A DNA stretch of 64,000 nucleotides. Origin: Rhodothermales bacterium (GTDB taxonomy: Bacteria > Bacteroidota > Rhodothermia > Rhodothermales > VXPQ01). Both the position numbers and the translations under genes were made by a program. The notes beneath the pieces are model-generated. The model did no database searches. It was not told the DNA's origin and was given only the letters and a program-made list of their open reading frames with translations. Shown here in pieces: positions 1-64,000 of the stretch. The stretch covers positions 1,207,400-1,271,399 of the forward strand of contig OZ244993.1 in NCBI GenBank assembly GCA_965223485.1, in the 5' to 3' direction. Position 1 is the first letter of the stretch. The number at the start of each line of letters is the position of its first letter.

Positions 1-786
1 ACCGGGGGCAAACCGGTGGCTATCACGAACTGTCTTAATTTTGGCAACCCGTACAAGCCGGAGGTCTACTGGGCCTTTACGGAGGCGGTTGGAGGCATGG
101 GCGACGCCTGCCGGACCTTCGACACGCCGGTGACAGGCGGCAATGTGTCCTTCTACAACGAAAATCCGGAAGGCGCCGTCTACCCTACCCCGACGATCGG
201 CATGCTGGGCATCGTGGAGGATGTCGAGACCGGCGTCGTTACTGTGCCGTTCCGGGAGGCCGGCGATGTGGTGTATCTGCTTAGCCCGGCAGACTGGGCG
301 CACCGGGAGGACATCAATGGTTCCGAGTATCTGGCGCGCCGGCACGGGCTGGTGCGGGGCGGCGCCCCGTATATGCTGCTGGAGGAAGAAGCGGCGGTGC
401 AGGAGGCGATGCTGCGCCTTGTCAAGGCGGGCCTCGTGCGCAGCGCGCACGACGTTTCCGACGGAGGACTGGCCGTGGCGCTGGCCGAGTGTGTGCTTCA
501 TACGGAAGCCCCTGGCGCGGAAATCGATCTGGCCGCACCGGGGATGAGACGGGACGCGGTGTTGTTCGGCGAGGCGCAATCCCGCATTGTGTTCAGTGCG
601 TCGGCGGAACGAACCGTCGAGATCGAACACGCCGTCGAGGCGGCCCCCGTTCGCCTTACGCGGCTGGGCGTTGTGCGCCCCGGAAATCTGACGATTCTTC
701 TGGACGGAGGGCCGGTCATTGACCTGCCCGCAGAAGAACTTTGCCGGCCGTACGAACGCGCCATCCCCGATTATATGAACCGGTAA
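1..786 (+). CDS. purL: phosphoribosylformylglycinamidine synthase subunit PurL, C-terminal part (5' end outside window)
   Basis: Reading frame is open to the window edge. AITNCLNFGNPYKPEVYW..TPVTGGNVSFYNE and AHDVSDGGLAVALAE are typical of PurL. Confidence 0.85.
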   Translation, partial: TGGKPVAITNCLNFGNPYKPEVYWAFTEAVGGMGDACRTFDTPVTGGNVSFYNENPEGAVYPTPTIGMLGIVEDVETGVVTVPFREAGDVVYLLSPADWAHREDINGSEYLARRHGLVRGGAPYMLLEEEAAVQEAMLRLVKAGLVRSAHDVSDGGLAVALAECVLHTEAPGAEIDLAAPGMRRDAVLFGEAQSRIVFSASAERTVEIEHAVEAAPVRLTRLGVVRPGNLTILLDGGPVIDLPAEELCRPYERAIPDYMNR

Positions 787-904
787 GCGCAGCGGCGGGA
801 CAGGGAAACCAACGTGCCCTTTTTCTGTTGTATGCTGTGCAATACGTCCCCGGTATTGCGTCGTCGAATGAGTCCTGATTTGCCTCAATTTCCGGAGAAA
901 CAAC

Positions 905-1246
905 ATGGATACGCATAGCCCGCTGACGGTTACGGATAGCAGTTTCAAGGAGGAAGTGCTCGATTCCGACGTGCCGGTGCTCGTGGACTTCTGGGCCGCC
1001 TGGTGCGGACCGTGCCGTATGATTGCGCCGGTGGTCGAGGAACTGGCCGGGGAATTCGCCGGACGCGCGAAGGTGGTCAAGATGGATGTCGATCACAATA
1101 CGGAAACGCCGATGCAGTACGGGATCCGGTCGATTCCGACCCTGCTGTTTTTCAAGGACGGGCAGGTTGCGGATCAACTGGTCGGGGTTTCTCCCAAAAA
1201 GGATCTGGTTGACCGGCTTGATGCGCTTGTTGCGCAAGCTGTCTGA
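905..1246 (+). CDS. trxA: thioredoxin
   Basis: 113 aa with the [13 protein letters not shown] active site and [13 protein letters not shown]. Confidence 0.95.
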
Positions 1247-1297
1247 CAGCCCTGCGCCTTTTTCCTTTTCCTGATCGCTTCGATCACTTTTTTCTCC

Positions 1298-2311
1298 ATG
1301 ACCGAGCGCGCCGCACCGGATATGTCCGCTTTCGACGGGATTGATTTCTCCGGGGCGGAACGCCGGAACGTTGTCATTGTCGGAACGGGACCCGCTGGAC
1401 TGACCGCCGCTCTGTATGCGGCCCGTGCGAATCTCGAACCGGTTGTGTTCCAGGGGCCCGAGCCCGGCGGCCAGTTGATGACCACGACGGACGTGGAGAA
1501 CTATCCGGGATTCCCCGATGGCGTGTTGGGGCCGGACATGATGCAACTGTTCGACGGGCAGGCAACCCGGTTCGGGGCCGATCTCCGCTACGGCACGGTG
1601 AACGCGGTGGATCTATCGCAGCGTCCGTTCCGGTTGCTCGTGGACGGCGAGACGCCCGTACTGGCGGAAACGGTTATCATATCTACGGGGGCTTCCGCAC
1701 GGTATCTGGGCCTCGAAAACGAGAAACGCCTGCTGGGGCGCGGCGTGTCGTCCTGTGCGACTTGTGACGGGGCGTTTTTCCGCAATGTGGTGGTGGCCGT
1801 CGCCGGGGGCGGCGACTCCGCCATGGAGGAGGCCCTGTTTCTGACCCGTTTTGCGTCGAAGGTGTACGTCATTCATCGCCGGGACAGCCTGCGCGCCTCG
1901 AAGATTATGCAGGAACGGGCGTTCGCAAACGAAAAGATCGAGTTTATCTGGAACACGGTGGTGGAGGATGTGCTGGGCGACGACGAGGTGACGGGCCTCG
2001 CCTTGCGCAACAGGGAAACGGGCAATGCCTCGGAACTGGCGGTGGGCGGATTTTTTGTGGCCATCGGGCATACGCCCAACACGCAAGTGTTCAAGGGGTG
2101 GCTCGATATGGATGCCCAGGAATATATCGTAACGGAAGGCAAATCCACGTATACGAATATTCCCGGCGTGTTCGCATGCGGCGATGCGCAGGATCATGTG
2201 TACCGGCAGGCGGTCACAGCGGCCGGCACAGGGTGTATGGCGGCGATCGATGCGGAGCGCTGGTTTGCGGAACATGCCGAAACTTCCGGAGACGGGCAGA
2301 AGCATGCGTAG
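1298..2311 (+). CDS. trxB: thioredoxin-disulfide reductase
   Basis: 337 aa with GTGPAGLTAALYAAR FAD-binding motif, CATCDG redox site, GGGDSAMEEA NADPH motif and FACGD. Confidence 0.95.
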   Translation: MTERAAPDMSAFDGIDFSGAERRNVVIVGTGPAGLTAALYAARANLEPVVFQGPEPGGQLMTTTDVENYPGFPDGVLGPDMMQLFDGQATRFGADLRYGTVNAVDLSQRPFRLLVDGETPVLAETVIISTGASARYLGLENEKRLLGRGVSSCATCDGAFFRNVVVAVAGGGDSAMEEALFLTRFASKVYVIHRRDSLRASKIMQERAFANEKIEFIWNTVVEDVLGDDEVTGLALRNRETGNASELAVGGFFVAIGHTPNTQVFKGWLDMDAQEYIVTEGKSTYTNIPGVFACGDAQDHVYRQAVTAAGTGCMAAIDAERWFAEHAETSGDGQKHA

Positions 2312-3053
2312 GATGTCCTGGGCACGACCGGATTATTTAGCGCCGGGAAGGCTCGTTCTCGGTGCATTGTGCTGCGGTTTGCTGTTTTCGTTCGGCTGCA
2401 CAAGCAATCCGACGCCTGGGGAAGAGGCGCTTGCGCCGGCATCCGGTGTTGAAGAAGCTGCCGGCGCGGGCGAGACGCCCGGAACGACGATGGATGCGAG
2501 CGCCGATGGCGCCGCGGGAACGTCTTCCGCAGACCGTTATGCGGACGAAAGCCGGTCGGTCTCCGGGAAAATAAGCGATGCTTCGCTGGCCGCAAAGGTG
2601 CACCTGGCGCTCGTGGATACGCGCGATCTGCGGGCGCACCGGTTCGACCCGGAGGCGGTAGCCGGGCGCGTTATCCTGCACGGTCATGTGGCTACCTGGG
2701 CGCAGCGCGAGCGCGCTGCCGCGGTGGCGGCGGGCGTGCCGGGTGTGGTATCCGTCTCGAACGAACTCACCTCGACGGAGGAGAAACCGACGGGTCTTGC
2801 AGAAGCATCCGGGCTTTCCGGGGATGCGCCGGGCGGCGCCTCAGGCGCGTTGTCGGATGGCGGAAACGGGTCGTTCGGAGAGGGCGCTTCGCCCGGAGGC
2901 GGTGCGGAAGGACCGGTGTATCACACCGTGACGCGGGGCGAAAGTCTTTGGACCATCTCCCGGACATACGGCGTGCGCATCGACCAGATCAGGGCCATGA
3001 ACGGGTTGACGTCCGACACGGTCAAGTCGGGGCAGCGGTTGCGGGTCCGCTGA
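2304..3053 (+). CDS. BON-domain and LysM-domain lipoprotein
   Basis: ATG at 2304 overlaps the trxB stop. Lipobox-like LLFSFGCTS, a BON-like segment (RVILHGHVATWAQRERAAAVAAGVPGVVSVSNEL), and a C-terminal LysM (YHTVTRGESLWTISRTYGVRIDQIRAMNGL). Confidence 0.75.
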   Translation: MRRMSWARPDYLAPGRLVLGALCCGLLFSFGCTSNPTPGEEALAPASGVEEAAGAGETPGTTMDASADGAAGTSSADRYADESRSVSGKISDASLAAKVHLALVDTRDLRAHRFDPEAVAGRVILHGHVATWAQRERAAAVAAGVPGVVSVSNELTSTEEKPTGLAEASGLSGDAPGGASGALSDGGNGSFGEGASPGGGAEGPVYHTVTRGESLWTISRTYGVRIDQIRAMNGLTSDTVKSGQRLRVR

Positions 3054-3098
3054 TCGGGACCGGCGAAGCGGATACGCGCACCCGTGCGCCCTGCATTT

Positions 3099-3962
3099 CT
3101 ATGTGCGGACAAGATTCCGCAGCACGAACCACACGTTCTCTTTCCGCTCGCGCAGCCGTCGGGCGAAATACGGCGCCCATTGCGTACCGAAGGGTACGTA
3201 GACTCTCATGCCGTACCCCTCGTTTACGATCTGTTCCTGGGTCTGCGGGCGTATGCCGTAGAGCATCTGAAATTCGAACCGGTCCCGGTCTATGCCGCGA
3301 TTCGCGACAAAGATTTTCGTGGCGGAAATCAGCCGGTCGTCGTGCGTGGCGATGCCGGGATACCGCCCGTGTGCGATGAGTTCGTGCGCGCAGGCCATGA
3401 AGTGCTCGCGGATGATGTCCATATTGCGCCAGGCGATCTCCGAAGGTTCCTTGTAGGCGCCCTTGCACAGCCGGACCTGCGCCTTCAGGGCGCACATGCG
3501 TTCCACGTCGCGTTCCGTGCGCTTCAGGTACGCTTGCAGCACGATCCCCACGTGATCGGGGTACTCGGGGAAGGTTTCTTCAAAGAGGGATATCGTGGAG
3601 GCCGTCGTATCGCTGCCTTCCATGTCGAGGCGGATGAACACATTGCACTCTTTTGCCGCCGCAAGCAGCAGGTGCAGGTTTTGCAGGCAGTAGTCTTCGT
3701 CGATTTTCTGCCCGATCATCGAGAGTTTGATGGATATGCCGGCCTGCATGGCGCGCTGGTCGCGTTCCTTGGCAATGATGCGGACGAGACGTATGTAGGC
3801 GTCCCGGCTCGTCTCGGCGACCTTGCGTTTTGTGACGTGTTCACCCAGCAGGTCGAGAGTGACGCTCAGGCCCTTGTGGTTCAGGGCGCGAATAACGGGG
3901 AGCGCTTCCTGGAATGATTCTCCCGCGACGAAGCGGCGTGCCAGCAAATAGGGAAGACGCAT
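3099..3962 (-). CDS. proline dehydrogenase family protein (monofunctional)
   Basis: 287 aa with RFVAGESFQEALPVIRALNHKGLSVTLDLLGE, IVLQAYLKRTERD and VRLCKGAYKEP, typical of PRODH TIM barrels. Confidence 0.8.
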   Translation of the reverse strand: MRLPYLLARRFVAGESFQEALPVIRALNHKGLSVTLDLLGEHVTKRKVAETSRDAYIRLVRIIAKERDQRAMQAGISIKLSMIGQKIDEDYCLQNLHLLLAAAKECNVFIRLDMEGSDTTASTISLFEETFPEYPDHVGIVLQAYLKRTERDVERMCALKAQVRLCKGAYKEPSEIAWRNMDIIREHFMACAHELIAHGRYPGIATHDDRLISATKIFVANRGIDRDRFEFQMLYGIRPQTQEQIVNEGYGMRVYVPFGTQWAPYFARRLRERKENVWFVLRNLVRT

Positions 3963-4187
3963 CGGACGTAGCGTGCACTATGGGAGTGCGTGGTGTAAAT
4001 ACGGTACGCAGATGATCGGGGGAAACGGGGCCGCGCCGTTCATTTCGAGGCGCCGCGCATACATTCGTGCCTATTGCAAACGGTGTGGGCTCCTATTTCC
4101 CGACCGGTCGTTCAATGCTGTGTGCTTTAACGTTCGGGGCGGATAGGGATCCGGGTTTGCACGTCCAATCATACAAGATTCGGAAAA

Positions 4188-4829
4188 ATGGATGTAAGCG
4201 GGCTGAGACGCGAATATCGCGGCGATGGCTTCGATGCGGTCGGTAACGATCCGATGGCGTTGTTCAGGGTATGGTTTGAGGAGGTGGTGCAGGCCGCGCA
4301 CGCAAAGAGCCGCGATCCGAACGCGATGTCGCTCGGTACGGTCGATGCCCAGGGCCGTCCTTCCGGACGCATTGTACTTCTGAAGGGGTTCGACCGGCAG
4401 GGCTTCGTATTCTACACGAATTACGGCAGCCGCAAGGCGCGCGACCTGGAGGCGAACCCGTGGGCGTCGTTGACGTTCTGGTGGGACGAACTGGACCGGC
4501 AGGTGCGTGTCGAGGGGCGGGCGGAGCGGACGGACCGGGCTACCTCGGAGGCGTATTTCGCATCGAGGCCGCGAGAGAGTCAGTTGGCGGCGGCGGCTTC
4601 CGCGCAGAGTCGTCCTCTTGCAGACCGGGCAACGCTGCTGGCCGCCGTGGAGGCGGCGCGGAAGGAATACGAAGGGCGCGACGTACCCTGCCCCGAAGAG
4701 TGGGGCGGGTATCTCCTGCGGCCTCACGCGCTGGAGTTCTGGCAAGGCCGTCCGAATCGCCTGCATGATCGCCTGGCGTACCGGCTCGACGAGGCGGACG
4801 CGTGGAAGGTGGAGCGGCTGGGGCCGTGA
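4188..4829 (+). CDS. pdxH: pyridoxamine 5'-phosphate oxidase
   Basis: 213 aa with GRIVLLKGFD..GFVFYTNYGSRKARDLEANPWASLTFWW..RQVRVEG and WGGYLLRPHALEFWQGRPNRLHDR. Confidence 0.9.
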   Translation: MDVSGLRREYRGDGFDAVGNDPMALFRVWFEEVVQAAHAKSRDPNAMSLGTVDAQGRPSGRIVLLKGFDRQGFVFYTNYGSRKARDLEANPWASLTFWWDELDRQVRVEGRAERTDRATSEAYFASRPRESQLAAAASAQSRPLADRATLLAAVEAARKEYEGRDVPCPEEWGGYLLRPHALEFWQGRPNRLHDRLAYRLDEADAWKVERLGP

Positions 4830-4874
4830 GAAGGTAGTCTGCCGGGTTGGTGTATAGCCCTGTGGCGGGCATTT

Positions 4875-5393
4875 TCACCGGTAGGCCCGGTCCGTGTACT
4901 CGATTACGGTGGCCCGGTCGATAACGCGCCAGGAAGGCGGTCCCAGCGCCCCGCTTTTGCTTCGGCGGAACGTAGCCCGGAGATAGATTTCCTTTTTCTC
5001 CGGCGCTGCCCCGGCGAAGCTGAACGATCCCCAGCGGAAAATCCAGAAAGCCGAGTCCGGTCGTACGGGGAAACGCCGCGATAGCATTTCTGCAAGGTGC
5101 GGCGCATCGTCAAGCGTGGAGCGGCCCCGGTTCTCGGCGAGCTCGTCGAGGATCACGGTCATGGGGCGCGCAGCCTTTGGCGCCGAGCGGTAGATGCGCA
5201 CGCGACAGGTCGAAACGTTGCGGTATCCCCGCCAACTGAACGTGGTGTCGGCAATCATCTGTCCGGCGGCGGGCGTTGCGACGGCAAGCGTTAGCAGGGC
5301 GGCAACGGGCAGCGCCGACCGTAGCGACCGGACGGCGAACGAGCGCAGGGTCGTGCGCGCCAGCGGGGCAATGATGTAAAGGGGCGTCCTCAT
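4875..5393 (-). CDS. hypothetical secreted protein
   Basis: 172-aa ORF with an N-terminal hydrophobic signal-like segment (ALPVAALLTLAVATPAAGQ). No recognisable motif. Confidence 0.45.
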   Translation of the reverse strand: MRTPLYIIAPLARTTLRSFAVRSLRSALPVAALLTLAVATPAAGQMIADTTFSWRGYRNVSTCRVRIYRSAPKAARPMTVILDELAENRGRSTLDDAPHLAEMLSRRFPVRPDSAFWIFRWGSFSFAGAAPEKKEIYLRATFRRSKSGALGPPSWRVIDRATVIEYTDRAYR

Positions 5394-5510
5394 GCGCGTA
5401 TAGACACGCTGGATGGGGACGTGTAACCTGGTGGGGGCGGAAAACTTTCAGGGGGGAGGAATTGTGCTGGCTGCGGGTCTGTGCAGAATGCGTGCAGGCG
5501 CCATTGTGCA

Positions 5511-5599
5511 TGCAATTATTGACGAAATTGCGCGCGATGCAATTATCTGGTGCAATTATTGACGGAATTGCGCGCGATGCAATTATCTGGTGCAATTAT
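5511..5599. repeat. 40-bp tandem repeat, 2.2 copies (TGCAATTATTGACGRAATTGCGCGCGATGCAATTATCTGG)
   Basis: Copies at 5511-5550 and 5551-5590 differ at 1 nt; a third copy starts at 5591. The TGCAATTAT core recurs 5 times with alternating 27/13-nt spacing. Confidence 0.85.
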
Positions 5600-6052
5600 G
5601 CGGAGAGTTGCACGCCGAATTGCGCACGGCGTAAGGTTCGAACAGGATACAGCAAGATTTGTGCAAGCATGGTATGATCGGGTGTTTTGGCTGAAGGCCG
5701 CTCAAAGGTGGCGATACGCAACGCGGCCCATTAGGCCGGTAGGTACTACCCGAAAATTGAGCGCGGGCGTATTGTTGCTGAAGCTATCAAGCAATCATAA
5801 CCACTTGGCAACCAGCGAAACTTGGTCAGACAGGCGAAGGAGCCGGGCACGCGTACGGACCGGAAGCCGGGGTAGCCCCGAAGGCGCTGACCGACAGACA
5901 GCCCGGCCATCGATTCTTGGCATGAGGAACTCGCGGGACGGAAGTGGTGAAACCCGGATCGGCGGGCTGGCGTTAGTGGTGCTGGCTGTCCACACCGGTG
6001 GATATGGACAACCGTCACGTGACGATACATGACTTAGAAAGGGGTTAATCTT

Positions 6053-7309
6053 ATGCACAGGCGTACCATGTTATCCGGTTTGGCGCTGATCGCCGTTCTT
6101 GCGATGCCGGGGTGCGACAGTATGACCGAATCGGAATTCGAGCCGGGGCCGCTGGGTGCGGTCACGCTGGAGCAGGGCGAGGCCGTACAGATCCGTCTGC
6201 TGGCCTCGGTCACGGTTGCGCCGTCGCTGGGGGCCGTGTCCCGTCAGGGAGCCGAGTTCGCCGCCGAGGACCTCGGCCCCATCCATGGGCGCGAGGTGGA
6301 GCTGGGCGATCCCGTTGACACGAGCTGTTCGCCGGAGGGCGGCCGCGCGGGTGCGCTTGGCATCGTCGGCGACCCGCAGGTGGCGGGCGTCGTCGGAACA
6401 AACTGCTCGGCCGCGGCCGTGGCGGCGTCGCCCGTTATCAGCGACGCGGGCCTGGTCATGATTTCGCCGAGCAACACCTCGCCGCACCTCACCTCGAACC
6501 TGACCGGCAGCGCGAATGCCGATTATCACCCCGGTTACTTTCGCGTGTCGTCCAACGACCTCCACCAGGCGCGCGCCCTCTCGGACTTTGTCTACAACCA
6601 ACTGGAGCTGACGCGCGTGGCAACTGTTCACGACGGTGACCCGTACACCTCCGCCCTTGTGGAGGCGTTCGCCGACGCTTTCTCGGCCCTCGGCGGCGAA
6701 GTACCGGTCAGAGCCGAAATCGAGAAGGGCGAGACGGATATGACGGACGTTCTCGAGGAGTTCGCGGCCATTGGCCCGGACGCCATCTTTTTCCCGCTGT
6801 TCGTGACGGAGGGTTCGGCCTTCGCCGCGCAAGCGCGGACCTTCGACGGGCTTGAAGGGACAACCCTGATTTCCGCGGCGGCGCTGCTGGTCTCCGCGTT
6901 CCTCGGGACGCCGGAGTCGGAGGGGATCTACTTCGCCGGACCGGAATCGGACTTTCGCTCCAACGTCAACGAGCAGACGGAAAGGAGCGGGGAGCAGGTT
7001 CTCGCCGCGTACGAGGCCAGGCACGGCGGTTCTCCCCCGTCGCCGTATTGGGCGCACGCCTACGATGCGACCACCATCCTCCTCTCGGCCATCGCATCCG
7101 TTGCGGTGGAGGAGGGCGACAGGCTGCTCATAGACCGGGCGGCCCTGCGCGAGAAGGTGGGAGCAACCGCCATGAACGGCTTGGTCGGGGCAATATCCTG
7201 CGACGAGTTCGGCGACTGCGGCACGGGACGGATGAACATCTACCACCACATGGACACGAGCATCACCGACGTTTCCAAACTGCCGGTCGTCTACGTATAC
7301 AACCCCTGA
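6053..7309 (+). CDS. ABC transporter substrate-binding lipoprotein (branched-chain amino acid/LivK-like family)
   Basis: 418 aa with lipobox LAMPGCDS. The layout is type I periplasmic binding protein-like (VVGTNCSAAAVAASPVISDAGLVMISPSNTSP..YFRVSSND). Confidence 0.75.
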   Translation: MHRRTMLSGLALIAVLAMPGCDSMTESEFEPGPLGAVTLEQGEAVQIRLLASVTVAPSLGAVSRQGAEFAAEDLGPIHGREVELGDPVDTSCSPEGGRAGALGIVGDPQVAGVVGTNCSAAAVAASPVISDAGLVMISPSNTSPHLTSNLTGSANADYHPGYFRVSSNDLHQARALSDFVYNQLELTRVATVHDGDPYTSALVEAFADAFSALGGEVPVRAEIEKGETDMTDVLEEFAAIGPDAIFFPLFVTEGSAFAAQARTFDGLEGTTLISAAALLVSAFLGTPESEGIYFAGPESDFRSNVNEQTERSGEQVLAAYEARHGGSPPSPYWAHAYDATTILLSAIASVAVEEGDRLLIDRAALREKVGATAMNGLVGAISCDEFGDCGTGRMNIYHHMDTSITDVSKLPVVYVYNP

Positions 7310-7345
7310 GCCGGTCGGCTGCCGGTTTCCGTGGAAACACCCTCA

Positions 7346-7362
7346 ATGTTTGCGCGCAAACA
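7346..7362. repeat. palindrome-containing motif ATGTTTGCGCGCAAACA, copy 1 of 3
   Basis: The flanks also match the copy at 53892 (GAAACACSCTCAATGTTTGCGCGC.AACA.TAAG). The copy at 52385 matches in inverted orientation. Confidence 0.7.
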
Positions 7363-7366
7363 CTAA

Positions 7367-9527
<2,161 letters not shown>

Positions 9528-9600
9528 GCTGGCGCCCTTCCGTCAACCTGCCACTGTTTAAAGGAACCGGATTTGCGCCCGGCGCTACGATACGGGGGAT

Positions 9601-10101
9601 GTGATCGATATGACGCTGGAAGCACTGCTCGCCCTGCTCGACTATCACTATTGGGCCCGGGACCGGCTGCTCGATGCGGTCGAGGAGATCACGCCCGACC
9701 ACTTCCATAAGGATATGGGGAACAGTTTTCCCTCCATTCGGGACACGTTACTCCATATCGTGTTTGCTGAATTTGTGTGGCGCTCGCGCTGGGAGGGGGA
9801 ATCGCTGCCGGAGCCTTTCGACCCGAAGGATTTCGAAACCGTGCAGGATGTTCGCGCGCGCTGGATTGAGGAGGAGCACCGAGTGCGGCGATTCGTCGAT
9901 CAACTCGGCCCGGACAGCCTCAACCATTTGTTCCGCTACACCGAGCTCAGCGGCAAGCCGACACAGTCCGTTTTCTGGCAGTCCTTGCAGCATGTGGTCA
10001 ACCATGCTTCCTATCACCGCGGGCAGGTCACCACGATGTTGCGCCAACTCGGGGCCCGGCCGCCGGATAGCCAGGACCTGATTGCGTTCTATCGTCTATG
10101 A
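9601..10101 (+). CDS. DinB family protein
   Basis: 166 aa with LLDYHYWARDRLL..IRDTLLHIVFAEFVW..LQHVVNHASYHRGQVTTMLRQLG, the DinB/YfiT-type histidine pattern. The start may instead be the ATG at 9610. Confidence 0.8.
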   Translation: MIDMTLEALLALLDYHYWARDRLLDAVEEITPDHFHKDMGNSFPSIRDTLLHIVFAEFVWRSRWEGESLPEPFDPKDFETVQDVRARWIEEEHRVRRFVDQLGPDSLNHLFRYTELSGKPTQSVFWQSLQHVVNHASYHRGQVTTMLRQLGARPPDSQDLIAFYRL

Positions 10102-10220
10102 CCAGGGTTGGTAGCCGGGCGATGGGGGGATATTGGCGTAACGGTCCGGTCACGCGGCTCTATCGGTTGACGGTGCGGGGGGAGGTATTTGGAGCAGCGT
10201 AGCAAGCCGATCTAAAATTT

Positions 10221-10285
10221 ATTCAGCAAATCTGTTGACAACATAACCGTTGATCCCGTATATTGTCATTCAGCAATTTTGTTGA
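10221..10285 (+). promoter_or_regulatory. pair of 18-nt direct repeats (ATTCAGCAAWYTKTTGA) in the AT-rich region upstream of the ATPase gene
   Basis: 10221-10238 and 10268-10285 match at 16/18. The first copy overlaps a TTGACA hexamer. Confidence 0.35.
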
Positions 10286-10445
10286 ATTAAATGAGGGTTG
10301 TTGCAACTCTCGATGCACTGCCGGGTAAACGGCGAGGACTTTTTGATGGCGATTAGGAGTCGCACACAGTGTGGAAGCGGGTCCGTGACCGCCATAGTCT
10401 CCTGCAAAAGCGCTGCTATGATGCGGCATAATCCGGACACATGCA

Positions 10446-13400
10446 ATGGATGAATCACGCAGGCGCACCATCCGCAAATTCAATCCCGGCACGTTCCAGT
10501 CCGATGAGGAGATCATCAGGCAATTCGTGGTCAGGGAGCGCGAGCTTGGCGCCGTGCTCGATATTATCCGAAGAAACATCAATGCGTTTGTTTGCCAGCC
10601 TGTCCTGATCGCTGCGCCTCGCGGTCAGGGCAAGACCATGCTGCTGGCCCGGGTTGCGGCGGCGTTGAACACCGAGGCCGATCTCTCCAGGCGTCTTTTG
10701 CCGGTCCGGTTCACGGAGGAAAGTCACGAGATATTCAATCTTGAGGACTTCTGGCTCGAGACATTGTTTTACCTTGCGCGGGAGAGCGCCGAGCACGATT
10801 CCGAGCTCGCAAAGGAATTGCAAGAAGCGCGTGCCGATCTGGTCAGGCGGTGGGACGAGGAAGCGCTTGTCGATCACGCCCGCGCCACGGTTCTGGAAGC
10901 TGCGGACCGGTTGGGCAAAAAACTTGTCCTCATGGTCGAAAACATGCAGGACCTCTGCGAAAATGTGGACGACGATTTTGGCCAGCAACTTTGCGGGGCG
11001 CTGCAATCGGAATCGCAGATCATGCTGCTCGCCACCGCTACGAGCCGCTTCGGAGGGTTGAACGACGTGGAGCACCCGTTTTTCGAGTTGTTCCGAACTA
11101 TTGATCTGAAACCGCTGGATACGGAAGAATGCCGCCGCTTGTGGCAAGTGGTCAGCGGAGACGAAGTGAACAGGCGGGATATCAGGCCGCTTGAGATTCT
11201 GACCGGCGGCAGTCCTCGCCTTCTGGTCATCGTCGCCGGGTTTGCCCAGCACCGGTCTTTGAGCCAGTTGATGGAAGAGCTGGTGCAGTTGATCGACGAT
11301 CATACCGAGTATTTCCGCGGTCATCTGGAGGCGCTGGCCAAGACCGAACGCCGGGTGTATCTCGCGGCGATCGATCTTTGGCAGGCGTCAAGCACGGGCG
11401 AGATCGCGACGCGGGCCCGCGTGGACGTTCGGACGGTGTCGGCCCTGCTTGGCCGACTCGTCGACCGGGGCATGGTCCGTGTGGATGGGAGCGGCAAGAA
11501 GCGGCTTTACGCCGCTGCGGAACGTCTTTACAGTATCTACTACAAACTGCGCCGCGAACGAGACGAGGCGGCTGTTGTGAGCGGTCTGATCCATTTTATG
11601 GTTGCGTTTTACAGCGAAGAGGAAATGGCCGAGAGGGTTAAAAAGTTGATTGCAGAGGCGAAGCGATTTCCAGGTATCCGGAAGGGCATTGAACGGGCGA
11701 TTGCCGAAGCGCCGTACATCGGGAGCTTTTTCCCGGGTATTGCGCGGCCAAAGATGGATCGGGTGTTCGTCCTGGATACGGCGTGCGGCAACGAGCGCGT
11801 CGAACGATTGCTCGAAGAGATTGCCGTGATGTTCCAAAAGGCGGAAACGCACAAGAAAGCCGGAGATTTCGCGGCGGCGATTATGGTCTATCGCGAGTTG
11901 ATCATGCGATTCGGCGCCAGTGAAGACCCGGATTTGCAGATGCAGATCGCCCGGGCGTTGTCCGACAAGGGGGATGCGCAAAGGGAACTCGGCGATTTCG
12001 CAACGGCAATTGCGACGTACGAAGAACTGATCGAGCGTTTTGGCGACAGCGAAGCGCCGGAATGCCAGTTTGCGGTTGTTTTGGCGTTGTCCGACAAGGG
12101 GGATATACAGAGGGAGCTTGGCGATTATCCATCGGCGATTGCGACCTATGAAAACTTGATCGAGCGCTCTGGCGACAGCGAAGCGCCGGAATGCTTGTAT
12201 TCGGTTCCCTGGGCATTACTTCACAAGGGGAATATGCACAAGGAACTCGGCGATTTCGCATCGGCGATTGTGTCTTACGAAGCGTTGATCAAGCGCTTTG
12301 GCGCCAGCGATGCACCGGAAAGCCGGTTCCCGCTTGCTTGGGCGTTGTGTCAGAAGGGAGATATGCAAGAGCAACTCGGTGATTTGGAGGGTGCGATTGT
12401 GACCTATGATGAAGTGATTGCATGTTTTGGCGGCAGCGACGCTTCGGAACTTCAGGTGCGCGTAGCCTGGGCGCTGTCTCAAAAGGGAGATATCCACCAG
12501 GAACTTAACGATTTTGATGAGGCGCTTGCGGTTTACGATGAAGTGATCGAGCGCTTTGGCGGTAGCGATGTCCCGGAACTCCAGGCGCTGGTTGCCAGCG
12601 CGTTGTCCGGTAAGGGATATATATTCGGACATCCGTTCGGAGATGATGCCTTGGCGCTTGCGGCCTACGACGAGTTGATTATGCGTTTTGGCGACAGCGA
12701 TGCGCCGGATATTCAGGAGCGGATCGCCTGGGCCTTGCACCAAAAGGGGATTTTTCAAGGGCAGCTTGGGGATTTCATGTCGGCGCTGGTCGTCTATGAC
12801 AAGATGATCGCACGTTTTGGCGGCAGCGAATCGCTTGAGATCCAGGCTTTGGTTGCCTGGACCTTGTTCGAGAAGGGAGATGTCCAACGACAACTTGGAG
12901 ATTATCCATCGTCGATTGCTGCCTGCAATGAAATTGTCATGCGCTTTGGCGATAGTGGTGCACAGGATCTCCAGATGCCGGTTGTTTGCGCGTTGTTCGA
13001 TAAGGGTATGAGACAACTGGAGATGGGGCATGGGGAGGAAGCGCTGCGCACACGTGAGGAGTTTGCCCGGCGATCCGGATCCCTGACCGATTTTTCGAAG
13101 GCAGGCTGCGCACTGCGGGCAATATGGATGCGCCCGGGATCATTACCGATACAAGGCCATCCCGAGATTGCTGCGGATGTATTGCAGTTTGTGTATATGT
13201 TGTTCGTGCCCGGTGAAAGGACAATGGTGGCAATGATGCAGCACATTGTGCTTGATCTGATCGCAGTTGGCGTCCCGGCGCATGAACTTGTCGAGATATT
13301 GTCGAGCGACGCCATGAAGGCCAGCGCGTTGACGCCGCTTGTCATTGCTCTCCTCCAGTATGCTGGCGAAGCGGTTCGGGCGCCTGTGGAAGTCCTTGAA

Positions 13401-13553
13401 GTTGCGGCGGATATCCGGGAGCGGATTGAGGAAAGGATGGCGGGAGGCGTTGGCACTGATTTTCCGCTGTTTCGCGGAACCGGACTCATACCCGGCGTGG
13501 ACCTGAGCGATTCGGCTTCCCCGTCCGACCTCATGGAGGAGGATCGGGAATGA
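10446..13553 (+). CDS. STAND/Arch_ATPase-like NTPase with winged-helix segment, nine 43-aa helical (TPR-like) repeats and a C-terminal helical domain
   Basis: 1035 aa. FVVRERELG lead-in, Walker A APRGQGKT (aa 57-64), Walker-B-like KLVLMVEN (aa 159-166), and a wHTH-like segment (VSALLGRLVDRGMVRVDGSGKKRLY). Repeats start at aa 482, 525, 568, 611, 654, 697, 741, 784 and 827. Confidence 0.8.
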   Translation: MDESRRRTIRKFNPGTFQSDEEIIRQFVVRERELGAVLDIIRRNINAFVCQPVLIAAPRGQGKTMLLARVAAALNTEADLSRRLLPVRFTEESHEIFNLEDFWLETLFYLARESAEHDSELAKELQEARADLVRRWDEEALVDHARATVLEAADRLGKKLVLMVENMQDLCENVDDDFGQQLCGALQSESQIMLLATATSRFGGLNDVEHPFFELFRTIDLKPLDTEECRRLWQVVSGDEVNRRDIRPLEILTGGSPRLLVIVAGFAQHRSLSQLMEELVQLIDDHTEYFRGHLEALAKTERRVYLAAIDLWQASSTGEIATRARVDVRTVSALLGRLVDRGMVRVDGSGKKRLYAAAERLYSIYYKLRRERDEAAVVSGLIHFMVAFYSEEEMAERVKKLIAEAKRFPGIRKGIERAIAEAPYIGSFFPGIARPKMDRVFVLDTACGNERVERLLEEIAVMFQKAETHKKAGDFAAAIMVYRELIMRFGASEDPDLQMQIARALSDKGDAQRELGDFATAIATYEELIERFGDSEAPECQFAVVLALSDKGDIQRELGDYPSAIATYENLIERSGDSEAPECLYSVPWALLHKGNMHKELGDFASAIVSYEALIKRFGASDAPESRFPLAWALCQKGDMQEQLGDLEGAIVTYDEVIACFGGSDASELQVRVAWALSQKGDIHQELNDFDEALAVYDEVIERFGGSDVPELQALVASALSGKGYIFGHPFGDDALALAAYDELIMRFGDSDAPDIQERIAWALHQKGIFQGQLGDFMSALVVYDKMIARFGGSESLEIQALVAWTLFEKGDVQRQLGDYPSSIAACNEIVMRFGDSGAQDLQMPVVCALFDKGMRQLEMGHGEEALRTREEFARRSGSLTDFSKAGCALRAIWMRPGSLPIQGHPEIAADVLQFVYMLFVPGERTMVAMMQHIVLDLIAVGVPAHELVEILSSDAMKASALTPLVIALLQYAGEAVRAPVEVLEVAADIRERIEERMAGGVGTDFPLFRGTGLIPGVDLSDSASPSDLMEEDRE
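11853..13055 (+). repeat. intragenic array of ~129-bp (43-aa) repeats
   Basis: Unit consensus is Y(D/E)E(L/V)I.RFG.S(D/E)AP..Q..VA.AL..KG..Q..LGD...A.. The array lies inside the ATPase CDS. Confidence 0.85.
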
Positions 13554-13666
13554 CGGACGCACGCTTCGAGGGATTGCACTGGAGATCCCTGGGCGGCTTG
13601 CAAGCAGTTGAAAAAGATTTTCCTGATTTTTAGTACGCGTTCCCTGTTAACCGAGCTCTTCGGAGT

Positions 13667-14674
13667 ATGATCGAAAAACCGCCATACGCGATTACAGCGG
13701 ACATTCTTTTCCTCGTTGAACGCATCGGCGAAGCGATCGGCCGGGCGGAGGCAGCGGGCGTCTCGCGCAATGTCCGCCTGCGACGAACCAATCGCATCCG
13801 TACGATCCGGGGCTCTCTGGCTATAGAAGGCAATATCCTCAGCGAGGAGGAAATTTCCTCGATCCTCGACGGCAAGCCCGTTGCCGCCCCGCTGAAAGAT
13901 ATTCAGGAGGCCCGCAACGCTATTAAGGCCTATGACCAATATCGGCAGTGGGATCCCGCCAGCGAGGCCGATCTGCTGCAAGCTCACCGGATCCTGATGG
14001 CCGGATTGCTGGATGCGCCCGGACAGTATCGCCGCACCGGCGTTGGCGTTATGGGTAGTGGGGTAATTCATCACATCGGCCCGCCCGCCGAGTATGTACC
14101 GCAACACATGGCGAATTTGCTGGCGTGGCTTGGCGATGCCGATGAGCACCCGCTCATCGCCAGTTCGGTCTTTCATTACGAATTCGAGTTCATTCACCCT
14201 TTTGAGGATGGCAACGGACGAATGGGGCGGCTTTGGCAGACGCTGATTCTGACCCGCTGGAAATCCCTGTTCGCCAGTATTCCCGTAGAGAGTCTGGTTC
14301 ATGCTCGCCAGGACGATTATTACAGAGCCATCAGGCAGAGTTCGGCGGCGGGAGCGAGTACGTCGTTCATTGAATTCATGCTGGAGATTATTCTGGAGGC
14401 CCTCCGGGCTTCCGGGGTGAGCGACCAAGTAAGCGATCAGGTAAGCGACCAGGTAGCACAGTTGATCGCCGCCTTGCGGACAGGTTCGAAATCCGCTGCT
14501 GAACTTATGGCGGCAATAGGGCTATCGCATCGCCCTACCTTTCGTAAAAACTACCTCCGCCCGGCAATGTCCGCGGGGCTGGTGGAAATGACGCGCCCCG
14601 AATCGCCCACGGCGAAGAACCAGAAGTATCGGTTGACGGTTAGGGGGAGGGGGGTTTTGGAGGCGCAAACGTGA
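13667..14674 (+). CDS. Fic family protein (class II, N-terminal inhibitory motif) with C-terminal wHTH
   Basis: 335 aa with Fic motif HPFEDGNGRMGRLW, inhibitory motif SLAIEG ([ST]xxxE[GN]), and a C-terminal KYRLTVRG-type winged helix. Confidence 0.9.
   Translation: MIEKPPYAITADILFLVERIGEAIGRAEAAGVSRNVRLRRTNRIRTIRGSLAIEGNILSEEEISSILDGKPVAAPLKDIQEARNAIKAYDQYRQWDPASEADLLQAHRILMAGLLDAPGQYRRTGVGVMGSGVIHHIGPPAEYVPQHMANLLAWLGDADEHPLIASSVFHYEFEFIHPFEDGNGRMGRLWQTLILTRWKSLFASIPVESLVHARQDDYYRAIRQSSAAGASTSFIEFMLEIILEALRASGVSDQVSDQVSDQVAQLIAALRTGSKSAAELMAAIGLSHRPTFRKNYLRPAMSAGLVEMTRPESPTAKNQKYRLTVRGRGVLEAQT
14417..14455 (+). repeat. 3 x 12-bp in-frame tandem repeat (VSDQ)3 inside Fic1
   Basis: gtgagcgaccaa / gtaagcgatcag / gtaagcgaccag, located between the Fic core and the C-terminal wHTH. 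Confidence 0.9.
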
Positions 14675-14888
14675 GTCAGGGCTAAGTGTGGCGTGCCAGA
14701 GCAGAATCGGTACCGGCTGCTCAGTGTAACCTGATTCCGGATGCCTGATTCATTGATTTCTGTTCAAACTTATGCTATTCTTGCGGCATGACATGTCTTG
14801 GAGTTGACTGCGATTACCATAACTTGCGCTACTTCGAGATGACCCCTGAATGTGCGCAGACCTTCATCATGAAAGGAGGAGGTACTCT

Positions 14889-15101
14889 ATGAAAATAAAG
14901 ATCGAGAAGGAGTGGTGTCTCCGAATGGCGGAGATTGAGGAGGATGCCGAGATCGGAGTTGGCTGGGACTCCCTTGATTACGTTCTGACAACCCTTGCGC
15001 CATTTCCACCAGCATCGGGAGATGATGATCCATCAGAAAGCGATAGTTCGCTTTCGTGTGCGACAGAACGGGATGAGCGTGCAGGTACACGCGGGTGCTG
15101 A
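14889..15101 (+). CDS. small hypothetical protein (possibly truncated)
   Basis: GGAGG sits 7 nt upstream of the ATG. The first ~30 aa (MKIKIEKEWCLRMAEIEEDAEIGVG) look protein-like; the rest is low complexity. Confidence 0.3.
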   Translation: MKIKIEKEWCLRMAEIEEDAEIGVGWDSLDYVLTTLAPFPPASGDDDPSESDSSLSCATERDERAGTRGC

Positions 15102-15119
15102 CTTTGATGATCTTGTAGA

Positions 15120-15239
15120 TCACGTTCCATACACAAACTCCTCCCCGATCTCCCATCTCCCCTTCTCGCAGAAAACCGGAACGGTCCGGCGCGCAGTTGC
15201 GTTGGTGGTAGCAGTTGCCTTACTCACGAGGATGCCGCG
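15120..15239 (-). pseudogene. orphan 3' fragment of a Fic-associated C-terminal HTH (paralog of the Fic2 3' end)
   Basis: It encodes ..ATARRTVPVFCEKGRWEIGEEFVYGT*, compared with Fic2 ..NAARRQTIPAFRERGVWKIGEEFVYGARDA*. 15127-15151 matches 18996-19020 at 24/25 nt. No Fic core lies upstream. Confidence 0.7.
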
Positions 15240-15391
15240 GGTCTTGGGCGCTGTGGCGTTGTATATCGGTGTTGAACATCCGCTTCTACAGAATTCTTTT
15301 TTCTCGTCATTTGCATTGCAATCCTCGTTCAAAAAGATTACTATAAGTAGCGTAACGATTCTTGTGCCGGGAGCTTTCAAGGGGAGAGATA

Positions 15392-17137
15392 ATGAGTGAG
15401 GTCCGTCAACTACGCTCCGTAAAGCGTTATCGTACTACCACCGAAGAAAAGGCCGCAGGGGCTACCTACACGCCTAAAGTCCTTGCCGATTTTGTTGCGC
15501 GGAAGGTTGTCCAGCTTGCCGGCGAACTGCCCACCCATCGCCGGCTCCGCGTTCTCGACCCTGCTATCGGCCATGGAGAACTGCTAATCAGCTTGCTCGA
15601 GGGCTTAGCCGGCCAGTCGAACCTGACCATCGAAGTGCATGGTTTCGAGACGAATCGCGAGGCGCTTGCTACCGCAACGGCGCGAATCGAGCGACAATTC
15701 CCGAACGCTTCGCTTCATTTCAGGCCAGACAACTTCCTCGAGTTCGTCCTAAAGCACTGCGGATACGGCGGTCAAAGCAACCTGTTCAATTCCGCCGCCC
15801 CCGAAACCTATGATCTGATTATTGCTAATCCCCCCTATGTCCGCACCCAGATCATGGGGGCCGCACAGGCGCAGCTTATGGCCAGACAGTTCGGTCTGTC
15901 CGGTCGCGTGGATATGTATTACGCCTTCATGCTGGGTATATCTCACGTACTCGAGCCCAAGGGCATTGCCGGGATCATCGTCTCCAACCGCTTCATGACC
16001 ACCAGGTCCGGGGCCGCTGTTCGGCAAGCCTTGCTGAAGCGTTTCGACATTCGGCATGTATGGGATTTGGGCGATACGAAGCTATTCGATGCGGCAGTGC
16101 TGCCCGCCGTTTTGCTCGTCGAGAACAAGAATGGCCGTACATCGAAGTCCCCGGCCTTCACGTCAATCTATCAAACCACCGACCCGGTGCGCCAACGCGC
16201 CACGGACCCGATCAGCGCCCTGACCGGAGAAGGCGTCGTCGAGATAGACGACGGGCGACGTTTCCATGTCCGGCATGGCAAGCTGGATACAAGCGGCACG
16301 TTCAATGGCGTTTGGCGGATTGCCACCGAAGCTGTCGATGCCTGGTTAGCCACAGTGGAAGCTCATAGTTTGGGCACGTTCCGTGACATCGGCAAAATCC
16401 GTGTCGGCGTCAAGACCTGCGCCGACAAGGTGTTCGTCCAAAACGACTGGAAGAGCATGTCTGAGGCTGACCGTCCCGAATTGCTCAAACCGCTCACAAC
16501 GCACCACATTGCCCGTCGCTTCAAGCCACTGATTGCGGAGAAGCCAACCCGAATTCTCTACCCGCACGAGGTTTCGCACGGCCGCCGTCGGGCCGTCGAT
16601 CTTGCGCAATATCCCCGCAGCAAGACCTATCTCGACACGCATCGCGCCACGCTCGAAGGCCGCCAATATGTTACCGAGGCAGGTCGCGAGTGGTACGAAA
16701 TCTGGGTGCCCCAGGACCCCGATGCCTGGCAGCGGCCCAAACTCGTTTTCCGGGACATTGCCGACGAACCCACGTTCTGGATCGATCTGGACGGATCCGT
16801 CGTCAACGGCGACTGTTACTGGCTCACCTGTCAGAATCCGGAACAGACCGACTTGTTATGGCTCGCAGCGGCCGTCGGTAATTCGACGTTCATTGAGCGA
16901 TTCTACGATTACCGCTTCCATAACAAGCTCTATGCGGGTCGCCGTCGCTTCATCACCCAGTATGTCGAGAAATTCCCGATCCCCGACCCCGAAACCTCTC
17001 TCGGCAGGAAGATTATCGCTCAGGCCAAGCGGATATACGAATGCATCTCGTTCCCGGATGTCGTCCATCTCCAAAAGGAACTGGACGGCATGGTTTGGGA
17101 GTCGTTCGGTTTAGTCGTCGAAGAAATCGGCGGGTAG
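15392..17137 (+). CDS. N6-adenine DNA methyltransferase (type II, gamma-class, Eco57I/TaqI-like)
   Basis: Motif I VLDPAIGHGELL, motif IV IIANPPYVRTQ. AGGGGAGAG precedes the ATG at 15392. Confidence 0.9.
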   Translation: MSEVRQLRSVKRYRTTTEEKAAGATYTPKVLADFVARKVVQLAGELPTHRRLRVLDPAIGHGELLISLLEGLAGQSNLTIEVHGFETNREALATATARIERQFPNASLHFRPDNFLEFVLKHCGYGGQSNLFNSAAPETYDLIIANPPYVRTQIMGAAQAQLMARQFGLSGRVDMYYAFMLGISHVLEPKGIAGIIVSNRFMTTRSGAAVRQALLKRFDIRHVWDLGDTKLFDAAVLPAVLLVENKNGRTSKSPAFTSIYQTTDPVRQRATDPISALTGEGVVEIDDGRRFHVRHGKLDTSGTFNGVWRIATEAVDAWLATVEAHSLGTFRDIGKIRVGVKTCADKVFVQNDWKSMSEADRPELLKPLTTHHIARRFKPLIAEKPTRILYPHEVSHGRRRAVDLAQYPRSKTYLDTHRATLEGRQYVTEAGREWYEIWVPQDPDAWQRPKLVFRDIADEPTFWIDLDGSVVNGDCYWLTCQNPEQTDLLWLAAAVGNSTFIERFYDYRFHNKLYAGRRRFITQYVEKFPIPDPETSLGRKIIAQAKRIYECISFPDVVHLQKELDGMVWESFGLVVEEIGG

Positions 17138-18004
17138 CGGAATCTGTATTTTCCAGTTCGACAAATTGCCCTGAAACTGCGGGAATCGTGAGAAAAACTT
17201 CGCACCCGTTGTTAGGAAGAAGTGTGTCAGCGTGACAATTTCTCCATCCGTCGTTGCATAGAACAGAGCATAGCGAACATCGCAGTGCCGGATATGCTGG
17301 CCACTAATCTTCGGCACATCAAGGGCTTCTTCGCTATCCGGACACACAAGGCCGAGGTCTATCGTCGGCGATGTCTGTAATTTCACTTCAAGAAGCTGAT
17401 GTAGTATATCCGGGAATTGCCCATCGTCCCGGTAATCGGCGTAGCCCAAACGCTGGCATACCAACCGGTGCAAGGCTGCCCCCCGGTTGCGTTCCTGGTC
17501 ATGGCCTGCATCTGGAAAGCTTTCGCCGATCAGGGCCTGTAACCCTTCAAAAATATGCTCGATTGGCAATAGTTTTCCTGCTTCAGGATAGCTGACCGGA
17601 TCCGATGTAATAGATTCAAGGTTGGTTTTGGGCCTGACAACGTGTCGGAGACGCTCCGTATCCTCTGTAGCAATTAGCTCCACGCTGCTTTCGCTAGGAA
17701 TGATCCGGGCCTGATATTTATGAGTTAGTGCGCCCGTGGTATCAAATTGCGCCAGGACATTTCCAGTGACGACTTTCACCTTAGTGATGGTGTCATTCTT
17801 GCCAAGTCGGATGATCACGTAGCGCCGTACAAGGGTAATCTCCTCATTCCAAATCTGTAAATTGTTGGATTTCTGGATGTAGGTGTCAAAAAGTTGGCCC
17901 GGAAACCGAGGGTGTGTTTTCTTGAAACTTGACGGCGCCGGATAACCGAGTGCTTGACAAATCCGTTCCTTGTACGAATCCGGTCCATTGTCGTTAGTTA
18001 CCAT
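17111..18004 (-). CDS. type II restriction endonuclease (PD-ExK)
   Basis: 297 aa with FPDILHQLLEVKLQ, a PD..(E)xK pattern. It converges on and overlaps the methyltransferase by 27 nt, and its start overlaps the C-protein gene. Confidence 0.65.
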   Translation of the reverse strand: MVTNDNGPDSYKERICQALGYPAPSSFKKTHPRFPGQLFDTYIQKSNNLQIWNEEITLVRRYVIIRLGKNDTITKVKVVTGNVLAQFDTTGALTHKYQARIIPSESSVELIATEDTERLRHVVRPKTNLESITSDPVSYPEAGKLLPIEHIFEGLQALIGESFPDAGHDQERNRGAALHRLVCQRLGYADYRDDGQFPDILHQLLEVKLQTSPTIDLGLVCPDSEEALDVPKISGQHIRHCDVRYALFYATTDGEIVTLTHFFLTTGAKFFSRFPQFQGNLSNWKIQIPLPADFFDD

Positions 18005-18278
18005 CTTCGAACGCTTTCCTGGTCAAGAGCTTTGGGACATCCGTTCCAAGTGCCGCAGCCAGAATCTCCAGCGTACTTAGCGTGGCATTCCTTTCTCCTC
18101 TCTCCAGCGAACCCACATAAGTCCGGTGGAGACTGCATATTTCGGCAAATTTTTCCTGGGATATGTCCCTGGACTTTCTGTAAGCGCGGATATTGTCTGC
18201 AAGAATTTGTCTCAACTCCGCGCTTGGAGTTCTAAGTTTTTTGTTGCCCACTTCCCTCTGGTAGTGTTCTGAAAACAC
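17994..18278 (-). CDS. HTH XRE-family controller (C) protein of the RM system
   Basis: 94 aa with LRQILADNIRAYRKSRDISQEKFAEICSLHRTYVGSLERGERNATLSTLEILAAAL. Its 3' end overlaps the endonuclease start by 11 nt, the classic C-R operon arrangement. Confidence 0.8.
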   Translation of the reverse strand: MFSEHYQREVGNKKLRTPSAELRQILADNIRAYRKSRDISQEKFAEICSLHRTYVGSLERGERNATLSTLEILAAALGTDVPKLLTRKAFEDGN

Positions 18279-18306
18279 GAATATTCAACAGGTTATTGAA
18301 GATGAT

Positions 18307-18324
18307 GCCTATAAGTCTACACAC
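18307..18324 (-). promoter_or_regulatory. candidate C-box operator
   Basis: The minus strand reads GTGTGTAGACTTATAGGC ~30-45 nt upstream of the C-gene start, resembling the TGTGACTTATAGTC-type C-boxes of C.AhdI/C.Esp1396I. Confidence 0.4.
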
Positions 18325-18472
18325 AAAGAGTAGCATAGCGGCTCGGCGCCACAGGTTGTACCGCATCCAATTCTGTCCATGCCAGCGCCAATGTTCCATG
18401 CAGTGCGCAACGTAATGGGTATGTTCCGTAGCGTATATCCTTTTCTCTTGCCCTCATCGTTTGAACCACAGA

Positions 18473-18868
18473 TCATGAGTCATCAAGTTGGATGATCTGT
18501 ACGATCTTCTTCGCCAGGTTCTTGAAATCCCGGCGAGCGTCATTGGCCGCTGCCGCGTGGCTGCCAATGGCGCCGTCTGCCGCGGTAAGGTGAAAAATGG
18601 GCTTGCGGGCTTCCTTGGCCATCGGGACCAGACTCCGATAGTGTTTTACGGTGGCGAGGGCGTGTTCTTCATCTTCCGCCGGCATCGCGGGATACGGTCC
18701 TTCTTCGTCGCCGAGCAAGTTGCGGGCGTATTCTTCCGGCATGAGATTGAACCACTCGTTAAGGGCCCTGATAGGGCGGGTCAGGCGGAAGCCGTGTTGT
18801 TGCACCACATAACCGACGGGTTGCATCCTTCCGTCCGGCAATGGAAAATCCGGTTGTGCCGACGCCAC
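18473..18868 (-). CDS. hypothetical protein, downstream partner of Fic2
   Basis: 131-aa ORF on the same strand, 111 nt after the Fic2 stop. I recognise no motif. Confidence 0.5.
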   Translation of the reverse strand: MASAQPDFPLPDGRMQPVGYVVQQHGFRLTRPIRALNEWFNLMPEEYARNLLGDEEGPYPAMPAEDEEHALATVKHYRSLVPMAKEARKPIFHLTAADGAIGSHAAAANDARRDFKNLAKKIVQIIQLDDS

Positions 18869-18979
18869 TCTTGTTGTTGAAGAAGGTCAAAACGGGAACG
18901 CTCATCTTTCTGCTCCTCCAGGTTTTGTTTGCCCTTTATTGCTGCCGACCTGAAAATACTGCCGAGATTGACAGCGGCG

Positions 18980-19879
18980 TCAGGCATCGCGGGCCCCATA
19001 CACAAACTCCTCCCCGATCTTCCACACCCCCCTTTCCCGAAAAGCGGGGATGGTCTGGCGGCGGGCGGCGTTCGTGACCGCAGGCGCCGAGAGTCCATGC
19101 TGTCTGATGTAATCCGACAGCCGGGTAATGGTCTCCCCTCGTAAATAGCTCAGCCTCTTGTGCAGGGACTCTATGAGCGCCAGCGCCAGAATACTTTCCA
19201 TGGTCCTTGTCGTGTGGCCGTCCTCATAGTCCGTGAATGCCCGGTAGTACTTCTGCTTTTCCGAGTTGCGGACGATAAGGCGCGGCAATCCCAGTTGCAG
19301 GAGCTGAAAATCGATGAGAATCCGCCCCAGGCGGCCGTTGCCGTCGCAAAAGGGATGGATCCGCTCAAAATCCAGATGAAATCGGGCAATCTTGTCGAGG
19401 AAATAGGGGTTGAGGTTGCTGGAGTACTCGATGAGAATATTATCCATCATGCGTTCCACATGTTCGGGCGCCGGTGCGATATGCGGGCCCACCCGCACAT
19501 ACTCTCCCTGCTGGCGAAAGCGTCCGGCGATGGCGTCGTCAATGCCTCCGATGAGCATCTGATGCAAGAGAAGTATCAGGCTCTTGCTCAATTCGCTGTC
19601 TTTGGTCCTGGCCCGCTTGTATTCCGTAACGCGAGCCAGATTTTTTGCCTCGAAGACTTCCCGCACGGATACATTCCGGGACAGCATCTGCTCCAGCAGG
19701 ATGCGCTCTGTCTCCTTGAGGGTGAGGGTCGAATTCTCGATCGCGTTCGAGTTGTACACGCTTTCGGGCGCCTCCACTTCGTCAATCATCGACAGCAACG
19801 ATTCCTTGCCCGGGCGCAGGGTGTCGTACGTCTTCTTCAGGGCCTGGATGCGGTTTCTTGTCGGCTGTGTGGTTGCCAT
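18980..19879 (-). CDS. Fic family protein (class II) with C-terminal HTH
   Basis: 299 aa with Fic motif HPFCDGNGRLGRIL, inhibitory motif SNAIEN, and C-terminal RRQTIPAFRERGVWKIGEEF. Confidence 0.9.
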   Translation of the reverse strand: MATTQPTRNRIQALKKTYDTLRPGKESLLSMIDEVEAPESVYNSNAIENSTLTLKETERILLEQMLSRNVSVREVFEAKNLARVTEYKRARTKDSELSKSLILLLHQMLIGGIDDAIAGRFRQQGEYVRVGPHIAPAPEHVERMMDNILIEYSSNLNPYFLDKIARFHLDFERIHPFCDGNGRLGRILIDFQLLQLGLPRLIVRNSEKQKYYRAFTDYEDGHTTRTMESILALALIESLHKRLSYLRGETITRLSDYIRQHGLSAPAVTNAARRQTIPAFRERGVWKIGEEFVYGARDA

Positions 19880-20171
19880 GCCGTTACAACAATAAATTCA
19901 CTATTTATTGGGTAATATACGTGAATATAGTGCATAAAAAGGGTGCTATTCACTAATATGTTGCGGTGCATGAGAGGTTTCCAAGACAGCCAACCCGGAT
20001 GCCTGACTTACAGAGACTCCCGAGTTTGCCTGCACGCTTGCTATGTGGACCGCATGCTCTTGCAGACCCGCTTCCCTTATATCCTGCATGCGCCCGCAGC
20101 ATGCAGTGCGTACATTCCAGGCATCCGCCCCCCGGTACGCAAAACCACGACAAAACCCGCCTCATAACGCC

Positions 20172-21104
20172 ATGACCCTTCCCGTTTTTTCCCTGTTGAT
20201 GAGCTTGCTGAGCCTGCCGGGTCTTTTGCTTACGGCATGCAGCACGGAGACCGGAATAGCACCCGCAGGGCCGGAGGGGGGCGCAAGGGATACGCTCCGC
20301 ATTCTGTCGTTCAACATCCGGTACGACAATCCGGAAGACGGGCCGGACGCCTGGCCCCATCGGAAGGAGGCAGTGGCGGACATGATCCGGTCCCGGGCGG
20401 TGGATGTCGCGGGACTTCAGGAAGCGCTGAAGGGGCAGATCGACGATCTGCAAGCGCTGCTTCCCGACTACGCATGGCTGGGCGTGGGCCGTGAGGACGG
20501 CATGGAGCAGGGGGAGTTCGCTCCGATTTTCTACCGGCGCGACCGCCTGGATACCCTGCGGTGGGGCACATTCTGGTTGTCCGAAACGCCGGATATCCCC
20601 GGGAGCCGGTCATGGGATGCGGCGCTCGAACGCATTGTAACCTGGGCGGTGCTGCGCGACCGGCAGACAAGCGAGGCGTTTCTGGCGGTCAACACGCACT
20701 TCGATCACCGGGGAGCGGAGGCCCGGACCCGCAGCGCGGAACTGATTGTCGAAAGCCTCAACGATCTGGCAACCGGACAGTCAGGAGAACAGGATGACGA
20801 AGGGGCCGGGAGCTTGCCCGTCGTGCTTACGGGGGATTTCAACGCGGGAGAGGACAGTGCGCCGTACGCCGTGCTCACGGATGCTCTTTCCGATGCTTTG
20901 TACGCTTCGGAGCAGCCCCACGAAGGGCCGATGTCCACCTGGAATGGTTTCGAGGCCATTGTGCCCGGTCGGCGCATAGACTATATCTTCGTCGGCGCCG
21001 GCGTGCGGGTATACGCCCATCGCATACTGCCGGACACGATCGCCAACGGCCGCTTCCCGTCCGATCATCTGCCGGTACTGGCGGAGGTTGGGTTGGAGAA
21101 GTAG
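20172..21104 (+). CDS. endonuclease/exonuclease/phosphatase (EEP) family lipoprotein
   Basis: The ATG at 20172 gives signal/lipobox LLLTACS. Also LRILSFNIRYDN, VDVAGLQE, NTHFDHRG, LTGDFN and SDHLPVLAEV. Confidence 0.8.
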   Translation: MTLPVFSLLMSLLSLPGLLLTACSTETGIAPAGPEGGARDTLRILSFNIRYDNPEDGPDAWPHRKEAVADMIRSRAVDVAGLQEALKGQIDDLQALLPDYAWLGVGREDGMEQGEFAPIFYRRDRLDTLRWGTFWLSETPDIPGSRSWDAALERIVTWAVLRDRQTSEAFLAVNTHFDHRGAEARTRSAELIVESLNDLATGQSGEQDDEGAGSLPVVLTGDFNAGEDSAPYAVLTDALSDALYASEQPHEGPMSTWNGFEAIVPGRRIDYIFVGAGVRVYAHRILPDTIANGRFPSDHLPVLAEVGLEK

Positions 21105-21263
21105 GGAGCGATCAAGTAAACATCTCCGTGCATTTCCTAAAAGGACATGCGCACTCCATGGTCAGGCAGCGATCATGCGGAAGGAGAGAAAGGCGACCTT
21201 TCAGGCAATGCGGCACCCCGGAAGTACTTCCGGGGTACTGTCCTGATGAGAACCGTCACCAGA

Positions 21264-21286
21264 GGGTGATCAAGGGTTTTGCTCGA
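21264..21286 (+). repeat. 23-nt direct repeat GGGTGATCAAGGGTTTTGCTYGA, copy 1 (upstream of the WD40 gene)
   Basis: Matches 23773-23795 at 22/23. Confidence 0.8.
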
Positions 21287-21509
21287 TTGCGTGCACGCTT
21301 TCAGGTAAAACACAGGCGGATTCGTTCAGGAAGTTTGACTTTTGGTATGAGACTCACGTATAATTTTCGAACTTGTGACGTTTCGGGGACAATCGCTCCT
21401 GCTGTCATTCCCATGGGCTTCGGGAATGCATTGTTATCGCATGACATGAAGGCGGGTCCTCATCCGGAAGATACCCCCTTTCATTTCACCAGACTGTAGC
21501 ACAAGGACG

Positions 21510-23768
21510 ATGTACCCTCCATTTCGTGGTTGCGGGTTCCAATCGATTCGCGCAGGCTGCCTTCGCGCCAGACAGCATAAGCGCCATACGGTTCTTCCTG
21601 CCTCCGGGATTGGCAGGCATGTGCTTGTTGGTCTTTTGTTGGCGGTTGCGCCATTTGTACACGGAAGGAGCTTTGGTCAGCCGGTAAGGGGCTGGCCGGT
21701 TAATACCAGTATCGGGCATAAGCATTGGGTCCTTTCGGTAGCCTTTTCGCCCGATAGCAGTATCGTGGCGTCCGCGTCCCGTGACGGAACCGTCAGGCTG
21801 TGGGATGTAGCTACGGCATCCAACACCGTAACGCTCCTGGGGCATACGGATTGGGTCCTTTCGGTAGCCTTTTCGCCCGATAGCAGTACCGTGGCCTCCG
21901 CATCCCGTGACGGAACCGTCAGGCTGTGGGATGTGGCTACGGGATCCAACGCCGCAACGCTCCCGGGGCATACGTCCTGGGTCAATTCGGTAGCCTTTTC
22001 GCCCGATGGCGGTACTCTGGCGTCCGCGTCCAGTGACGGAACCGTCAGGCTGTGGGATGCGGCTACGGGAGAGAGCACCGCAACGCTCCCGGGGCATACG
22101 TCCTGGGTCCTTTCGGTAGCCTTTTCGCCCGATGGCGGTACCGTGGCGTCCGCGTCCACTGACGGAACCGTCAGGCTGTGGGATGTGGCTACGGGGTCCG
22201 AGACCGCAACGCTCCCGGGGCATACGCATTCGGTCAGTTCGGTAGCCTTCTCGCTCGATGGCAATATCGTGGCGTCCGCGTCCTATGACGAAACCGTCAG
22301 GCTGTGGGATGTGGCTACTGGATCCAACACCGCAACGCTCTCGGGGCATAGGGATCGGGTCAATTCGGTAGCCTTTTCGCCCGATAGCAGCACCGTGGCG
22401 TCCGCGTCCGATGACGGAACGGTCAGGCTGTGGGATGTGGCTACGGAATCCAACACCGCAACGCTCCCGGGGCATACCGGGTTGGTCAATTCGGTAGCCT
22501 TTTCGCCCGATGGCAGTATCGTGGCGTCCGCGTCCCATGACAGAACCGTCAGGCTGTGGGATGTAATTTCAGGGAGTCCCACCTCTACGTTTGGACCCGG
22601 AGTCATACCCTTGGCGGTCGTTTATTCACCTGATGGAAGTACGCTGGCCTCGGGAACCGATGATCATACCGTCAGGCTGTGGGATGTGGCCACGGGATCC
22701 GAGACCGCAACGCTCCCGGGGCATACGTCCGGGGTTAATTCGGTAGCCTTTTCGCCCGATAGCAGTACCGTGGCGTCCGCATCCTATGACAGAACCGTCA
22801 GGCTGTGGGATGTGGCTACGGAATCCAACACCGCAACGCTCTTTGGGCATACGTCCGGGGTTCTTTCGGTAGCCTTTTCGCCCGATGGTAATACCCTGGC
22901 GTCCGCGTCCAGTGACAGAACCGTCAGGCTGTGGGATGTGGCTACTGAATCCGAGACCGCCACGCTATCGGGGCATACCGGGTGGGTCAGTTCGGTAGCC
23001 TTTTCGCCCGATAGCGGTACCGTGGCGTCCGCGTCCTATGACAGAACCGTCAGGCTGTGGGATGTGGCTACTGAATCCGAGACCGCAACGCTCTTTGGGC
23101 ATACCGGGAGTGTCAATTCGGTAGCCTTTTCTCCTGATGGCAGTATCGTGGCGTCCGCGTCCGATGACGGAACCGTCAGGCTGTGGGATGTGGCTACTGA
23201 ATCCAACACCGCAACGCTCTTTGGGCATACGTTTTGGGTCAATTCGGTAGCCTTTTCGCCCGATGGAAACATGCTGGCTTCGGGAGGCGACGACAGAACC
23301 GTCAGGCTGTGGGATGTGGCTACGGAATCCAACATCGCAACGCTATCGGGGCATACCGGGTGGGTCAATTCGGTAGCCTTTTCGCCCGATGGAAACATGC
23401 TGGCGTCAGGGGCATGGGATTGTTTCATTAATCTGTGGGACGTATCAGTCGTAACAGGGCTTGCGCTCGATGACGAAGGGGAGGTTCCAACGGCCTTCCG
23501 CCTGCACGGCAACTATCCCAATCCGTTCAATCCGTCAACGCGCGTGGTATTCGACCTGCCGTCGGCAGCCGAAGTGACGGTGCATGTCTTTGACGTATTG
23601 GGAAGAAACGTGATGGTCACAGGCCCCGTGTCCGTATCGGGCGGTTGGGACCGTTCCCTTGAAGTGCATGCATCCTCGTTGCCCTCGGGCGTATACGTCT
23701 ATCAGGTAAGGGCGCATACGGGTTCGGACATGCTTGTCCGGTCAGGGCGCATGATCCTCGCGAAATGA
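21510..23768 (+). CDS. secreted WD40-repeat protein (14 blades) with T9SS C-terminal sorting domain
   Basis: 14 units of GH..WV.SVAFSPD....ASAS.D.TVRLWDV. The C-terminus LHGNYPNPFNPSTRVVFDLP..SGVYVYQVRA is a T9SS tail. The start is uncertain; a signal-like LVGLLLAVAPFVHG lies near 21620. Confidence 0.85.
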   Translation: MYPPFRGCGFQSIRAGCLRARQHKRHTVLPASGIGRHVLVGLLLAVAPFVHGRSFGQPVRGWPVNTSIGHKHWVLSVAFSPDSSIVASASRDGTVRLWDVATASNTVTLLGHTDWVLSVAFSPDSSTVASASRDGTVRLWDVATGSNAATLPGHTSWVNSVAFSPDGGTLASASSDGTVRLWDAATGESTATLPGHTSWVLSVAFSPDGGTVASASTDGTVRLWDVATGSETATLPGHTHSVSSVAFSLDGNIVASASYDETVRLWDVATGSNTATLSGHRDRVNSVAFSPDSSTVASASDDGTVRLWDVATESNTATLPGHTGLVNSVAFSPDGSIVASASHDRTVRLWDVISGSPTSTFGPGVIPLAVVYSPDGSTLASGTDDHTVRLWDVATGSETATLPGHTSGVNSVAFSPDSSTVASASYDRTVRLWDVATESNTATLFGHTSGVLSVAFSPDGNTLASASSDRTVRLWDVATESETATLSGHTGWVSSVAFSPDSGTVASASYDRTVRLWDVATESETATLFGHTGSVNSVAFSPDGSIVASASDDGTVRLWDVATESNTATLFGHTFWVNSVAFSPDGNMLASGGDDRTVRLWDVATESNIATLSGHTGWVNSVAFSPDGNMLASGAWDCFINLWDVSVVTGLALDDEGEVPTAFRLHGNYPNPFNPSTRVVFDLPSAAEVTVHVFDVLGRNVMVTGPVSVSGGWDRSLEVHASSLPSGVYVYQVRAHTGSDMLVRSGRMILAK
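21711..23430 (+). repeat. intragenic 126-bp (42-aa) WD40 repeat array with high nucleotide identity between units
   Basis: Strings such as ACCGTCAGGCTGTGGGATGTGGCTAC and TCGGTAGCCTTTTCGCCCGAT recur with a 126-nt period. Confidence 0.9.
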
Positions 23769-23772
23769 CGAT

Positions 23773-23795
23773 GGGTGATCAAGGGTTTTGCTTGA
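23773..23795 (+). repeat. 23-nt direct repeat, copy 2 (5 nt after the WD40 stop)
   Basis: See 21264-21286. Confidence 0.8.
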
Positions 23796-23944
23796 CAGAA
23801 CACCTGCTATAGCAGTGGATAAGTGCGTGGACAACCGGTGGAGAAAGAGTGGAGAAACCGGGCGAAACGAAATATTGCTGGCGCGTACCTTTCAAAATCT
23901 ACATGTTTTCGAACGCTTGATATCGTTACCTCCTGACCGATAAT

Positions 23945-25114
23945 ATGTCCGATTCGTATCGTCCTCAACCTGAAGACAAGTTCACGTTCGGTCTCTGGAC
24001 CGTCGGAAACGTGGGCCGGGACCCGTTCGGAGAACCTGTCCGCGCCCCGTTCTCGCCCGTCGAAATCGTCCATATGCTGGCCGATGCGGGCGCCTACGGG
24101 GTCAATTTCCATGACAACGACCTGGTGCCCATCGACGCGACGGCCCAGGAACGGGACGGGATCGTGCGCTCCTTCAAACAGGCTCTCGACGAGCGCGGCC
24201 TGAAGGCGCCGATGGCTACTACGAACCTGTTCACGGACCCTGCTTTCCGGGACGGGGCTTTTACCGCCAACGACCCGGCGGTCCGGGCGTACGCCATCCA
24301 CAAGACCATGCGCGCCATGGATCTCGGCGTGGAGTGCGGGGCCACGACGTACGTCTTCTGGGGCGGTCGGGAAGGGACCGAATCCGACGCTACGAAGAGC
24401 CCCGTGGACGCCTTGGCCTGGATGCGGGAGGCTCTGAATTTCCTGTGCGAATATGCGGTGGATCAGGGGTACGACCTGCGCTTCGCGCTGGAGCCGAAAC
24501 CCAATGAGCCGCGCGGCGACATCTACTTTCCCACGGTGGGCGCCATGCTGGGATTCATCGGCACGCTGGATCGCCCCGACATGGTGGGCGTGAATCCCGA
24601 GGTGGCCCACGAACACATGGCCGGGCTGAACTTCACGCATGCCGTGGCGCAGGCGTGGGATGCCGGCAAGCTTTTCCACATCGACCTGAACGATCAGAAT
24701 CCGGGTCGCTACGACCAGGATTTCCGGTTCGCTGCGCACAACATCAAGCCGGCGTTTTTCCTCGTGAAACTGCTGGAGGAGGTCGGCTACGACGGCCCGC
24801 GTCATTTCGACGCCCATGCCTACCGTACCGAGGACGCCGAGGGCGTCAAGGACTTTGCGCAAGGGTGTATGAGGAGTTACCTGATCCTGAAGAAGAAGGC
24901 GCAGGCGTTTGCAGAAGACGAGACCATCCAGGGGCTGCTTGCCGAGGCGCAGCAGGCCTCCGCCGAATTTCCGTCCTATGCGGGGGGCTATTCCCGGCAG
25001 GCGGCGGAAGCGCTCCGGGAGCATTCTTTCGACCGGGGCCAACTGGCCGCCCGGGGTCTGGCCTACGAAAAAATCGACCAACTGCTCACCGATCTCCTGC
25101 TCGGTGTACGTTGA
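23945..25114 (+). CDS. xylA: xylose isomerase (class I, short type)
   Basis: 389 aa with [34 protein letters not shown] and HIDLNDQ. Confidence 0.9.
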
Positions 25115-25198
25115 GCGGGCCGACGCCCTGTTTCATTCGCCGCGCTACACTACCCGATCTGCCGCTCCATTCCGGTTTCACCCCACGCACACGCTGCC

Positions 25199-25591
25199 AT
25201 GTCATCTAATTCCTCCCCCAGCTATCAGTCCGACGCCCTGCGCACCTTGTCCCGGCAGTTTCACATAGGGGACGGCAGCGAGGAAGGCGCCGTATCGCCC
25301 GAACTCCTGCACGGGGCTATCGGCCTTGCCACGGAGGCGGGCGAATTGCTGGACGCCATCAAGCGCGCACTCTATTACGGGGGTACGCTCGACAAGCCCA
25401 ATCTGGTCGAGGAACTGGGCGACCTCGAATGGTACATGGCCGTGATCCGGGATGCACTCGGCGTCGATCAGGAAGAAGTGCAGCGCATCAACATTGCGAA
25501 GCTGCGGGCGCGCTATCCGGAGAAGTTCACCACGGAAGAGGCCTACAACCGGGATATCGACCGGGAGCGGGAGATTGTAGAAAGGGGATGA
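25199..25591 (+). CDS. MazG-like nucleotide pyrophosphohydrolase domain protein
   Basis: 130 aa with GLATEAGELLDAIKR..EELGDLEWYMAVI and a RYPEKF tail. Confidence 0.7.
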   Translation: MSSNSSPSYQSDALRTLSRQFHIGDGSEEGAVSPELLHGAIGLATEAGELLDAIKRALYYGGTLDKPNLVEELGDLEWYMAVIRDALGVDQEEVQRINIAKLRARYPEKFTTEEAYNRDIDREREIVERG

Positions 25592-25659
25592 CGCGGTCGT
25601 CCGGGAGGGGTGTGCTGGCAAGGAATGACGAAGCAGTGTGGCAGGCCCCACATGTCCCT

Positions 25660-26496
25660 CTATATCCCCAACTCCTTGAACCGCCTTGCCTGCGCTTCGA
25701 TGGCCGGTTCAGTGGCGAGCCGTTCCACGCTGGATGCGCCGAAGAACCCGACGATGCCTTCCGTGTGGTCGAAGATGTACTGTACATCGTCCGGTTCGGC
25801 GATGGGGCCGCCGTGGCATAGCACGAGCACATCTGGATTGACGGCCTTCGCGGCGTCGTGAATGTCCTGCACGCGCTTTGCGGATTCCGCGAGCGTTGGC
25901 GCCGTGTCGGGATTCACGCCGATCGATCCTTTCACCGTCGTGTTCATGTGCGCCACGACGATGTCCGCGCCGGCCTCGGTCAAGGCGGCGGCCTGGGCTT
26001 CGTCGAAGGCGTACGGGCAGGTGAGCATGTCGAGTTCGTGGGCCAGACGGATCATTTCGATCTCGAGGTCGAAACTCATGCCCGTCTCCTCCAGAATCTG
26101 CCGGAAATTACCGTCGATCACGCCCACGGTGGGGAAGTTCTGGACCCCGTCGAATCCCGCTTCCTTGAGCTGCTTCAGGAAGACCGGCATCAGCCGGAAG
26201 GGATCGGTACCGCACACGCCCGCCAGTACGGGGGTGTCCCTGACGACCGGCAAGACCTCGCCTGCCATGTCCATGACGATGGCGTTCGCATCGCCGTAGG
26301 CCATGAGGCCTGCCGCGCTGCCCCGGCCCGCCATGCGGTAGCGCCCGGAATTGTAAATGATGATGAGATCGACGCCGCCCCGCTCGGCGAACTTGGCGGA
26401 AATGCCGGTTCCGGCGCCGGCGCCTATGATCGGTTTGCCTGCCGCTACCTGATTGCGAAGGCGCTGCAGGCTCTCCTGGTATGGAATGAATGGCAT
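25660..26496 (-). CDS. phosphoenolpyruvate hydrolase-like TIM-barrel protein (Tm-1 C-terminal-half homologue)
   Basis: 278 aa with KPIIGAGAGTGISAKFAERGGVDLIIIYNSGRYRMAGRGS..GVCGTDPF. Confidence 0.7.
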   Translation of the reverse strand: MPFIPYQESLQRLRNQVAAGKPIIGAGAGTGISAKFAERGGVDLIIIYNSGRYRMAGRGSAAGLMAYGDANAIVMDMAGEVLPVVRDTPVLAGVCGTDPFRLMPVFLKQLKEAGFDGVQNFPTVGVIDGNFRQILEETGMSFDLEIEMIRLAHELDMLTCPYAFDEAQAAALTEAGADIVVAHMNTTVKGSIGVNPDTAPTLAESAKRVQDIHDAAKAVNPDVLVLCHGGPIAEPDDVQYIFDHTEGIVGFFGASSVERLATEPAIEAQARRFKELGI

Positions 26497-26509
26497 GGGT
26501 CTATGTGTT

Positions 26510-27715
26510 TTACGTCATCAGGGCGATCATCCGTTCGAAGACCGCGTCGGCGAAGGCCGTGTCGTTGATGTGGAGGTCCAGTTCCACGAGTTCGACGGGA
26601 GGCCGAATGTGCCGGCGCAGCGTGTCGAACAGGGCCGCGTCCGCTTCGGGATCATGGAACGGTTCGCCTTCCCGGTCGAGCATGCTGACCCCCTTGAGCG
26701 GCAGCATGAGCACCGTCGGGCCCGTCGTCTTGTTCAGGTTTTCCGCAATGCGCCGCCCGATTTCCCGGCATTCCTCGACGGTCGTGCGCATCAGCGTTAC
26801 GTTGGGGTTGTGCCGGTACAGGGTGCGCCCGCGAAAAGGTTCGGGGACGGTATGCATGGCCCGGAAATTCACCATGTCGAGCGCTCCGCACGAGACCACT
26901 TGGGGAATGCCCGTTTCGCCCGCGGCCGTCAGGCGGTCCGGGCCTGCGGAGAGCACGCCGCCCACCACCTCGTCGCACCATTCCGTGGTGGTCATATCGG
27001 CCACGCCGGCCACGTAACCGTCCCGGATCAACCCTTCCATGGAGCGTCCTCCGGAGCCGGTGGCGTGGAAGACGAGCATCTCGTACCCGGCTTTTTCCAT
27101 GCGCTCGCGAATCCTGTTCACGCAGGGGGTCGTTACGCCGAACATGGAGGCGGCCACAATGGGGCGGTCTTTCGCCGCAGGCACGTCCTGTCCGACCATG
27201 CCGCAGATGGCCCCGGCGGCATTGGCGAGAATGCGGCGGGACAGCGGGTTCAGGCCCGCAATATCGACCGCCGAATACATCAGCGTTACGTCCTTTATGC
27301 CGACATAAGGGGCCACGTCCGCCGACACGACCGTCGAAACCATCAGTTTCGGGACGCCGACCGGCAGGGTCTGCATGGCTGCCGTGGCGATGTTCGTGCC
27401 GCCTCCTCCACCGAGGGCCAGGACCCCGTCGAACCGGCCCGCTTCGTGCAATTCCGGCGTGAGGCGGCAGACGCCGCGAATCATGACATCGACGGCTTCT
27501 CCCCGGTCTCCCCGTTCCCGCAACGCCGCCAGCGAGCCGCCCCCGGCAACGGCCACCTCGTCTGCCGCGATGTCCGGGACAAAGCCGGGTTCGCCGAGCA
27601 CGCCCGCATCCATCGTCAGCGTTCCGAAACCCCGCTCCCGGATGAGATCGCGCACGTACTCGTATTCCGTGCCTTTCGTGTCGAGCGTGCCGATGAGCAG
27701 AATGGTCCGGGGCAT
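26510..27715 (-). CDS. UPF0261 / Tm-1-like ATP-binding domain protein
   Basis: 401 aa with ILLIGTLDTKGTEYEYVRDLI, ALGGGGGTNIATAAM and FHATGSGGRSME. Confidence 0.7.
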   Translation of the reverse strand: MPRTILLIGTLDTKGTEYEYVRDLIRERGFGTLTMDAGVLGEPGFVPDIAADEVAVAGGGSLAALRERGDRGEAVDVMIRGVCRLTPELHEAGRFDGVLALGGGGGTNIATAAMQTLPVGVPKLMVSTVVSADVAPYVGIKDVTLMYSAVDIAGLNPLSRRILANAAGAICGMVGQDVPAAKDRPIVAASMFGVTTPCVNRIRERMEKAGYEMLVFHATGSGGRSMEGLIRDGYVAGVADMTTTEWCDEVVGGVLSAGPDRLTAAGETGIPQVVSCGALDMVNFRAMHTVPEPFRGRTLYRHNPNVTLMRTTVEECREIGRRIAENLNKTTGPTVLMLPLKGVSMLDREGEPFHDPEADAALFDTLRRHIRPPVELVELDLHINDTAFADAVFERMIALMT

Positions 27716-27730
27716 GACCGCCGCGAGGGA

Positions 27731-28177
27731 TCAGTTCGACGAGGAGTAGTCGATGGGCGTTTTGAGGGAACGCCAGGGTTCTTCCTCATGCATGTCCACG
27801 AGGGCAGGCCCTTCAAAGGTTGCCGGAGACAGGGTAGCGAGGAAGATGAGCGGCTCGTCTCCCGCATTCCAGGTGGCGTGCACCACATCCTTCGGGATGT
27901 GGGCCATCTCGCCGGGGCCGAGCAGGCGCTTTTCTTCCCCCACCCATTGCTCCGCCGTCCCGGAAACCACGTAGATGATTTCTTCGAGGGCCGGATGGCG
28001 ATGAAACTGGTGCGCGTCCCCGGGCGGCATATGCACCCGCACCATGAGGAGGTTTTCAGCCTCGGTCAGTCCGGGGCGGCACAGCCAGTGATGAGGCCCC
28101 CAGGGGACTTCTTCCACGTCCGCTTCTGCGGCGGTGACGAAACGCAGGGTTCGGTCGTCGGGCATGGTTTTCGTCAA
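27731..28177 (-). CDS. cupin domain protein
   Basis: 148 aa with GDAHQFHRHPALEEIIYVVSG..GEMAHIPKDVVH. It overlaps the upstream gene by 4 nt. Confidence 0.7.
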   Translation of the reverse strand: MTKTMPDDRTLRFVTAAEADVEEVPWGPHHWLCRPGLTEAENLLMVRVHMPPGDAHQFHRHPALEEIIYVVSGTAEQWVGEEKRLLGPGEMAHIPKDVVHATWNAGDEPLIFLATLSPATFEGPALVDMHEEEPWRSLKTPIDYSSSN

Positions 28178-31100
28178 TTATCTCCTTCCGGGTCGTTCTC
28201 CGGATCGAGCGAAACCAGCACGCCCTGCATCGCTACGTAGTGGGCCGCATACGTGCAGATGAACGGGTAGTCGCCGGGCGGGGGCATGGTGAACGTGACT
28301 TCAACGGTTTCTCCGGGTCCCGCCGTCGCGGTATAGGCGATGATTTTTTCCTTGTGCTCGGGCGGGATATAGTCGTGTTCCGCCGCGGCAATGGCCGCCA
28401 CGCCCACCGGGTTGATGTATTCCCAGTGTTCCAGCACGACCACATTATGCGTCATGGCCGGTGAGGTGGCGTTGTTCACGAAGCGGATGGTGACGAGCTC
28501 GCCGGCTACGGCCTCGATGAACCGGGTATCGAAGGCCATGTCGTCCCCGACGGAAGCGACCGTAACCACGCCGTCCCGGTCCGGGCGCTTGCCCCCGCGC
28601 GAAGCGCCTGCTTCTCCTTCTGCGCCCCCGCCCATATCCATGGTCATTATCTCCCCGGACAGGATACCGCTCATGCGGTGGAACGCAACATGACCGACGG
28701 TTTCCTTGACGGCTCCCGTCATGGCGTCCGCGTTGTTCGCGGCCCCCAGGAATCCTCGCGCGTGTTGCGCGCCCGCTGCCGTGGCGGCGTGCGGAATCCA
28801 TGTATCCTGAGCGTTTTCGGGCGCGGTGAGCATGGCGAACACAGCCGTTCCCGTTTCGTCGGAGGGAGGAGTATCCGCAAGCGCAAGCAGCGCAGCAAGC
28901 CGTACGCGCGCGTCCTCATCCTCTAAGACATTGCTCGCCATCAGGGCGTCGCGTGAGGCGGCGGTCGGCGGCAGAACTTCTGCGGCGGCTCGCCGCACCG
29001 CCGCGGAGGGATGGCTGAGCGCTTCCGCAGCTGCGCCGAAGGCTTCGTCATGGGAGCCGTCCAGCATCCCCAGACCGTGCAGGGTCCACAGGGCATGCAG
29101 TGCTCCCGGATTGAGGCCGAGGCCATCCATGGACGTATCGCGCACGAGGCCGTAGAGGTCCGTCGCCACATCCTGTTCGCCCCGGTCCACAAGGAGCCGC
29201 TGGGCCGTTTGCCGCCAGAACATATTGTCGTGCCGGAGCGCGGCGACGAGTTCCTGCGGCGAAGCGCCGGAGAGGTCCATGGGTTCGCCCGGGGCTGCAT
29301 CCTTATAGACGATACGGTAGATGCGCCCACGCTCGCGGTCCCGCAGATCGGTCACGTACGCATTGTTTTTTCCGTGCTCCCAGCCTTCCCGGAACGGGCC
29401 GAGGTTATGCTGCGGGATGTAGTTGTACCAGTCGACCATCCACAGCGCGCCGTCGGGGCCCACCTCGGCAAGGATGGGAATGGTCCATTCGTCGTCGCTG
29501 GCGACCATGTTCCACTTGTTGAGCGCCTTGTAGTCGCTGCCGTCGGGCTCCATAGCGAACCGCCCCAGCGTGCGGACGGTCGGCCCGGTGACAAATGCGA
29601 TGCGATTCCAGTATTCCTCGGGGAAGTCGCGCGCTGTGTACAGGGCGTGTCCGGACGCGGCCGTATAATTGCCTTTAAAGTCTCCCTGACGGGTGCGGGT
29701 CGTTACGGGGTGTACGCGCCGGTCTTCGGCAATGGCGCCGAGCCGGATGGGGGTCCAGCCGCGCACCGCTTCGTAATACCGGTTCGGGACGGGCATGTAC
29801 ACGCTGGGATTGTTATTGGCCGTCGAGGCGAACGCGATGCCCTCCTCGCTGAAGCCGAATCCCCAGGTGTTGTTGTTCGTCATCCGCACGAATTCAAGTT
29901 TGGACCCGTCCGACTTGAACCGGAAGAAGCCCATCGGGAATTGGTGGGATTCGCCGCCGACCGTTCCGTCGAAGCCGGAATACCCCACGACGCCCCATAC
30001 CCAGTTGTCGAAGCCCATCCGGATGTTGTTGGGCCCCGCGTGGGTGTCGAACGTTCCCCAGCCCTCGAAGAGGACCTCCCGCACATCGGCCTTGTCGTCT
30101 CCGTCGGTGTCTTTCAGAAAGAAGGTGTACGGGGCCTGCACCACCACGACGCCGCCGTTCGCAAAGGTGAATCCGGTCGGGATGCTCAGGTTCTCGGCGA
30201 ACACGTTGAACGAGTCGGCCCGGCCGTCCCCGTCCGTATCTTCAAGAATCGTAATGCGGTCGTTGCCTTGCCCGACCTCTTCCCGGAGCTGGTTCGGGTA
30301 ATCGATGGTTTCTGCGACCCATAGCCTTCCGCGTTCGTCCCACGCCATATAGATGGGCTTGACAATGTCGGGCTCCGCCGCAAAGAGTCGGATCTCGAAT
30401 TCCGGCGGCACGACCATGCGGGACATGGACGTTTCGATGTCCACGGGCAGCTGCATGGGGCGCAGCTTGCGCTCGTTTTCCGGGTTCGAGTTGTATTCGA
30501 GGGAAGGCAGTACGGCGTCGACGTATTCGTACGGCATCGATCTGGGTTCGATATCGAGCGCCCAGTCTCCGGCGGCCCACTTTATGCCCCGCGCAACCAG
30601 TTGCTGGAATCCCGGTTGCGACCAGGTCCGCTCGTCGTGTCCCCAGGCCGTGTAGAAAACCCGTCCTTCGCCGTGCGTCCGCACCCATGTCCACGGTTCG
30701 GCGTGATCCCCCTCGTGGCGCACTTCGAGCACGGTGCGGTCGGGGTTGTGGTCCTTGTGAATGTATGTCTCGTCCCAGCTTTCGAATTCCGGCACGCCGA
30801 GGATGGCCGGATGCGCCGCGTCGGTGCGTTCCGTGCGCACGACGCCGATACCGTGGCTGTCGAAGGCCGCGCCGACGAGCGCGATGTAGGCTTCCGAGTT
30901 GCGGAACATGCCCGAGGCGCAATGCAGGGGGACGAATCCGCCGCCCTCCGCGACATAATCGAGCAGGGCCTGTTCCTGCGCCTCGGTCATCTCCATGTAA
31001 TTGGCGTAGAACACCACGGCGTCGAAGTGGCGCATATTCTCGAGATTGACGGCCTCGACTTCGTCCGTATAGAAGATGTCCACACCCGTTGCATACAGCG

Positions 31101-31272
31101 CCGAAATGATTTGCTGCGCGCGGTCTGCGGGCTGGTGATGTCCGTGGTCGCCGAGAAACAGGACGGACAAGGTGGATTTGTCGTCCGGCTGTGGCGCCGG
31201 CGCGGCGGTGGCGGCGGAGCAGAAAACGACGGCGAGAAGGAGGATGCCGGTAAGGGGAGTGAAATGACGCAT
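28174..31272 (-). CDS. multidomain secreted protein: ThuA-like domain, beta-propeller 'membrane-bound dehydrogenase' region, HEAT-like repeats, C-terminal cupredoxin
   Basis: Signal peptide from the ATG at 31272 (MRHFTPLTGILLLAVVFCSAATA). ThuA-like FDAVVFYANY..GGGFVPLHCASG, propeller RGRLWVAETIDYPN, and C-terminal THNVVVLE..YPFICTYAAHYVAMQG (Cys/His/Met copper-ligand pattern). Confidence 0.7.
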   Translation of the reverse strand: MRHFTPLTGILLLAVVFCSAATAAPAPQPDDKSTLSVLFLGDHGHHQPADRAQQIISALYATGVDIFYTDEVEAVNLENMRHFDAVVFYANYMEMTEAQEQALLDYVAEGGGFVPLHCASGMFRNSEAYIALVGAAFDSHGIGVVRTERTDAAHPAILGVPEFESWDETYIHKDHNPDRTVLEVRHEGDHAEPWTWVRTHGEGRVFYTAWGHDERTWSQPGFQQLVARGIKWAAGDWALDIEPRSMPYEYVDAVLPSLEYNSNPENERKLRPMQLPVDIETSMSRMVVPPEFEIRLFAAEPDIVKPIYMAWDERGRLWVAETIDYPNQLREEVGQGNDRITILEDTDGDGRADSFNVFAENLSIPTGFTFANGGVVVVQAPYTFFLKDTDGDDKADVREVLFEGWGTFDTHAGPNNIRMGFDNWVWGVVGYSGFDGTVGGESHQFPMGFFRFKSDGSKLEFVRMTNNNTWGFGFSEEGIAFASTANNNPSVYMPVPNRYYEAVRGWTPIRLGAIAEDRRVHPVTTRTRQGDFKGNYTAASGHALYTARDFPEEYWNRIAFVTGPTVRTLGRFAMEPDGSDYKALNKWNMVASDDEWTIPILAEVGPDGALWMVDWYNYIPQHNLGPFREGWEHGKNNAYVTDLRDRERGRIYRIVYKDAAPGEPMDLSGASPQELVAALRHDNMFWRQTAQRLLVDRGEQDVATDLYGLVRDTSMDGLGLNPGALHALWTLHGLGMLDGSHDEAFGAAAEALSHPSAAVRRAAAEVLPPTAASRDALMASNVLEDEDARVRLAALLALADTPPSDETGTAVFAMLTAPENAQDTWIPHAATAAGAQHARGFLGAANNADAMTGAVKETVGHVAFHRMSGILSGEIMTMDMGGGAEGEAGASRGGKRPDRDGVVTVASVGDDMAFDTRFIEAVAGELVTIRFVNNATSPAMTHNVVVLEHWEYINPVGVAAIAAAEHDYIPPEHKEKIIAYTATAGPGETVEVTFTMPPPGDYPFICTYAAHYVAMQGVLVSLDPENDPEGDN

Positions 31273-31320
31273 GGCAGGGTTTGTGTGTTGGATGGAAAGC
31301 AATACGTACATACGGGAGGG

Positions 31321-32085
31321 TTACGGAGTACGGCGGGCAGCCCATTCCACGCTGTTGCGGAGGATACGGGCGTAGGCGGGGTGCTGGTGCGCTGCGCCGT
31401 CATGGCCCAGCGTGTTGACGACGATACGCCCGTTCGTATGGTGGACGGTCCACACGATCGGGTATGTTTCGCCGGTTTCGATTTCTTCCGCTTCGGCGAG
31501 CACATGGATGGACGAACCCTCGGGGTCTCGTTCGGAGCGGTACAATTCGTCTTCGATAGTGAATTCGGCCGGTACGCCCGCCATCACCGGATGGTCGGGC
31601 TCGATGACCTGCACCGTAAAGGCGCCGTATTGCCGGTGACTCCGGGCGCCTCCGCCCACAAGTTCCTGGTTGTATTCCGGCCAGTTCAACCAGTTGTACC
31701 ATGCTCCCGGATGTCCGATCACGAGCCCCTTGCCCGCGCCGACGAAATAAAACACGCCCTCGTGTAATTCCGGGGCGGTCATCGGCTGGTTCGTCACGAT
31801 GCGGAGTACGTCGAGCGTATCGAGGGCGGGCAGGATGTGCGCCGGCATGTCGGTATAGGCCGCATGCATACCGGCTTCTTCAAGCACGCCCGCATCTTCT
31901 TCATGGAACCACCGGTCGAAATCGTGGGAGGCGCCTCCTCCAGCCGTGAGGACGGCGATCGGATCGGGCGCCTCGGACGGGGCAGGCTGCGCCTGCGCAC
32001 AGGCGGACACTGTCAGGGTTGCAAGCAGGATCAGGAACTTCTGTTTTTGCGGAAGCAAGTGCATTATCCTATGCATTCGTATCAT
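31321..32085 (-). CDS. ThuA (trehalose utilisation) domain protein, lipoprotein-like
   Basis: 254 aa with LLATLTVSACA, GGGASHDF and LVIGHPGAWYNW..PDHPVMAGVP. Confidence 0.7.
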   Translation of the reverse strand: MIRMHRIMHLLPQKQKFLILLATLTVSACAQAQPAPSEAPDPIAVLTAGGGASHDFDRWFHEEDAGVLEEAGMHAAYTDMPAHILPALDTLDVLRIVTNQPMTAPELHEGVFYFVGAGKGLVIGHPGAWYNWLNWPEYNQELVGGGARSHRQYGAFTVQVIEPDHPVMAGVPAEFTIEDELYRSERDPEGSSIHVLAEAEEIETGETYPIVWTVHHTNGRIVVNTLGHDGAAHQHPAYARILRNSVEWAARRTP

Positions 32086-32126
32086 AAAATCAACATTCAG
32101 AACCCATAAGATAGATAATTACTGCC

Positions 32127-33623
32127 ATGCGTTTGCCTGACGTCTTCGTCATTTTTGCCGTTTCCCTGGCGTTCGCCGGATTTATTGCCGCAGATTCATA
32201 CGCCCGGATCGATACACCCCCCAACCAGCCGGCTCGCAACATCGTTCTTTTCGTCGCCGACGATCATGGACAGGACATGGGCGCGTATGGGAATCCGGTC
32301 ATTCGAACGCCCCATCTCGATGCTTTTGCCGACGAGGGCATGCTGTTCACGCACGCTTTCGCGACAACCGCCAGTTGCAGCGCAAGCCGTTCCGTACTGC
32401 TTACCGGGTTGCACAACCACCGCAACGGGCAATACGGTCATGTGCATGATTTCCACCACTTCATGGCGTTCGACAACATCCGGTCCTTGCCGGTATTGCT
32501 GGAGGAAGCCGGCTACCGCACGGCCCGCGCCGGAAAATACCACGTGGCGCCGGAAGCCGTTTTCCGTTTCGGGGAAGCAATTCCCGGGAATGCCCGCGAC
32601 GTAGTGACGATGGTGGACAATGCCCGCCCGTTCCTCGAAGCGGAAAGCGATCGCCCTTTCTTTTTCTATATCGCCACCAGCGACCCGCACCGGGGAGGGG
32701 GCACGACCTCGGACGACGCGTTTGCGCCGGATCGTTTCGGCAACCGTCCGGCAGGCTACCCCGGCATTGATCCTGTCTTGTATGATCCGGAGGAAGTCGT
32801 CGTGCCGCCCTGGCTTCCCGATACGCCGGCTGCGCGCGCCGAACTGGCGCAGTACTACCAGTCCGTATCGCGTATCGATCAGGGATTCGGGCATCTGGTG
32901 CAGGTGCTGAAGGAGGCGGGTCGTTACGACGATACGCTCATTCTTTATTTGTCGGATCATGGCGTCGCTATGCCGGGAGCCAAAACGACGGTGTATGAGC
33001 CCGGTTTGCGTTCTCCGCTCATCGTGCGCCACCCCGGTGCAGCGGACCGCGGTGCTGTGACCGGCGCCATGGTGAGTTGGGTGGATATTGCGCCGACGAT
33101 CCTGGACTTTGCCGGAGTCGCCGAGCCGACGTACCGGCAGCAGGTGCAGTCGGAAGGGATTCGCATGCATTTGCCGGACGAGCACGGCTTGCACGGGCGT
33201 TCCTTCCTGGGCATTCTGGAAAGCGACGACGAGACCGGTTTCGATCGCATCTACGCATCGCACACGTTCCACGAGATTCAGATGTATTATCCCATGCGCG
33301 TCGTGCGCGATCGGGAATACAAACTCATCTGGAATGTGGCGCACGATCTTCCTTTCCCCTTCGCCACGGATTTATGGGCGGCGTCTACCTGGCAGCAGGC
33401 GTACCGGCAGGGGCCGGATGCGCGCTACGGGGTCCGCTCCGTGGAGGACTACATACACCGCCCCGAGTTCGAGTTGTACGACATGCGCGCCGATCCGTGG
33501 GAATCGGAAAATCTGGCGTATCTTTCGGAGTACGCGGAGGTGCTGGCCGCCTACCGGGACATGCTGTGGGATTTCGAGGTGCGTACGTCGGATCCGTGGC
33601 TGCTCAAACAGGAATACGAATAG
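32127..33623 (+). CDS. sulfatase (N-sulfoglucosamine sulfohydrolase-like)
   Basis: 498 aa with signal peptide, NIVLFVADDHGQDMGAYGN, and active-site segment SCSASRSVLLTGL (C-x-A-x-R rather than C-x-P-x-R). Confidence 0.85.
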   Translation: MRLPDVFVIFAVSLAFAGFIAADSYARIDTPPNQPARNIVLFVADDHGQDMGAYGNPVIRTPHLDAFADEGMLFTHAFATTASCSASRSVLLTGLHNHRNGQYGHVHDFHHFMAFDNIRSLPVLLEEAGYRTARAGKYHVAPEAVFRFGEAIPGNARDVVTMVDNARPFLEAESDRPFFFYIATSDPHRGGGTTSDDAFAPDRFGNRPAGYPGIDPVLYDPEEVVVPPWLPDTPAARAELAQYYQSVSRIDQGFGHLVQVLKEAGRYDDTLILYLSDHGVAMPGAKTTVYEPGLRSPLIVRHPGAADRGAVTGAMVSWVDIAPTILDFAGVAEPTYRQQVQSEGIRMHLPDEHGLHGRSFLGILESDDETGFDRIYASHTFHEIQMYYPMRVVRDREYKLIWNVAHDLPFPFATDLWAASTWQQAYRQGPDARYGVRSVEDYIHRPEFELYDMRADPWESENLAYLSEYAEVLAAYRDMLWDFEVRTSDPWLLKQEYE

Positions 33624-33637
33624 GGAGATTGTTGACT

Positions 33638-35095
33638 ATGAGGTCCGGACCGTTTCGCTGTGAAAGGCCGTGTGCGGCCATCCTGCTCACCCTGGGTCTG
33701 ACGGCATGGGGGCTTGTCGGATGCGGCGCGCCGGGCCGTGGGGACGACGGAGCTGCTGAGGCAGCCGCAGGCAGCCCGCCAAACATTGTGCTTATTCTGG
33801 CCGACGATCTCGGCTACGGGGATGTGGGGGTTTTCGGGCAGCCCCGCATCGCGACGCCCAGTCTTGACCGCATGGCGGCGGAAGGTCTCCGGTTTACGCA
33901 GTTTTATTCGGGTTCGACTGTGTGCGCCCCATCGCGCAGCGTGCTCATGGACGGGCGGCACACGGGACATACATACATCCGGGGCAACAAGGAGGTGCGC
34001 CCCTACGGGCAGGAACCCATCCCTGACTCAGTGATGACCCTTGCCGAAGTCCTCAAGGGGGCCGGATACCGGACCGGGCTTGTGGGCAAGTGGGGGCTGG
34101 GCGGGCCCGATACGCCGGGGCATCCGAACCGCCAGGGATTCGATTATTTTTTCGGCTATCTCGGGCAGCGGCACGCGCACAATTACTATCCCGAATTTCT
34201 TTTCCATAACGAGGCGCGCGTGCAGGTGGCCGGCAACAGACTGCCCGAACCGCGCCGCGGGGACGGCGCCGGCGAGGCCCTCGACAAGATCACCTACAGC
34301 CACGATCTTTTTGCGGATTCGGCGCTGGCCTTCATCGACCGGAACCGGGAAGGTCCTTTTCTGCTCTATTTTGCGTTGACGATTCCCCACGCCAATAATG
34401 AGGCGGGGCCTCGCGGTATGGAAGTCCCTGACTACGGACGCTACGAGCACATGGACTGGCCGGACGCCGAGAAGGGGATGGCTGCGATGGTTACCCGGAT
34501 GGATGCGGACATAGGCCGCTTGCTGGATCGTCTCGAGGAGCACGGCATTGCTGAAAACACCTTCGTTTTCTTCACGAGCGACAACGGTCCGCACCGCGAA
34601 GGAGGGCACGATCCGGAGTATTTCGATTCGAACGGACCGCTCCGGGGTTTCAAGCGGGATCTGTACGAAGGCGGCATCCGCGTGCCAACCATCGCCTGGT
34701 GGCCGGGGAGCGTGGAGGCGGCGACCGTCACGGATCATGTGGGGTATTTCGCCGATATGCTGCCGACTTTCACCGGTCTGGCCGGGGTTGCTCCCCCGGA
34801 AGGTATCGACGGGATCGACATGACGCCGACGCTGCTGGGCCGCCCGGACGATCAGCTCGAACACGAGTATCTGTACTGGGAATTCCATGAGGACGGCATG
34901 GCGCAGGCCGTACGGACCGGTTCATGGAAGGGCGTACGTACGCCGGTGCGCGACGCTATCGAGGTATATGATCTCGATGCGGACGTTTCGGAAACGACAG
35001 ACCTCGCCGCGCAGCATCCCGATGTGGCGGCGCGCCTCGACAGTATCATGCAGGCGGCCCATCGCCCGTCGTCTATCCAGTGGACGAGAAGGTAG
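33638..35095 (+). CDS. arylsulfatase-family sulfatase, lipoprotein
   Basis: Internal ATG (aa 188 of ORF 33077..35095) gives lipobox LVGCGA. Also NIVLILADDLGYGDVG and VCAPSRSVLMDGRHTGH. Confidence 0.85.
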   Translation: MRSGPFRCERPCAAILLTLGLTAWGLVGCGAPGRGDDGAAEAAAGSPPNIVLILADDLGYGDVGVFGQPRIATPSLDRMAAEGLRFTQFYSGSTVCAPSRSVLMDGRHTGHTYIRGNKEVRPYGQEPIPDSVMTLAEVLKGAGYRTGLVGKWGLGGPDTPGHPNRQGFDYFFGYLGQRHAHNYYPEFLFHNEARVQVAGNRLPEPRRGDGAGEALDKITYSHDLFADSALAFIDRNREGPFLLYFALTIPHANNEAGPRGMEVPDYGRYEHMDWPDAEKGMAAMVTRMDADIGRLLDRLEEHGIAENTFVFFTSDNGPHREGGHDPEYFDSNGPLRGFKRDLYEGGIRVPTIAWWPGSVEAATVTDHVGYFADMLPTFTGLAGVAPPEGIDGIDMTPTLLGRPDDQLEHEYLYWEFHEDGMAQAVRTGSWKGVRTPVRDAIEVYDLDADVSETTDLAAQHPDVAARLDSIMQAAHRPSSIQWTRR

Positions 35096-35156
35096 ACCGG
35101 ACGGTCTACTTTTTTGCCCCCCTTATCGCGCATCGGAAACAGATTTTCATGTACCC

Positions 35157-37778
35157 GTGAATATATCCCGACTGATCTCTTTGGCCGTGTTTGGGGCGAT
35201 TGCCCTTGCATGGGCCGGTTGCGGTCCGACGGACCGGGCGGCGTTTCATGCGACGCACCCTGTGGTCGAACGCCCGTGGATCGGTCCGGAATACTGGTCG
35301 AATCCGCTTCAGGACTGGCGCATCCGGGAAGGGCGTATTGAATGCCTGACCCGCCGCGCAAACCGGAATGTAGCGCTGCTTGTGCGGGAGGTTGCCGAGG
35401 GAGACGGGGACGTGCACCTGCGGGTTCGCCTCGGGGTCATCGCTTCCGATGCGCCGTTGCCGGATTCGGGTCGGGCGGGCTTTCGTATCGGCGCGCGCGG
35501 CGCATTCCGCGATTACCGGGACACCGCGCTCCGGGGATCCGGACTGGATGTTGGCGTCACCGCCCTGGGCAGTTTGTTCATCGGCGCATCTTCCGAAGCT
35601 GCGGGGGATGTGTCTTCGGCCACTCTGTTTCCGGATGGGGTTTTCCCTGCGGAGGGCGCGTTTCTGGATATGCGGGCGGTACAACGGGAGGACGGGCGGT
35701 ACAACCTCCGATTGCGGCTGGGGAGTCTGTCCGGGGAGGTTCTCGGAGCTATCGAGGCGCCGGTGGATGCCGATATGTTGACCGGGGGACTGGCGCTGGT
35801 TGTCGATTTCGACGCCGCCGGACTGTCCCGCGAGGACACGAATCATCCGAGTTTCTGGTTCGAGGACTGGCAGGTGGACGGCACACGAGTGCGGGCGTAC
35901 CCCGAGCGTACGTTCGGCCCCATTCTGTTCGCCATGCACACCCTGAGCAAGGGGAGCCTCTACATGACGGCCCAAATGCCGCCGCTTTCGGACGACGATG
36001 CGCAGGAGGTCCGGCTAACGGTGCGCAGGGAAGGGCAATGGGAAGAGGTCGGGCGATCCCCGATCGATCCCATGGCGCGTACGGCGACCTTTGCCGTTGC
36101 CGATTGGCCCGATTCGCTGGACATTTCCTATCGCCTCGCCTATGACCTGACAAACCCGGGGGGGAATCCGGTCGAGCATGTCCTTGAAGGCACGGTGCGC
36201 CGTGATCCGGTGGACCAGGAAGAGATCGTCGTGGCAGGCTTCACGGGAAACAACGACCTCGGGTTTCCCCATGCCGATCTGGTGCGGCGCGTCGCATGGC
36301 ATGACCCGGACATTCTGCTTTTCACCGGGGACAACATCTACGAGAGTATAGGCGGATACGGCTATGTGGAAGGGCCGCTCGACACCGCAATGCTCGATTA
36401 CCTGCGCAAGTGGTATCTCTTCGGCTGGGAGTACGGCGAGCTTACGAAAGATATTCCCACGGTCGCCATTCCCGATGACCATGACGTGTATCACGGCAAC
36501 GTATGGGGCGCCGGAGGCAAGGCCACCGGGCCCGGCGCTACGAAGAAGGAGCGGCAGGATACGGGCGGGTATGTCATGCCGGCGTCCTGGGTGAACGCCG
36601 TGCAGCGGACGCAGACCGCGCATTTTCCGCCGCCGTACGACCCGGCGCCCGTCGAACAGGGTATCGGCGTCTATTACACCGATCTCGTGTACGGGGGCGT
36701 CAGTTTCGGGATCGTCGAGGATCGCAAGTGGAAAGATTCGCCGAAGGTCGTATTGCCTGCCCGGCTCGACATCGAAAACGGGTGGGCGGAGAACCAACCC
36801 ACGAATCCGCCTGAGGCGCTGCATGCTCCGACTGCCGACCTTCTGGGCCGGCGGCAACTCGATTTCCTGGAGCATTGGGCAGCAGACTGGTCGCACGGCG
36901 CGTGGATGAAATTTCTCATGTCCCAGACGATTTTCGCCAATGTGGCGACCCTGCCGCAGGAGGCCCCGAGCGATGTGGTGGTGCCCCGTCTCGAAATTTT
37001 CGATGTGAGCGAATATGCCCCCAATGATCGCATCGTACAGGACATGGACTCCAATGGCTGGCCGAAGCACGGGCGGGATGCGGCGCTCCGGGCCATCCGA
37101 AAGGGATTCGCTTTCCATCTTGCGGGGGATCAGCACCTCGGAAGTACGATCCAGTACGGCGTGGACGCCTGGGGCGATGCAGGCTATGCACTGTGTGTGC
37201 CTTCCGTGGCCAATGTCTATCCCCGGCGGTGGTACCCCCCTGTATCCGGCGCCAATCGTCCGGAAGGCGTCCCGAAGAACACGGGCGATTTTCTGGATGG
37301 GTTCGGCAATCACATGACGGTGCTTGCGGTCTCGAATCCCTATGAGACAGGCATGGAGCCGACGAATCTGTACGACCGGGCTCCCGGCTACGGGATCGTG
37401 CGGCTGAACCGGGAAGCGCGTACCCTAAATATCGCCAACTGGCCTCGCCATGTGGATCCGGAAGACGGCGAGCCATACCCCGGCTGGCCCGTCACTATCC
37501 GGCAGATGGACAATTACGGCAGAGAGGCGGCAGCCTGGTTGCCGCAGATACGGGTGCGCGGGATGGAGGACCCTGTCGTGCAGGTGATCGACGAGGCTTC
37601 CGGCGAGACCGTCTATACGCTGCGCATCGCCGGGACGACATTTTCACCGAAGGTGTTCGCCGCAGGCTCCTACACGCTGCACGTCGGCGACCCGGACGGC
37701 GCCATGCAGACCTTCACGGGCGTTCGGAGTGCTTCATCTTCTGACGCCTCGGTCCTGGATGTGGTGTTTGGTACGTGA
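35157..37778 (+). CDS. PhoD-like metallophosphatase-superfamily lipoprotein (tentative)
   Basis: GTG at 35157 gives MNISRLISLAVFGAIALAWAGCG. FTGDNIYES and IPDDHDVYHGN resemble PhoD/calcineurin-like metal-binding motifs. Confidence 0.5.
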   Translation: MNISRLISLAVFGAIALAWAGCGPTDRAAFHATHPVVERPWIGPEYWSNPLQDWRIREGRIECLTRRANRNVALLVREVAEGDGDVHLRVRLGVIASDAPLPDSGRAGFRIGARGAFRDYRDTALRGSGLDVGVTALGSLFIGASSEAAGDVSSATLFPDGVFPAEGAFLDMRAVQREDGRYNLRLRLGSLSGEVLGAIEAPVDADMLTGGLALVVDFDAAGLSREDTNHPSFWFEDWQVDGTRVRAYPERTFGPILFAMHTLSKGSLYMTAQMPPLSDDDAQEVRLTVRREGQWEEVGRSPIDPMARTATFAVADWPDSLDISYRLAYDLTNPGGNPVEHVLEGTVRRDPVDQEEIVVAGFTGNNDLGFPHADLVRRVAWHDPDILLFTGDNIYESIGGYGYVEGPLDTAMLDYLRKWYLFGWEYGELTKDIPTVAIPDDHDVYHGNVWGAGGKATGPGATKKERQDTGGYVMPASWVNAVQRTQTAHFPPPYDPAPVEQGIGVYYTDLVYGGVSFGIVEDRKWKDSPKVVLPARLDIENGWAENQPTNPPEALHAPTADLLGRRQLDFLEHWAADWSHGAWMKFLMSQTIFANVATLPQEAPSDVVVPRLEIFDVSEYAPNDRIVQDMDSNGWPKHGRDAALRAIRKGFAFHLAGDQHLGSTIQYGVDAWGDAGYALCVPSVANVYPRRWYPPVSGANRPEGVPKNTGDFLDGFGNHMTVLAVSNPYETGMEPTNLYDRAPGYGIVRLNREARTLNIANWPRHVDPEDGEPYPGWPVTIRQMDNYGREAAAWLPQIRVRGMEDPVVQVIDEASGETVYTLRIAGTTFSPKVFAAGSYTLHVGDPDGAMQTFTGVRSASSSDASVLDVVFGT

Positions 37779-37975
37779 GGGAAATGCCTCCCGGCACTAT
37801 GCAGTACGCTTCTTCTGCGGGGAACGTATAGTCTGGCCGGCGTTTACTCTAAAAGTACACGGCGCGTTACTATTCCGGCCTTTTCTGCGGCTTACCTACG
37901 ACTACAGAGCCACCTGAACCGCAGGAAAAAATCCCTCGCAACGAAGGTTTTTGTCTCACTCAGCAGGAGGATGCT

Positions 37976-38950
37976 ATGCAGCGTTTTATCGTGATTGCGT
38001 GCCTGATGGCTCTTGCGGCGGCGACGCCGGTTTTTGCCCAGGAGAATGCTAATGAGGCGGACGAGCCGATGTCGGACCCGGCGGTCTGCCTGATTGGAGA
38101 TCATGCGGATTTGCCGGAAGCCGATGCACACACCGCGGCTTTTCTGGTGTGTCGGCACCTGCGCAATCAGGGCGTACAGGTCGGCGAACCCGTGTACGAC
38201 GCCCCGGACTCAGCGACTGTGTATCGTGTTTCGTTGCACCTTTTGGGGCAATATGTTCTGGTTCACTTGAGTCAGGAAACCCCTGTCGGGACCGTCGTGA
38301 TCGAGCGGGAACTCCTGTTGGCGGGCATCGAGGAAATGGTCTCGGCCGCGCCGAGACTGGTCAATGCGCTGGTCAACCAGACATCGCTTGCTGCTACGGT
38401 TGACATGGAGAATCTCGTCGAAGAGGAAGCCCGGGAGCTCCGGAAGATACCCGGCGAGTTCATGTGGCGTCTTGGGATGATTGGAACTTCCGTGTCCAAC
38501 AACTCTGAATTCGGCGCCGAGTGGGGGTGGGCGTATGAGACGCCATCCTATGCTGTGGGAACCGAATTCCGGGGCGCCGGGGGCAGTAACGATAACGACG
38601 AGAGATTCACGTTCTTTGCCTGGTCGATCGGCGGGCAGTACTTTTTCAACAAGAAGAATATCTCGCCCTATGTGGGCGGCGGTATCGCCAGATCCTGGGG
38701 TAGCCGCGATGACTACGAGGAAGAATATTTCGTCGGGGATGAATATTTCGGCTACACCGAGACTGATAGTGAGAGCGGCATGGGGGTATATGTTGTTGGT
38801 GGGGTGGAAGCGCTTCGCCTCAGCAGAGCTCGTCTGAAACTCGAGTTGCGTATAGATCAACCATTTTACAAAGTAGGGAACCGAACCATGACTCCGGTAT
38901 CGGTGGGCGCCTCCATTTCTCTGCCGAGTTTTGTGGCGCGGATTTTTTAA
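37976..38950 (+). CDS. hypothetical secreted/outer-membrane protein
   Basis: Signal peptide MQRFIVIACLMALAAATPVFAQ. The Gly/aromatic-rich C-terminal half has an alternating pattern suggestive of a beta-barrel. Confidence 0.5.
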   Translation: MQRFIVIACLMALAAATPVFAQENANEADEPMSDPAVCLIGDHADLPEADAHTAAFLVCRHLRNQGVQVGEPVYDAPDSATVYRVSLHLLGQYVLVHLSQETPVGTVVIERELLLAGIEEMVSAAPRLVNALVNQTSLAATVDMENLVEEEARELRKIPGEFMWRLGMIGTSVSNNSEFGAEWGWAYETPSYAVGTEFRGAGGSNDNDERFTFFAWSIGGQYFFNKKNISPYVGGGIARSWGSRDDYEEEYFVGDEYFGYTETDSESGMGVYVVGGVEALRLSRARLKLELRIDQPFYKVGNRTMTPVSVGASISLPSFVARIF

Positions 38951-38953
38951 TTG

Positions 38954-40432
38954 ATGCCTGATCTTCCCGAATCTCCGCCCACAGGCGACCTGGAATCCGA
39001 AGAATTTCGTCGTGCGGGGCACGCCGTCATAGACTGGATTGCCGACTACCTTGCGCATCCGGAACGGCTGCGTGTACAGCCTGATGTCGAGCCCGGGGCG
39101 CTGCTCGACAAGTTACCGGTGGAAGCGCCTGCCCACCCGTCTTCACAGAGCGATATTCTCGCCGATTTCGAGCACACGATCATGCCCCACGTGATGCACT
39201 GGAATCATCCAGGCTTCATGGGATACTTCTCCGCCGGCGGGTCGTTTCCGGGGGTATTGGCGGAAACCCTGATCGCCGCGTTGAACAACATTGGCCTGTT
39301 GTGGAGTTCGTCGCCTGCTCTGACCGAACTCGAAGAAAGAACATTGCAGTGGCTGGGCCGGCTGCTGGGGTTGCCCGCGTCCTGGTTCGGGATGATCCAT
39401 GGAACGGCTTCCATGGCCAGTCTCCATGCGATGATCGCTGCGCGCGAACTTGCCGCCTCCACCGCCAGAAAAGCAGGGTCGGCGCTGGATCTGAACCGTC
39501 TTGTCATCTATACTTCGGAACACGCGCATTCATCCATCGAAAAAACAACGGCGGCACTCGGCCTCGGGCGCGAAGCATGCCGCAAGATCGCGGTGGACGA
39601 GCGGTACGCCATGAAACCCGACGCGCTACGCGAGGCGATTGCATCGGACCTGCGGAACGGCTTCATCCCCATCGCCGTCGTTGCGACGGTGGGCGCCACG
39701 GGGTGTACGGCGGTGGATCCGGTTCCCGCCATCGCAGATATCGCCGCCGAACATGCGCTCTGGCTGCACATTGACGCCGCCTATGCGGGCGCATCCGCGA
39801 TGCTGCCGGAGATGCGCCGCCATTTCGAAGGGTGCGAGCGCGCCGATTCGTTCGTCGTCAATCCCCACAAGTGGATGTTCGTCCCCATGGACCTGACGGC
39901 GTTCTATACGGCGCGTCCGGAATATCTGCGGGACGCCCTCTCGCTTGTGCCGGAGTATCTGCGGAGTCGCGAACACTCCCGCAGCGTCAATTATATGGAG
40001 TACGCCATCCCGCTGGGGCGCCGGTTTCGCGCCCTGAAACTGTGGTACGTACTGCGCTCGCTCGGCTCCGAACGCATTGCGGACACTTTGCGCGAGCACA
40101 TCCGCATCGCCAACTTGCTTGCCGGTTGGGTCGATGCTTCCCCTGACTTCGAGCGTATGGCCCCGACGGATTTTTCGCTCGTCTGCCTGCGTTTTCGTCC
40201 CGTGGGAGCCGGTGAAGAAGAGACCGATGCCGCCAACGAGCGCCTCTTGCAGGCAATCAACGGAACCGGCGAGTTTTTCCTTTCCCACACCAAATTACGG
40301 GGACGGTACACGATACGGGTCGCCATCGGGAATCTGCGTACGACGGAAGAGCATGTCCGTCGCCTTTGGGAACTCCTGCAGGAACTGGCGCACTCGGATA
40401 CGAGGCGTACGGACCACGGTCGACCGCTTTGA
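38954..40432 (+). CDS. pyridoxal-dependent aromatic-L-amino-acid (DOPA/tyrosine-type) decarboxylase
   Basis: WNHPGFMGYFSAGGSFPGVLAE, HIDAAYAG, and SFVVNPHKWMFVPMD (PLP lysine). Confidence 0.85.
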   Translation: MPDLPESPPTGDLESEEFRRAGHAVIDWIADYLAHPERLRVQPDVEPGALLDKLPVEAPAHPSSQSDILADFEHTIMPHVMHWNHPGFMGYFSAGGSFPGVLAETLIAALNNIGLLWSSSPALTELEERTLQWLGRLLGLPASWFGMIHGTASMASLHAMIAARELAASTARKAGSALDLNRLVIYTSEHAHSSIEKTTAALGLGREACRKIAVDERYAMKPDALREAIASDLRNGFIPIAVVATVGATGCTAVDPVPAIADIAAEHALWLHIDAAYAGASAMLPEMRRHFEGCERADSFVVNPHKWMFVPMDLTAFYTARPEYLRDALSLVPEYLRSREHSRSVNYMEYAIPLGRRFRALKLWYVLRSLGSERIADTLREHIRIANLLAGWVDASPDFERMAPTDFSLVCLRFRPVGAGEEETDAANERLLQAINGTGEFFLSHTKLRGRYTIRVAIGNLRTTEEHVRRLWELLQELAHSDTRRTDHGRPL

Positions 40433-40689
40433 CCACAATCTGAAATTCGACGCGCTGACGGAAACCGGCGGTCTGGTAGTGGGAAGCGACGTGGAAATCA
40501 TTCTGGAAATGGAGCTGAATGAGCGAACAGGATAATCCATCCCGGAAATGTGCAGCCCGTTCCGGATGGTAGACGCTCTTTCGGGGATATTATTTGCCGG
40601 GAAAAGGAGGGGAATCGCAATCGGGACTTGCTTTTGTAAGCGCTTTCACCTAATTAAAAGGGTGTTTCTTAACCAATCCCTTTGGAACG

Positions 40690-41106
40690 ATGTCGAGTTT
40701 CCTCAATTCGCCCACCGGTCGCTCCGTTCGGAGCATTACCCATGCGTTTGCACGCATTCTTGTCGGCCTTTTGTTCATGCAACACGGCGCCCAGAAGCTC
40801 TTTGGCTGGCTGGGCGGCATGGGCGAAGCCGGTGGTTCAGCGGAATTGTTTTCGCTCATGGGTCTTGCTGGCGTGCTTGAATTCTTCGGCGGCCTGCTCA
40901 TCGTCGTGGGACTTCTGACCACACCGGTTGCAGCCATCCTTGCACTTGAAATGCTCGTGGCCTATTTCATGGTCCACGCGCCACAAGGTGGCCTGCCGAT
41001 TCAGAACCATGGAGAACTTGCACTGCTGTATATGTCCGCGTTCGGTTTGCTCGCGGTGTACGGTCCCGGCCCGGTCAGCCTGGACGGGAAGTTGAAGAAG
41101 AAGTGA
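40690..41106 (+). CDS. DoxX family membrane protein
   Basis: 138 aa with ARILVGLLFMQHGAQKLFGWLGG and four hydrophobic segments. Confidence 0.8.
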   Translation: MSSFLNSPTGRSVRSITHAFARILVGLLFMQHGAQKLFGWLGGMGEAGGSAELFSLMGLAGVLEFFGGLLIVVGLLTTPVAAILALEMLVAYFMVHAPQGGLPIQNHGELALLYMSAFGLLAVYGPGPVSLDGKLKKK

Positions 41107-41213
41107 CGACGGTGTGGAGAATGCTCAGGGCATGACCACGCCTTTGCAGTCCACAGGATAAATCGATCGGTCTCAGGGCATAGCGCCAACTGTGCCCAAG
41201 GCTTTTTATGGCG

Positions 41214-41261
41214 CCTTGAATGTTGGACGACGAACTTCCAACGTTCAAGGTGTTTTTGTTT
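41214..41261 (+). terminator. rho-independent terminator-like hairpin
   Basis: Stem CCTTGAATGTTGGA / TCCAACGTTCAAGG (14 bp, one G-U pair), 9-nt loop, followed by TGTTTTTGTTT. Confidence 0.5.
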
Positions 41262-41280
41262 CACGAACCGGTACGGAATC

Positions 41281-41826
41281 ATGAAGCGCATGCTTCTTTA
41301 CTACGGCGGAATCGGCGCCGCCATTATGATTGGCGTCAACCTCCTCGTGCTGCTCATCACGGGCATCCCCGATGCGGAGGATTTCGCGGTGGGCGAGATC
41401 ATCGGGTACACGACGATCGTGGCTGCGCTCGCCATCCCCACGTATCTCGGCGTCAAGGAGTACCGGGACAAGATGTCCGCCGGCGGCATTTCCTTCGGGA
41501 AAGCCTGGTTGATCGGCATCGTCATCACCGAGCTTCCTGCACTTGCCTTCGCGGCCTACAATCTGCTCTATGTGAAAGTCATCGACCCCGATTTCACACA
41601 GAAGTACATGGATTACCAGACCGAATTGGCCCGTGGATCCATGACGGCGGAAGAGTTTCAGGTATTCGAAGGCACGATGGAGGCCCAAAGTGCTATGATG
41701 ACCAATATCGCTTTTCAAACGGTCGTGATGTATTTGACCGTGCTGCTGATCGGTATCGGGCTTTCTCTTCTCCTGGCGATCTTTCTGAAGCGCAAGGCGC
41801 AGGAGTCGGAAGATGTACTCACCTGA
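41281..41826 (+). CDS. DUF4199-like membrane protein
   Basis: 181 aa starting MKRMLLYYGGIGAAIMIGVNLL, with four TM-like segments, typical of Bacteroidota DUF4199. Confidence 0.6.
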   Translation: MKRMLLYYGGIGAAIMIGVNLLVLLITGIPDAEDFAVGEIIGYTTIVAALAIPTYLGVKEYRDKMSAGGISFGKAWLIGIVITELPALAFAAYNLLYVKVIDPDFTQKYMDYQTELARGSMTAEEFQVFEGTMEAQSAMMTNIAFQTVVMYLTVLLIGIGLSLLLAIFLKRKAQESEDVLT

Positions 41827-41932
41827 TCTCTCCTCTCGTTTTCTTTCGCTCCGGGATCTTTCTGAAATGCAGGGCGAAGGCGGCGATACAGCCGTAAGAA
41901 ATCTTTCGTAATCGCGCACAGGACAGTCCGTA

Positions 41933-42170
41933 CTACCTTGCCCGGCGCGCAGGGTCCGGCCAGCGGATTTCTACGCCCTGCCGTTTCAGGGATTGCCGGA
42001 AATCTTCCAGCAAATCCGGGTTGTCGCGTACTTGCCGGAGCGCATGCTTTCCGTGTATGCAGAATGCCGCCAGTTGGCCCGCGGCTTCCCCGATATTCCA
42101 CTCCACGGGATGCAAGCGATAGCACCCGTTCGTATCAAACAGGGACAAACCTCCTTGTGAAGATACCGCC
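41933..42170 (-). pseudogene. C-terminal fragment of an FAD-dependent oxidoreductase
   Basis: Only ~75 aa look homologous (RLHPVEWNIGEAAGQLAAFCI..). The 5' part is occupied by the next plus-strand gene. Confidence 0.35.
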
Positions 42171-42276
42171 GTCCATGATACGAACCACGCCGGTGCTTCG
42201 TTAATGTATCTTATCCTGCGGTTTACAACACCCGTACATTGGGTGTTCTGCTGTCCGGTTTTCAAGGTATCCGGTC

Positions 42277-44679
42277 TTGCGGGAAAGCCCTGCTGCCTCA
42301 TCAGATGTGATCCGATACATCCTCTATATCTTCTTGCTCTCGGTCGGCGCCGTCTGGACGGCTGCCGCGCAGGTACGCATCGGGGGGACGGTCGCGGACG
42401 AGCAAACCGAAATCCCGCTGTCCGGCGCGCATGTTTTCACGGAAGACATGGCGCACGGCGCCATTACGAATGCGGAGGGACGCTTTGTACTTGAACTGCC
42501 TGCGCTTCCTGATGTTATCGTCGTCCAGCACCTGGGGTATGCTCCTCGTGTATTCCCGGTACCCCCGGAGGAGTCGGAATCGCTTGTCATCCGGCTTGCC
42601 CCTATCGTTATCCCGCTCGAGGAGGTATTGGTGTCGGGCGAGGACTTCGCATCCAATCTGATGGAGCAGGTGATCCGCCGCAAGCAGCGCATGTTTGCGG
42701 AAATATCATCGCTTCGCATGGTGGGCCAGACCCGGCTTTTGCTCGAAGGCGACGACCGCATCGTCCATCTCGGCGATACCGCCTTCGATCTGCTATGGCT
42801 GTATGGCGACACCGACCAAACGGACCGCAATAACCATCCGTACCGCGCAGAGGTGAGCGCCGTAAGCCGAACCGGTGCGTGGGGCGAGGAACTCCCCTTG
42901 CCCGCTCCGCACGACGTGGCGAACCTGTACGACGATTTCGTGACGGTCCAGGAGCAACGGATGATCGGACCCACTCACCCCGACGCGCTGGAACATTATG
43001 TCTTCCGGGTGGCCGCGGAGCGCATGCTCGGCGACCGCACCATCTACGACCTGAACGTTTCCCCTATCGGCGAAGAGGAGGCTGCGTTTATAGGGCAGAT
43101 TTCCGTTATGGACGAGGAGTTCGTTCTGCTGGAAGCCCGGCTTTTTCCGGCGCGGCACGTTGTTTTTCCCGACCCGACGTCCGGTTGGAACGTCCGGTAC
43201 GTGCAGCACTTCCGGGAGGTGGCCGGTGGGTTCTGGGCACCCGTCAACCTCGATATGGAGGGCGCCCTCCGCGTCGCCGTCGATACGCAGCATCTGCGTA
43301 CCGTGGCGTTCAGCCGGCGCACGCTGCTGGCCGGGCACAGCGCCAACATCCCGGAAGAACAGATTGCGTCGGTAACCACGCCCTGGAGCGACCCGGCTTT
43401 TCGATACGGGCAGGTACTGATGCCGATGACGGTGCGCGAACTGGACGCTATCGCCGACCTTCGCGCCGCCAACCTGACGCTGAGCGAGGCGTTTCCTCCC
43501 GAACGGCGCGCGGGGCGTTTCGTCGGTTTTCTCGATCCGGAGAATCCTGACCAACTGCAATGGCCCGTGACCATGGGGTACCGGTTCCGATTCCGGTACA
43601 ACCGGGTGGATGGCCTGTATAGCAGCGTCGGGAACGAACTGGACCTGTTTTCCGGCATCCTCATGTCGTGGCGTGTCGGTCAGGCGACCGGACTCAAGCA
43701 GACCCGGTCATATGTTTCTCTGACGACCCCGCTTGGCGCAAATATTCTTCTTCGCATTTTGCACGACCGGGATATTGCATCTCAGGGCGCCTGGTCCGGA
43801 CACAGCGAGGCGCTCGCTTCGGTGCAAGCGACACTTGGCGGACAGGACTATTTCGATTATTTCCGGCGAACCCGGTACGGAGCCGGCATGGAAGCAACAT
43901 GGCGGGGACTGCATCTCGCTGCCGGCGTCGAGCAGGAAAAGGCGGAATCGATAGAGCGGCAGGTGACCCGTTCCTGGCCTTACGCACACACCTTCCGGGC
44001 CAATCCGCCTGTCCGGGAGGGCACGTTCCGGTCGGCGTATGCCTCTTTTGCGTTGCCTCGCCGCGCAACCCGAACCATCCGGTCCGCAGCGCTGCGTGTC
44101 GAGCACGGTTCGCCGCAGCGGCTTGCGAGCGATGCCGCATTTACCTCGCTGGGAGGCCATATCGACCTTGCGCAGCCCACCCTGCACAGGCATCGCCCAA
44201 CGCCCGCGGGCCTACATATCCGCTTGCAGGCCAGTACGTCTTTCGGCGATCTTCCGCCGCAGCGGGCAGCACTGCTCGATACCGGGCTCGAACTCTTCGC
44301 CGGCCTCCGGTTGAACCGGCGTCATGCCTTCCGCTCTCTGCACGGCCGGCCGTTGCAAGGGACGCGGCACGCCGCCGTTTTCTGGCGCCACGAATTCACG
44401 ACGCTCCCGTTCGAATGGATCCGGCTGTGGCCGCTTGTCCGTCTGCGCATGGGCGTCACGCTGTTCGGCGCACACGGGCGCGCATGGGGACAGCCTGCCG
44501 CGCCGGCGCATGATTGCATGCCACCGGCGTATTGCGGGGACAATCTTGTGCACGAGGTCGGTGTCTCCCTAACCCGGATCGGCGGCACGCCGCTCTGCAT
44601 GGACATCACCCGCCGCCTCGGGGATTCAGGAGATATTCCGGGGGGGCGTGTTGTGCTGGGGTTCGGGGTGGAGTTGTAG
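42277..44679 (+). CDS. CarboxypepD_reg-like + DUF5686-like outer-membrane protein
   Basis: Signal peptide (ILYIFLLSVGAVWTAAAQ) followed by IGGTVADEQTEIPLSGAHVF..NAEGRFVLELP..VVQHLGYAPRVF. The exact start is uncertain. Confidence 0.65.
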   Translation: MRESPAASSDVIRYILYIFLLSVGAVWTAAAQVRIGGTVADEQTEIPLSGAHVFTEDMAHGAITNAEGRFVLELPALPDVIVVQHLGYAPRVFPVPPEESESLVIRLAPIVIPLEEVLVSGEDFASNLMEQVIRRKQRMFAEISSLRMVGQTRLLLEGDDRIVHLGDTAFDLLWLYGDTDQTDRNNHPYRAEVSAVSRTGAWGEELPLPAPHDVANLYDDFVTVQEQRMIGPTHPDALEHYVFRVAAERMLGDRTIYDLNVSPIGEEEAAFIGQISVMDEEFVLLEARLFPARHVVFPDPTSGWNVRYVQHFREVAGGFWAPVNLDMEGALRVAVDTQHLRTVAFSRRTLLAGHSANIPEEQIASVTTPWSDPAFRYGQVLMPMTVRELDAIADLRAANLTLSEAFPPERRAGRFVGFLDPENPDQLQWPVTMGYRFRFRYNRVDGLYSSVGNELDLFSGILMSWRVGQATGLKQTRSYVSLTTPLGANILLRILHDRDIASQGAWSGHSEALASVQATLGGQDYFDYFRRTRYGAGMEATWRGLHLAAGVEQEKAESIERQVTRSWPYAHTFRANPPVREGTFRSAYASFALPRRATRTIRSAALRVEHGSPQRLASDAAFTSLGGHIDLAQPTLHRHRPTPAGLHIRLQASTSFGDLPPQRAALLDTGLELFAGLRLNRRHAFRSLHGRPLQGTRHAAVFWRHEFTTLPFEWIRLWPLVRLRMGVTLFGAHGRAWGQPAAPAHDCMPPAYCGDNLVHEVGVSLTRIGGTPLCMDITRRLGDSGDIPGGRVVLGFGVEL

Positions 44680-44716
44680 GCCGTGGCCGAATTCCTCACA
44701 CACCCACTGTTTCCCA

Positions 44717-46102
44717 TCACCGCCTCGCTTCCGCATCGAACGCCTCCATTGCAGCCTGCAAGCGGGCTACCAGGTCCGGATACGTGTCCGCCCGATCATG
44801 TTTCTCCTCAGGATCCTCGTCCAGATGATACAGGGCGGGTTCTCCTGTCGCCCCCTCGGGCAGCGCCGGAATCCGTAATTTCCAGGGACCCTCCCGCACG
44901 GCCTCGATCCGGTCTCCCCGGTAATAATAGAGGATCTCCCTTGGAGACGAGACGGCCCGCGTCGTCAGAAAGGGTAGCGCGCTGGTTCCGTCGAGACGGT
45001 CCGGCGGCGCAATGCCTGCCGCATCCAGCAGGGTCGGGAACACGTCGAGCGAGGCCAGCATGTCGGCGGAGACGCGCCCGGCGGGTATCCGCCCCGGCCA
45101 GCGGGCAATGAACGGCACCCGGAAGCCGCCCTCGAACGTGGTTCCCTTGTATCCGCGCAAAGGCCCCGCCGATCCGCTGTGCCACGGCTTGACGGGTTCG
45201 TGCAGCGGCATCGTATCGGTCTGGAACATGCGATCCGGCATCGCCTGCCATGGACCGTTGTCGCTGGTGAAGATCATTAGGGTACGCTCGTCCAGCCCTT
45301 GAGCCCTGAGCGTGGCCAGAATCTCCCCGACGCTCCAGTCGATGGTTTCGATCACATCCCCGTACCGCCCCTTTCGGGACCGCCCGTCCCGGTGCGGCGC
45401 AGGGTAGACGGGCACATGCGGCATCCCGTACGCCAGATACAGAAAGAAAGGCTCCGGTCCGGCCTCCTCGATGAAGCGGATGGCTTCCTTCGTGTACGTG
45501 ACGGTCAACGTGTCCTGATTCAACGGTTCGCGGACCGGCTCCAGATCCCTGAACAGGTACAGCGGTACGTCGGTCTGTACCCACGGACGAATCATGTCGT
45601 TGCTGTAGCGCAGGCCGTAATAACGGTCGAAGCCCCGCGAGACAGGCATGTAGGCGTCCTCTGCATGTCCGAGGTGCCATTTCCCGATCGTCATGGTCCG
45701 GTACCCGTGTTCCTGCAGCGGCTCTCCGATCAGCGTTTCCTCGAGCGGCAACCCGTTTTTCGAATCCGGTCCGAGATTATGCGGGAGATGGCGGATGGGG
45801 TAACGGCCCGTGAGCAAGCCGCCCCGCGACGGCGTGCAGACCGCCGCAGCCACATAGAAGGACGTCAGGCGGATCCCTTCGTCAGCCATGCGGTCGAGCT
45901 GCGGCGTGCGTATGGTCGGATTCCCGTAACTGCTCAGGTCTCCGTATCCCATGTCGTCCGCGAACAGCACGATAATGTTCGGGGGCGCATCCGCTGCTTG
46001 CCCGAGGGCGTCCGTATACGTAAAAAACGCCAGCAGGCACAGCATGGTCGGCAAGAGCGCCCGGCGCGACATAGGGTTCATGGTCTTCAGGGGTATGGTC
46101 AT
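44717..46102 (-). CDS. arylsulfatase-family sulfatase
   Basis: NIIVLFADDMGYGDLSSYGN and VCTPSRGGLLTGRYP. Confidence 0.85.
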   Translation of the reverse strand: MTIPLKTMNPMSRRALLPTMLCLLAFFTYTDALGQAADAPPNIIVLFADDMGYGDLSSYGNPTIRTPQLDRMADEGIRLTSFYVAAAVCTPSRGGLLTGRYPIRHLPHNLGPDSKNGLPLEETLIGEPLQEHGYRTMTIGKWHLGHAEDAYMPVSRGFDRYYGLRYSNDMIRPWVQTDVPLYLFRDLEPVREPLNQDTLTVTYTKEAIRFIEEAGPEPFFLYLAYGMPHVPVYPAPHRDGRSRKGRYGDVIETIDWSVGEILATLRAQGLDERTLMIFTSDNGPWQAMPDRMFQTDTMPLHEPVKPWHSGSAGPLRGYKGTTFEGGFRVPFIARWPGRIPAGRVSADMLASLDVFPTLLDAAGIAPPDRLDGTSALPFLTTRAVSSPREILYYYRGDRIEAVREGPWKLRIPALPEGATGEPALYHLDEDPEEKHDRADTYPDLVARLQAAMEAFDAEARR

Positions 46103-46114
46103 GTTTTGGACCGG

Positions 46115-47797
46115 TTAGTGCGTCACGCCCACTCGTTCCGCCCAGGCTTCCCACATCGCTGCGAGGGTTTCCACCCGTTCCGGATAGACCGCTGCCAGAT
46201 CGCGGGTTTCCGTGCGGTCCGCCTCCATATCGTACAATTCCCAGCGCGTACCGGCTCCCCGCGCATCGACGAGTTTCCACCGGCCGCGGCGTACGGCTTT
46301 TCCGCCATCCCATTCGAAGAACAGGGCGTCGTGCCCTTCCCGCACGCCCTGCTCGAAGACGGGCAGCAGGGACTTGCCTTCAAGAGGATGGATACGTTCG
46401 TTGCGGTAGATTTCGGGGTATTCGGCCCCGGCGGCGTCTGCGGCGGTCGCCATCACGTCGATAAGATGGGCAATTTCGCGGGTAATCCCGCCCGCTTCCA
46501 TGCGCCCGGGCCACCGGGCGATGAACGGCGTGGCGATGCCTCCCTCGTGGCTCCAGTTCTTGTAGTGCCGAAAGGGGGTGTTGCTCAGGAATGCCCACGG
46601 CGCATCCACGCTGTGCCAGGCGGCCATGGATCCCGGCGGATCGACCGGCGGGTGATCCCGATTCTGCTGATTGTGCACCATCTCCGCGGATCCGCCGTTG
46701 TCGGAAAGAAACATCACAAGCGTGTTTTCCTCTTCGCCCATCTCGCGGATTTGGTCCAGCAGGCGGCCCATTTGCCGGTCCACGCGGTCGACCATGGCGG
46801 CGTACACCGCCATTTTCAGCTCCCAGTCCGCTTTGCCCTCGACTTCTTCCCAGGGCAGAATGCGCGCGTCGTTGTCCCAGTAGCGACTGGTGAAGGTCGA
46901 GGTGCGCTGTGCTGCTTTGGGGACGGTTCCGTATTCCGGCAATGTCCATGTGGAATCGATAAGTCCCATTTCGACCTGCCGCTCGTGGCGCCGGCGCCGC
47001 AGGACATCCCATCCGTCCATGTATTTCCCCCTGTATTTTTCGATGTCCTCGGGGCGGGCTTGCAGGGGATCGTGCGGAGCCTGGTAGGCGATATAGAGAA
47101 AGAAAGGTTTGTCGGCGTGTTCGCTCCCGTGTTGATTCAGGTAATCGAGGGCTTTTTCCGTGTAGGCGTCCGTCGAGTAGAAATCCGGGTCGTCGGGGGT
47201 ATACGGTCGAAAGACTTGCCCGTCGATGGCCCAGGTGCGCACATGCCCCGGTGTTTTTCTTGCTGGCGGCGGTTCGCCGGGCCGCTGCTTCCCGGGATTG
47301 AAATGGTTGACGGCGCCGTCCACGAGCCCGTAATAGCGGTCGAACCCCCGGTCGAACGGGTTTTCCAGACCGTGCCATTTGCCGGTCATATAGGTGCGAT
47401 AGCCCGCTTCGCGCAGCACTTCCGCAATGGTTACCCCGTTCCGGAGCGTGTCGATCCGTTCGCCCATGCCGACCTGGTGGGCATACAGGCCGGTCATGAG
47501 GGAGGCCCTTGTGGGGAAGCATTTGCTCGTGTTATAGAACTGGGTGAATCGCATGCCCTCCGCCGCGAGGCGGTCGAGGTGCGGGGTGGCGATTTCCCCG
47601 CCGTACGATCCAAGGTCCGAGAAGCCCATGTCGTCCACCATGACGAGGACGATATTGGGCCGGTCGTCGTTGCCGGGATTTTTTGGAAGATGGGCATCCG
47701 GCGGCGCCCCCGCCGGCCGGATAGCGGCGCACAAAATTCCTGCCGTGAGAAATGCAGCTACGGTCAAGCCGGCTGCACGCAATGTTCCGTCTGTCAT
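46115..47797 (-). CDS. arylsulfatase-family sulfatase
   Basis: NIVLVMVDDMGFSDLGSYGG and KCFPTRASLMTGLY. Confidence 0.85.
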   Translation of the reverse strand: MTDGTLRAAGLTVAAFLTAGILCAAIRPAGAPPDAHLPKNPGNDDRPNIVLVMVDDMGFSDLGSYGGEIATPHLDRLAAEGMRFTQFYNTSKCFPTRASLMTGLYAHQVGMGERIDTLRNGVTIAEVLREAGYRTYMTGKWHGLENPFDRGFDRYYGLVDGAVNHFNPGKQRPGEPPPARKTPGHVRTWAIDGQVFRPYTPDDPDFYSTDAYTEKALDYLNQHGSEHADKPFFLYIAYQAPHDPLQARPEDIEKYRGKYMDGWDVLRRRRHERQVEMGLIDSTWTLPEYGTVPKAAQRTSTFTSRYWDNDARILPWEEVEGKADWELKMAVYAAMVDRVDRQMGRLLDQIREMGEEENTLVMFLSDNGGSAEMVHNQQNRDHPPVDPPGSMAAWHSVDAPWAFLSNTPFRHYKNWSHEGGIATPFIARWPGRMEAGGITREIAHLIDVMATAADAAGAEYPEIYRNERIHPLEGKSLLPVFEQGVREGHDALFFEWDGGKAVRRGRWKLVDARGAGTRWELYDMEADRTETRDLAAVYPERVETLAAMWEAWAERVGVTH

Positions 47798-49260
47798 TCG
47801 TAGGGATTTTTGAATACGTCCATCTCCGGTTCCGATCGAACATCCTCGATCACTGCTTCGAGGCGCCGCACCACATCCGGATATCTTTCGGAGAGATCAT
47901 GGTATTCCCCGATATCATGGCTCAGATCGTACAGTTCGGTCACGTGGTTCTCCGGGGTCCAGACGCGAAGCAGTTTCCAGTCGCCCTGCCGCACGGCCTG
48001 GGAGTATTTCGGCTCCATGTTGTTACGGTGCTCCCAGTAGAGCGCGCGATGCATGGGGACGGCGCCGGTGTTCGTGAGCAGTCCCGTCATGGACAAGCCG
48101 TCCACGGGCGGGGTATCCGCCCCGGCGAACTCGGCAAGCGTGGGGAAGATGTCCCACATGGCCCAGGGGTGGTCGCTGACCTCCCCGGACGGTACGTAGC
48201 CCGGCCCCCATGCGATCATCGGTACGCGGATGCCGCCTTCGTACAGGTCCCGCTTGATGCCCCGCAGCGGGCCGTTCGATTCGAAGTACCCGGGGTCTGC
48301 TCCGCCTTCGTCGTGCGGGCCGTTGTCGCTGGTGAAGAGTACGATGGTATCCTCGCCCAGGCCCAGTTCCTCGATCCGGTCCAGAATGCGCCCGATGTCC
48401 CGGTCGAGGCGGGTGACCATGGCGGCGTGCGCGGCGTGCGGCGTCGGCTGGCCCCGGTACGTCCCGATGATCCCGCAGCACGGGAAGGGCGGATCCGGCA
48501 AAAGGCGGCTGCGCCCGTTTTCATCCCGGAATGGAGCAATGTCCTCCTCCGGAACAAGCAGCTCCGCGTGCACGAGGGCAAGCGGCAGGTACAGGAAGAA
48601 AGGTCTGTCCTGGTTCGCCTCAATGAAATCGAGCGCTCCCTCCACGAAGAGATCATGGGTGTACTGTGTCGTATCCACGTCGATGCGCCCCGTGCCGCCA
48701 TCCTGTATGGCGAACAGGTGATCCGTGTAGTAGGAATGCGCATGGACGTGCCGCAAATATCCGAGGAAGGCGTCGAAGCCCTGGCGGTGCGGCAAGCCGG
48801 ATTCTTCGCTTTCGGCCAGACCCCACTTGCCGAACATGCCTGTGGCGTACCCGGCCTGTTTCAGTGCTTTGGGCAGGGTCTGGTCCTCTTCCCGCAACGA
48901 GGCGCCCGCATTGCCCCGTACGTAGGCGTGCCCCATGTGCGTGCCGGTCATGAGCGACCAGCGGGAAGGGGCGCACACCGTATTCCCCGCATAAAATGCG
49001 GTGAATAAGGCGCCTTCTTCGGCCATGCGGTCCAGCCGGGGCGTGGTAAAGCGTTTCTGCCCATAGACACCCAGATCGCCGTAGCCGAGATCATCGGCCA
49101 GGATGAAGACGATATTGGGCGCGCGGCGTTCCTCCGGCGGATCGTCAAGGGGATCGGCATGGGCGGGGAGGACAGAAACTGCCGTCGTCGCCAGCGCAAT
49201 CAGCAGCGCCTGTACGTGTGCAAAAAGGGGATGGCGCATGGAGTCGGTGTGGGCAAACAA
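47794..49260 (-). CDS. arylsulfatase-family sulfatase
   Basis: NIVFILADDLGYGDLGVYGQ and VCAPSRWSLMTGTHMGH. Overlaps the downstream sulfatase by 4 nt. Confidence 0.85.
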   Translation of the reverse strand: MFAHTDSMRHPLFAHVQALLIALATTAVSVLPAHADPLDDPPEERRAPNIVFILADDLGYGDLGVYGQKRFTTPRLDRMAEEGALFTAFYAGNTVCAPSRWSLMTGTHMGHAYVRGNAGASLREEDQTLPKALKQAGYATGMFGKWGLAESEESGLPHRQGFDAFLGYLRHVHAHSYYTDHLFAIQDGGTGRIDVDTTQYTHDLFVEGALDFIEANQDRPFFLYLPLALVHAELLVPEEDIAPFRDENGRSRLLPDPPFPCCGIIGTYRGQPTPHAAHAAMVTRLDRDIGRILDRIEELGLGEDTIVLFTSDNGPHDEGGADPGYFESNGPLRGIKRDLYEGGIRVPMIAWGPGYVPSGEVSDHPWAMWDIFPTLAEFAGADTPPVDGLSMTGLLTNTGAVPMHRALYWEHRNNMEPKYSQAVRQGDWKLLRVWTPENHVTELYDLSHDIGEYHDLSERYPDVVRRLEAVIEDVRSEPEMDVFKNPYE

Positions 49261-49441
49261 TGCGATACCGGGGACGATGACCAGGGTACTTGATACGAAG
49301 GAAGCGGCATATTTTCAATCGGTTGCCCAACGGGAGGCCGTCGTACGCACGCCTTTCCTGAGAACATCCCGGCGGGAGGGAAGGTATGCAAATCGTTGCT
49401 GCGTTTCGTTCCCTTTTTCCATCACTCCTTCGTTTTTTCCG

Positions 49442-50389
49442 ATGTCCGCCCAGGTACATGTTCGTGATCTCTGGAAGGCGTACGGCGGCGTGCAGGCCGC
49501 CTGCGGGGTAACGTTCGATGTGGCGCCGGGCGAGATTTTTGGCCTGCTGGGCCCGAACGGCGCAGGCAAGACCACCACGATCGAGTGCATGCTGGGATTA
49601 CGGCAACCGGATCGGGGCGTAGTGCAGATAGGCGGGATCGATGCCCGGCGGCATCCGCGCGACATGCAGCAGAACATCGGGGCGGCGCTTCAGACGAATG
49701 CCTTGCAGGAGAAGATAACGCCCCGGGAGGCGCTCCGGCTTTTCGGCTCTTTTTACCGCGAGGCGGAAGAGGCCGATGTCCTCTTGCAGCGGTTTGCGCT
49801 GGAGGATCAGGCCGATGCGGCCTTCTGCACGCTGTCGGGAGGGCAGCGCCGGCGGCTGGCGCTGGCGTTGGCGTTCGTAAACCGGCCCGGGGTGGTGTTG
49901 CTGGACGAACCCACGACCGGCCTGGACCCGTCTTCACGCCGCGATCTGCACCGCCGCATTCTGGATATGAAAGCAGAGGGGCGGACCGTGCTTCTCACGA
50001 CGCATTACATGGAAGAAGCGGAAACCCTCTGCGACCGCGTGGCGATCATGAACCACGGCAGACTCGTTGCGGAGGGCGCCCCCCGCGACCTGATGGGCAG
50101 CCTCGGCACGGCGCCTTCGGTCCATCTCGAAACGTCCGATCCGCTGCCGCCGGAGACATTCGCAGACATCGAGGGGGTGCGCGATCTGGAACAGGCGGGC
50201 TGCACGGTCCGGTTCCGGTCGGAGCATGTGCACGGGGCCCTTTCCGAGTTGGCGAAGCGGCTGGAAGCGGCGGACGCCGGGATCGTCGAACTGCATGTGC
50301 AGCGGGCGACGCTAGAGGAGGTGCTTATCGAATTGACGCGGGAGGGAGACGATGCGTCGAGCGGATCGCATGGAGGGTCCTTGCCATGA
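49442..50389 (+). CDS. ABC transporter ATP-binding protein
   Basis: Internal ATG (aa 114 of ORF 49103..50389). Walker A GPNGAGKTT, signature LSGGQRRRLALA, Walker B VVLLDEPT. Confidence 0.9.
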   Translation: MSAQVHVRDLWKAYGGVQAACGVTFDVAPGEIFGLLGPNGAGKTTTIECMLGLRQPDRGVVQIGGIDARRHPRDMQQNIGAALQTNALQEKITPREALRLFGSFYREAEEADVLLQRFALEDQADAAFCTLSGGQRRRLALALAFVNRPGVVLLDEPTTGLDPSSRRDLHRRILDMKAEGRTVLLTTHYMEEAETLCDRVAIMNHGRLVAEGAPRDLMGSLGTAPSVHLETSDPLPPETFADIEGVRDLEQAGCTVRFRSEHVHGALSELAKRLEAADAGIVELHVQRATLEEVLIELTREGDDASSGSHGGSLP

Positions 50390-51987
50390 TGTACGCCTTT
50401 CTGATCGAACTGCGACTCTATTACCGGAACAGGATGGCCCTGATCTACGGCTATCTTTTCCCGCTGATCTTTCTGGTTGCCTTCCTTGTGTTGTACCGGC
50501 ACGAACCGGCGCCGCTCGTGAACCACATGGGGGAACTCCTTACCGTGACGGCCCTTGGCGGGGCCTGCTTCGGCCTGCCCACCTCCATGGTGGGCGAGCG
50601 GGAGCGGGGAGTCTGGCGCCGGTACCGGGCGACGCCCGTTTCCACGTGGCGCCTGGTGCTGACGACGGTTGCGGCCCGGTACCTGGTCCTGCTTTCCGCC
50701 GCGCTTCTTCAGATTGTGCCGGCCATGCTTCTTGGCATGCCGTTTCCTGAGCATATTGCCGGGCTGTGGGTCGCCTTCACGTTCGTGTCTTTCGCCTTTC
50801 TGGGGCTGGGCCTTGTCATCGCCATGCTCGCCGACACGGTGCCCGCCGTACAGGCGCTGGGGCAGTCCATTTTCCTGCCGATGCTGATCATTGGCGGGGT
50901 GGCGGTGCGTCTCGAAAGCCTGCCCGAATGGGCGCAGCACCTGTCCGCCTTTTTTCCCGGTCGCTATGCGGTCGAGGCGATACAGGTTACCGTGAACGGA
51001 AGCGGACTGGGCGCCGCGGGCTTCAGCTTGCTGGCCCTCCTTCTGATTGGCGCCGCCGGCTGCCTTGCCTCGGCGAAGATGTTTCGATGGGATACGCGGG
51101 AGCGAGGCGGTACGCGGCGCGGCAAGGTATGGGCGGGCGCTGCCCTCGCGGCATGGGTGCTGGTCGGCGTGCTGGCGGAAGGCACGGGCCGCGCTCTGCC
51201 GCATGGACGATTGCCTGCCGACGGCGTATCGTCGCTGACCGATGCGCTTCGTGCCCCTGGTGCAGAAACGGACAACCCCTCTAACGTGTATGGGACGGAA
51301 GCGGATTCGGTTACGTTCGCGGAGAACGTTGCGGATTCTGCCGGTGTCGGGGCCTTGTCGGCGGATTCGGCGCCGGAACCGTCAGACCCGCAAAGCGACG
51401 CAGATACTCCGGCCGGGGAAACCGCCGATGCCGTATCCGAAGAGGTTGTCGAGGCGCCACCGCCTCCCCCGCCCATCGACTACCCCGATTCCTGGGAAGA
51501 AGTGACGATGGAGGACATCGACCGGGACATCCGGTTCGATGCGCTTCCCTACGATCAGGGCCTGGAGGCCCCGGTGGCCGCGCTGGACGAGCCCGTGTAT
51601 CCGGATATCGAGGATACGATACAATGCGTCCTCGACGATCTGGAGGTATGGCCGCCGGCCTGGACGGCGGACCCTGTGCAGCGGGCGCGCAATGTGCTGT
51701 TCGTGGCGGCGGTCCCGGACATGTACCAGATGAGCGGGATCGAGCGGTGGGTACCGCACGCCGTATTCCAGCATCTGGCGAATGCGCATCCCGAAGAGGA
51801 ATTGATCAAGGTGCTCTACTGGATCGCCGCAAATCCCTACGAGGGGGAAGTTTTCGCCGCAAGTCGACTTACGGATATGTGCCTGCGGCTCGGCGGCCCC
51901 GACGACACTGCGATGCTACAGCAGCGGACCGGGTGGTACGCGGCCAAGCTACTGGGCCGGATCACCGGGCATATTGAGGTGAGGTAG
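50386..51987 (+). CDS. ABC-2 type permease fused to a ~280-aa C-terminal domain of unknown function
   Basis: ATGA start/stop overlap with the ATPase gene. About 6 TM segments (aa 1-250), then an acidic low-complexity linker and a conserved-looking tail (..VLYWIAANPYEGEVF..GRITGHIEVR). Confidence 0.75.
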   Translation: MMYAFLIELRLYYRNRMALIYGYLFPLIFLVAFLVLYRHEPAPLVNHMGELLTVTALGGACFGLPTSMVGERERGVWRRYRATPVSTWRLVLTTVAARYLVLLSAALLQIVPAMLLGMPFPEHIAGLWVAFTFVSFAFLGLGLVIAMLADTVPAVQALGQSIFLPMLIIGGVAVRLESLPEWAQHLSAFFPGRYAVEAIQVTVNGSGLGAAGFSLLALLLIGAAGCLASAKMFRWDTRERGGTRRGKVWAGAALAAWVLVGVLAEGTGRALPHGRLPADGVSSLTDALRAPGAETDNPSNVYGTEADSVTFAENVADSAGVGALSADSAPEPSDPQSDADTPAGETADAVSEEVVEAPPPPPPIDYPDSWEEVTMEDIDRDIRFDALPYDQGLEAPVAALDEPVYPDIEDTIQCVLDDLEVWPPAWTADPVQRARNVLFVAAVPDMYQMSGIERWVPHAVFQHLANAHPEEELIKVLYWIAANPYEGEVFAASRLTDMCLRLGGPDDTAMLQQRTGWYAAKLLGRITGHIEVR

Positions 51988-52250
51988 GCAATTTTGTCCG
52001 GCGCGTTTCGTTTATTTAAGCCTGTTCCGCCTCATTTTTTCCGGCACGCTCCATCTGATGCACCTCCCAAATGAGCACACCGTTTTCTTTTTGGGGACTA
52101 CAGGTCCGCCTGCTATCCGTTCGGAGGGCCCTGCTTTTGGCCTTGGCCGGGTTGTTGGCCGCGCCTGGCGTGACCTATGCCGAGACGCATGGCGTGCCTG
52201 TACTGGCCAACCGCCTTAAGGGGCCTGACGTTATAGTGGAGCCCGGTGAT
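51745..52250 (+). repeat. left copy of a diverged tandem duplication (3' end of the permease gene + intergenic region + 5' end of the protease gene)
   Basis: Aligns with 54219-55015 at roughly 90-95% identity, apart from a 291-bp in-frame deletion equivalent to 54640-54930. Confidence 0.9.
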
Positions 52251-52277
52251 TGTAAAACGACAGCAAGTTGGCACTGA
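52071..52277 (+). pseudogene. truncated duplicate of the S8 protease 5' end, running into the element's TIR
   Basis: MSTPFSFWGLQVRLL..GVTYAETHGVPVLANRL..VEPGD, then TIR-encoded residues and a stop. Confidence 0.85.
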
Positions 52278-52356
52278 AACGACACGAATTTGGCACTAAA
52301 TAACTGAGAGATCACAGTTAGCCTTCTAAATGGCCAGGGTTATGCCGTTTTGTCAC
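52251..52356 (+). repeat. left terminal inverted repeat
   Basis: TGTAAAACGACAGCAAGTTGGCACTGAAACGACACGAATTTGGCACTAAATAACTGAG..TATGCCGTTTTGTCAC. Confidence 0.85.
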
Positions 52357-52384
52357 GCTGCCCGGCCTCATTGAAGCCCCTTAG

Positions 52385-52402
52385 ATGTTTGCACGCAAAC
52401 AT
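52385..52402. repeat. palindrome motif ATGTTTGCACGCAAACAT, copy 2 (inverted flank orientation)
   Basis: With the copy at 53892 it forms an inner inverted-repeat pair around the transposase and small gene. Confidence 0.7.
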
Positions 52403-52483
52403 CGGCTGCACGTATCTGGTGCTCGATGCGGAGTTCAGTAATTTTCACTCCGACTATCTGATAAAGGGCAAGTAGCGGGTACG

Positions 52484-52517
52484 AAAAAAGCCCCGCCAGA
52501 AACGAATCCGGCGGGGC
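52484..52517 (-). terminator. rho-independent terminator after the small membrane protein gene
   Basis: On the minus strand: stem GCCCCGCC / GGCGGGGC (8 bp) followed by TTTTTT, ~45 nt after the stop at 52563. Confidence 0.6.
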
Positions 52518-52562
52518 CTTCCGCATGACACGGCTGAACGGTACGAGAACGCCCTGTCGATG

Positions 52563-52943
52563 CTACTCCTGGCTTCGTTTCTCACGCCGACGCTGCACCT
52601 TGCATTGGATATACCCGATTGAGCCCAGCGCCACCGACCCGTAAACGTTCCACAGCGGAGGCACGTCCATAACGAGCCCGACGGTCATAAAGTACTGCGT
52701 CATCTTTATACGCTCCGAGCCGGTTTGCCTGAAGCATCCGGGCCGCTCGGCCTCGCCCTCCGAAATAACCGGCGCATCAAGCTCCGTCGGCACCACGGCA
52801 GGTAGAGGAAGTTTTTCCAGGGCGAGCACCTCTACCGCCGCAGGCTTTTCGGGCGTCTTGTCGTCATCCGTGGCTGCGGCAGGCGCCGCCACGGACAAGG
52901 CGAGGATGAAAAGGAGTGTGTGTTTCATCGTGGTTTGCCTCAC
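52563..52943 (-). CDS. small secreted/membrane-anchored hypothetical protein (passenger gene of the element)
   Basis: Signal peptide MKHTLLFILALSVAAPAAA, a C-terminal hydrophobic segment and a basic tail. Confidence 0.55.
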   Translation of the reverse strand: MRQTTMKHTLLFILALSVAAPAAATDDDKTPEKPAAVEVLALEKLPLPAVVPTELDAPVISEGEAERPGCFRQTGSERIKMTQYFMTVGLVMDVPPLWNVYGSVALGSIGYIQCKVQRRREKRSQE

Positions 52944-53044
52944 AACGTTTTGTTAATCACAACGGGCGACGCATCCCGGGGGTCAGGGGCAGGACTTCCC
53001 TATATTAGTACATCCTAAATAAAAAAGTCAAGGACGACCCTGAT

Positions 53045-53804
53045 TTATAAAATAAGGTCATTGTACATGAGGCGTTTGCCATCGAGCCCTAGGAGGATTT
53101 TCGCCATCTTGTCAAGCGTTGACAGCTTGCGCAGGTTATGGCGCCCGGCGAACTCGTTGATGTAGCGGTGCAGGTGCTTGCGGCTCATGTGGTGGTAGGC
53201 GCCTTTGTACGCCCGCTTGAGCAGGGCCCAGAAGCTCTCTATGCCGTTGGTGTGGGCGTCTCCCTTCACGTACTGGTACGCGGAGTGGTTTGTAGCGGCC
53301 CGCCAGCGGCTTGTAGGAAACGTTATCGTCGGTATAGAGCGTAGCGCCCGGTTTTGCCCGACGAGAAACAAAAGCGGAAAAGTGCAGCGCATCGACCTCT
53401 ACAGGCCCGCGAAAAATGTCCACATCGCCGGCGAAAAACTCACGCAGGCGCTGCAAGAAAAACCACGCGGATTTTTGCGTCATCCCGAGCGCCTTCGCGA
53501 GCATAGGCGAGGATATGCCTTTGGCCCGCGTGGAGGCCAGGTAGATACCGATGGCCCATTGCCGCAAGGATAGATTGCTGTCCTCCATTACCGTGCCCTT
53601 GCGCACGGAGAAGTATCCGCGGCAGTCGCGGCAGCGGTACGGCATCGAGCGGTGCGAGGGTGTCCGGGAGAAATTCATCGAGCCGCACGTAGGGCACGCC
53701 GGCCCAACGGGCCAGCGCACACTCTCCATCCACCGCCGGGAAAACTCCTCGTCCCGAAACAAGCGGAACAAAGCTAAAATGGTTACTCCTCCTGTGGCAA
53801 CCAT
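53045..53804 (-). pseudogene. IS1595-family (ISXO2-like) transposase, internally deleted and frameshifted
   Basis: The N-terminal zinc ribbon CPTCGS..YRCRDCRGYFSVRKGT and HTH lie in ORF 53136..53804. The C-terminal DDE end ([40 protein letters not shown]) lies in a different frame (53045..53392). The central catalytic part is largely missing. Confidence 0.8.
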
Positions 53805-53891
53805 TGTATATAATTCCCATTAAAATAGGGGATGGTCCTGGCTTTGCGAACAAGCGGAGTATATCCCTTATAGGGATCCGAAACACGCTCA

Positions 53892-53909
53892 ATGTTTGCG
53901 CGCCAACAT
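53892..53909. repeat. palindrome motif ATGTTTGCGCGCCAACAT, copy 3
   Basis: Its flanks match the copy at 7346. Confidence 0.7.
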
Positions 53910-54110
53910 AAGATGCCGGTGTGCGCGCCAGACCCTTGAACGGCTTATGCGGTGTAGCTATGCGCGAGACGCTCTACGCCGACGTCGATCTGACCGACGC
54001 AGTCATGGATATGGTAAAGCAGGGTCATTATTCGGGCGTCACGGTCGCGATTTTCGGGCCGACTCATCCGAGCAATCCGAAGCCGGTCGATCACTACCTG
54101 CCACACCGGA

Positions 54111-54218
54111 GTGACAAAACGGCATAGCATTGGTCATTTGCAAGGCTAACTGTTTTCCGCCTCAGTTATTTAGTGCCAGGCCCGTGTCGTTTTAGTGCCA
54201 ATTTGCTGTCGTTTTACA
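54111..54218 (-). repeat. right terminal inverted repeat
   Basis: Its reverse complement aligns with 52251-52356. Confidence 0.85.
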
Positions 54219-55015
54219 CGGTGGGTGCCGCACGCCGTATTCCAGCATCTGGCGAATGCGCATCCCGAAGAGGAATTGATCAAGGTGCTCTACTGGATCG
54301 CCGCAAATCCCCACGAGGGGGAAGTTTTCGCCGCAAGTCGACTTACGGACCTGTGCCTGCAGATCGGCGGTCCCGACGACATTTTAATGCTCCAGCAGCG
54401 GACCGGGTGGTACGCGGCCAAGCTACTGGGCCGGATCACCGGGCATATTGAGGTGAGGTAGGCAATTTTGTCTGGCGCGTTTCGTTTATTTAAGCCTGTT
54501 CCGCCTCATTTTTTCCGGCACGCTCCATCTCATGCACCTCCCAAATGAGCACACCGTTTTCTTTTTGGGGACTACAGGCCCGCCTGCTTTACGTTCGGAG
54601 GGCCCTGCTTTTGGCCCTGACCGGGTTCCTGGCCGCGCCTTTGGCCCTGGCCTAGGAGCAGCCGGCCTATGAGCCCCACGTCGTCGTCGTGCAGTTTGAG
54701 CCGGGCATTGTCATCGGGGAAGGAGTTGCCAAGGCAGGCTTGCAGGCTTTTGACCGCATGGCTTCCGCATTCGGCGTGCACACGATCGAGCGCGTGTTTC
54801 CGTTTCTGGATCACGTGCAGCCCACGCCCGAAACCGCGCGGAATCTCGCAGCGCTTCGCCGCACCTACTATGTCCGGTACAGCGCCGACGATGATCCCGG
54901 AGACGTAGCGAAGGCCCTGATGGACGTGCCTGGCGTGACCTATGCCGAGACGCATGCCGTGCCCGTACTGGCCAGCCGCCTTATGGGGTCTGACGTTATA
55001 GTGGAGCCCGATGAT
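54219..55015 (+). repeat. right copy of the tandem duplication
   Basis: It starts exactly at the element's right end with a duplicate of permease codons (ORF 54195..54461 ends ..GRITGHIEVR*), then the intergenic region and the protease 5' end. Confidence 0.9.
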
Positions 55016-57481
55016 TCTTTATTCAGTGCCCAGACGTATCTCAGGCATATGCGTCTGCCCGAAGCCTGGGACATCGTCAAGGGAGAAGACGGCGCCCCGC
55101 CGGTGGTTATCGCCATAACGGATTTGGGCGGAGATTGGCGACACGAGGATCTTCTTGCGAATGTTTGGACCAATGCGAATGAGATTCCAGGCAACGGTAT
55201 AGACGACGATAACAACGGTTTCATTGACGATGTGCACGGGGTGAATCTACTCAATAGAGATGACGCCGACAACGATCCGTATACTCCGGGGGGCATCCCG
55301 CATGGCACACACGTCGCGGGCGCAGCCAGTGCCGTGACCGACAATAGCGCCGGTGTTGCCGGAGCGGCGTGGAATGCCCAGCTCATGCATATTAGTGGCC
55401 TCTACGCAGGCATCCTGTATGCCGCCGCCAACGGCGCCGACATCATAAATGCAAGTTGGGGTACGATAGGGTTCATCGGGGGGGGTAGAACTGAAGCGCA
55501 AGTCCTGGACCTCGCAACGGAGATGGGCGCCCTTGTGGTAACGTCAGCAGGCAATGACGGCAGGAATATCGATGACTTCGCATACTATCCTTCCGGTCAT
55601 CCTCGCGTTCTTACTGTCGGCGCCACGGCTAAAGATTCACGCATAAAGGCGGGATTTTCGAATTACGGCAAGGGAGTCGATGTCTTTGCCCCTGGCGTAG
55701 ACATCATTACTACAGTACCGGACGGCGAATACACGCTTTCCGTAGACGGCACGTCATACGCATCTCCTCTGGTAAGTGGTGTGGCCGCATTGGTGAAGAC
55801 CCGATATCCGGACATTTCGCCGGATGCATTGCGGGAGCAAATTCGTCTTTCGAGCGAGAATATGGATGCGGAGAATCCGGGGTATGCAGGACTGCTGGGA
55901 CGCGGGTATGTCAATGCCGAGGCGGCCCTGCAAACGCCTGTGCTTCCAGCCATTCGTGTTAAGCGGTCGTCATGGACCGATGCCGCCGGCGACCGCCAGA
56001 TTGCTTCAGGAGAGGAGGTAACGATCACGGCTACGGTAGTCAATTACCTGGCCGACGCCCGGCAGCTGAGCGTAGGTCTGACGGCGGCCGAATCGTACCC
56101 GTATATAGATATAACAACGGCCGAGCAAACGGTAGGCCGCCTGGCCCGTGGCGATTCCACCGAGGTTACGTTTCGGTTCACGGTAGCCCCCGATGCGCCC
56201 GTAAATCGCAGGGTGCGATTCTATACCCGTATTCGGGACGGAGCATTCGTAGACGAGCCCGACCAATTCGCTTTTGGCATAAACAGGAGGCTCGATATCG
56301 TGCACGAGGCGCTCAGCGCACTATATGTCTCCACCGGCGGCGACAACTGGACAAACAATTCCGGCTGGGACATCACCAGGGTGCCTGCGCCGAGCGAATT
56401 GTACAACTGGTTTGGGATATCCGTGGCACAGGGCTGGGTAACTTTTCTCCGATTGGACAACAACAACCTTTCCGGTACGCTACCGACCGAACTGGGCAAT
56501 CTCGCGCAGTTGCAAGAGCTGGATCTGTGGCGCAATACCCTGACGGGGTCGATCCCGACCGAGCTGGGCAACCTCTCGCAATTGCAACGGCTGAATCTGT
56601 ACGACAATTCACTTTCCGGGGCGATTCCCGGCGAATTGGGCAATCTCTCGAAATTGCAACAGCTGGATCTGACGGGTAATTCGCTTACCGGGGCGATCCC
56701 CGGCGAATTCGGCAATCTCTCCGAACTGCAAGAGCTGAATCTGTCGCGCAACGCCTTGACGGGCAGGCTGCCGAGGAGTTTTATGCAGTTGGCGAATCTG
56801 CAGCAACTGTCTTTTGGCGGCCAGGACCTCTGCGCGCCAGCGGATGATGCGTTCCAGGCATGGCTCGGCAGCATCCTGATAACAAGTGGTCCTACCTGTA
56901 GTGGAATCCATTTTGCAGACAACGTGCCCGACCAATCTTTTGCGCACGCGCAGCCCATTGCCCCACTCGTCTTGCCCGAAGCTATTGGGGGCGCATCGCC
57001 GATTGACTATACGTTGACGCCCGCACTGCCGGAAGCATTGGCCTTTGACAAAGCGATGCGCACTATCAGCGGGACGCCGACGGTAGTCACGCCGGCCACA
57101 CCCTATACGTACAAGGCCACCGATGCGGACGGATCCACTGACAGCCTGACCTTTAGCATCGAGGTGATTTTTCCGGTCAGTGCTGAGGATGAATCGTTGC
57201 CGCAAGCGTTAGTTTTGCACGGCAACTATCCCAATCCCTTCCGGCATTCCACACGTCTGATGATTGATCTTCCGTGGCCCGCCCGTGTGACGGTTGAGGT
57301 GATGGATGTGGTGGGCCGTCGTGTATTTACAGTCCCTTCGGTTGATTTGGCGCCCGGATGGCAACGCGGCATAGACCTGAGTGGAGCTTCGCTGTCCTCG
57401 GGGCTATACCTGTACCGGGTGCATGCGTCATCGCCACAAGGCAGTGCCGTGCACGTGGGGCGCTTCGTGCGTATCCGATAA
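54689..57481 (+). CDS. S8 subtilisin-like serine protease with LRR array, Ig-like domain and T9SS C-terminal domain. The signal-peptide exon (54545-54652) is cut off by an in-frame TAG at 54653
   Basis: Triad contexts AITDLGGDW, HGTHVAGAAS and GTSYASPLVSGVAAL. Plant-type LRRs L.G.IP.ELGNLS.LQ.L.L. T9SS tail LHGNYPNPFRHSTRLMIDLP..SGLYLYRVHA. Confidence 0.8.
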   Translation: MQFEPGIVIGEGVAKAGLQAFDRMASAFGVHTIERVFPFLDHVQPTPETARNLAALRRTYYVRYSADDDPGDVAKALMDVPGVTYAETHAVPVLASRLMGSDVIVEPDDSLFSAQTYLRHMRLPEAWDIVKGEDGAPPVVIAITDLGGDWRHEDLLANVWTNANEIPGNGIDDDNNGFIDDVHGVNLLNRDDADNDPYTPGGIPHGTHVAGAASAVTDNSAGVAGAAWNAQLMHISGLYAGILYAAANGADIINASWGTIGFIGGGRTEAQVLDLATEMGALVVTSAGNDGRNIDDFAYYPSGHPRVLTVGATAKDSRIKAGFSNYGKGVDVFAPGVDIITTVPDGEYTLSVDGTSYASPLVSGVAALVKTRYPDISPDALREQIRLSSENMDAENPGYAGLLGRGYVNAEAALQTPVLPAIRVKRSSWTDAAGDRQIASGEEVTITATVVNYLADARQLSVGLTAAESYPYIDITTAEQTVGRLARGDSTEVTFRFTVAPDAPVNRRVRFYTRIRDGAFVDEPDQFAFGINRRLDIVHEALSALYVSTGGDNWTNNSGWDITRVPAPSELYNWFGISVAQGWVTFLRLDNNNLSGTLPTELGNLAQLQELDLWRNTLTGSIPTELGNLSQLQRLNLYDNSLSGAIPGELGNLSKLQQLDLTGNSLTGAIPGEFGNLSELQELNLSRNALTGRLPRSFMQLANLQQLSFGGQDLCAPADDAFQAWLGSILITSGPTCSGIHFADNVPDQSFAHAQPIAPLVLPEAIGGASPIDYTLTPALPEALAFDKAMRTISGTPTVVTPATPYTYKATDADGSTDSLTFSIEVIFPVSAEDESLPQALVLHGNYPNPFRHSTRLMIDLPWPARVTVEVMDVVGRRVFTVPSVDLAPGWQRGIDLSGASLSSGLYLYRVHASSPQGSAVHVGRFVRIR

Positions 57482-57511
57482 AGATCCGTATCGGGGCTAT
57501 GCGGATATAGA

Positions 57512-57582
57512 TACGCGGCCAAACTGCGGGGCCGGATCACCGGGCATATTGAGGTGGAATAGGATTCCTCGTCCGGTGCGTT
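57512..57582 (+). repeat. third copy of the ~71-nt permease 3'-end/terminus segment
   Basis: TACGCGGCCAARCT.C.GGGCCGGATCACCGGGCATATTGAGGTG..TAGG....GTCCGG.GCGTT also occurs at 51937-52007 and 54411-54481. Confidence 0.8.
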
Positions 57583-57726
57583 GAGCGGTTCCGCGAGGTC
57601 TGTTGGCTGTATGTGCCGTTTTCTGCGTCGCCTGTCCGGAAATCCGTTCCCCAAAAATGATATTTTAGAACTCCCTACATTCCTGACAAGAGATACCCCT
57701 TTTTCGGGACCTGCCCGCATAATGAC

Positions 57727-59196
57727 ATGAATCGCCTCTTTTTGCGCCTCGGTGTTTTCGCTTTCCTTGCCGTCTTCGCCTCGGCATGTTCGGTGGATAC
57801 CGGTCCGGACGCTTCCGCCCCTAACATCCTGTTTCTCTTCGCCGACGATCTGCAGGCCGACGCCATCGGTGCGTACGGCAATGGATATATCCGTACTCCG
57901 AACCTGGATCGCCTCGTCGAGGATGGGTACTCGTTCCGGCGAGCCTACAACATGGGCGCCCACCACGGGGCCGTCTGCGCCCCCAGCCGGGCGATGCTGA
58001 TGAGCGGGCGCAGCCTGTTCCGCGTCTACGACAATCTGGATTCCGTGCGCACGTTCCCGGAAATCCTCCGGGAAGCGGACTACCGGACATTCGGCACGGG
58101 TAAATGGCACCAGAGCCGCTCGTCGTTCGCACGCAGTTTCGGGGAGGGCAACGCCGTGTTTTTTGGGGGCATGGCCGATCATTTCAACGTACCGCTGGAG
58201 CATCTGCAGGCCGACGGCAGCTTCACGGAGCCTGTCATGCAGAGCTTTTCCACCACGCGGTTTGCCGATGCGGCCGTGGATTTTCTGAAGGACTACGGCG
58301 CATCGGATCGGGATACCCCCTTCCTGGCCTATGTGTCCTTCACCGTACCCCACGATCCCCGGACGCCGCCTGCCAGCCATGCGGCGGACTATGCCGGAAC
58401 GGGCATGCCCCTGCCTCCCAATTACCTGCCGGCCCATCCGTTTCATATCGGGCGCATGGCTATCCGGGATGAGGTGCTTGCGGGATGGCCCCGGCGCCCG
58501 GAAGTGATACGCGACCAGCTGGCCGAGTACTACGGGCTCATTACGCACATGGACGAGGAAATCGGCCGGATCCTGAGCGAACTGCATGAGCAGGGCCTTA
58601 CCGAAAACACCGTGATCGTGTTTGCATCCGATCACGGCCTTGCGGTGGGACGGCACGGTCTGCTCGGAAAACAGAACCTGTACGAGCACAGCGCAAAGAC
58701 GCCGCTTGTCGTGCATGGTCCCGGTATTCCGCAGGGAGAAACCCACGCCCTCGTGTATTTGCACGATTTGTTCGCCACCGTGCTGGGCATGGCCGGCGTC
58801 GAGGCGCCCGCCGGTGTGGATGCACAGGATTTGTCTGTCTTATGGAAGGGAGAGCGTGCGTCTCTACGGGAGCATCTTTTTCTGGCCTATGAGGATCTCC
58901 ACCGGGCCATTGTGGGCGACCAATGGAAGTTGATCCGTTATCCCAAAATCCATCATACGCAGCTTTTCGACCTGCATGCGGACCCGTACGAACTGCGCAA
59001 TCTTGCGGACGATCCGGCGTACGGCGAGGAGCAGGCGCGCCTGATGGCGCTTCTCGAATCTGCGCAACAGGAGGCCGGCGACCCGCACCCCCTGACCGCC
59101 GAAACCCGCATGCCAATGGAGTTCGATTATTCGGACATCGTTCGCACCCCGGACCGGCACCAGCCCGAGGAAGTGGTGCAGAAATATTTCCGATGA
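57727..59196 (+). CDS. sulfatase, lipoprotein
   Basis: AVFASACS lipobox, NILFLFADDLQADAIGAYGN and VCAPSRAMLMSGRS. Confidence 0.85.
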   Translation: MNRLFLRLGVFAFLAVFASACSVDTGPDASAPNILFLFADDLQADAIGAYGNGYIRTPNLDRLVEDGYSFRRAYNMGAHHGAVCAPSRAMLMSGRSLFRVYDNLDSVRTFPEILREADYRTFGTGKWHQSRSSFARSFGEGNAVFFGGMADHFNVPLEHLQADGSFTEPVMQSFSTTRFADAAVDFLKDYGASDRDTPFLAYVSFTVPHDPRTPPASHAADYAGTGMPLPPNYLPAHPFHIGRMAIRDEVLAGWPRRPEVIRDQLAEYYGLITHMDEEIGRILSELHEQGLTENTVIVFASDHGLAVGRHGLLGKQNLYEHSAKTPLVVHGPGIPQGETHALVYLHDLFATVLGMAGVEAPAGVDAQDLSVLWKGERASLREHLFLAYEDLHRAIVGDQWKLIRYPKIHHTQLFDLHADPYELRNLADDPAYGEEQARLMALLESAQQEAGDPHPLTAETRMPMEFDYSDIVRTPDRHQPEEVVQKYFR

Positions 59197-59236
59197 GAAT
59201 GAGCGAGCAGGGCAGGCGCTATAATCATTTGACATC

Positions 59237-59482
59237 ATGATTTCTTCCCGTATTACACTACGCAATGTCGATCCGGAACTCTCGCGACGGCTTCGTGCGA
59301 TCAGCGCAGCCCGTGGCGAGAGTTTGAACGGCACCGTATTGCGCCTGCTGCGGCGCGCAACGGGGTTGAATATGCGTCGCGAACGCCTGGAACGGTACGC
59401 CACATGGACCGCCGAAGATGTCGAGGAGTTCACCGAGGCGCTGCGTGCGCAGCGCAAGGTTGACGAGCGGTACTGGAAATGA
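59237..59482 (+). CDS. ribbon-helix-helix antitoxin (VapB/FitA-like)
   Basis: 81 aa starting ITLRNVDPELSRRLRAISAARGESLNGTVLRLLRRA. Its stop overlaps the ATG of the PIN-like stub (ATGA). Confidence 0.65.
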   Translation: MISSRITLRNVDPELSRRLRAISAARGESLNGTVLRLLRRATGLNMRRERLERYATWTAEDVEEFTEALRAQRKVDERYWK

Positions 59483-59619
59483 TGTCGGTTGATCTGCTTG
59501 TGCTCGACACCAGCGCCTATTCCCATTTCGCAGATCGCACATCCTTCGCCCCATGCACCGCCATGCCGGCCGGTTTACCGTTTTCCTCGCGCACACGCTT
59601 CTCGCCACCCTGTGCGTGA
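59479..59619 (+). pseudogene. truncated PIN-domain toxin (vapC) stub
   Basis: 46 codons. The first ~17 aa (MMSVDLLVLDTSAYSHF) resemble a PIN N-terminus with the first acidic residue; the rest is unrelated and overlaps the beta-lactamase start. Confidence 0.35.
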
Positions 59620-60476
59620 CCCTGTCGGGATGTGCCCATCAGGATCAGAACATGCGCCCCTCTTCCGAGGCCCTGAAAACAGAGATTGAATCGTTCGTTT
59701 CCGCCTGGCCGCAGGCGGAGATCGCCGTGGCGCTGATCGATCCGGAAACCGGCACGCACCTTTCAATAAAGGGCGACCGGGTTTTTCATGCCGCAAGCAC
59801 CATGAAGGCGCCGGTGCTGATCGAGGTATACCGGCAGGCCGCGGCGGGGCGGTTTTCGCTCGACGATTCCCTGCTGGTCGAAAACGATTTCACGTCCATC
59901 GTGGATGGTTCGCCGTTCCGCATCGGGGACGACTCCGACGACGCGCTCTACGAACACACCGGGCATTCGCTGCCGATCCGCGACCTCGCCGAGCGTATGA
60001 TCACGATGTCCTCGAATCTTGCCACGAACCTGATCATTGAACTGGTGAAGGCCGATTCGGTGCAGCGCACCATGGAGGGCATGGGGGCGCGGACGATGCG
60101 CGTGCTGCGCGGGGTGGAGGACATCAAGGCGTTCGAACGGGGGCTGAATAATACGGCCACCGCCTCGGACCTCGCCGCACTGCTCGACGCCATACGCCGC
60201 AACGAGGCGGTTTCACGCCCAGCCAGCGAAGCGATGAGGGATATCCTGTTGGGGCAGGAATTCAATGAGATGATTCCGGCGGGCCTGCCGGGCACGGCGC
60301 AGGTCGCCCACAAGACGGGCTGGATTACGGGCATTACCCATGATGCGGCGATCGTCTACCCGGAGAATGCGCCGCCGTACGTGCTGGTCATTCTGACGGA
60401 AGGATTCGACGACCACGCCACCGCTTCGCAGGCCGGCGCCGGGATTGCCCGGATGGTGCACGATGCGGTGCGGTGA
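59553..60476 (+). CDS. class A beta-lactamase-like serine hydrolase, lipoprotein
   Basis: Lipobox TLSGCA, S-x-x-K (ASTMKAP), SSN loop (SDN position), E-x-x-L-N (ERGLNN) and KTG (HKTGWITG). Confidence 0.8.
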   Translation: MHRHAGRFTVFLAHTLLATLCVTLSGCAHQDQNMRPSSEALKTEIESFVSAWPQAEIAVALIDPETGTHLSIKGDRVFHAASTMKAPVLIEVYRQAAAGRFSLDDSLLVENDFTSIVDGSPFRIGDDSDDALYEHTGHSLPIRDLAERMITMSSNLATNLIIELVKADSVQRTMEGMGARTMRVLRGVEDIKAFERGLNNTATASDLAALLDAIRRNEAVSRPASEAMRDILLGQEFNEMIPAGLPGTAQVAHKTGWITGITHDAAIVYPENAPPYVLVILTEGFDDHATASQAGAGIARMVHDAVR

Positions 60477-60648
60477 GTCGAGAAAATAGAGATATGTCGT
60501 CGGGTTCTGCACAAGTCCTGTCTTGACAGAGCGCATTCCGATGTGCATATTGTTGCTGTTGGCAGCCAGTGGGTTACCCCCCTTGTCCGCAGTCGCTTTC
60601 AGCAGTACGCAACATGGAACGCAAGGTACAGTCGATCCGTTTGCCGGA

Positions 60649-61077
60649 ATGACGGATCGCGTATCGCCGGAGCGCCGAAGCAAAATCATGTCCCGTGTCC
60701 GTACGAAGGATACCGGACCGGAAATGGTTGTCCGAAAACTTTTGCATCGGTTAGGCTATCGCTACCGTTTGCACAGGCGCGACTTGGCTGGATGCCCCGA
60801 TATCGTTTTCTCGAGTCGCCGAAAGGTGATTTTTGTTCACGGCTGTTTCTGGCATGTTCACCATTGCCGTTACGGGAGGGCTCCCCGATCCCGTCAGGAA
60901 TACTGGCTTCCCAAACTTCGGCGCAACAAAGAGCGAGATGCCGAGAACATCGCCCGGCTGCGATCTCTCGGATGGGATGTGCTGACCGTGTGGCAGTGTC
61001 AAACCGGCGACAAAGAGGCGTTGGGGGCTATGCTGGTCGCCTTTCTCGATGGCGGGGTTATGCGGAGAGCCCGTTGA
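60649..61077 (+). CDS. vsr: very short patch repair endonuclease
   Basis: RSKIMSRVRTKDTGPEMVVRKLLHRLGYRYRLH..PDIVF..KVIFVHGCFWHVHHC..YWLPKLRRNKERD. Confidence 0.9.
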   Translation: MTDRVSPERRSKIMSRVRTKDTGPEMVVRKLLHRLGYRYRLHRRDLAGCPDIVFSSRRKVIFVHGCFWHVHHCRYGRAPRSRQEYWLPKLRRNKERDAENIARLRSLGWDVLTVWQCQTGDKEALGAMLVAFLDGGVMRRAR

Positions 61078-61145
61078 TGTCTACTTGATACGTGGGCTGT
61101 GCATATTCGATGTTCGGTATTTCATTTTAGAGTACAAGAGGCGCC

Positions 61146-62399
61146 ATGCGGCCGATCGGGATAGATCTTTTTGCAGGGGCTGGAGGATTGAGCCTGGGTT
61201 TCGAGCGCGCCGGCTTCGATATAGCGGCCGCTGTCGAAATCGACCCGATTCATTGCGCAACGCACGAATTTAATTTTCCTTATTGCAAAACGATCTGTCG
61301 GGACGTATGCGATATCGCCGGGAGCGATATTCTCCGTCTTGCCGGCATAGACGGATCGGAGGTTGCAGTGGTGTTCGGCGGAGCCCCGTGCCAGGGGTTT
61401 TCCCTGATTGGCAAGCGCGCTCTCGACGATCCGCGCAATGCGCTCGTACATCATTTTGTTCGACTTGTCCTGGAATTGCGGCCGGCTTACTTCGTCTTCG
61501 AGAACGTCAAGGGCTTGACGGTGGGCAGGCAACGTCAGGTTCTGGACGAAATGGTCGATGCGCTCGCAGGCGATTACGACGTACTGCTTCCGTATCGCGT
61601 TCTGAACGCTGCCGATTACGGGGTTCCGCAGAACCGGCATCGCTTGTTTTTGATCGGCGCCAGGAAAGATTATCCGCTACCGAATTATCCACAGCCTCAT
61701 GTGCGACGCGTTACCGTGCGCGAAGCGATCGGGGATTTGCCCGATGCCGACGACGTGTTCGAATTGATCGGTCGCGATTGGGCCGAAGTGCGCTACGGAC
61801 AGCCGTCCGATTACGCTCGCAAAATGCGAGGTCTTGTCGACGACCCGGAGGATTTAGGTTACCGGCGGAGTTTCGATCCCTCCCTCCTCACGTCCAGTTT
61901 GCGAACGGCTCACACCGATAAATCCCGTCGTCGTTTTTCGGAAACGAAGTGGGGGAAAGTCGAGCCGATCAGTCGTTTTCTCAAACTGGATCCCGAAGGG
62001 CAATGCAATACGCTCCGGGCCGGTACGGCCAGTGATCGCGGCGCATTCACTTCCCCTCGTCCCATACACCCCCATGCACATCGTGTTGTCACCAATCGCG
62101 AGGCGGCGCGTTTGCACTCCTACCCCGACTGGTTTCGGTTTCATGTTACCAAGTGGCACGGTTTTCGACAGATCGGGAATTCGGTTCCGCCCCTTCTGGG
62201 TCAAGCGATAGCTGGAAGAATTATACGTGCGCTTGGCGTTTCCCCAACCGTTCCACAGCAAACGCTTACCTTGGGCGATCCGAAACTTCTTGCATTGACA
62301 ATGGCCGAGGCCGCCAAATTTTACGGCGTGCCGCGGGACGTTATTCCGCAGCGCCGTCGCGTTGCCGCCGGGAAGCGTCACGTGTCCGCAATCTTGTAA
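61146..62399 (+). CDS. dcm: DNA (cytosine-5)-methyltransferase
   Basis: IDLFAGAGGLSLGF, GGAPCQGFS, FVFENVKGL, QNRHRLFLIG and GNSVPPLL. Confidence 0.95.
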   Translation: MRPIGIDLFAGAGGLSLGFERAGFDIAAAVEIDPIHCATHEFNFPYCKTICRDVCDIAGSDILRLAGIDGSEVAVVFGGAPCQGFSLIGKRALDDPRNALVHHFVRLVLELRPAYFVFENVKGLTVGRQRQVLDEMVDALAGDYDVLLPYRVLNAADYGVPQNRHRLFLIGARKDYPLPNYPQPHVRRVTVREAIGDLPDADDVFELIGRDWAEVRYGQPSDYARKMRGLVDDPEDLGYRRSFDPSLLTSSLRTAHTDKSRRRFSETKWGKVEPISRFLKLDPEGQCNTLRAGTASDRGAFTSPRPIHPHAHRVVTNREAARLHSYPDWFRFHVTKWHGFRQIGNSVPPLLGQAIAGRIIRALGVSPTVPQQTLTLGDPKLLALTMAEAAKFYGVPRDVIPQRRRVAAGKRHVSAIL

Positions 62400-62448
62400 C
62401 CTAGGAGTTGGATACTGCCCTCCTTTTGCTATTGAATTGTTAAGAAAG

Positions 62449-63246
62449 ATGAAGAAAAAGAGTCGGTACGAAAAAATCATTCTCGATATATTCGAGCAAA
62501 ATTATAACGAACAAGAGGAATTTGAATTCGACAGAGAGGAAATCACCAAATCTGCCAAGAGACTCGGCATTGATCCGCCGAAGAATCTGGGCGACGTGAT
62601 CTATACGTTTCGTTATCGTCGCTCTTTGCCCCAGTCTATTCTGGACACTCAGCCTCCGGGTCGGAACTGGTTGATTTTGGGCGCTGGAGATGCGAACTAT
62701 CGGTTTCGTCTTGGTAGACTCGCGACGATCGTTCCCGCGCAGGGTATGATGGCCCGGAAAATTCCCGACGCTACGCCTGAGATCATTTCAAAATACGCGT
62801 TGGGCGACGAACAGGCGTTGCTTGCCAAGATCCGCTACAATCGCCTGGTGGACGTGTTTCTTGGGATCGCTGCATACTCGTTGCAAAATCATCTACGAAC
62901 AAGAGTGGCTAACTACGGGCAGATCGAAATCGACGAACTATATATCGGTATCGACGGCAGAGGCGCCCAATACGTCGTACCGGTACAGGCAAAGGGAGGA
63001 AATGACCGCTTGGGAGTTATTCAAACCATACAGGACACGATGTTTTGTAAAACGGAAGAACGGTACAGGCACTGCATAGTTCGTCCGGTGTCCGCTCAAT
63101 TTATAGCGGATGATCGTATTGCGATGTTCGAACTTCGTTTCGACGGGAACGATGTGGAGATCGTAAACGAGAGGCATTATTGTCTCGTGGAGGCTGGGGA
63201 AATTACTGGAGAAGATCTGGATGCATATCGAATTCCCGGAACTTGA
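62449..63246 (+). CDS. putative type II restriction endonuclease, partner of the m5C methyltransferase
   Basis: 265-aa ORF in markedly AT-richer DNA. Possible PD-(D/E)xK core IEIDELY..VVPVQAKGG. The call rests mainly on its position after vsr-dcm. Confidence 0.5.
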   Translation: MKKKSRYEKIILDIFEQNYNEQEEFEFDREEITKSAKRLGIDPPKNLGDVIYTFRYRRSLPQSILDTQPPGRNWLILGAGDANYRFRLGRLATIVPAQGMMARKIPDATPEIISKYALGDEQALLAKIRYNRLVDVFLGIAAYSLQNHLRTRVANYGQIEIDELYIGIDGRGAQYVVPVQAKGGNDRLGVIQTIQDTMFCKTEERYRHCIVRPVSAQFIADDRIAMFELRFDGNDVEIVNERHYCLVEAGEITGEDLDAYRIPGT

Positions 63247-63335
63247 CAGGTTCTTTGGACAATCCTGATCGGCAACCCCGTTGCAAAAGGCTCGTAGGAT
63301 GGTTCGAAAAGCGCCTGCGCAAGGGATGCGGCGTA

Positions 63336-63932
63336 CTACCGGTTTCGACCCGTTTCCATCCCCTTCGCGATATACTTTCCGATCAGATCGAATTCCAGAT
63401 TGACTCGACCCCCCGCTTCCCAGGATCCCGCATTGGTCAGCGCACACGTATGCGGGATGACCGATACCGTAAAGGTCTTTTCGTCAAGCCGCGCCACGGT
63501 GAACGAAATGCCGTCCACGGCGACGGATCCGGCGGGAATAAGCAGGTGCGCACAGGCCGGATCGAATGCGATACGACACAAAAAACTGTCGGACAGGCGT
63601 TCGATGGATACGATCGTCCCGATCCCGTCCGCATGCCCCTGCACGATATGTCCGTCGAGACGATGGTTCGGCTGCAGGGCGCGTTCGAGGTTGACGCTGC
63701 TGCCGGGAACCAGTGCGCCGAGGGTGGTTTTGGCAAGGGTTTCCTCGACCGCGGTGGCCTCGAACGTTCCATCCCCGACCCGGGTTACGGTCAAGCAAAC
63801 CCCGTTAATCGACACGCTCCGATCGACCCGGAGTTCGCCGGTGAACGAACAGGCGATGGTAAGCCGGCGCCCCCCCTCAAGAGGCTCGGCGGCCTGAAGG
63901 CGACCCTGTTCCTCGATGATCCCCGTGAACAT
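63336..63932 (-). CDS. ribE: riboflavin synthase alpha chain
   Basis: 198 aa with MFTGIIEEQGRL..SVSINGVCLTVT and the second lumazine-binding repeat SVAVDGISFTVA. Confidence 0.9.
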   Translation of the reverse strand: MFTGIIEEQGRLQAAEPLEGGRRLTIACSFTGELRVDRSVSINGVCLTVTRVGDGTFEATAVEETLAKTTLGALVPGSSVNLERALQPNHRLDGHIVQGHADGIGTIVSIERLSDSFLCRIAFDPACAHLLIPAGSVAVDGISFTVARLDEKTFTVSVIPHTCALTNAGSWEAGGRVNLEFDLIGKYIAKGMETGRNR

Positions 63933-64000
63933 AACCTGGTCGAGTTTGCGACAGTGCGGCGGATGACCGTATGCGAGATAGTACGGCGCAGGACCGACCG

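Follow-up and report, generated by a model that had tools for sequence, protein, structure and literature searches.

The duplicated gene ends that lie beside accessory DNA in this Rhodothermales bacterium probably remain from a number of ordinary rearrangements, unrelated to one another, in two loci with fast gene turnover, a reading to which we assign a probability of roughly 0.55 and whose mechanistic steps are inferred from comparison with relatives. Overall, hotspot turnover of an ordinary kind is seen here, and the repeats do not trace back to a single new integration system. The window, i.e. the whole stretch of 64,000 nucleotides that was analysed and from whose first letter all positions are counted, was examined together with 10-kb flanks and compared with about 20 related Rhodothermales loci, three of which (L016, L029 and L033) stem from low-coverage (2-4x) long-read assemblies in which base-level details are unreliable. 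The three pairs of duplicated 3' ends listed in a preliminary description of the window are indeed present, with statistical support that differs between the pairs, but the limits of the cassettes had been drawn incorrectly. The view that these ends record past rearrangements of accessory DNA holds. The proposal that one process, site-specific integration at the 3' ends of genes, produced all of them is not supported, and the comparison with the roughly 20 related loci reveals no mechanism common to the three pairs.

Both loci show strong variation among the relatives. Locus A is delimited on the left by a DinB-family gene (9610..10101, + strand; Pfam DinB match 7e-28), which is syntenic in L017, L018, L020, L022, L029 and L033, and on the right by an Exo_endo_phos gene (20043..21104, + strand; Pfam), which is syntenic in all relatives examined. 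Seven distinct architectures of this interval were found, including DinB-Fic1-Exo in L018, L022 and L023, DinB-Fic2 in L020, DinB followed by a 224-nt Fic1 5' fragment and Fic2 in L017, a Fic1 C-terminal piece with ATPase, AAA_15, ThiF, Multi_ubiq and Fic2 in L024, ATPase-RM-Fic2 in L031, and DinB-ATPase-Fic1-IS256-TIR-DUF3644-Fic2 in L033. Fic fragments of all kinds occur there, representing 5' ends, internal deletions and 3' ends. The window and L020 have the same left breakpoint after DinB and different right breakpoints, and the common left breakpoint hints at a preferred junction, a point against the explanation favored here. Locus B extends from an ABC-2 permease gene (49585..51987, + strand; Pfam) to a sulfatase gene (57727..59196, + strand; Pfam and synteny) that forms its conserved right anchor. 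It was found in five distinct states. In L006 and L008 the interval is occupied instead by Ppl, a Schlafen-like gene and SoFic, and in L007 by SoFic only. The two hallmarks of defence hotspots, variable content between conserved flanks and cargo enriched in defence genes, were both found: PADLOC defence matches in the two loci comprise SoFic, PDC-S04, MTase_II, REase_II and Ppl, and the cargo of relatives contains the Pfam families TIR_2, ThiF/Multi_ubiq, AAA_15/21 and SLFN_AlbA_2. The GC content dips to 0.50-0.59 over 10-20 kb. Several genes of this genome are decayed, as seen from a nonsense codon in the protease gene and from truncated restriction enzyme and ParA-like genes; the katG gene carries three deletions.

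In locus B, the permease end is present in three copies, at 51937-52007 (t1, the true 3' end of the gene), at 54411-54481 and at 57512-57582 (t3). The preliminary description had recognized only the latter two as flanks of the protease gene and had missed the true end. The t3 copy is 80% identical to the 54411-54481 copy over 71 nt and 84% identical to t1 over 73 nt (BLAST E=3e-13). The 54411-54481 copy is part of a segmental duplication, of which copy 1 (51745..52251, + strand) runs from the last 81 permease codons across the intergenic region into the protease 5' end. It has a 277-nt internal deletion and is repeated at 54219-54640 (95%) and 54918-55016 (91%), within copy 2 (54219..55016, + strand), in which a dead fragment of the permease 3' end lies at 54219-54461. 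An IS1595-like element (52252..54218; Pfam Zn_ribbon_IS1595) occupies the exact joint of these two direct copies, which are 0.5 and 0.8 kb in size, and has terminal inverted repeats (52251-52356 and 54111-54218; 84% over 108 nt), a frameshifted transposase gene (53045-53804, minus strand) and an ORF with a signal peptide (52563-52943). The arrangement points to a local, IS-linked duplication as the origin of the 54411 copy, and for this copy the preliminary description is overtaken by the local duplication that it had itself named as speaking against integration. The possibility that copy 2 is a foreign allele was also considered; the copies differ at 21 of 422 compared sites, and these differences are mosaic relative to the relatives.

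The protease gene encodes a subtilase (S8) that carries LRR and a T9SS sorting domain (54545..57481, + strand; Pfam and translation), has an in-frame TAG at 54653-54655 directly after the signal peptide, and is found in L002, L003, L004, L027 and L028 besides the window. Located 30 nt 3' of its stop codon, t3 (+ strand) has a left boundary that is identical in the window and in at least three other species, L002, L003 and L028, and thus the protease repeat is old; in L004 and L027 only about 18-20 similar bases are left at this boundary. We think that t3 is a long direct repeat of 52-73 nt that would have formed before these species diverged. The only protease-less, “empty” genome is L009, and the comparison of empty sites proposed in the preliminary description did not yield an ancestral state. 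In a tree of permease and sulfatase, ((((L002,L028),L003),L009),(L004,window)), L009 is nested among occupied genomes, which identifies its emptiness as a secondary deletion, and L009 was therefore rejected as a pre-insertion site. The more distant L012 contains a protease 3' remnant and no t3, which suggests that the protease predates t3. In that case, with the protease gene already in place, t3 is not explained by a simple insertion. Concerted evolution of t1 and t3, considered on account of an ATT variant that the window has in both copies, was set aside, since L028 has ATT in t3 but ATC in t1, so that the variant is no evidence for it. As part of the rearrangements that we favor as explanation, locus B would thus contain an old protease gene that is repeatedly being lost, one permease-end copy would belong to the duplication joined by the IS1595-like element, and recombination between two repeats would later have removed the protease precisely in L009.

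The alternative that survives best, although we consider it unlikely, is an insertion of the long-target-duplication type that has acted repeatedly in this lineage. RM systems without mobility genes have been reported to be bracketed by long direct repeats across a stop codon, with inserts of <20 kb, direct repeats of >30 bp and no other mobility genes as defining features (Furuta et al. 2010, PMC2853133). All three pairs can be viewed as inserts that are bracketed by long direct repeats spanning the stop codon, and the protease has the defining features, with an insert of about 3.0 kb, repeats of 52-73 nt and the protease as the only gene. Its repeats t1 and t3 are the exact insert ends, and an intact gene body adjoins one of them. 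The protease repeat has the formal structure of an insertion with target duplication, which keeps the integration idea partly alive. In addition, what follows t3 on its right side in L002 and L003 is the same sequence that follows the permease stop in L009, and both protease repeats align with the single copy of L009. However, L009 is derived and not ancestral, the L012 remnant points to a protease that predates t3, and ordinary unequal crossing-over between copies of the insertion sequence accounts for the IS case.

The RM unit in locus A, for which the preliminary description had assumed flanking Fic2-type tails, lacks these defining features. It is a discrete mobile type II unit (15297..18337) with sharp ends of its own and consists in the window of a methyltransferase (15392-17137, + strand; PADLOC MTase_II 9e-193) and a restriction enzyme (17111-18004, - strand; PADLOC REase_II 1e-121) that misses the first ~73 of 359 profile positions and is 54 residues shorter than its L031 counterpart; the controller gene is deleted. 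The ends of the unit are identical in three contexts, those of the window, of L031 (ATPase-RM-Fic2) and of L030, where it resides in a thyA...folA island. As the unit keeps its own ends in the two other contexts, the pair 2 repeats do not bound it, and indeed its ends lie 75 nt and about 640 nt inside these repeats. An RM block as repeat-bounded cassette was therefore rejected, and the notion of flanking repeats holds only for the protease and fails for the RM unit and for pair 1, which has no gene body upstream. In pairs 1 and 2, the repeats are not exact insert ends with an adjoining gene body. Between the RM unit and Fic2 lies a truncated ParA-like (AAA_31) gene (18473..18868, - strand) that has lost 596 nt relative to L016; this neighborhood could suggest a plasmid ancestry and in this respect favors long target duplication.

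The left copy of pair 2 is a stranded 3' fragment of a Fic2-type gene of about 100 nt (15120..15222, - strand), and the right copy is the 3' end (18980-19094) of Fic2b (18980..19879, - strand; Pfam Fic; PADLOC candidate family PDC-S04, 4e-35). Positions 15127-15219 and 18996-19088 are 72% identical over 93 nt (BLAST E=9e-8 for 65 nt), with 20 of 31 residues identical after translation. The fragment is chimeric: its last 25 nt are fully identical to Fic2b of the window (25/25), and the upstream 74 nt match at 42 positions (57%). With mismatches at all three codon positions (10/8/14), the fragment is not a coding allele. It probably represents a stranded piece of a second Fic2-type gene, inside a defence island that is bracketed by Fic1 and Fic2. 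The abrupt change from 25/25 to 42/74 is not predicted by a simple decay of a duplicate, and an extra recombination or conversion event is needed; the sharp boundary resembles the footprint of a crossover at the last codons of the gene, and this, too, keeps the integration idea partly alive. A Campbell-type event or “long target duplication” could lie behind the protease repeat and likewise behind the Fic2 fragment. In favor of long target duplication, the fragment retains its native stop context, with 33 of its last 34 nt through the stop matching the native Fic2 end of the low-coverage assembly L033. On the other side, the RM unit ends differ from the repeat ends, repeats of 72% identity do not represent a fresh target duplication, and Fic2b and about 30 nt of its downstream flank are collinear with L033, which argues against a junction at that repeat. 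The flank matches the native one of L033 at 20-25 of 40 positions, a similarity obtained in at most 1 of 5000 shuffles. It also weakens the related proposal that a crossover took place exactly in the 25-nt block and that the element encoded the new gene end.

Less probable still is the explanation given in the preliminary description, that the repeats are attL and attR sites of integrative elements at the Fic2 and permease 3' ends, used by a tyrosine or serine recombinase that has since been lost from the elements or that acts in trans from another place in the genome. In its favor, the Fic2 fragment pairs a short identical block at the gene end with a divergent arm, as is typical of att sites that imitate the end of a gene; moreover, the boundary of t3 does not vary between species, and the GC content is low over 10-20 kb. 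The constant boundary is, however, explained by common descent, and the protease “element” would be a single ancestral gene without mobility functions in six genomes. As already stated in the preliminary description, no intact integrase accompanies the cassettes, and neither a tyrosine or serine integrase nor a remnant of one was found with Pfam and PADLOC in the ORFs of all three cassettes and in 30 further ORFs of the window. The only match of recombinase type among these ORFs was the degraded IS1595 transposase. The cassette counterparts in relatives likewise gave no integrase, and in L016 the stretch that separates the RM unit from Fic2, checked for remains of an integrase, holds only a ParA-like gene. 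A core shared between the pairs, which the preliminary description had proposed to search for, was not found, the cross-pair alignment scores of 5-10 being at background level. The three repeat cores had no exact match in 2.9 million viral contigs (viral_contigs), and a metagenome scan with the permease-end core retrieved no new cargo, only the orthologous permease ends of L027 and L028. No ancestral empty site was found, as L009 is nested in protease-bearing genomes and the Fic2 relatives hold different cargo.

Even a little more doubtful than att sites is a recurrent insertion and removal of single genes or small gene sets at stop codons, with direct duplications 30-800 nt in length and without a recombinase encoded in cis. 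If this were true, there would be a chromosome-wide “insertion with long target duplication” that moves also cargo other than RM systems; the protease repeat would be one of its products, as would the duplication on both sides of the IS element and the chimeric Fic2 stump.

On the left side of pair 1, a 59-nt spacer 3' of DinB (10102..10160) is shared with L020 and L033, and the homology to L020 stops exactly at 10161, where the remnant of a SoFic-type Fic1 gene begins (Fic1a; 10161..10202, + strand). This left copy of pair 1 comprises the last 14 codons and the stop and translates in frame as YRLTVRGEVFGAA plus stop, the Fic1 end being YRLTVRGRGVLEAQT plus stop. The right copy is the 3' end (14627-14674) of the SoFic-type Fic1b gene (13667..14674, + strand; Pfam Fic and Fic-like_C; PADLOC SoFic 8e-46), which is orthologous to the DinB-adjacent Fic1 of L022 (88% nt). 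The two copies are identical at only 19 of 21 nt. When 33 gene 3' ends were scanned against the whole window, pair 1 reached a local alignment score of 16 with a background of 11.5-15, the scores of Fic2 and the permease being 28 and 95, and taken alone it is statistically marginal. The remnant can nevertheless be considered real because it matches the Fic1 tail of L024 at 20 of 20 nt and because the same ATPase upstream region follows in both; the order in L024 is Fic1 - operator - ATPase. It is also kept in L029 and L033. No gene body was found in the sequence left of 10161, and pair 1 can therefore not be an att site. The left copy is a true gene-end remnant, a 42-nt stump of a deleted Fic1 copy that would once have preceded the ATPase, and Fic1 pieces in relatives include 5'-end fragments and internally deleted versions. 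A chance similarity that is the remnant of nothing is hardly conceivable, since, even though an exact 14-mer is expected several times by chance in 64 kb, the score barely exceeds the background maximum of 15 and BLAST at E<=1e-3 does not report the pair, the match is in frame and is followed by a stop almost as far away as the one in Fic1, and its recurrence in L024 and its conserved context rule this origin out.

The ATPase is STAND-like, with AAA_16, a winged helix and TPR repeats of 129-nt units (10446..13553, + strand; Pfam and repeat structure), and is preceded by two palindromic, operator-like motifs read from the sequence, TTCAGCAAATCTGTTGA and TTCAGCAATTTTGTTGAA (10220..10290), a motif type conserved in L016, L020 and L024. 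L018 and L022 do not have the ATPase at this position, where DinB and Fic1 directly adjoin. Neither terminal inverted repeats nor a target-site duplication were seen around the insert (10102-13665), and an “ATGA” that is common to its ends is merely a stop/start overlap. Between Fic1b and the Fic2 fragment lies a small ORF (14850..15101, + strand) with counterparts in L016 and L029 only and with no family match in Pfam or PADLOC.

With ordinary turnover as the preferred explanation, locus A would be a defence hotspot that is bracketed by the convergent genes Fic1 (SoFic type) and Fic2 (PDC-S04 type) and that holds between or beside them either nothing, an ATPase, a ubiquitin-like system, a TIR protein with IS256, or an RM unit. 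Its content may be exchanged between lineages through homologous and illegitimate recombination, and microhomology deletions would then leave pieces of the two bracketing genes behind. Accordingly, the Fic2 stump of 100 nt at 15120 would be the rest of a second Fic2 copy, and the RM unit a separate mobile unit with its own ends.

If this main reading is right, the value of the observations is descriptive. They document, for a lineage of uncultured Rhodothermales, two hotspots of gene turnover, of which one is bracketed by a pair of defence genes of the Fic family, and they indicate that stranded gene ends beside accessory DNA can be scars of deletion or recombination instead of att sites, which calls for caution with automated island finders that infer integrations from duplicated gene ends. 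They add a clean case of a type II RM unit, 3 kb in size, whose ends are the same in each of three genomic contexts, and an old long direct repeat that would have mediated precise gene loss in one species. The protease repeat and the chimeric Fic2 stump could be modest further cases of long target duplication that do not solve its mechanism.

Among known systems, long target duplication (Nobusato et al. 2000, Gene 259:99; PMC2853133) resembles the protease repeats and L009 in that the repeats span the stop codon of a neighboring gene. It differs in that the cargo here is a secreted protease and not an RM system, the insert-less genome is a secondary deletion, the actual RM unit of the window is not bounded by repeats, and the repeats are old, with 80-84% identity, instead of nearly identical. 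Integrative elements that enter the 3' end of a tRNA or protein gene and restore it, with duplicated attL and attR, are similar with respect to a duplicated 3' end that flanks accessory DNA and to the short identical block beside a divergent arm in the Fic2 fragment; unlike these elements, the loci described here have no integrase, the inserts consist of one gene or are mosaics, the repeats do not coincide with the ends of mobile units and have no common core, and one “att” copy has no attached gene. The duplication in locus B resembles segmental duplications that arise by unequal crossing-over between IS copies, with a single IS1595-like element at the exact joint, but its copies are 5% diverged and mosaic, which points to an old event or a second allele, and no clean short target-site duplication is visible. 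As to defence hotspots bounded by conserved genes, such as cDHS1 of Pseudomonas aeruginosa (PMC10250203) and the defence island repertoire of E. coli (PMC10121019), they likewise combine conserved flanks with variable low-GC defence cargo that differs between close relatives, show no consistent mobile-element signature, and are thought to exchange their content by homologous recombination in the conserved flanks. In contrast to these hotspots, locus A is bracketed by defence-type genes (the SoFic-like Fic1 and the PDC-S04-like Fic2) and not by housekeeping genes, stumps of the bracket genes remain inside the island, and the lineage is one of Rhodothermales known only from metagenome-assembled genomes.

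The three pairs of duplicated gene ends that the preliminary description had listed, those of the Fic1 gene, a Fic2-type gene and a permease gene, are all present in the sequence, but their support is unequal. A BLAST comparison of the window with itself returns the permease end (57512-57582 against 51937-52007, E=3e-13) and the Fic2-type pair (15127-15191 against 18996-19060, E=9e-8), and the Fic1 pair (19/21 nt) is absent from this output at E<=1e-3. For 33 genes, the terminal 75 nt together with 25 nt of flanking sequence were also compared with the whole window; ordinary genes reached best local scores of 11.5-15, Fic1 16, Fic2 28 and the permease 95. The Fic2-type and permease pairs are clearly non-random, and the Fic1 pair, already regarded as the weakest, is only marginal by statistics alone. 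The observation as a whole is real but was partly mis-drawn. Its most likely account, to which we assign a probability somewhat better than even (about 0.55), is that the repeats are scars left by a mixed set of recombinations and deletions at two hotspots of gene turnover, namely the intervals from DinB to Exo_endo_phos and from the permease to the sulfatase.

The GC content of the window is high (~0.60-0.65) and falls to 0.50-0.59 across 10-20 kb; tRNA genes were not found in it. For comparison, a genome scan with the permease uncovered loci of conserved synteny in MAGs of Rhodothermales, several being complete chromosomes, and the DinB-Exo_endo_phos interval was reached in relatives via homologues of Exo_endo_phos, the methyltransferase and Fic2. 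These related loci are designated L002-L033.

DinB (9610-10101, forward strand) is followed on the same strand by a STAND-like AAA_16/TPR ATPase (10446-13553) and by Fic1 (13667-14674; Fic and Fic-like_C, PADLOC SoFic, 8e-46). In L018, L022 and L023 the DinB stop overlaps the Fic1 start (ATGA) and Exo_endo_phos comes directly after. The Fic1 genes of the window and of L022 share 88% identity, a divergence equal to that of the flanking genes, and are therefore orthologues. In the window, however, DinB and Fic1 are separated by 3.56 kb (10102-13665), which hold 59 nt common to L020, a 42-nt Fic1 remnant translating as YRLTVRGEVFGAA*, an operator-like region and the ATPase, in that order. L024 presents a Fic1 C-terminal piece, three ~85-nt repeats, the same operator and a homologous ATPase, and the tail of its Fic1 agrees with the window remnant at 20/20 positions. 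Given this match and gene order, the remnant is what was left of a Fic1 copy once located ahead of the ATPase. It is joined to no gene body, which rules out its being an att site of the proposed kind. The origin by deletion that the preliminary description had itself considered thus holds in part: this copy arose through loss of the gene body. Other relatives carry a 224-nt 5' piece of Fic1 (L017) or an internal 361-nt deletion (L016), a mixture of the kind that random scars produce.

The ATPase contains at least nine tandem 129-nt units (43 aa, TPR-like, 64-76% identity, repeats at 11821-13032). Compared with L016, the stretch 10613-13881, which starts within the ATPase and reaches into the 5' end of Fic1, is only 84% identical, whereas further right identity is ~95%; this points to replacement of the ATPase allele or to its rapid evolution. 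Two copies of the palindromic motif TTCAxCAAATnTGTTGA, probably an operator, lie upstream of the ATPase at 10220-10290; the motif also occurs in L016 (3785-3814, after Fic1), L020 (~7630-7660, where the ATPase is absent) and L024 (~330-400). Directly downstream of the SoFic-type Fic1 lies a small ORF (14850-15101, forward strand) that is missing in L018 and L022; for E. coli SoFic, the literature describes AS1, a small antitoxin located downstream (PMC12249575).

Further right follow a Type II methyltransferase (15392-17137, forward), a Type II restriction enzyme (17111-18004, reverse), a truncated ParA-like ORF (18473-18868, reverse), the intact Fic2 gene (18980-19879, reverse; PADLOC PDC-S04, 4e-35) and Exo_endo_phos (20043-21104, forward). 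The restriction-modification (RM) block had been drawn as a cassette flanked by Fic2-type tails, but the RM unit has its own sharp ends, 15297 and 18337, inside the repeats. It recurs with the same ends in L031 (849-4051, between ATPase and Fic2) and L030 (7908-11369, in a thyA...folA island), and in none of its three contexts were flanking repeats or a target duplication found. Since the repeats lie 75 nt and ~640 nt outside these ends, they are not the borders of the mobile unit. The type II unit spans ~3 kb and comprises methyltransferase, restriction enzyme and controller protein; in the window a 162-nt deletion took the restriction enzyme start and the controller gene, so that the methyltransferase is probably orphaned.

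The Fic2 fragment itself (15120-15222) occurs only in the window, L029 and L016. In L033, whose Fic2 is 94% identical, the DNA between Fic1 and Fic2 consists of IS256, a TIR protein and DUF3644 and lacks the fragment; base-level inference from L016, L029 and L033 is limited by their low coverage. The fragment is a chimera. It agrees with the intact Fic2 over all of its last 25 nt, and 33 of its last 34 nt, stop codon included, match the native L033 end, whereas the next 74 nt show 57% identity to the intact gene, their mismatches falling evenly on first, second and third codon positions. Conservation in the Fic2 family is extreme (80-86% identity between proteins of different phyla; tail consensus ...GVWKIGxEFVY(G/R)T*), so that the divergent arm is non-coding decay or foreign sequence. 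The abrupt boundary bears the mark of recombination or conversion inside the last codons. About 30 nt past the stop of the intact Fic2 are homologous to the native L033 flank (20-25/40, reached by <=1/5000 shuffles), so there is no junction at this repeat. Fic2 homologues (P0241-P0360) are near-invariant between widely separated phyla (Gemmatimonadota, Opitutae; genomes large, 4-9 Mb), and the 80-86% identity indicates a recent wide horizontal spread.

The second interval comprises an ABC-2 permease (49585-51987, forward), an IS1595-like element (52252-54218), an S8 subtilase with LRR and T9SS sorting domain (54545-57481, forward) and the sulfatase (57727-59196, forward). The permease-tail copies at 54411 and 57512, described as flanking the protease, are real, but the true permease end at 51937-52007 had been missed. 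The segment 51745-52251, which comprises the final 81 codons of the permease, the intergenic region and the beginning of the protease, recurs at 54219-54640 (95%) and 54918-55016 (91%). The 1,967-bp element between the copies is bounded by 108-nt terminal inverted repeats, and its IS1595-type transposase is frameshifted. The 54411 copy thus belongs to a segmental duplication linked to an IS, and local duplication, the other origin considered at the outset, accounts for this one copy. The first duplication copy carries a 277-nt deletion, and the two differ at 21/422 sites in a pattern that is mosaic relative to other genomes; either the duplication is old or a second allele was involved. Codon 37 of the protease (54653-54655), just past the signal peptide, is an in-frame TAG where relatives have CAG; the gene is probably inactive, or its product is made without signal peptide from a GTG at 54689.

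The third permease-end copy (57512-57582) begins 30 nt past the protease stop, and its left boundary is identical in the window, L002, L003 and L028; L004 and L027 appear to retain only its first 18-20 nt. To its right, L002, L003 and L028 resemble the sequence right of the permease stop in L009, a locus without the protease whose permease-sulfatase gap is just 235 bp, so that the protease-bearing genomes and L009 would formally be an occupied/empty pair. However, the neighbour-joining tree of permease and sulfatase, ((((L002,L028),L003),L009),(L004,window)), places L009 such that its protease loss is secondary, most simply by recombination between the true permease end and the 57512-57582 copy. 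The more distant L012 keeps the left end of the cassette and an 89-nt protease 3' remnant while lacking the repeat, which suggests that the protease at this site predates it. Elsewhere the interval holds SoFic alone (L007), Ppl, a Schlafen-like gene and SoFic (L006, L008) or 928 bp of other sequence (L005). In L004 (12462-12502 and 15660-16351) a different repeat brackets the protease, a terminator-like 41-nt hairpin with T-run; three tandem 221-nt units come next and then a second partial protease 3' copy (17307-18038). The main rival account, a recurrent route of insertion with long duplication or of Campbell type, is unlikely, and site-specific integrases, lost or trans-acting, are still less probable. 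The absence of an intact integrase was confirmed, as no recombinase was found among the genes listed here and 20 further large ORFs of the window. A single unifying integration into gene 3' ends is not supported, with no core shared among the three pairs, no match of the repeat cores to viral contigs, and nothing beyond orthologous permease ends in a metagenome scan.

Several other features of the window were observed. The degraded catalase-peroxidase (7370-9268, forward) looks like a pseudogene over 7370-9527: compared with L017/L018, ~188, 237 and 207 nt are missing at ~8777, 8839 and 9063, with aligned blocks on either side overlapping by 4-10 nt, and ~105 nt are extra near 7800-7895; the Pfam match of its 632-aa ORF is confined to residues 272-470. 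Before this gene (katG), 7334-7370 matches 53880-53915 inside the IS1595-like element (37 nt, 89%); synteny with L018 breaks there, the left flank being inverted in L018, and the match was possibly left by IS-related DNA at the breakpoint of a rearrangement. A 752-aa WD40 protein (21510-23768) has 126-nt tandem units of 80-86% identity, and the interval from Exo_endo_phos to AP_endonuc_2 is a third variable spot, as L016, L019 and L022 carry other genes there. Inverted matches of 72-77% (34481-34707 with 48200-48426; 33771-33987 with 48911-49127) are probably paralogous genes. The ATPase-Fic2 island of L024 (3384-8300) holds an AAA_15/21 ATPase, a small rve-type transposase fragment, and ThiF and Multi_ubiq genes, the latter two a ubiquitin-like conjugation set.

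The permease-end duplication around the IS1595-like element is an IS-joined duplication of the standard kind. The DinB-Exo_endo_phos interval behaves like a core defence hotspot (PMC10250203) and is particular in having Fic-family defence genes as brackets. The features of the protease repeat agree with those published for insertion with long target duplication, namely repeats >30 bp, often across a stop codon, and no mobility genes (PMC2853133), but the cargo here is something other than an RM system, and the 'empty' genome represents a derived state.

What the first reader, a model, noticed from the sequence alone, without database searches (positions are those of the whole stretch)
15040..19100. 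RM cassette is bracketed by a duplicated Fic2-type 3' end, with a possible tyrosine-recombinase scrap beside it
15127-15151 matches 18996-19020 at 24/25 nt, with weaker similarity continuing for ~100 nt. The left copy encodes ..ARRTVPVFCEKGRWEIGEEFVYGT* and the right is the genuine Fic2 terminus ..ARRQTIPAFRERGVWKIGEEFVYGARDA*.

The left copy lacks any Fic core. Its upstream side is replaced at ~15240 by the methyltransferase promoter region. The segment between the copies (M, R, C and the 131-aa gene) therefore looks like an insertion, or one of two tandem Fic paralogs was truncated by the incoming RM system.

Weak extra hint: on the minus strand at ~15040-15115 the peptide IIKVSTRVYLHAHP resembles the ..T..Y.H C-terminal box of tyrosine recombinases. 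It is only a scrap and I do not call it a feature.
Basis: partly seen in the sequence, partly recalled or inferred. Interest (0 to 1): 0.55.

Follow-up and report, generated by a model that had tools for sequence, protein, structure and literature searches.

The report
Fic gene relic beside mobile RM cassette
A 100-base leftover of a second Fic2-type gene lies next to a mobile type II restriction-modification cassette, inside a fast-changing defence-gene hotspot between two convergent Fic genes; the repeat is real, but it does not mark the ends of the cassette, so this is ordinary genome turnover.

Summary
The repeat is real. 15127-15151 equals 18996-19020 at 25/25, and 93 nt align without gaps at 72%; shuffles give 0 matches.

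- The M-R-C genes are a mobile type II RM module. Its ends, 15297-18337, are the same to within about 2 nt in three unrelated genomic contexts.
- The repeats lie 78 nt and about 660 nt outside those ends.
- Among related Rhodothermales sponge-symbiont genomes, the unit that varies is the whole interval between the last codons of Fic1 and Fic2 (14664-18995). Relatives carry other cargo there, or almost nothing.
- The window and strain L005 are 99.8% identical across 14711-18931 but differ by 4-5% in the flanks. The island, with the left copy inside it, was therefore exchanged recently.
- The "131-aa gene" is a ParA-like pseudogene.
- The left copy (15120-15219) is a decaying relic of a Fic2-type 3' end. 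It differs from the family at 13 of 27 near-invariant residues, and it diverges about four times faster than its neighbours.
- Its perfect 25-32 nt end is a local conversion patch, because relative L091 has only 23/25 there.
- No tyrosine-recombinase signal exists.

I read the region as layered turnover in a defence-island hotspot. It is a new instance of a known kind and of low interest.

The parts
13667..14674 (+). Fic1, a SoFic-like Fic protein (Fic plus Fic-like_C domains). It forms the left conserved border of the variable interval.
   Evidence: Pfam Fic 9e-22 and Fic-like_C 2e-27. PADLOC SoFic 8e-46. Homology to L002 and L003 stops at 14663, inside its last codons.
14664..18995 (.). Hypervariable island between the 3' ends of the two convergent Fic genes.
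   Evidence: Relatives carry different content at this place. L002 has only a 58-aa HsdS-C-terminus-like remnant. L003 has that remnant plus DUF3644, TIR_2 and a transposase. L001 has SLFN_AlbA_2, HATPase_c_4, ParA and SNF2-PLD. In L004, Fic2 is followed directly by DinB.
14711..18931 (.). Segment shared at 99.8% with strain L005 while the flanks differ by 4-5%. This is the unit exchanged recently.
   Evidence: 7 differences in about 4.2 kb, against about 225 in 5.3 kb of left flank and 11 in 18932-19049. Fisher p = 2.5e-48.
14889..15101 (+). orf70, an orphan small ORF with a strong Shine-Dalgarno-like AAAGGAGGAGG upstream. It lies antisense to the proposed integrase scrap.
   Evidence: The only match among 5.8 billion proteins is an identical 70-aa protein. 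No Pfam, NCBIfam or PADLOC hit. The region is present in L091 with conservative amino-acid changes and a TTG start.
15120..15219 (-). Left copy: a relic (pseudogene fragment) of the last 33 codons plus stop of a Fic2-type gene.
   Evidence: 93 nt at 72% to the right copy. 68-72% to every one of 53 sampled alleles over 81 nt. It differs at 13 of 27 near-invariant residues. Only 85/100 identical to the L091 relic, against 96-97% for neighbouring DNA.
15127..15151 (.). Left copy of the 25-nt core, identical to the right copy.
   Evidence: Together with 15120-15126 it makes 32 nt identical to the L002 Fic2 end.
15220..15296 (.). 77-nt spacer of unknown origin between the relic and the RM module.
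   Evidence: Not homologous to Fic2. Absent from L006 and L092. Has a 15-nt indel relative to L091.
15297..18337 (.). Mobile type II RM module (M, R, C), with sharply defined ends.
   Evidence: Homology to L006 runs over 15297-18337 and to L092 over 15299-18336. The flanks are unrelated in each context. L093 carries the same three genes in yet another context.
15392..17137 (+). N6-adenine DNA methyltransferase (M).
   Evidence: Pfam Eco57I, N6_Mtase and TaqI_C. PADLOC MTase_II PDLC03226, 9e-193.
17111..18004 (-). Type II restriction endonuclease (R), carrying an in-frame 54-codon N-terminal deletion.
   Evidence: PADLOC REase_II PDLC03565, 1e-121, matching profile positions 74-358 only. The 351-aa L091 version matches positions 21-358. 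R is 351-352 aa in L006, L091, L092 and L093. The 162-nt gap lies at window 17971/17972.
17994..18278 (-). Controller (C) protein.
   Evidence: Pfam HTH_3 3e-14. PADLOC Control_protein 5e-28.
18450..18949 (-). ParA/CbiA-like pseudogene. About 100 nt of the 5' end and about 400 nt of the 3' end remain, and the frame is broken. The '131-aa gene' at 18473-18868 is its 3' part.
   Evidence: 18852-18949 matches L001 12598-12500 at 83%, and 18450-18855 matches L001 13596-13191 at 80.5%. The intact L001 gene hits AAA_31 and CbiA. L091 keeps a longer 238-aa version.
18960..18988 (-). Remnant of the 5' end of a fused hsdM/S gene, which normally starts right after the Fic2 stop codon.
   Evidence: The motif ATGCCTGACGCCGC is shared with L002, L003, L006 and L038. 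It corresponds to the start MLDTATKRR... of the N6_Mtase+Methylase_S gene in Latescibacterota loci.
18980..19879 (-). Fic2, an intact 299-aa Fic protein with the HPFCDGNGR motif. It forms the right conserved border of the variable interval.
   Evidence: Pfam Fic 7e-20. PADLOC PDC-S04 4e-35. The 120 best homologues listed are 80-99% identical, and relatives in more than ten phyla are 65-86% identical.
18996..19088 (-). Right copy of the repeat: the genuine 3' end of Fic2.
   Evidence: Only 2 of its 93 positions differ from L002, both at third codon positions.

Best explanation
The interval between the 3' ends of two convergent Fic genes is a hotspot where defence cargo is gained, lost and swapped between strains. 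Fic1 is SoFic-like and Fic2 is PDC-S04-like. The swapping probably happens by homologous recombination in the conserved flanks; that step is inferred.

Fic2-type genes normally sit inside compact type I RM operons (hsdR, fic, fused hsdM/S). Such modules have entered this region more than once and then decayed. The left copy (15120-15219) is the last 33 codons of one such second Fic2-type gene. It has no function and drifts about neutrally.

Its perfect 25-32 nt end is a short patch copied from an intact Fic2 allele of the L002 type. It is not a target-site duplication.

The M-R-C genes are a separate, self-contained mobile module (15297-18337). The module landed between a ParA-like gene and that relic in an ancestor shared with L091. 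In the window lineage both R and ParA have since suffered deletions.
For: Shown:
- The RM module has the same ends in three unrelated contexts, and no Fic relic accompanies it in L006, L092 or L093.
- Syntenic relatives carry different cargo between Fic2 and Fic1.
- Against L005 the cargo is 99.8% identical while the flanks differ by 4-5%.
- The relic is equally distant (68-72%) from all 53 sampled alleles. Its mismatches against the right copy fall 8/6/12 across codon positions 1/2/3.
- It differs from the family at 13 of 27 near-invariant residues.
- The window and L091 relics are 85% identical where neighbouring DNA is 96-97%. By my count on that alignment, 8 codons differ non-synonymously and 4 synonymously.
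- The L091 relic core reads GAGGAATTCGTGTATGG. That is 23/25 to its own right copy, and it resembles distant alleles. The perfect core is therefore specific to the window/L005 lineage.
- Identity along the relic is heterogeneous: 0/32 mismatches against 24/68, Fisher p = 2.6e-5.
- Comparable Fic2 fragments occur next to intact Fic2 genes in L040 (N- and C-terminal fragments flanking a foreign gene), L031 and L044.
- The typical operon context is confirmed by Pfam. Remnants of hsdM and hsdS flank Fic2 in this clade.
Against: - No intact parent allele of the relic was found, so its donor is unresolved.
- No N-terminal Fic2 fragment survives in the window.
- The relic does not abut the RM module, so at least one further deletion or insertion must be assumed.
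- The conversion patch ends exactly at the stop codon, where homology to Fic2 alleles also ends. Classical two-sided gene conversion does not predict that.
- The converted tail, aacgtga, matches the L002-type allele and not the resident Fic2 tail. The relic must have met another allele, which is plausible given the recent exchange of the island but is not shown.
Confidence: 0.62

Rival explanations
1. Campbell-type insertion, or insertion with long target duplication. A circular, integrase-less DNA carried the RM cassette plus a diverged Fic2 3' arm. It recombined with the chromosomal Fic2 3' end within the 25-nt identical core. That left hybrid direct repeats at both ends of the insert.
For: - The direct repeats have the same orientation and flank R and M.
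- The near-empty relative L002 has a single copy that aligns with both repeats.
- The mosaic pattern fits one reciprocal crossover: a decayed body with a pristine VYGT* tail on the left, and a pristine body with an unusual ARDA* tail on the right.
- 25 nt is about the minimal length for RecA-dependent exchange (established knowledge).
- The formal criteria of Furuta et al. 2010 are met: R and M in the insert, insert under 20 kb, repeat over 30 bp.
Against: - The RM module ends lie 78 nt and about 660 nt inside the repeats.
- The right copy keeps its native downstream sequence, the hsdM 5' remnant shared with L002, L006 and L038, for another 20-35 nt. The junction is therefore not at the core.
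- L005 has the canonical stop at the right copy (VYGA*), so ARDA* arose from clustered point changes and not from an element-derived tail.
- In L091 the cores are 23/25.
- The sequence downstream of the left copy is not the L002/L003 downstream sequence.
- The repeats are 72% identical, against 44/46-type identities in the published cases.
- Only 3-4 of about 90 Fic2 loci show any relic.
Confidence: 0.15
2. The left copy is a functional small gene. It would be a stand-alone copy of the Fic2 C-terminal helix-turn-helix-like tail, acting as a regulator or decoy for Fic2 or for the RM promoter.
For: - An open frame of 86 aa in the window and 58 aa in L091 covers it.
- The 15-nt indel between the two versions is in frame.
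Against: - No Pfam, NCBIfam or PADLOC hit.
- No gene was called there in L005.
- The start codon and N-terminus differ between the window and L091.
- Changes are radical (W to R, G to R, R to C) and occur at residues the family keeps nearly invariant. The ratio of non-synonymous to synonymous changes is near neutral.
- The upstream half of the frame is simply the antisense of the M promoter region.
Confidence: 0.03
3. A tyrosine recombinase, now reduced to a scrap at 15040-15115 on the minus strand, integrated the cassette site-specifically at the Fic2 3' end.
For: Only the three-residue pattern T..Y.H in IIKVSTRVYLHAHP.
Against: - No Pfam hit of any kind for the 89-aa ORF or the other ORFs of 14850-15400 at E<=10.
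- No NCBIfam hit at E<=0.1.
- The stretch lies antisense to orf70.
- No integrase is called within 10 kb in L005, L091 or L006.
Confidence: 0.02

Closest known systems
RM-linked rearrangements of Furuta, Abe & Kobayashi 2010 (PMC2853133): 'insertion with long target duplication' and 'allelic substitution'
   Same: An integrase-less R+M unit under 20 kb is flanked by direct repeats over 30 bp. One copy of the repeat is present in a related genome that lacks the unit. Alternative gene sets occupy the same locus in relatives.
   Different: The repeats are only 72% identical, against about 95% in the published cases. They do not abut the RM module. The comparison with relatives is a substitution of the whole Fic1-Fic2 interval, not a clean insertion or deletion.
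Defence-island or variable hotspots flanked by conserved genes, such as the E. coli hsd 'immigration control region' (own knowledge; also mentioned in the introduction of PMC2853133)
   Same: Conserved flanking genes surround strain-specific defence cargo: RM, TIR, SLFN/AlbA_2, SNF2-PLD and a transposase. The cargo is much younger than the flanks.
   Different: The borders here are themselves candidate defence genes, two convergent Fic genes. The breakpoints fall within their last few codons.
Type II RM systems with a controller (C) protein
   Same: An HTH_3 controller gene lies upstream of and overlaps R. M is convergent and overlaps the R 3' end. All three have strong PADLOC matches.
   Different: R has lost 54 N-terminal codons relative to four homologues. 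Whether it is still active is unknown.
SoFic and PADLOC candidate PDC-S04 Fic-domain defence proteins
   Same: Fic1 matches SoFic at 8e-46 and Fic2 matches PDC-S04 at 4e-35. Both carry the HPFx[D/E]GNGR motif.
   Different: Defence activity was not tested. NCBIfam SoFic scores are far below the equivalog cut-off of 550 bits (58 and 35 bits). The left copy has none of the Fic core.

Membership tests
[quoted passage not shown] | Both R and M homologues lie in the sequence between the repeats | tested here: met
   M 15392-17137 and R 17111-18004 lie between 15151 and 18996.
[quoted passage not shown] | Insert under 20 kb and repeat over 30 bp, with no other mobile element | tested here: met
   3.8 kb lies between the copies. 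The repeat is 93-100 nt. No integrase or transposase was found.
[quoted passage not shown] | The repeats are near-identical copies of a single target present once in the empty genome | tested here: not met
   L002 has one copy that aligns with both. Left against right is only 72%, and left against L002 is 83% over 72 nt. Published cases are of the 44/46 kind.
[quoted passage not shown] | The repeats directly bound the inserted unit, and the flanks are otherwise collinear with the empty genome | tested here: not met
   The module ends at 15297 and 18337. 14664-15119 and L002 10892-11365 are unrelated.
Site-specific integration by a tyrosine recombinase | A recombinase gene or recognisable remnant adjacent to the att repeats | tested here: not met
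   No Pfam hit at E<=10 in any ORF of 14850-15400. None is called in L005, L006 or L091.
Type II RM system with C protein | MTase, REase and controller HTH protein in one compact cluster | tested here: met
   PADLOC MTase_II 9e-193, REase_II 1e-121, Control_protein 5e-28. The same trio occurs in L006, L091, L092 and L093.
Fic/DOC family (for the left copy) | Fic core with the HPFx[D/E]GNGR motif | tested here: not met
   The left ORF has no Fic hit. Only codons 264 to the stop are homologous. Fic2 itself has HPFCDGNGR.
Variable defence hotspot between conserved flanking genes | Orthologous flanks with differing defence cargo in related genomes | tested here: met
   The window, L001, L002, L003, L004, L006 and L091 share EEP-Fic2, and most share Fic1-AAA/TPR, with different content between them.
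Variable defence hotspot between conserved flanking genes | Cargo younger than the flanks (evidence of recombinational exchange) | tested here: met
   7 differences in 4.2 kb of cargo against 4-5% in the flanks, window versus L005.

The most novel reading that the evidence does not exclude
The conserved 3' end of this widely transferred Fic2 gene could serve as a recombinase-independent docking site. Defence cassettes would carry a short, decayed Fic2 3' 'homology arm', kept partly fresh by conversion. That arm would let them loop out and re-insert next to Fic2 genes in other strains, or even other phyla, by host homologous recombination. The bracketed RM cassette would then be one frozen example.
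Probability: 0.08. Interest if true: 0.55.

Novelty: new member of a known kind. Interest (0 to 1): 0.22.

Why it matters
The locus is a clear example of how a defence hotspot is built in uncultured sponge-associated Rhodothermales.
- A self-contained RM module with base-precise ends sits among pseudogene layers (ParA, hsdM, hsdS and Fic relics).
- The whole island moves between strains as a block.

For annotation, the practical points are these:
- The 131-aa ORF and the 86-aa ORF are not genes.
- R is a deletion derivative.
- The odd Fic2 tail is a secondary change.

None of this overturns current ideas. The only broader lead is the strikingly conserved Fic family embedded in hsdR-fic-hsdM/S operons across many phyla.

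Tried and rejected
- Exact-sequence look-ups of the window's Fic2 and Fic1 found nothing. I worked from near relatives instead.
- Searching for a closer donor allele of the relic gave no nearest clade. All 53 sampled alleles are 68-72% identical over 81 nt, and a consensus-aided ancestral reconstruction also found none.
- A HMMER search of 1.84 billion representatives with the 40-aa relic peptide found only the L091 relic ORF plus two low-complexity repeat proteins.
- orf70 has no homologue other than an identical 70-aa protein.
- Two metagenome scans, one for the predicted pop-out junction and one for the orf70 region, gave 0 hits.
- The single-sequence AlphaFold model of R was unusable (pLDDT 35), so I ran no fold search. 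PADLOC identified R instead. The PDB sequence search for R found nothing.
- No promoter-like or terminator-like sites lie around the relic.
- The phage collection had no match. The plasmid collection had only a distant M/R homologue.
- I first favoured a single crossover inside the core (Campbell model). I downgraded it once L005, L091, L006 and L092 showed that the right-hand tail is native, that the core is not conserved, and that the module ends lie elsewhere.


Full report
**Observation**

The repeat exists as described.
- The 25-mer occurs only at these two places even with three mismatches allowed, against none in 100 shuffles.
- Ungapped similarity extends to 93 nt, 15127-15219 against 18996-19088, at 72%. 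Upstream of about 15220 it falls to the random level.
- The two encoded peptides read as the finding states.
- The left ORF (15120-15380, minus strand, 86 aa) has no Pfam or NCBIfam hit and no Fic core.

**Gene content**

| Coordinates | Strand | Feature | Evidence |
|---|---|---|---|
| 10446-13553 | + | AAA_16/TPR protein | (Pfam of the L002 orthologue) |
| 13667-14674 | + | Fic1 (Fic plus Fic-like_C; PADLOC SoFic 8e-46) | |
| 14889-15101 | + | orphan 70-aa ORF | |
| 15120-15219 | - | left copy (relic) | |
| 15392-17137 | + | M (PADLOC MTase_II 9e-193) | |
| 17111-18004 | - | R (REase_II 1e-121) | |
| 17994-18278 | - | C (Control_protein 5e-28) | |
| 18473-18868 | - | the '131-aa' ORF | |
| 18980-19879 | - | Fic2 (Fic; PADLOC PDC-S04 4e-35; motif HPFCDGNGR) | |

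**Comparative evidence**

Fic2 belongs to a very strongly conserved family.
- The 120 best homologues listed are 80-99% identical.
- Relatives at 65-86% occur in MAGs of Latescibacterota, Opitutales, Gemmatimonadota, Binatia, Gammaproteobacteria, Nitrospirales, Rhodothermales and Patescibacteria. Several records look sponge-associated, judging from their names.

Context look-ups gave close relatives of the window. All are oriented EEP then Fic2, followed by the region of interest.

| Locus | Content after Fic2 |
|---|---|
| L002 (2.9 Mb genome) | a 58-aa HsdS-C-terminus-like remnant, then Fic1 and AAA/TPR, with no RM |
| L003 | the same remnant plus DUF3644, TIR_2 and a transposase before Fic1 |
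| L004 | Fic2 followed directly by DinB |
| L001 (99% identical to the window from 19005 onward) | SLFN_AlbA_2, HATPase_c_4, ParA and SNF2-PLD |

- Homology to L002 and L003 stops at 14663 on the left, inside the last Fic1 codons. It stops at 18996 on the right, inside the last Fic2 codons.
- The variable unit is therefore the whole 14664-18995 interval between two convergent Fic genes. It is not the segment between the two repeats.

**The RM module**

The same M-R-C trio occurs in other genomes.
- It sits next to Fic2 in the sponge MAG 'Bacteroidetes bacterium SB0662_bin_6' (L006-L009).
- It sits in two unrelated contexts with no Fic gene nearby: L092, between an SLFN_AlbA_2/HATPase_c_4 gene and another RM system, and L093, between AlkZ-like and UvrA genes.
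- DNA homology to the window runs over 15297-18337 for L006 and 15299-18336 for L092. The flanks are unrelated in each case.
- The module therefore has ends defined to about 2 nt. The left repeat lies 78 nt outside one end and the right repeat about 660 nt outside the other.
- R is 351-352 aa in L006, L091, L092 and L093. The window's 297-aa R lacks 54 codons in frame at 17971/17972, which correspond to PADLOC profile positions 21-73.

**The '131-aa gene'**

- 18852-18949 and 18450-18855 match the 5' and 3' parts of the ParA/CbiA-like gene of L001 at 83% and 80.5%. About 590 nt are missing between them and the frame is broken.
- L091 retains a longer 238-aa version.
- This ORF is a pseudogene remnant, not part of the RM system.

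**What normally lies downstream of Fic2**

- In most loci Fic2 sits between an HsdR-like gene (HSDR_N plus ResIII) and a fused HsdM/S gene (N6_Mtase plus two Methylase_S domains). The start codon of that fused gene follows the Fic2 stop as TGAtATG.
- The window's right copy is followed by a remnant of that start, ATGCCTGACGCCGC. The same remnant is present in L002, L003, L006 and L038.
- Native sequence therefore continues about 20-35 nt beyond the 25-nt core. The cargo junction lies near 18950-18960, where ParA homology begins.
- The unusual ...VYGARDA* tail is not element-derived. L005 has ...VYGA* with the canonical stop. The window differs from L005 by a cluster of substitutions at 18977-18992 that removes that stop.

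**Nature of the left copy**

- It is 68-72% identical to every one of 53 sampled Fic2 alleles over 81 nt, with no closer donor.
- It differs from the family at 13 of 27 residues that are nearly invariant in the 120 homologues.
- Its mismatches against the right copy are spread 8/6/12 over codon positions 1/2/3.
- A HMMER search of 1.84 billion representative proteins found one real relative, a 58-aa ORF.
- That ORF lies in L091, a 3.06 Mb circular genome with the same island in a less decayed state: Fic2, ParA (238 aa), C, R (351 aa), M, the relic, the orf70 region, a truncated Fic1 and AAA/TPR.
- Between the window and L091 the RM genes and their neighbours are 96-97% identical. The 100-nt relic is only 85% identical, and the adjacent spacer has a 15-nt indel.
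- By my count on the alignment, 8 codons differ non-synonymously and 4 synonymously.
- The relic therefore evolves about neutrally. It also predates the split between the window and L091.

**The perfect core**

- Against the L002 allele the relic has 0 mismatches in its last 32 nt and 24 in the preceding 68 (Fisher p = 2.6e-5).
- In L091 the relic's core reads GAGGAATTCGTGTATGGGGCGTGA. That is 23/25 to its own right copy, and it resembles distant alleles such as L006, L013 and L042.
- The most economical reading is that the window/L005 lineage acquired a short patch from an L002-type Fic2 allele. This step is an inference.
- The perfect match is therefore a recent, lineage-specific feature. 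It is not a preserved insertion scar.

**Recent movement of the island**

- The window and L005 differ at only 7 positions in 14711-18931. They differ at 4-5% in 9400-14710 and at 11 positions in 18932-19049 (p = 2.5e-48).
- The island, with the relic inside it and the right copy outside it, has a much more recent common ancestor than its flanks. That is the signature of recombinational exchange between strains.
- L001 and L005, which carry alternative islands, come from the same metagenome sample.

**Other Fic2 relics**

- L040 has an intact Fic2 followed by an N-terminal fragment, a beta-lactamase-like gene (judged by eye, not tested) and a C-terminal fragment.
- L031 has a C-terminal fragment 2.6 kb upstream of an intact Fic2, with cargo in between.
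- L044 has an N-terminal fragment.
- Fic1 fragments also lie beyond the AAA/TPR gene in L002 and L091.
- Gene relics are thus a recurrent by-product of turnover around these genes. Only 3-4 of about 90 loci show a Fic2 relic, which argues against a general docking mechanism.

**The tyrosine-recombinase hint**

- The 89-aa minus-strand ORF that contains IIKVSTRVYLHAHP has no Pfam hit at E<=10. Neither do the other ORFs of 14850-15400.
- None has an NCBIfam hit at E<=0.1.
- The stretch is antisense to orf70, and no integrase is called in the related loci.
- I reject this hint.

**Conclusion**

The best-supported explanation (confidence about 0.6) has three parts.
- This is a defence-island hotspot bounded by two convergent Fic genes.
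- The left copy is a neutrally decaying relic of a second Fic2-type gene, carrying a short conversion patch.
- The RM cassette is an independent mobile module that is itself starting to decay.

The main rival is Campbell-type insertion or long-target-duplication insertion through the repeat (about 0.15). It fits the formal criteria of Furuta et al. 2010 (PMC2853133). It conflicts with the module ends, with the native sequence downstream of the right copy, with the L005 and L091 states, and with the 72% identity between the copies.

The case is a new instance of known RM-linked rearrangement and hotspot substitution. Interest is low.

Noticed in passing
window 17971/17972 (R gene 17111-18004, minus strand): The restriction endonuclease has an in-frame 162-nt (54-codon) N-terminal deletion relative to the 351-352-aa homologues in L006, L091, L092 and L093. 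PADLOC profile positions 21-73 are missing. M may be on its way to becoming an orphan methyltransferase.
   Followed up: partly
window 18450-18949: The '131-aa gene' is the 3' part of a ParA/CbiA-like pseudogene. The N-terminal P-loop peptide MSVPVLTFFNNKSGVGTT lies in another frame at 18852-18905. L091 has a 238-aa version, and L001 and L042 have intact 342-aa versions.
   Followed up: yes
window 18980-19879; loci L010-L089: Fic2 belongs to a family kept at 65-86% amino-acid identity across more than ten phyla. It is typically embedded between an HsdR-like gene and a fused HsdM/S gene, with the Fic2 stop and the next start overlapping as TGAtATG. This is a strikingly mobile and constrained Fic lineage (PADLOC candidate PDC-S04).
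   Followed up: partly
window 14711-18931 versus L005: The island is 99.8% identical between two strains whose flanks differ by 4-5%. Two alternative islands (L001 and L005) coexist in one metagenome sample, ERZ25067264.
   Followed up: yes
window 18977-18992: Seven substitutions relative to L005 cluster within 16 nt, right at the Fic2 stop codon. They convert ...VYGA* into ...VYGARDA*. This local patch is far denser than the surrounding divergence.
   Followed up: partly
L002 15831-16059 and L091 14655-14985, matching window 14070-14228 and 14563-14650: Fragments of a Fic1-type gene, including a Fic-like_C piece, lie on the far side of the AAA/TPR gene in relatives. Fic1 has therefore also left relics in this region.
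   Followed up: no
L001 10909-10941; L003 17776-17793; L017 13755-13787; L022 12102-12134 and 13315-13347; similar sequences seen by eye in L004 and L091: A palindromic motif, TTCAACAA...TTGTTGAA, recurs at or near island junctions: immediately after the Fic2 stop in L001 and L004, and next to the Fic1 3' end in L091. It is absent from the window. It could be a small repeat element or an operator.
   Followed up: partly
window 14889-15101: orf70 has a strong ribosome-binding site and no homologue among 5.8 billion proteins except an identical 70-aa protein. The L091 version keeps the frame with mostly conservative changes and a TTG start, so it may be a real lineage-specific gene.
   Followed up: partly
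window about 21300-23770 (WD40-repeat gene 21510-23768): The WD40-repeat protein gene is absent from L002, L003 and L004 but present in L001 and L091. Its product ends in what looks by eye like a type IX secretion sorting tail. It is a second presence/absence polymorphism next to the island.
   Followed up: no
L040 10001-12676: An intact Fic2 is followed by a second Fic2 whose middle (aa 33-239) is replaced by a 457-aa gene that looks beta-lactamase-like by eye. Only N- and C-terminal fragments of the second copy remain.
   Followed up: partly
window 15811-17533 (query positions 1148-2870 of the search): A distant homologue of the M/R pair (68.6% nt identity) lies on a 6.6 kb Thioclava plasmid, NZ_CP135448.1. 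This RM family therefore also travels on small plasmids.
   Followed up: no

Follow-up and report, generated by a model that had tools for sequence, protein, structure and literature searches.

In a 64,000-nucleotide stretch of DNA from a Rhodothermales bacterium (GCA_965223485.1, OZ244993.1:1207400-1271399; hereafter the window), the boundary between a permease gene and a protease gene is present twice, in direct copies that differ by several percent and are separated by a single insertion sequence. How did one element come to occupy the join of a duplication, and does the difference between the copies tell us how old the event is? The first-pass annotation of this DNA answered that two copies of an element at different sites had recombined unequally, and that the event was not recent.

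Architecture of the locus

Self-BLAST and a repeat search confirmed a direct, diverged tandem duplication whose join coincides exactly with a mobile element, and the limits proposed in the first-pass annotation were correct to within 1 nt (Table 1). Positions 51745-52166 match 54219-54640 over 422 nt without a gap (95.0% identity, 21 mismatches), and positions 52153-52251 match 54918-55016 over 99 nt (90.9%), both blocks in the same orientation. A chance repeat is ruled out (E = 0, and the identical structure recurs in independent assemblies). The element is the sole joint between the two copies, and its left flank is indeed the 5' part of the protease and its right flank the 3' part of the permease, as had been described. 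The copies are of unequal length: an in-frame stretch of 291 bp (97 codons) of the protease pro-region is missing from the left one and retained in the right one, and the deletion junction falls within an imperfect 11-nt repeat (TGGCCGCGCCT / TGGACGTGCCT) around 52153-52166. The outer borders are clean. Upstream, the permease runs on past 51745, and downstream the protease runs on past 55016; both stretches are colinear with relatives, and no further copy or remnant of the element was found at 51745, at 55016 or elsewhere in the window.

Table 1. Features of the duplicated permease-protease locus (positions counted from the first nucleotide of the window)
Feature	Position	Strand	Evidence or content
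ABC-2 type permease gene, 533 aa	50386..51987	+	Pfam PF01061, 2e-19
Left copy, 506 nt	51745..52250	+	Permease 3' end (51745-51987), intergenic region, protease start
Left-copy protease stub	ATG 52071	+	Signal peptide, then 291-bp deletion; cut off by the element
Defunct IS1595-family insertion sequence, 1,968 bp	52251..54218	-	Terminal inverted repeats and Pfam
Passenger ORF, 121 aa	52563..52928	-	N-terminal signal-peptide-like segment
Broken transposase	53045..53804	-	Two overlapping ORFs
Transposase ORF, C-terminal part of DDE	53045-53392	-	tblastn
Transposase ORF, Zn ribbon and DDE start	53136-53804	-	Pfam/tblastn
Right copy, 798 nt	54219..55016	+	Orphan permease 3' fragment (54219-54461), intergenic region, protease start (ATG 54545)
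Secreted subtilisin-like protease gene	54545..57481	+	S8, LRRs, He_PIG, weak T9SS C-terminal sorting domain (Pfam, NCBIfam)
Third permease 3'-end remnant, older	57512..57582	+	82%; directly after the protease gene (repeat search)

The permease gene is intact, with its last 243 nt inside the left copy, and its product has the same length as the orthologues P0121, P0253 and others. It bears a C-terminal extension of about 250 aa for which family searches returned no match. Look-ups of the exact proteins of the window's permease and sulfatase likewise gave no match in the protein collection. The protease stub of the left copy is a pseudogene. The first-pass annotation had the right copy continue into the full protease gene, which holds for the extent of the gene and not for its integrity: an in-frame TAG (54653-54655) interrupts it just after the signal peptide. 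This codon is read through in four other duplication-bearing contigs and in all relatives aligned there, CAG being seen at the position in L018, L001-L003, L019, L020 and L021, and the protease gene calls in L027, L028 and L029 are 986-1004 aa. The third permease remnant comprises the last ~50 nt of the permease coding sequence, the stop codon and ~20 nt, and a permease remnant follows the protease in L002, L003 and L020 also. The 291-bp deletion, the TAG in the protease and the dead transposase described below had all been overlooked in the first-pass annotation.

The element at the join

The element shares with the IS1595 family an N-terminal Zn ribbon (PF12760, 5e-7), an ISXO2-like DDE domain (PF12762, 5e-15, profile positions 100-153 only) and terminal inverted repeats, and it is assigned to that family on these grounds. 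A passenger ORF is carried by some groups of the family too. The inverted repeats (52251-52356 and 54111-54218) are imperfect, being 90% complementary over the outer 58 nt and 84% over about 106 nt, with two 22-nt subrepeats in each arm. The TGTAAAACGACAGC termini with their subrepeats are unlike those of the closest intact homologues compared; the closest intact transposases, P0010 and P0012 (59-62% identity), sit in elements with different ends. The first base of the element is T52251, and a T is conserved in related termini.

The element differs from the family in its transposase and in having no target-site duplication. When aligned by tblastn with the intact homologues P0004 and P0010 (311-313 aa), the transposase lacks about 48 residues right after VEVD and carries a frameshift near residue 227; its identity to intact homologues of this length is 50-63%. 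It is dead, and L018 has a 222-aa fragment of it with 100% identity. The sequences on either side of the element (left CCGGTGAT, right CGGTGGGT) match at only 4 of 8 positions in register. There is thus no 8-bp target-site duplication, as one would expect of an element whose ends belong to two separate ancestral loci. A clean 8-bp target duplication (AAAAAAAT) does flank a related IS1595-family element in L029.

Neither the 121-aa passenger ORF nor a 68-aa ORF has a family match in Pfam or NCBIfam. The exact passenger protein was found on six contigs; the five that are long enough for context place it at the duplication locus, and the sixth, of 902 bp, lies wholly within the element. The window holds one copy of the element. 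For copies elsewhere, the plasmid collection gave one irrelevant 106-nt match, two scans of metagenome contigs with terminus patterns gave no matches, and exact-protein look-ups gave none beyond the duplication locus.

The locus in other strains and relatives

Both junctions are base-identical in the window and in contigs L018, L027, L028 and L029, and L022 has the same left junction in a contig that ends inside the element. The 291-bp deletion is present in L018 and L022 as well, and in L027, L028 and L029 the same 99-nt block adjoins the element. The structure is known from assemblies, at least two besides that of the window and with different strain backgrounds; the supporting contigs comprise the circular 3.39-Mb contig L028 (43x), another at 29x and three at only 5-7x coverage. 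The data support a duplication older than the divergence of at least five of the haplotypes sampled.

The first-pass annotation proposed two arrangements to look for in relatives. One of them, the unduplicated locus, was found in ten relatives (flanks 93-95% identical, or more distant); in L001-L003, L019-L021, L023 and L024 the permease is followed by a spacer of 83 nt or longer and then by the protease. In the ten single-copy relatives, the points corresponding to 51745 in the permease (x) and 55016 in the protease (y) lie about 800 bp apart on a continuous permease-protease stretch, which we take as the ancestral state. The other, an element at x only or at y only, was present in no contig or relative examined. 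No hemi-flanked or nested form and no reciprocal deletion was seen among the six element-bearing contigs and about 20 related loci, a small sample for an event that is old relative to the strains.

In L019/L023, remnants of element ends are found 9 nt past the protease stop codon and at a further breakpoint. A two-step replicative model starting from an element just downstream of the protease was rejected, as the remnant that L019 and L023 have there is in the opposite orientation to that needed. There is a slight chance that the duplication is ancient, older than the split from L019, and has collapsed in the relatives.

Divergence between the copies

That the copies differ by several percent is correct, but the age that the first-pass annotation derived from this does not follow. 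In five genomes, the distance between left and right copies is 11, 19, 21, 25 and 33 of 422 nt, while the elements of those strains differ by 0-3 of 1,968 nt. Because the distance varies to this extent among strains with near-identical elements, the divergence of the copies is no measure of time. At 19 of the 21 differences in the window, the state of the right copy also occurs in other lineages, and only two right-copy states are private; at 15 of the 21 the right copy carries the allele of L020. Ten of the differences are clustered in 43 nt (54350-54392).

The same contrast is found between strains, where pairwise substitutions amount to 0-0.2% in the element, 0-0.4% in the protease body and 1.9-6.9% in the first 422 nt of the right copy. 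Between L027 and L028, for example, there are 3 differences in 2,318 nt of the ABC/permease region, none in the element and 28 in 422 nt of the right copy. Among near-clonal strains, variation over the initial ~600-700 bp of the right copy exceeds that in the element or in the remainder of the protease by 10-60x, a mosaicism that consensus polishing in a strain mixture could inflate. The left-right differences stem from gene conversion and homologous imports rather than from decay in place, and both conversion and allelic imports are concentrated in the right copy. A foreign origin of the whole right copy together with the protease was considered and rejected: measured against each relative, the protease body has diverged ~2x as far as the flanks, a ratio that stays constant, and it therefore looks native. 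A sliding-window profile was too noisy to locate the tract ends.

Origin of the duplication

We consider it probable that the locus is a genuine unflanked, IS-bridged tandem duplication, which arose once when the element joined two loci and which later became mosaic by recombination, not through age. The left end of the element is joined to the protease at y and its right end to the permease at x, 797 bp upstream. The x-y segment lies on both sides of the element because the element ends join y and x, and both genes keep one intact copy because no element stands at the outer borders. The permease ends in the left copy and the protease starts in the right copy, with the redundant halves as junk, and the left stub would later have lost its 291 bp by slippage between the 11-nt repeats. 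Two routes of formation may be proposed from the architecture and by analogy with the study of E. coli and Acinetobacter discussed below. One is transposition between sister chromosomes, either replicative or with ends taken from two sisters; the other is recombination within the element between one allele that had it at x and another that had it at y. An exchange between two element copies of a single genome is, we infer, not the origin. Since its formation the structure has either spread or been retained within a sub-lineage of an uncultured Rhodothermales species, the members of which are ~98% identical, and the copies have come to differ by patchy conversion between them and by imports from single-copy relatives, concentrated in the ~600-700 bp to the right of the element.

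The reading of the first-pass annotation, namely unequal homologous recombination between element copies at x and y that left one copy at the junction, followed by long divergence in place, seems unlikely to us. The flanks of the element do come from two different loci, the repeats are direct, and the end remnants in L019/L023 indicate that the element family was active around the locus. However, within one genome such an exchange predicts the order element-copy-element-copy-element, and the outer elements are absent; with clean borders and a single copy in 64 kb, the model is not supported in this form. It also requires that an element known from one locus only inserted twice in the same orientation, neither insertion being seen singly in a relative, and divergence in place is contradicted by the shared alleles and the variable left-right distances. 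The version in which recombination took place between strains, with the element at x in one allele and at y in the other, yields exactly this product and would explain the differing alleles. The two-site model survives only as recombination between different alleles or strains.

A second alternative, to which we give only a small chance, is homology-facilitated illegitimate recombination. The element would have inserted at y, killing the protease, and element-free DNA of a relative would have been integrated by a homologous crossover in the protease and an illegitimate join by microhomology at CGGTG beside the right end of the element, restoring the protease and giving rise to the duplication. 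CGGTG does occur directly to the right of the element and 2 nt to its left, but it is 1 nt out of the 8-bp register if T52251 is part of the element, which every related terminus indicates; with that base in the element, 4 of 8 positions remain in register, and reading CGGTG as a target duplication or as microhomology is weakened. The y-site allele CGGTGATT is that of the left copies and of L019/L020, and the left stub is a pseudogene, as this alternative would have it. The right copy holds alleles of other lineages, which later imports explain equally well, while the protease body has the native divergence described above, and for an illegitimate join to hit the exact boundary of the element is itself improbable.

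An assembly artefact, in which the element served as a false bridge between two strains that each had it at a different site, or across a collapsed repeat, is hardly credible and is largely refuted: the source of the window is probably a metagenome-assembled genome, the copies differ about as much as strains do and L022 breaks inside the element, but the single-site insertions required are in no contig, and identical junctions stand in four other contigs of at least two other assemblies, the 43x circular and the 29x contigs among them.

Comparison with known systems

An unflanked, IS-bridged origin agrees with a recent classification of IS-associated arrays into flanked, hemi-flanked and unflanked, in which unequal crossover between two IS copies gives the flanked architecture IS-copy-IS-copy-IS and unflanked arrays leave the edge genes intact (Yelin & Kishony 2026, PMC13423834). 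Our locus is of the unflanked type, with element ends at separate loci, direct repeats and no outer IS. It shares with the 'locus-joining IS' of that study one IS that joins two ancestrally separate loci with direct copies on both sides, intact edge genes, the possibility of scarless collapse and a short duplication (PMC13423834). The cases described there arose de novo in laboratory E. coli and A. baumannii as multi-kb amplifications under selection, mostly with active IS1, whereas here the duplication is 0.5-0.8 kb, contains no complete gene, is bridged by a dead IS1595-family element and has the status of a fixed polymorphism in an uncultured natural lineage, with copies that have since become mosaic. 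With the canonical IS-flanked duplication our locus has in common an IS at the junction of a direct duplication, but the IS at both outer borders that defines that type is absent.

A more distant parallel is the maize element Ac, where the transposon reportedly ends up at the duplication junction. In the maize study, alternative transposition (reversed-ends or sister-chromatid) gives de novo tandem direct duplications and reciprocal deletions, and non-allelic homologous recombination is not the cause (PMC3744419). This is a route without a second element copy at the outer borders; Ac is a eukaryotic hAT element, and the likeness to an IS1595-family element is by analogy only.

Significance

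The excess variation in the first ~600-700 bp of the right copy raises the question of whether the truncated left copy may be a silent donor cassette that, by repeated gene conversion involving it, foreign alleles and the expressed right copy, diversifies the promoter, signal peptide and pro-region of the secreted T9SS protease. We give this very little credence; if it were true, the duplication would be maintained as a variation-generating device and would not be neutral debris. The rearrangement is small and probably neutral, and it is an ordinary member of a kind already known. It does carry a caution, in that divergence between copies cannot date a duplication where gene conversion and homologous imports are frequent. 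As a natural-population example, in uncultured Rhodothermales, of an unflanked type so far known in detail chiefly from laboratory-evolved E. coli and Acinetobacter, the locus shows that an IS-bridged structure can outlive its transposase, and that it can persist across strains because neither neighbouring gene is disrupted.

Layout of the duplicated region

The locus consists of two copies of one segment (permease 3' end, intergenic region and protease 5' start), joined solely by an IS1595-family insertion sequence. Self-BLAST of the region and a repeat search bore out, almost to the base, the layout proposed in the first-pass annotation, a tandem duplication with a mobile element at its join. 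The element has protease 5' sequence on its left and permease 3' sequence on its right, the ancestral loci that it joins are 797 bp apart, and no element lies at the outer borders of the duplication. The 8 nt on each side of the element (CCGGTGAT / CGGTGGGT) form no target duplication. The difference in length between the copies had been overlooked: a deletion of 291 bp has removed exactly 97 codons of the protease pro-region from the left copy, with its junction inside an imperfect 11-nt repeat (TGGCCGCGCCT / TGGACGTGCCT).

Features of the locus in window coordinates; substitution ranges are pairwise among the window and contigs L018, L027 and L028
Feature	Position	Description	Substitutions
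ABC ATPase and permease			0.1-1.7%
Left copy	51745-52250	506 nt	0.2-2.2%
Element	52251-54218	1,968 bp	0-0.2% (0/1,968 among L018, L027 and L028; 3 vs window)
Right copy	54219-55016	798 nt	
Right copy, first 422 nt	54219-54640	95.0% identical, gapless, to 51745-52166	1.9-6.9%
Right copy, next 277 nt			0.7-4.0%
Right copy, 99-nt block	54918-55016	90.9% identical to 52153-52251	0%
Protease body			0-0.4%
Palindromic motif in element	52385-52402; 53892-53909	near both ends	
Close copy of motif	7334-7362	intergenic spacer	
Protease start codon	54545	ATG	
In-frame stop codon	54653-54655	TAG	
Protease LRR region	56483-56751	72-nt tandem array, 3.7 copies, 77% matches	
Protease-sulfatase spacer	57482-57726		
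Third permease 3' remnant	57512-57582	last ~50-70 nt of gene, with stop codon	
L018 breakpoint	49427	homology begins	
L019 synteny breakpoint	47793	equivalent position	
Second element in L029	~52063-52070	equivalent position	

The element

The element is bounded by imperfect inverted repeats, which are 90% complementary over their outer 58 nt and align at 84% over about 106 nt; a pair of 22-nt subrepeats lies within each of them. Its minus strand encodes an IS1595-family transposase with a Zn ribbon (PF12760) and an ISXO2-like DDE domain (PF12762). When compared with intact homologues of 311-313 aa, this protein lacks about 48 residues right after the VEVD motif and is frameshifted near residue 227. 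The element, a degenerate representative of its family, cannot move by itself. Its passenger ORF (121 aa) begins with a signal-peptide-like segment and gave no match in the family search, and no further element copies were found within the 64-kb window. A palindromic motif of the element, ATGTTTGC(N)CGCAAACAT, has a close copy in the window 45 kb away, and in the single-copy relative L019 copies of about 100 nt of the surrounding element segment lie beside element-like termini (1163-1283 and 17342-17463). The motif may serve in regulation or binding, or these copies may be MITE-like derivatives.

Occurrence in related contigs

Exact matches to the 222-aa transposase fragment and to the passenger protein were found on six further contigs. 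The element lies at the duplication locus in five (L018, L022, L027, L028 and L029), which share about 98% identity with the window across some 10 kb; the sixth, L032, is a piece of 902 bp from inside the element. The full structure is present in L018 (7x), L027 (29x, 285 kb), L028 (circular, 3.39 Mb, 43x) and L029 (5x), while L022 has the left junction and stops inside the element. Since both junctions in the four complete contigs are identical to those of the window, an assembly artefact is ruled out for practical purposes and a single origin is indicated.

The upstream context of L018 differs from that of the window. Homology begins abruptly just upstream of or inside the ABC ATPase gene start, before which L018 has SEC-C, rve-type transposase and ParB-like genes and the window has sulfatases; this is another strain-specific breakpoint adjoining the locus. 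L029 (reverse complement, 438-5506) has a second IS1595-family element of 5.07 kb in the spacer of its left copy. The transposase of this second element is intact (312 aa), its cargo is similar to an EcoRI-type methylase and a GmrSD/HNH nuclease, and the target duplication at its insertion site, AAAAAAAT, is a clean 8 bp. The unrelated metagenome contig L026 has the same inverted repeat, GGGAATTATATAC….

The permease search returned relatives in uncultured Rhodothermales genomes only. The first-pass annotation had suggested looking in relatives for the unduplicated arrangement, or for the element at either single site. Ten relatives (L001-L003, L019, L020/L021, L023, L024) have the former, a single, element-free copy of permease, short spacer and protease with flanks 93-95% identical or lower, and none carries the latter. 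The protease is missing from L004, L006, L007 and L011, where the permease runs directly into the downstream sulfatase, and also from L005 and L008, where about 5.5 kb of other DNA separates the two genes. The 95%-identical single-copy relatives also contain element ends from this family, truncated and 84-91% identical (L019, 14559-14836 and 7301-7397; L023, 5611-5890). One such end lies 9 nt past the protease stop and the second end in L019 is at a synteny breakpoint; the two termini in L019 point inward and bracket the sulfatase-ABC-permease-protease block.

Divergence between the copies

L027 and L028 differ at 3/2,318 nt in the ABC/permease genes and nowhere in the element, but at 28/422 nt in the right copy. 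Within genomes, the left and right copies differ at 11 (L027), 19 (L029), 21 (window), 25 (L018) and 33 (L028) of 422 nt. Ten of the 21 differences in the window fall in 54350-54392; at 15 of these 21 positions its right copy matches L020, and only 2 right-copy states are private. The protein view agrees with the nucleotide view, as the L020 lineage has, as its functional allele (P0243), the orphan permease tail of the right copy (…DLCLQIGGPDDILML…). There are also concerted sites within genomes, for example CATATT in both window copies versus CATATC in both L018 copies, and the left copy of L029 has a spacer type otherwise found in the right copies of L018 and L028. The differences are patches swapped between copies and imports from single-copy relatives rather than in-place decay. 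Therefore, the divergence of several percent, from which the duplication had been judged not recent, gives no date. It can be said that the structure is older than the common ancestor of five sampled haplotypes, an ancestor that is recent, judged by the element's own divergence.

The protease gene and its surroundings

The right-hand protease, previously described as full, has an overlooked in-frame stop codon immediately past the signal-peptide cleavage motif (ALA|*EQ). The codon at this site is CAG in L018, L001-L003, L019, L020 and L021, and the gene calls of L027, L028 and L029 (986-1004 aa) read through it. The window strain has a fresh pseudogene, or a protease restarted without its signal peptide, or a sequencing error at the TAG base. 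The protease is split near its LRR array into ORFs of 687-691 aa and 232 aa in L018 and L019, owing either to frameshifting associated with the repeats or to assembly error at low coverage, and is a single ORF in L020, L023, L024, L027 and L028.

A third, older permease 3' remnant, also missed earlier, lies just past the protease stop. Such remnants follow the protease in L002 (~14742-14789), L003 (14729-14779) and L020 (14709-14760) as well, so that direct repeats of the permease 3' end lie on both sides of the entire protease cassette. Taken with the relatives in which the cassette is missing (L004, L006, L007, L011) or a different insert takes its place (L005, L008), the permease 3' end looks like an older hotspot of gain and loss. 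The protease-sulfatase spacer is by far the part that diverges most between the window and L018 (18% substitutions and 86 indel columns, against ~2% around it).

Origin and significance

The rearrangement belongs to a known class, the unflanked IS-bridged duplications. [quoted passage not shown] Here, likewise, one element joins two loci with element-free outer borders, and the defining feature of the flanked class is absent. We infer that the element mediated the joining, which may have occurred by transposition between sisters, or by crossing over, within the element, of an allele bearing it at the permease site with one bearing it at the protease site. The latter retains part of the unequal recombination between two element copies proposed earlier; the outer IS copies of its canonical flanked form are missing. 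The redundant protease stub also lost its 291 bp and the transposase was inactivated, each either before or after the duplication. Neither an intermediate nor a reciprocal product is present in the contigs and related loci compared. A homology-facilitated illegitimate join at a CGGTG shared beside the element, restoring the protease, is possible but weak, since the CGGTG copies are shifted by 1 nt from the expected register. The protease body, moreover, looks native: whichever relative is compared, it diverges at a constant ~2x the level of the flanks.

The locus is a new, natural, long-lived unflanked IS-bridged duplication, found in a lineage that is uncultured. The duplication is small, includes no complete gene and is probably neutral. 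Its most interesting by-product concerns method: recombination is strongly focused on the right copy, a hotspot, and therefore copy divergence is no clock.

Follow-up and report, generated by a model that had tools for sequence, protein, structure and literature searches.

The interval at 52251–54218, within the 64-kb window (the whole stretch of DNA analysed here), ends in TGT and ACA tips and is bounded by two inverted arms, in which an outer pair of segments (52251–52308 and 54161–54218; 58 nt) shows 90% complementarity and an inner pair (52314–52356 and 54111–54153; 43 nt) shows 86%. Identity between the arms is 83.5% across the terminal 107 nt, in agreement with the long, ~85% inverted repeats that an initial annotation of this DNA had placed at both ends, and the tips and the two tandem 22-nt units per end that it described are likewise present. 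The 22-nt unit, AAACGACA-N6-TGGCACT, occurs four times in the window, as one tandem pair at each end, against a shuffle expectation of 0.07, and the 25-nt tip occurs twice against an expectation of 0.00.

Modules of the interval

The left arm (52251–52357, plus strand) is an A-arm, or R-like end, with its TGT tip facing outward and its 22-nt sites at 52255–52275 and 52277–52297, and its homology to the A-arms of the repeat units described below reaches ..GTGACAAAACGGCATA (reverse complement). It is followed by a 27-nt linker, "d" (52358–52384; ..GGGGCTTCAATGAGGCCGG.., reverse complement), which stands in place of the protease-relic segment of other units and also adjoins palindromes at two other loci, L026 and L029, and then by a first copy of a palindrome (52385–52402; ATGTTTGCACGCAAACAT) that is the internal joint motif of the unit family. 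On the right, a B-arm, or L-like end (53819–53891, plus strand), lacks its first 22 nt (TGTAAAACGACAGCAAGTTGGC) and begins with ATTAAAAT; a second palindrome copy (53892–53909; ATGTTTGCGCGCCAACAT) separates it from the A-arm half of the same unit (53910–54218, plus strand), which closes with the ACA tip and has its sites on the minus strand at 54172–54192 and 54194–54214. Within this half is a 55-codon ORF (53960–54127), of which codons 4–49 (53969–54106) represent the remnant of a gene for a Mu-like head-maturation protease. What had been read as an inner inverted pair does contain a repeated motif, though it is really two copies of a self-complementary 16–18-bp palindrome; a third and perfect copy lies at 7347–7362, giving three in the window against 0.02 expected.

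Between the two palindromes lie two further modules, the first of which is a small orphan gene module on the minus strand (52486–52975). It encodes a 121-aa signal-peptide protein (52563–52928; the longest ORF begins at GTG 52943) with a signal-like N-terminal segment and no family match in profile scans. The terminator that the initial annotation had assigned to this gene is borne out by a strong intrinsic hairpin at about 52478–52516 (−32.8 kcal/mol, z = −4.8, with a U run after it), and since the stretch shared with other loci begins at 52486, the hairpin overshoots it by ~8 nt. Elsewhere, the module adjoins integrase or IS3 genes and has no unit arms beside it. Six contigs carry the exact protein; in five of them the gene neighbourhood is unchanged, and the other is a fragment of 902 bp with sequence identical to that of the window. 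Inverted repeats around a small gene are a common arrangement in Bacteroidota-like genomes, and a small gene between inverted repeats is what would be expected if the 107-bp arms flanked an inverton switching its expression; this reading is nevertheless very improbable, given that all five spanning contigs show one orientation, that the repeats are only 83.5% identical and that no invertase gene lies nearby.

The second module is a decayed IS1595-family element on the minus strand (53045–53818), of which one end is intact (GGGAATTATATA, 53807–53818) and the distal end is lost, with no second end found within two mismatches. The transposase N-terminus is in an ORF at 53136–53804 (minus strand) that has a zinc ribbon (PF12760, scoring 30 bits where the cut-off is 25.4) and covers positions 2–71 of NCBIfam NF033547, while the C-terminal DDE tail is in another frame, in an ORF at 53045–53392 (minus strand) that covers NF033547 positions 159–215 and matches PF12762 at 56 bits. 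These profile matches agree with the dead IS1595-type transposase first described here, with a zinc ribbon, a tail in another frame and a missing middle. Compared with an intact 312-aa relative, to which the remnant is 58–60% identical, ~145 nt are absent from the middle, and the gene is broken by a frameshift. The intact end fits ggnnatTAT, which we take to be the consensus of the ISNwi1-like subgroup, and the element shares with that subgroup the zinc-ribbon N-terminus, the DDE_Tnp_IS1595 domain and, in its relatives, 8-bp duplications, but differs in being dead, frameshifted, shortened by ~145 nt and missing one end.

As this transposase gene is the only one in the interval, and is of IS1595 type, the long inverted repeats could be supposed to be the normal ends of the inner element, a possibility that had been raised for this locus. 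However, intact relatives have their own TIRs (GGGAATTATATA../GGGGATTATATA..) together with 8-bp duplications, and the intact members in the same populations have GGGRATTATATA.. at their ends; one intact copy (L007, 2948–4223) has a perfect 22-bp TIR and the duplication TACAGTAT, another (L003, 10864–15925) has the duplication ATTTTTTT, and some relatives have passenger genes. Because the end at 53807–53818 is identical to the ends of these relatives, the long arms are not IS1595 ends, and the repeat units recur many times with no IS1595 element, which leaves that reading scarcely credible. The IS1595 element is instead a separate nested unit, as one of the two initial readings had it, and its end abuts ATTAAAAT (53819–53826), a native octamer of the B-arm that marks the insertion point and is the sole surviving flank in the window. 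After the element inserted into the right B-arm at this octamer, its far end was lost, as were ~145 nt from within the transposase gene.

A dispersed family of short units

Each arm of the interval is the A-end of a dispersed, non-autonomous unit of 350–430 bp, which belongs to a family present in related Rhodothermales-type genomes. Copies were located in the Rhodothermales MAG OZ252093.1 and in several ENA assemblies; the separate loci number about ten and are spread over four or more assemblies that are complete or of megabase scale. Complete genomes with units are OZ252093.1, ena:ERZ25072076:ctg245982_43x_c (3.39 Mb, with the present locus), ctg471268_33x_c and ctg341720_149x_c, and the genomes derive from long-read metagenomes. 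A full unit runs in the order B-end, palindrome, protease-gene relic, A-end. The B-end is TGTAAAACGACAG.AA.TTGGCATT, with one 22-nt site; a perfect palindrome, TGTTTGCGCGCAAACA, lies ~70 nt inward of it, the palindrome is followed after ~60 nt by the 46-codon remnant of a head-protease gene from a Mu-like phage, and the A-end has two tandem 22-nt sites and then the ACA tip. Two sites at the A-end and one at the B-end are found in every full copy. Unit length is 347–430 bp, with TIR similarity over about 25–70 nt, and diverged copies are numerous, lie mostly just outside genes and are confined to one lineage. A scan against Rfam gave nothing near thresholds, and the unit ORF has a pooled pN/pS of 0.44 with 15/14/22 variable columns by codon position, which fits neither free decay nor clear constraint.

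The unit alignment took in 16 copies and parts. Against the unit HMM, the right copy in the window matches positions 16–427 and the left copy 268–427. The right member is complete apart from the IS1595-family insertion at ATTAAAAT in its B-arm, whereas the left member is a short variant consisting of the A-arm, 27 nt and the palindrome, and the two are inverted, independently diverged members of a lineage-specific family. The initial annotation had also considered a single element with compound ends, and a single long-TIR element; neither holds, as the arms belong to two separate members of the repeat family and the right member keeps its own second end (the B-arm) and its palindrome inside the interval. 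Nor is the TIR similarity confined to this locus: arm copies are present in other genomes, to which the window arms are up to 89.9% identical, compared with 83.5% to each other.

The flanks had been described as coming from different loci, but both are copies of one tandemly duplicated locus. The left copy of the target segment, T (51745–52250, plus strand), runs from the 3' end of an ABC-2 permease gene across a spacer into the 5' end of a gene for an S8 peptidase, has an internal deletion of 291 nt and stops exactly at the left tip; the right copy (54219–55016, plus strand) begins exactly at the right tip and runs into an intact S8 peptidase gene (54689–57481). The block occupies precisely the junction between the tandem copies (T-U-T). 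The five spanning contigs, which come from two samples, agree in its structure and position, and the block is fixed in the population. An empty site was sought by insertion polymorphism, and the related contig pairs are collinear.

An alternative to two family members is that the whole interval is one non-autonomous composite transposon, in which two inverted R-like ends would be recognized by a Mu- or Tn7-type transposase and the interior would be cargo. In vitro, MuA needs no more than a pair of R ends, each bearing two sites, to assemble a transpososome (PMC3562280), and a pair of A-ends facing outward also brackets a TonB-like gene in OZ252093.1 (L011/L010). Against this, target duplication is absent and the flanking sequences are tandem duplicates of one segment; each arm resembles copies in other genomes more closely than it resembles the other arm (83.5% identity); the block was found at one locus only, in five contigs with the same neighbourhood; and its inner region is unmatched in the other loci compared. 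A composite transposon is therefore doubtful, and we consider that 52251–54218 is a mosaic of two unit members (probably Mu-derived), a dead IS1595 element and an orphan gene rather than one transposon, and that the present composite would now be immobile.

Palindrome joints and unit boundaries

At least five different modules are joined at the palindrome across the family, and cargos of 0.5–8 kb are bracketed by it. In viral contigs the palindrome has two matches, both lacking family modules. These joints raise the possibility of site-specific recombination at the palindrome, which would then be a dif/pdif-like or resolvase-like site, symmetric in its core, at which a recombinase shuffles modules; such shuffling, and not transposition, would account for the exchanged cargo and for flanks that do not match. 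It serves as a joint for at least five module types in both orientations, paired palindromes bracket cargo, sometimes with inverted "c" modules, the motif extends to a 28-bp, 11-6-11-like palindrome, and the unit tips have no target-site duplication, all of which would suit such a site. On the other side, a consistently linked recombinase is absent from the loci read, ordinary deletion between repeated operator-like prophage palindromes would give the same joints, and the conserved TGT/ACA tips and TIRs, with outer boundaries that are sharp at loci unrelated to one another, point to movement of the unit by its ends as well. We regard a recombination site as rather unlikely, though less so than a composite transposon, and the palindrome may instead be a copy of an operator or enhancer at which deletions have also ended and cargo has been exchanged. 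Palindrome-bounded cargo joints are not predicted by a mini-Mu reading of the units.

The initial annotation had proposed a search of the genome for other copies, including autonomous ones, and for target duplications. Copies of the unit are found in related genomes; no element with the unit tips and an intact transposase was found among them, and six of six tip pairs have no target duplication, whether of 5 bp or of any length from 0 to 8 bp. The cross-wise flank pattern expected from replicative inversion is absent at the tip pairs examined, which also show no target consensus. Matches to the tips in JGI metagenomes are chance matches only, in AT-rich coding DNA, and there are none in viral contigs, plasmids or phage records. 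In the loci read, no tnsABC/tniQ or istAB genes lie near any unit copy, and no IstB-type ATPase adjoins one.

Several neighbouring genes were considered as partners and rejected. An IS481 gene beside a tip in L026 belongs to a family in which intact copies end in different IRs (TGTGATCTCTCAG../..GGTTTACACA) and are flanked by 6-bp duplications (ACTAGC and GTTAGA), and the "g" module near some arms is the 3' end of an IS3-family element with its IRR, an IR unrelated to the unit tips. In L015 the arm halves are separated by a 749-aa gene, which encodes a WD40 protein and no transposase, and the 516-aa rve protein of the strain variant L004 is truncated, with no unit ends nearby.

Probable Mu-like origin of the units

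The unit ORF matches PHROG 976 (head maturation protease; E = 8.6e-5), and a profile built from 36 copies of the ORF finds proteins of 170–852 aa, aligned at residues ~68–113. Mu-like_Pro (Pfam) is above its cut-off in three of the eight homologues scanned, PHROG 976 is matched by all three homologues scanned (E down to 7.5e-104), and hhalign puts the probability for the relic at 97% (E = 8.4e-11), with 51% identity across 47 columns. By tblastn, the relic is present in every unit (53969–54106 in the window, E = 2.5e-10). In addition, a decayed MuA homologue is found at L040, a unit-rich locus of a related genome (contig ena:ERZ25069191:ctg573183_23x_l), and matches PHROG 310 (E = 6.6e-43). 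Its N-terminus is of the HTH_Tnp_Mu_1 type, its identity to the transposase of phage HS6 is 36% (E = 1.8e-59), and its nearest phage relatives all have Mu-type gene sets, while against TnsB structures it gives 28-bit matches.

The ends of Mu are non-equivalent, with several MuA sites in L and R and a terminal dinucleotide CA, and MuA-type enzymes cut the target 5 bp apart (PMC3562280). Like the Mu and mini-Mu ends (L1–L3, R1–R3), the units have terminal TG..CA and several ~22-bp putative transposase sites unequally arranged between an L-like and an R-like end, the one-site B-end against two contiguous A-end sites resembling L1 against R1–R2. They also resemble mini-Mu in holding Mu-type phage sequence, the 46-codon head-protease fragment, oriented from the L-like to the R-like end, and in having no transposase in cis, with a MuA homologue present in a related genome. 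They differ from mini-Mu in having no 5-bp target duplication at any copy, in having sites dissimilar to those of Mu itself, in being only 350–430 bp, multi-copy and MITE-like, and in residing in natural genomes, since mini-Mu elements are laboratory constructs. The initial likening of the ends to those of Mu, Tn7 or IS21 gains support in the case of Mu from the protease relic and the MuA homologue, and no Tn7 or IS21 machinery was found. The TGT/ACA tips and the repeated ~22-bp subterminal sites, unequal between ends, are shared with Tn7-like elements (TnsB sites) and IS21, but the units have no tnsABC/tniQ or istAB nearby and no 5-bp (Tn7) or 4–8-bp (IS21) duplication, and the one related transposase that was found has phage MuA proteins as its nearest matches.

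In general terms the units have the features of MITEs, being under 600 bp, with TIRs, no transposase and many copies, and like the bacterial MITEs (Correia elements, RUP and the Tn3-derived TIMEs) they are small, non-coding or pseudo-coding, and present as many diverged copies restricted to one lineage. Known MITEs carry the target duplication of the parent IS, whereas the units have none, and the units further differ in their unequal ends and in an internal palindrome that joins cargo of up to 8 kb. We suggest that the units are probably natural miniature derivatives of a Mu-like transposable prophage that keep one L-like and one R-like end along with pieces of the interior, and that they would have been spread in trans by a MuA-type DDE transposase binding the 22-nt sites and cleaving at the terminal CA. 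A broader proposal, that a clade of Rhodothermales-type bacteria has natural "mini-Mu" MITEs made up of an L-like end, an operator- or enhancer-like palindrome and an R-like end, which the MuA-type transposase of the phage amplifies with no target duplication, which gain or swap cargo (up to 8 kb) at their palindrome and which seed tandem duplications of the T-U-T form, is possible but tentative, and is put forward with clearly less confidence than the mosaic structure of the interval.

For annotation, the locus shows that a dead transposase lying between long inverted repeats does not always indicate a single element: here a dispersed repeat is present twice, and the transposase comes from a third, unrelated IS. 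We know of no description of MITE-like repeats derived from the ends of Mu-like phages, and a full-text literature search gave no paper combining "Mu-like" and "miniature inverted-repeat" among the matches listed, so that such repeats from transposable phages seem to be undescribed. If a phage MuA-type enzyme drives the units, they would be non-autonomous passengers of phage replication machinery, and if they are indeed mini-Mu MITEs, they would represent a phage-parasitising or phage-derived class of non-autonomous elements with an unusual integration outcome.

Two repeat units and a nested IS1595 relic

The segment at window 52251-54218 is a fixed patchwork of two members of a dispersed repeat family, a dead IS1595 element and an orphan gene. 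Its tips are TGT and ACA, and its edges carry inverted arms, 90% complementary over 58 nt and 86% over 43 nt, jointly about 107 nt with 83.5% identity to each other. Across the 64 kb the motif AAACGACA-N6-TGGCACT has exactly four occurrences, a tandem pair at each end, where 0.07 are expected. The long inverted arms with two tandem 22-nt units each that the initial annotation described are present. Compared with copies in other genomes the arms reach 89.9% identity, versus 83.5% for left arm against right arm, and on this sequence comparison they are two members of the unit family and not co-evolving ends of one element. In alignments of copies the full unit begins with a B-end containing one 22-nt site (TGTAAAACGACAG.AA.TTGGCATT), which is followed by a perfect palindrome, TGTTTGCGCGCAAACA, a 55-codon ORF, and an A-end whose two 22-nt sites lie in tandem. 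The copy at the right edge covers unit positions 16-427, and that at the left edge, covering 268-427, is a short variant composed of the 107-nt A-arm, a 27-nt linker that also adjoins palindromes elsewhere, and the palindrome. The "long TIRs" of the initial annotation are thus real inverted arms, but they are the A-ends of separate units; its single-element reading fails, as the arms belong to two units and the right copy keeps its own B-arm, and its inner inverted pair is the self-complementary palindrome, present once per unit.

The IS1595-type transposase inside is dead, as had been proposed. An ORF at 53136-53804 (minus strand) matches the first third of the IS1595 transposase model and includes the family's zinc ribbon, an ORF in another frame at 53045-53392 (minus) matches the last quarter, and comparison with an intact 312-aa relative indicates that the middle lacks about 145 nt. 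It is followed by an IS1595 end, GGGAATTATATA, at 53807-53818 on the minus strand. Two intact members provide comparators: one with passengers at 10864-15925 of L003, a related strain (5,062 bp, TIRs GGGAATTATATA.., 8-bp duplication ATTTTTTT), and one at 2948-4223 of L007, a locus of the Rhodothermales MAG OZ252093.1 (perfect 22-bp TIRs GGGGATTATATAGATAGGTGAA, duplication TACAGTAT). Since the end at 53807-53818 is as in these relatives, the window IS1595 is nested with ends of its own type, one of which survives, and the proposal of an IS1595 unit within non-autonomous long-end DNA was right in outline. The long arms, judged from their sequence, are not IS1595 ends; intact relatives end in GGGAATTATATA.., unlike the arms. 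The B-arm of the right copy (53819-53891) lacks precisely its first 22 nt and begins at ATTAAAAT, directly abutting the IS end, and therefore the IS inserted into the B-arm. This octamer (53819-53826) marks the position of the IS1595 in the window, and a solo B-end of OZ252093.1 (L007 2119-2148) also breaks off at it, beside another IS1595 transposase fragment; it may be an AT-rich IS1595 hot spot within a GC-rich genome. The L003 insertion, which is strain-specific and is found neither in the window nor in the other contigs covering the site, lies near the element at a point equivalent to window 52069-52071, and has an intact 312-aa transposase; its passengers are three small ORFs and genes for an EcoRI-type methylase and a GmrSD/HNH nuclease.

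Strain distribution and flanking duplication

The small gene with its own terminator is also borne out: a 121-aa ORF at 52563-52928 (minus) with a signal-like N-terminus precedes a strong terminator hairpin of -32.8 kcal/mol (z = -4.8). Its product is encoded on six public-assembly contigs, five from two ENA metagenome assemblies and one short Logan fragment, and one of the six is a 3.39-Mb circular contig. All five locus-spanning contigs carry the element at the identical place and match the window collinearly, with about 98% identity; a window-identical fragment of 902 bp makes up the sixth. In one strain variant the ABC ATPase gene adjoins an island (L004 13400-20366) that encodes ParB-like proteins, a SNF2 helicase, a SEC-C protein and a truncated rve transposase, and the 5' end of the ATPase gene is present as a 72-nt, 93%-identical direct repeat (L004 13400-13471 and 16108-16179).

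ABC-2 permease 3'-end homology begins exactly at the right tip and the 5' fragment of the S8 peptidase gene stops exactly at the left tip, which places the element (U) where the two copies of a tandem duplication meet (T-U-T); here T comprises the permease 3' end, a spacer and the peptidase 5' end. In a sister lineage permease, T and peptidase are uninterrupted at both break points. The T copies align in two blocks, 96% and 91% identical, and one difference between them is a deletion of 291 nt. This geometry would follow from a circle of the element plus T integrating in Campbell fashion, or from transposition using ends on sister chromosomes. A third permease 3'-end copy (last ~50 nt, 82% identical) at window 57512-57582, downstream of the intact S8 peptidase gene, indicates that the locus was duplicated more than once.

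Other repeats in the window include tandem arrays of 126-nt units at 21588-23418 (12 copies) and 129-nt units at 11821-13032 (8-9 copies), with 64-90% identity, which are presumably coding repeats, and two adjoining 40-nt copies at 5511-5590, 98% identical, each with the repeated motif TGCAATTAT. A second mosaic built of parts of these repeats, at 7333-7870 between a gene end (7309) and a katG-like ORF (7944), includes 14 nt of B-arm, the perfect palindrome at 7347-7362, a "c" module, and a degenerate palindrome/B-arm-like piece; within it, 7780-7854 is what remains of an IS3-family 3' end.

A dispersed unit family with Mu-like anatomy

The initial annotation had advised a search for other genomic copies, and scanning a genome collection for tandem 22-nt units located four such ends in OZ252093.1, enclosing units of 347-430 bp; further copies were taken from contigs encoding the unit's small ORF. 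The arms are therefore dispersed, with similarity not confined to this locus. Between two of the OZ252093.1 units, L007 4955-7054 encodes a 365-aa reverse transcriptase (RVT_1) together with a 319-aa partner that matches no family, and the pair may be a defence-type RT system.

Close homologues of the unit ORF are all small (39 clusters, 49-95 aa, frameshift variants among them), and its pN/pS of 0.44 indicates weak or ambiguous constraint. The ORF matches PHROG 976, a head maturation protease, at E = 8.6e-5, and a 36-copy profile searched against 1.8 billion representatives retrieves proteins of 170-852 aa, matched at residues ~68-113. Pfam Mu-like_Pro scores above cut-off in three of eight such proteins scanned, and all three scanned against PHROG 976 match it, with E down to 7.5e-104; hhalign aligns the unit ORF with the protease at 97% probability, the 47 aligned columns being 51% identical. 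By tblastn the protease relic is present in every unit, window 53969-54106 included, and the phage relatives of the protease include phages with Mu-type gene annotation. In addition, L040, a unit-rich locus of a related genome, encodes a decayed MuA homologue with an HTH_Tnp_Mu_1 N-terminus (PHROG 310, E = 6.6e-43) that shares 36% identity with the transposase of HS6, a phage with a Mu-like gene order.

Mu itself terminates in CA, its L and R ends differ in the arrangement of their several MuA sites, a transpososome can be built from just two R ends of two sites each, and MuA cuts the target 5 bp apart (PMC3562280). The unit carries a single site at one end and a tandem pair at the opposite end, and its protease relic runs from the one-site end to the two-site end. 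This anatomy agrees with a miniature element derived from a Mu-like prophage, and the earlier sense of Mu-like ends is supported by the protease relic, the site arrangement and the decayed MuA homologue in L040.

Unit tips and palindromic joints

Several findings sit poorly with the Mu-derived reading. Target-site duplications, which the initial annotation had proposed to look for, are absent at all six tip pairs for any length up to 8 bp; the same six pairs have no target consensus, and the cross-wise flank pattern of replicative inversion is absent at the tip pairs compared. Searches for an element combining unit tips with a working transposase found none, and JGI metagenomes, viral contigs, plasmids and phage records contained no unit tips. 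As leads for a partner transposase, IS481 and IS3 were both excluded.

Many copies are split precisely at the palindrome, giving B-arm plus palindrome and palindrome plus A-arm with 0.5-8 kb of cargo between them, and at least five different modules neighbor the palindrome, in either orientation. These joints may represent repeated operator or enhancer copies of the ancestral prophage that served as deletion end points, or the palindrome may be a site-specific recombination site. At L028 1613-10356, another unit locus, an 8.2-kb segment between the two split halves carries a gene of Ig-like/adhesin type that encodes 2,596 aa (2,615 aa at locus L027) and is flanked by inverted 45-nt "c" modules, with a 76%-identical paralogue as the next downstream gene.

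We read the unit family as phage-Mu-derived mini-elements that lack target duplications and have a palindromic cargo joint, and it is this family itself that is the part worth following.
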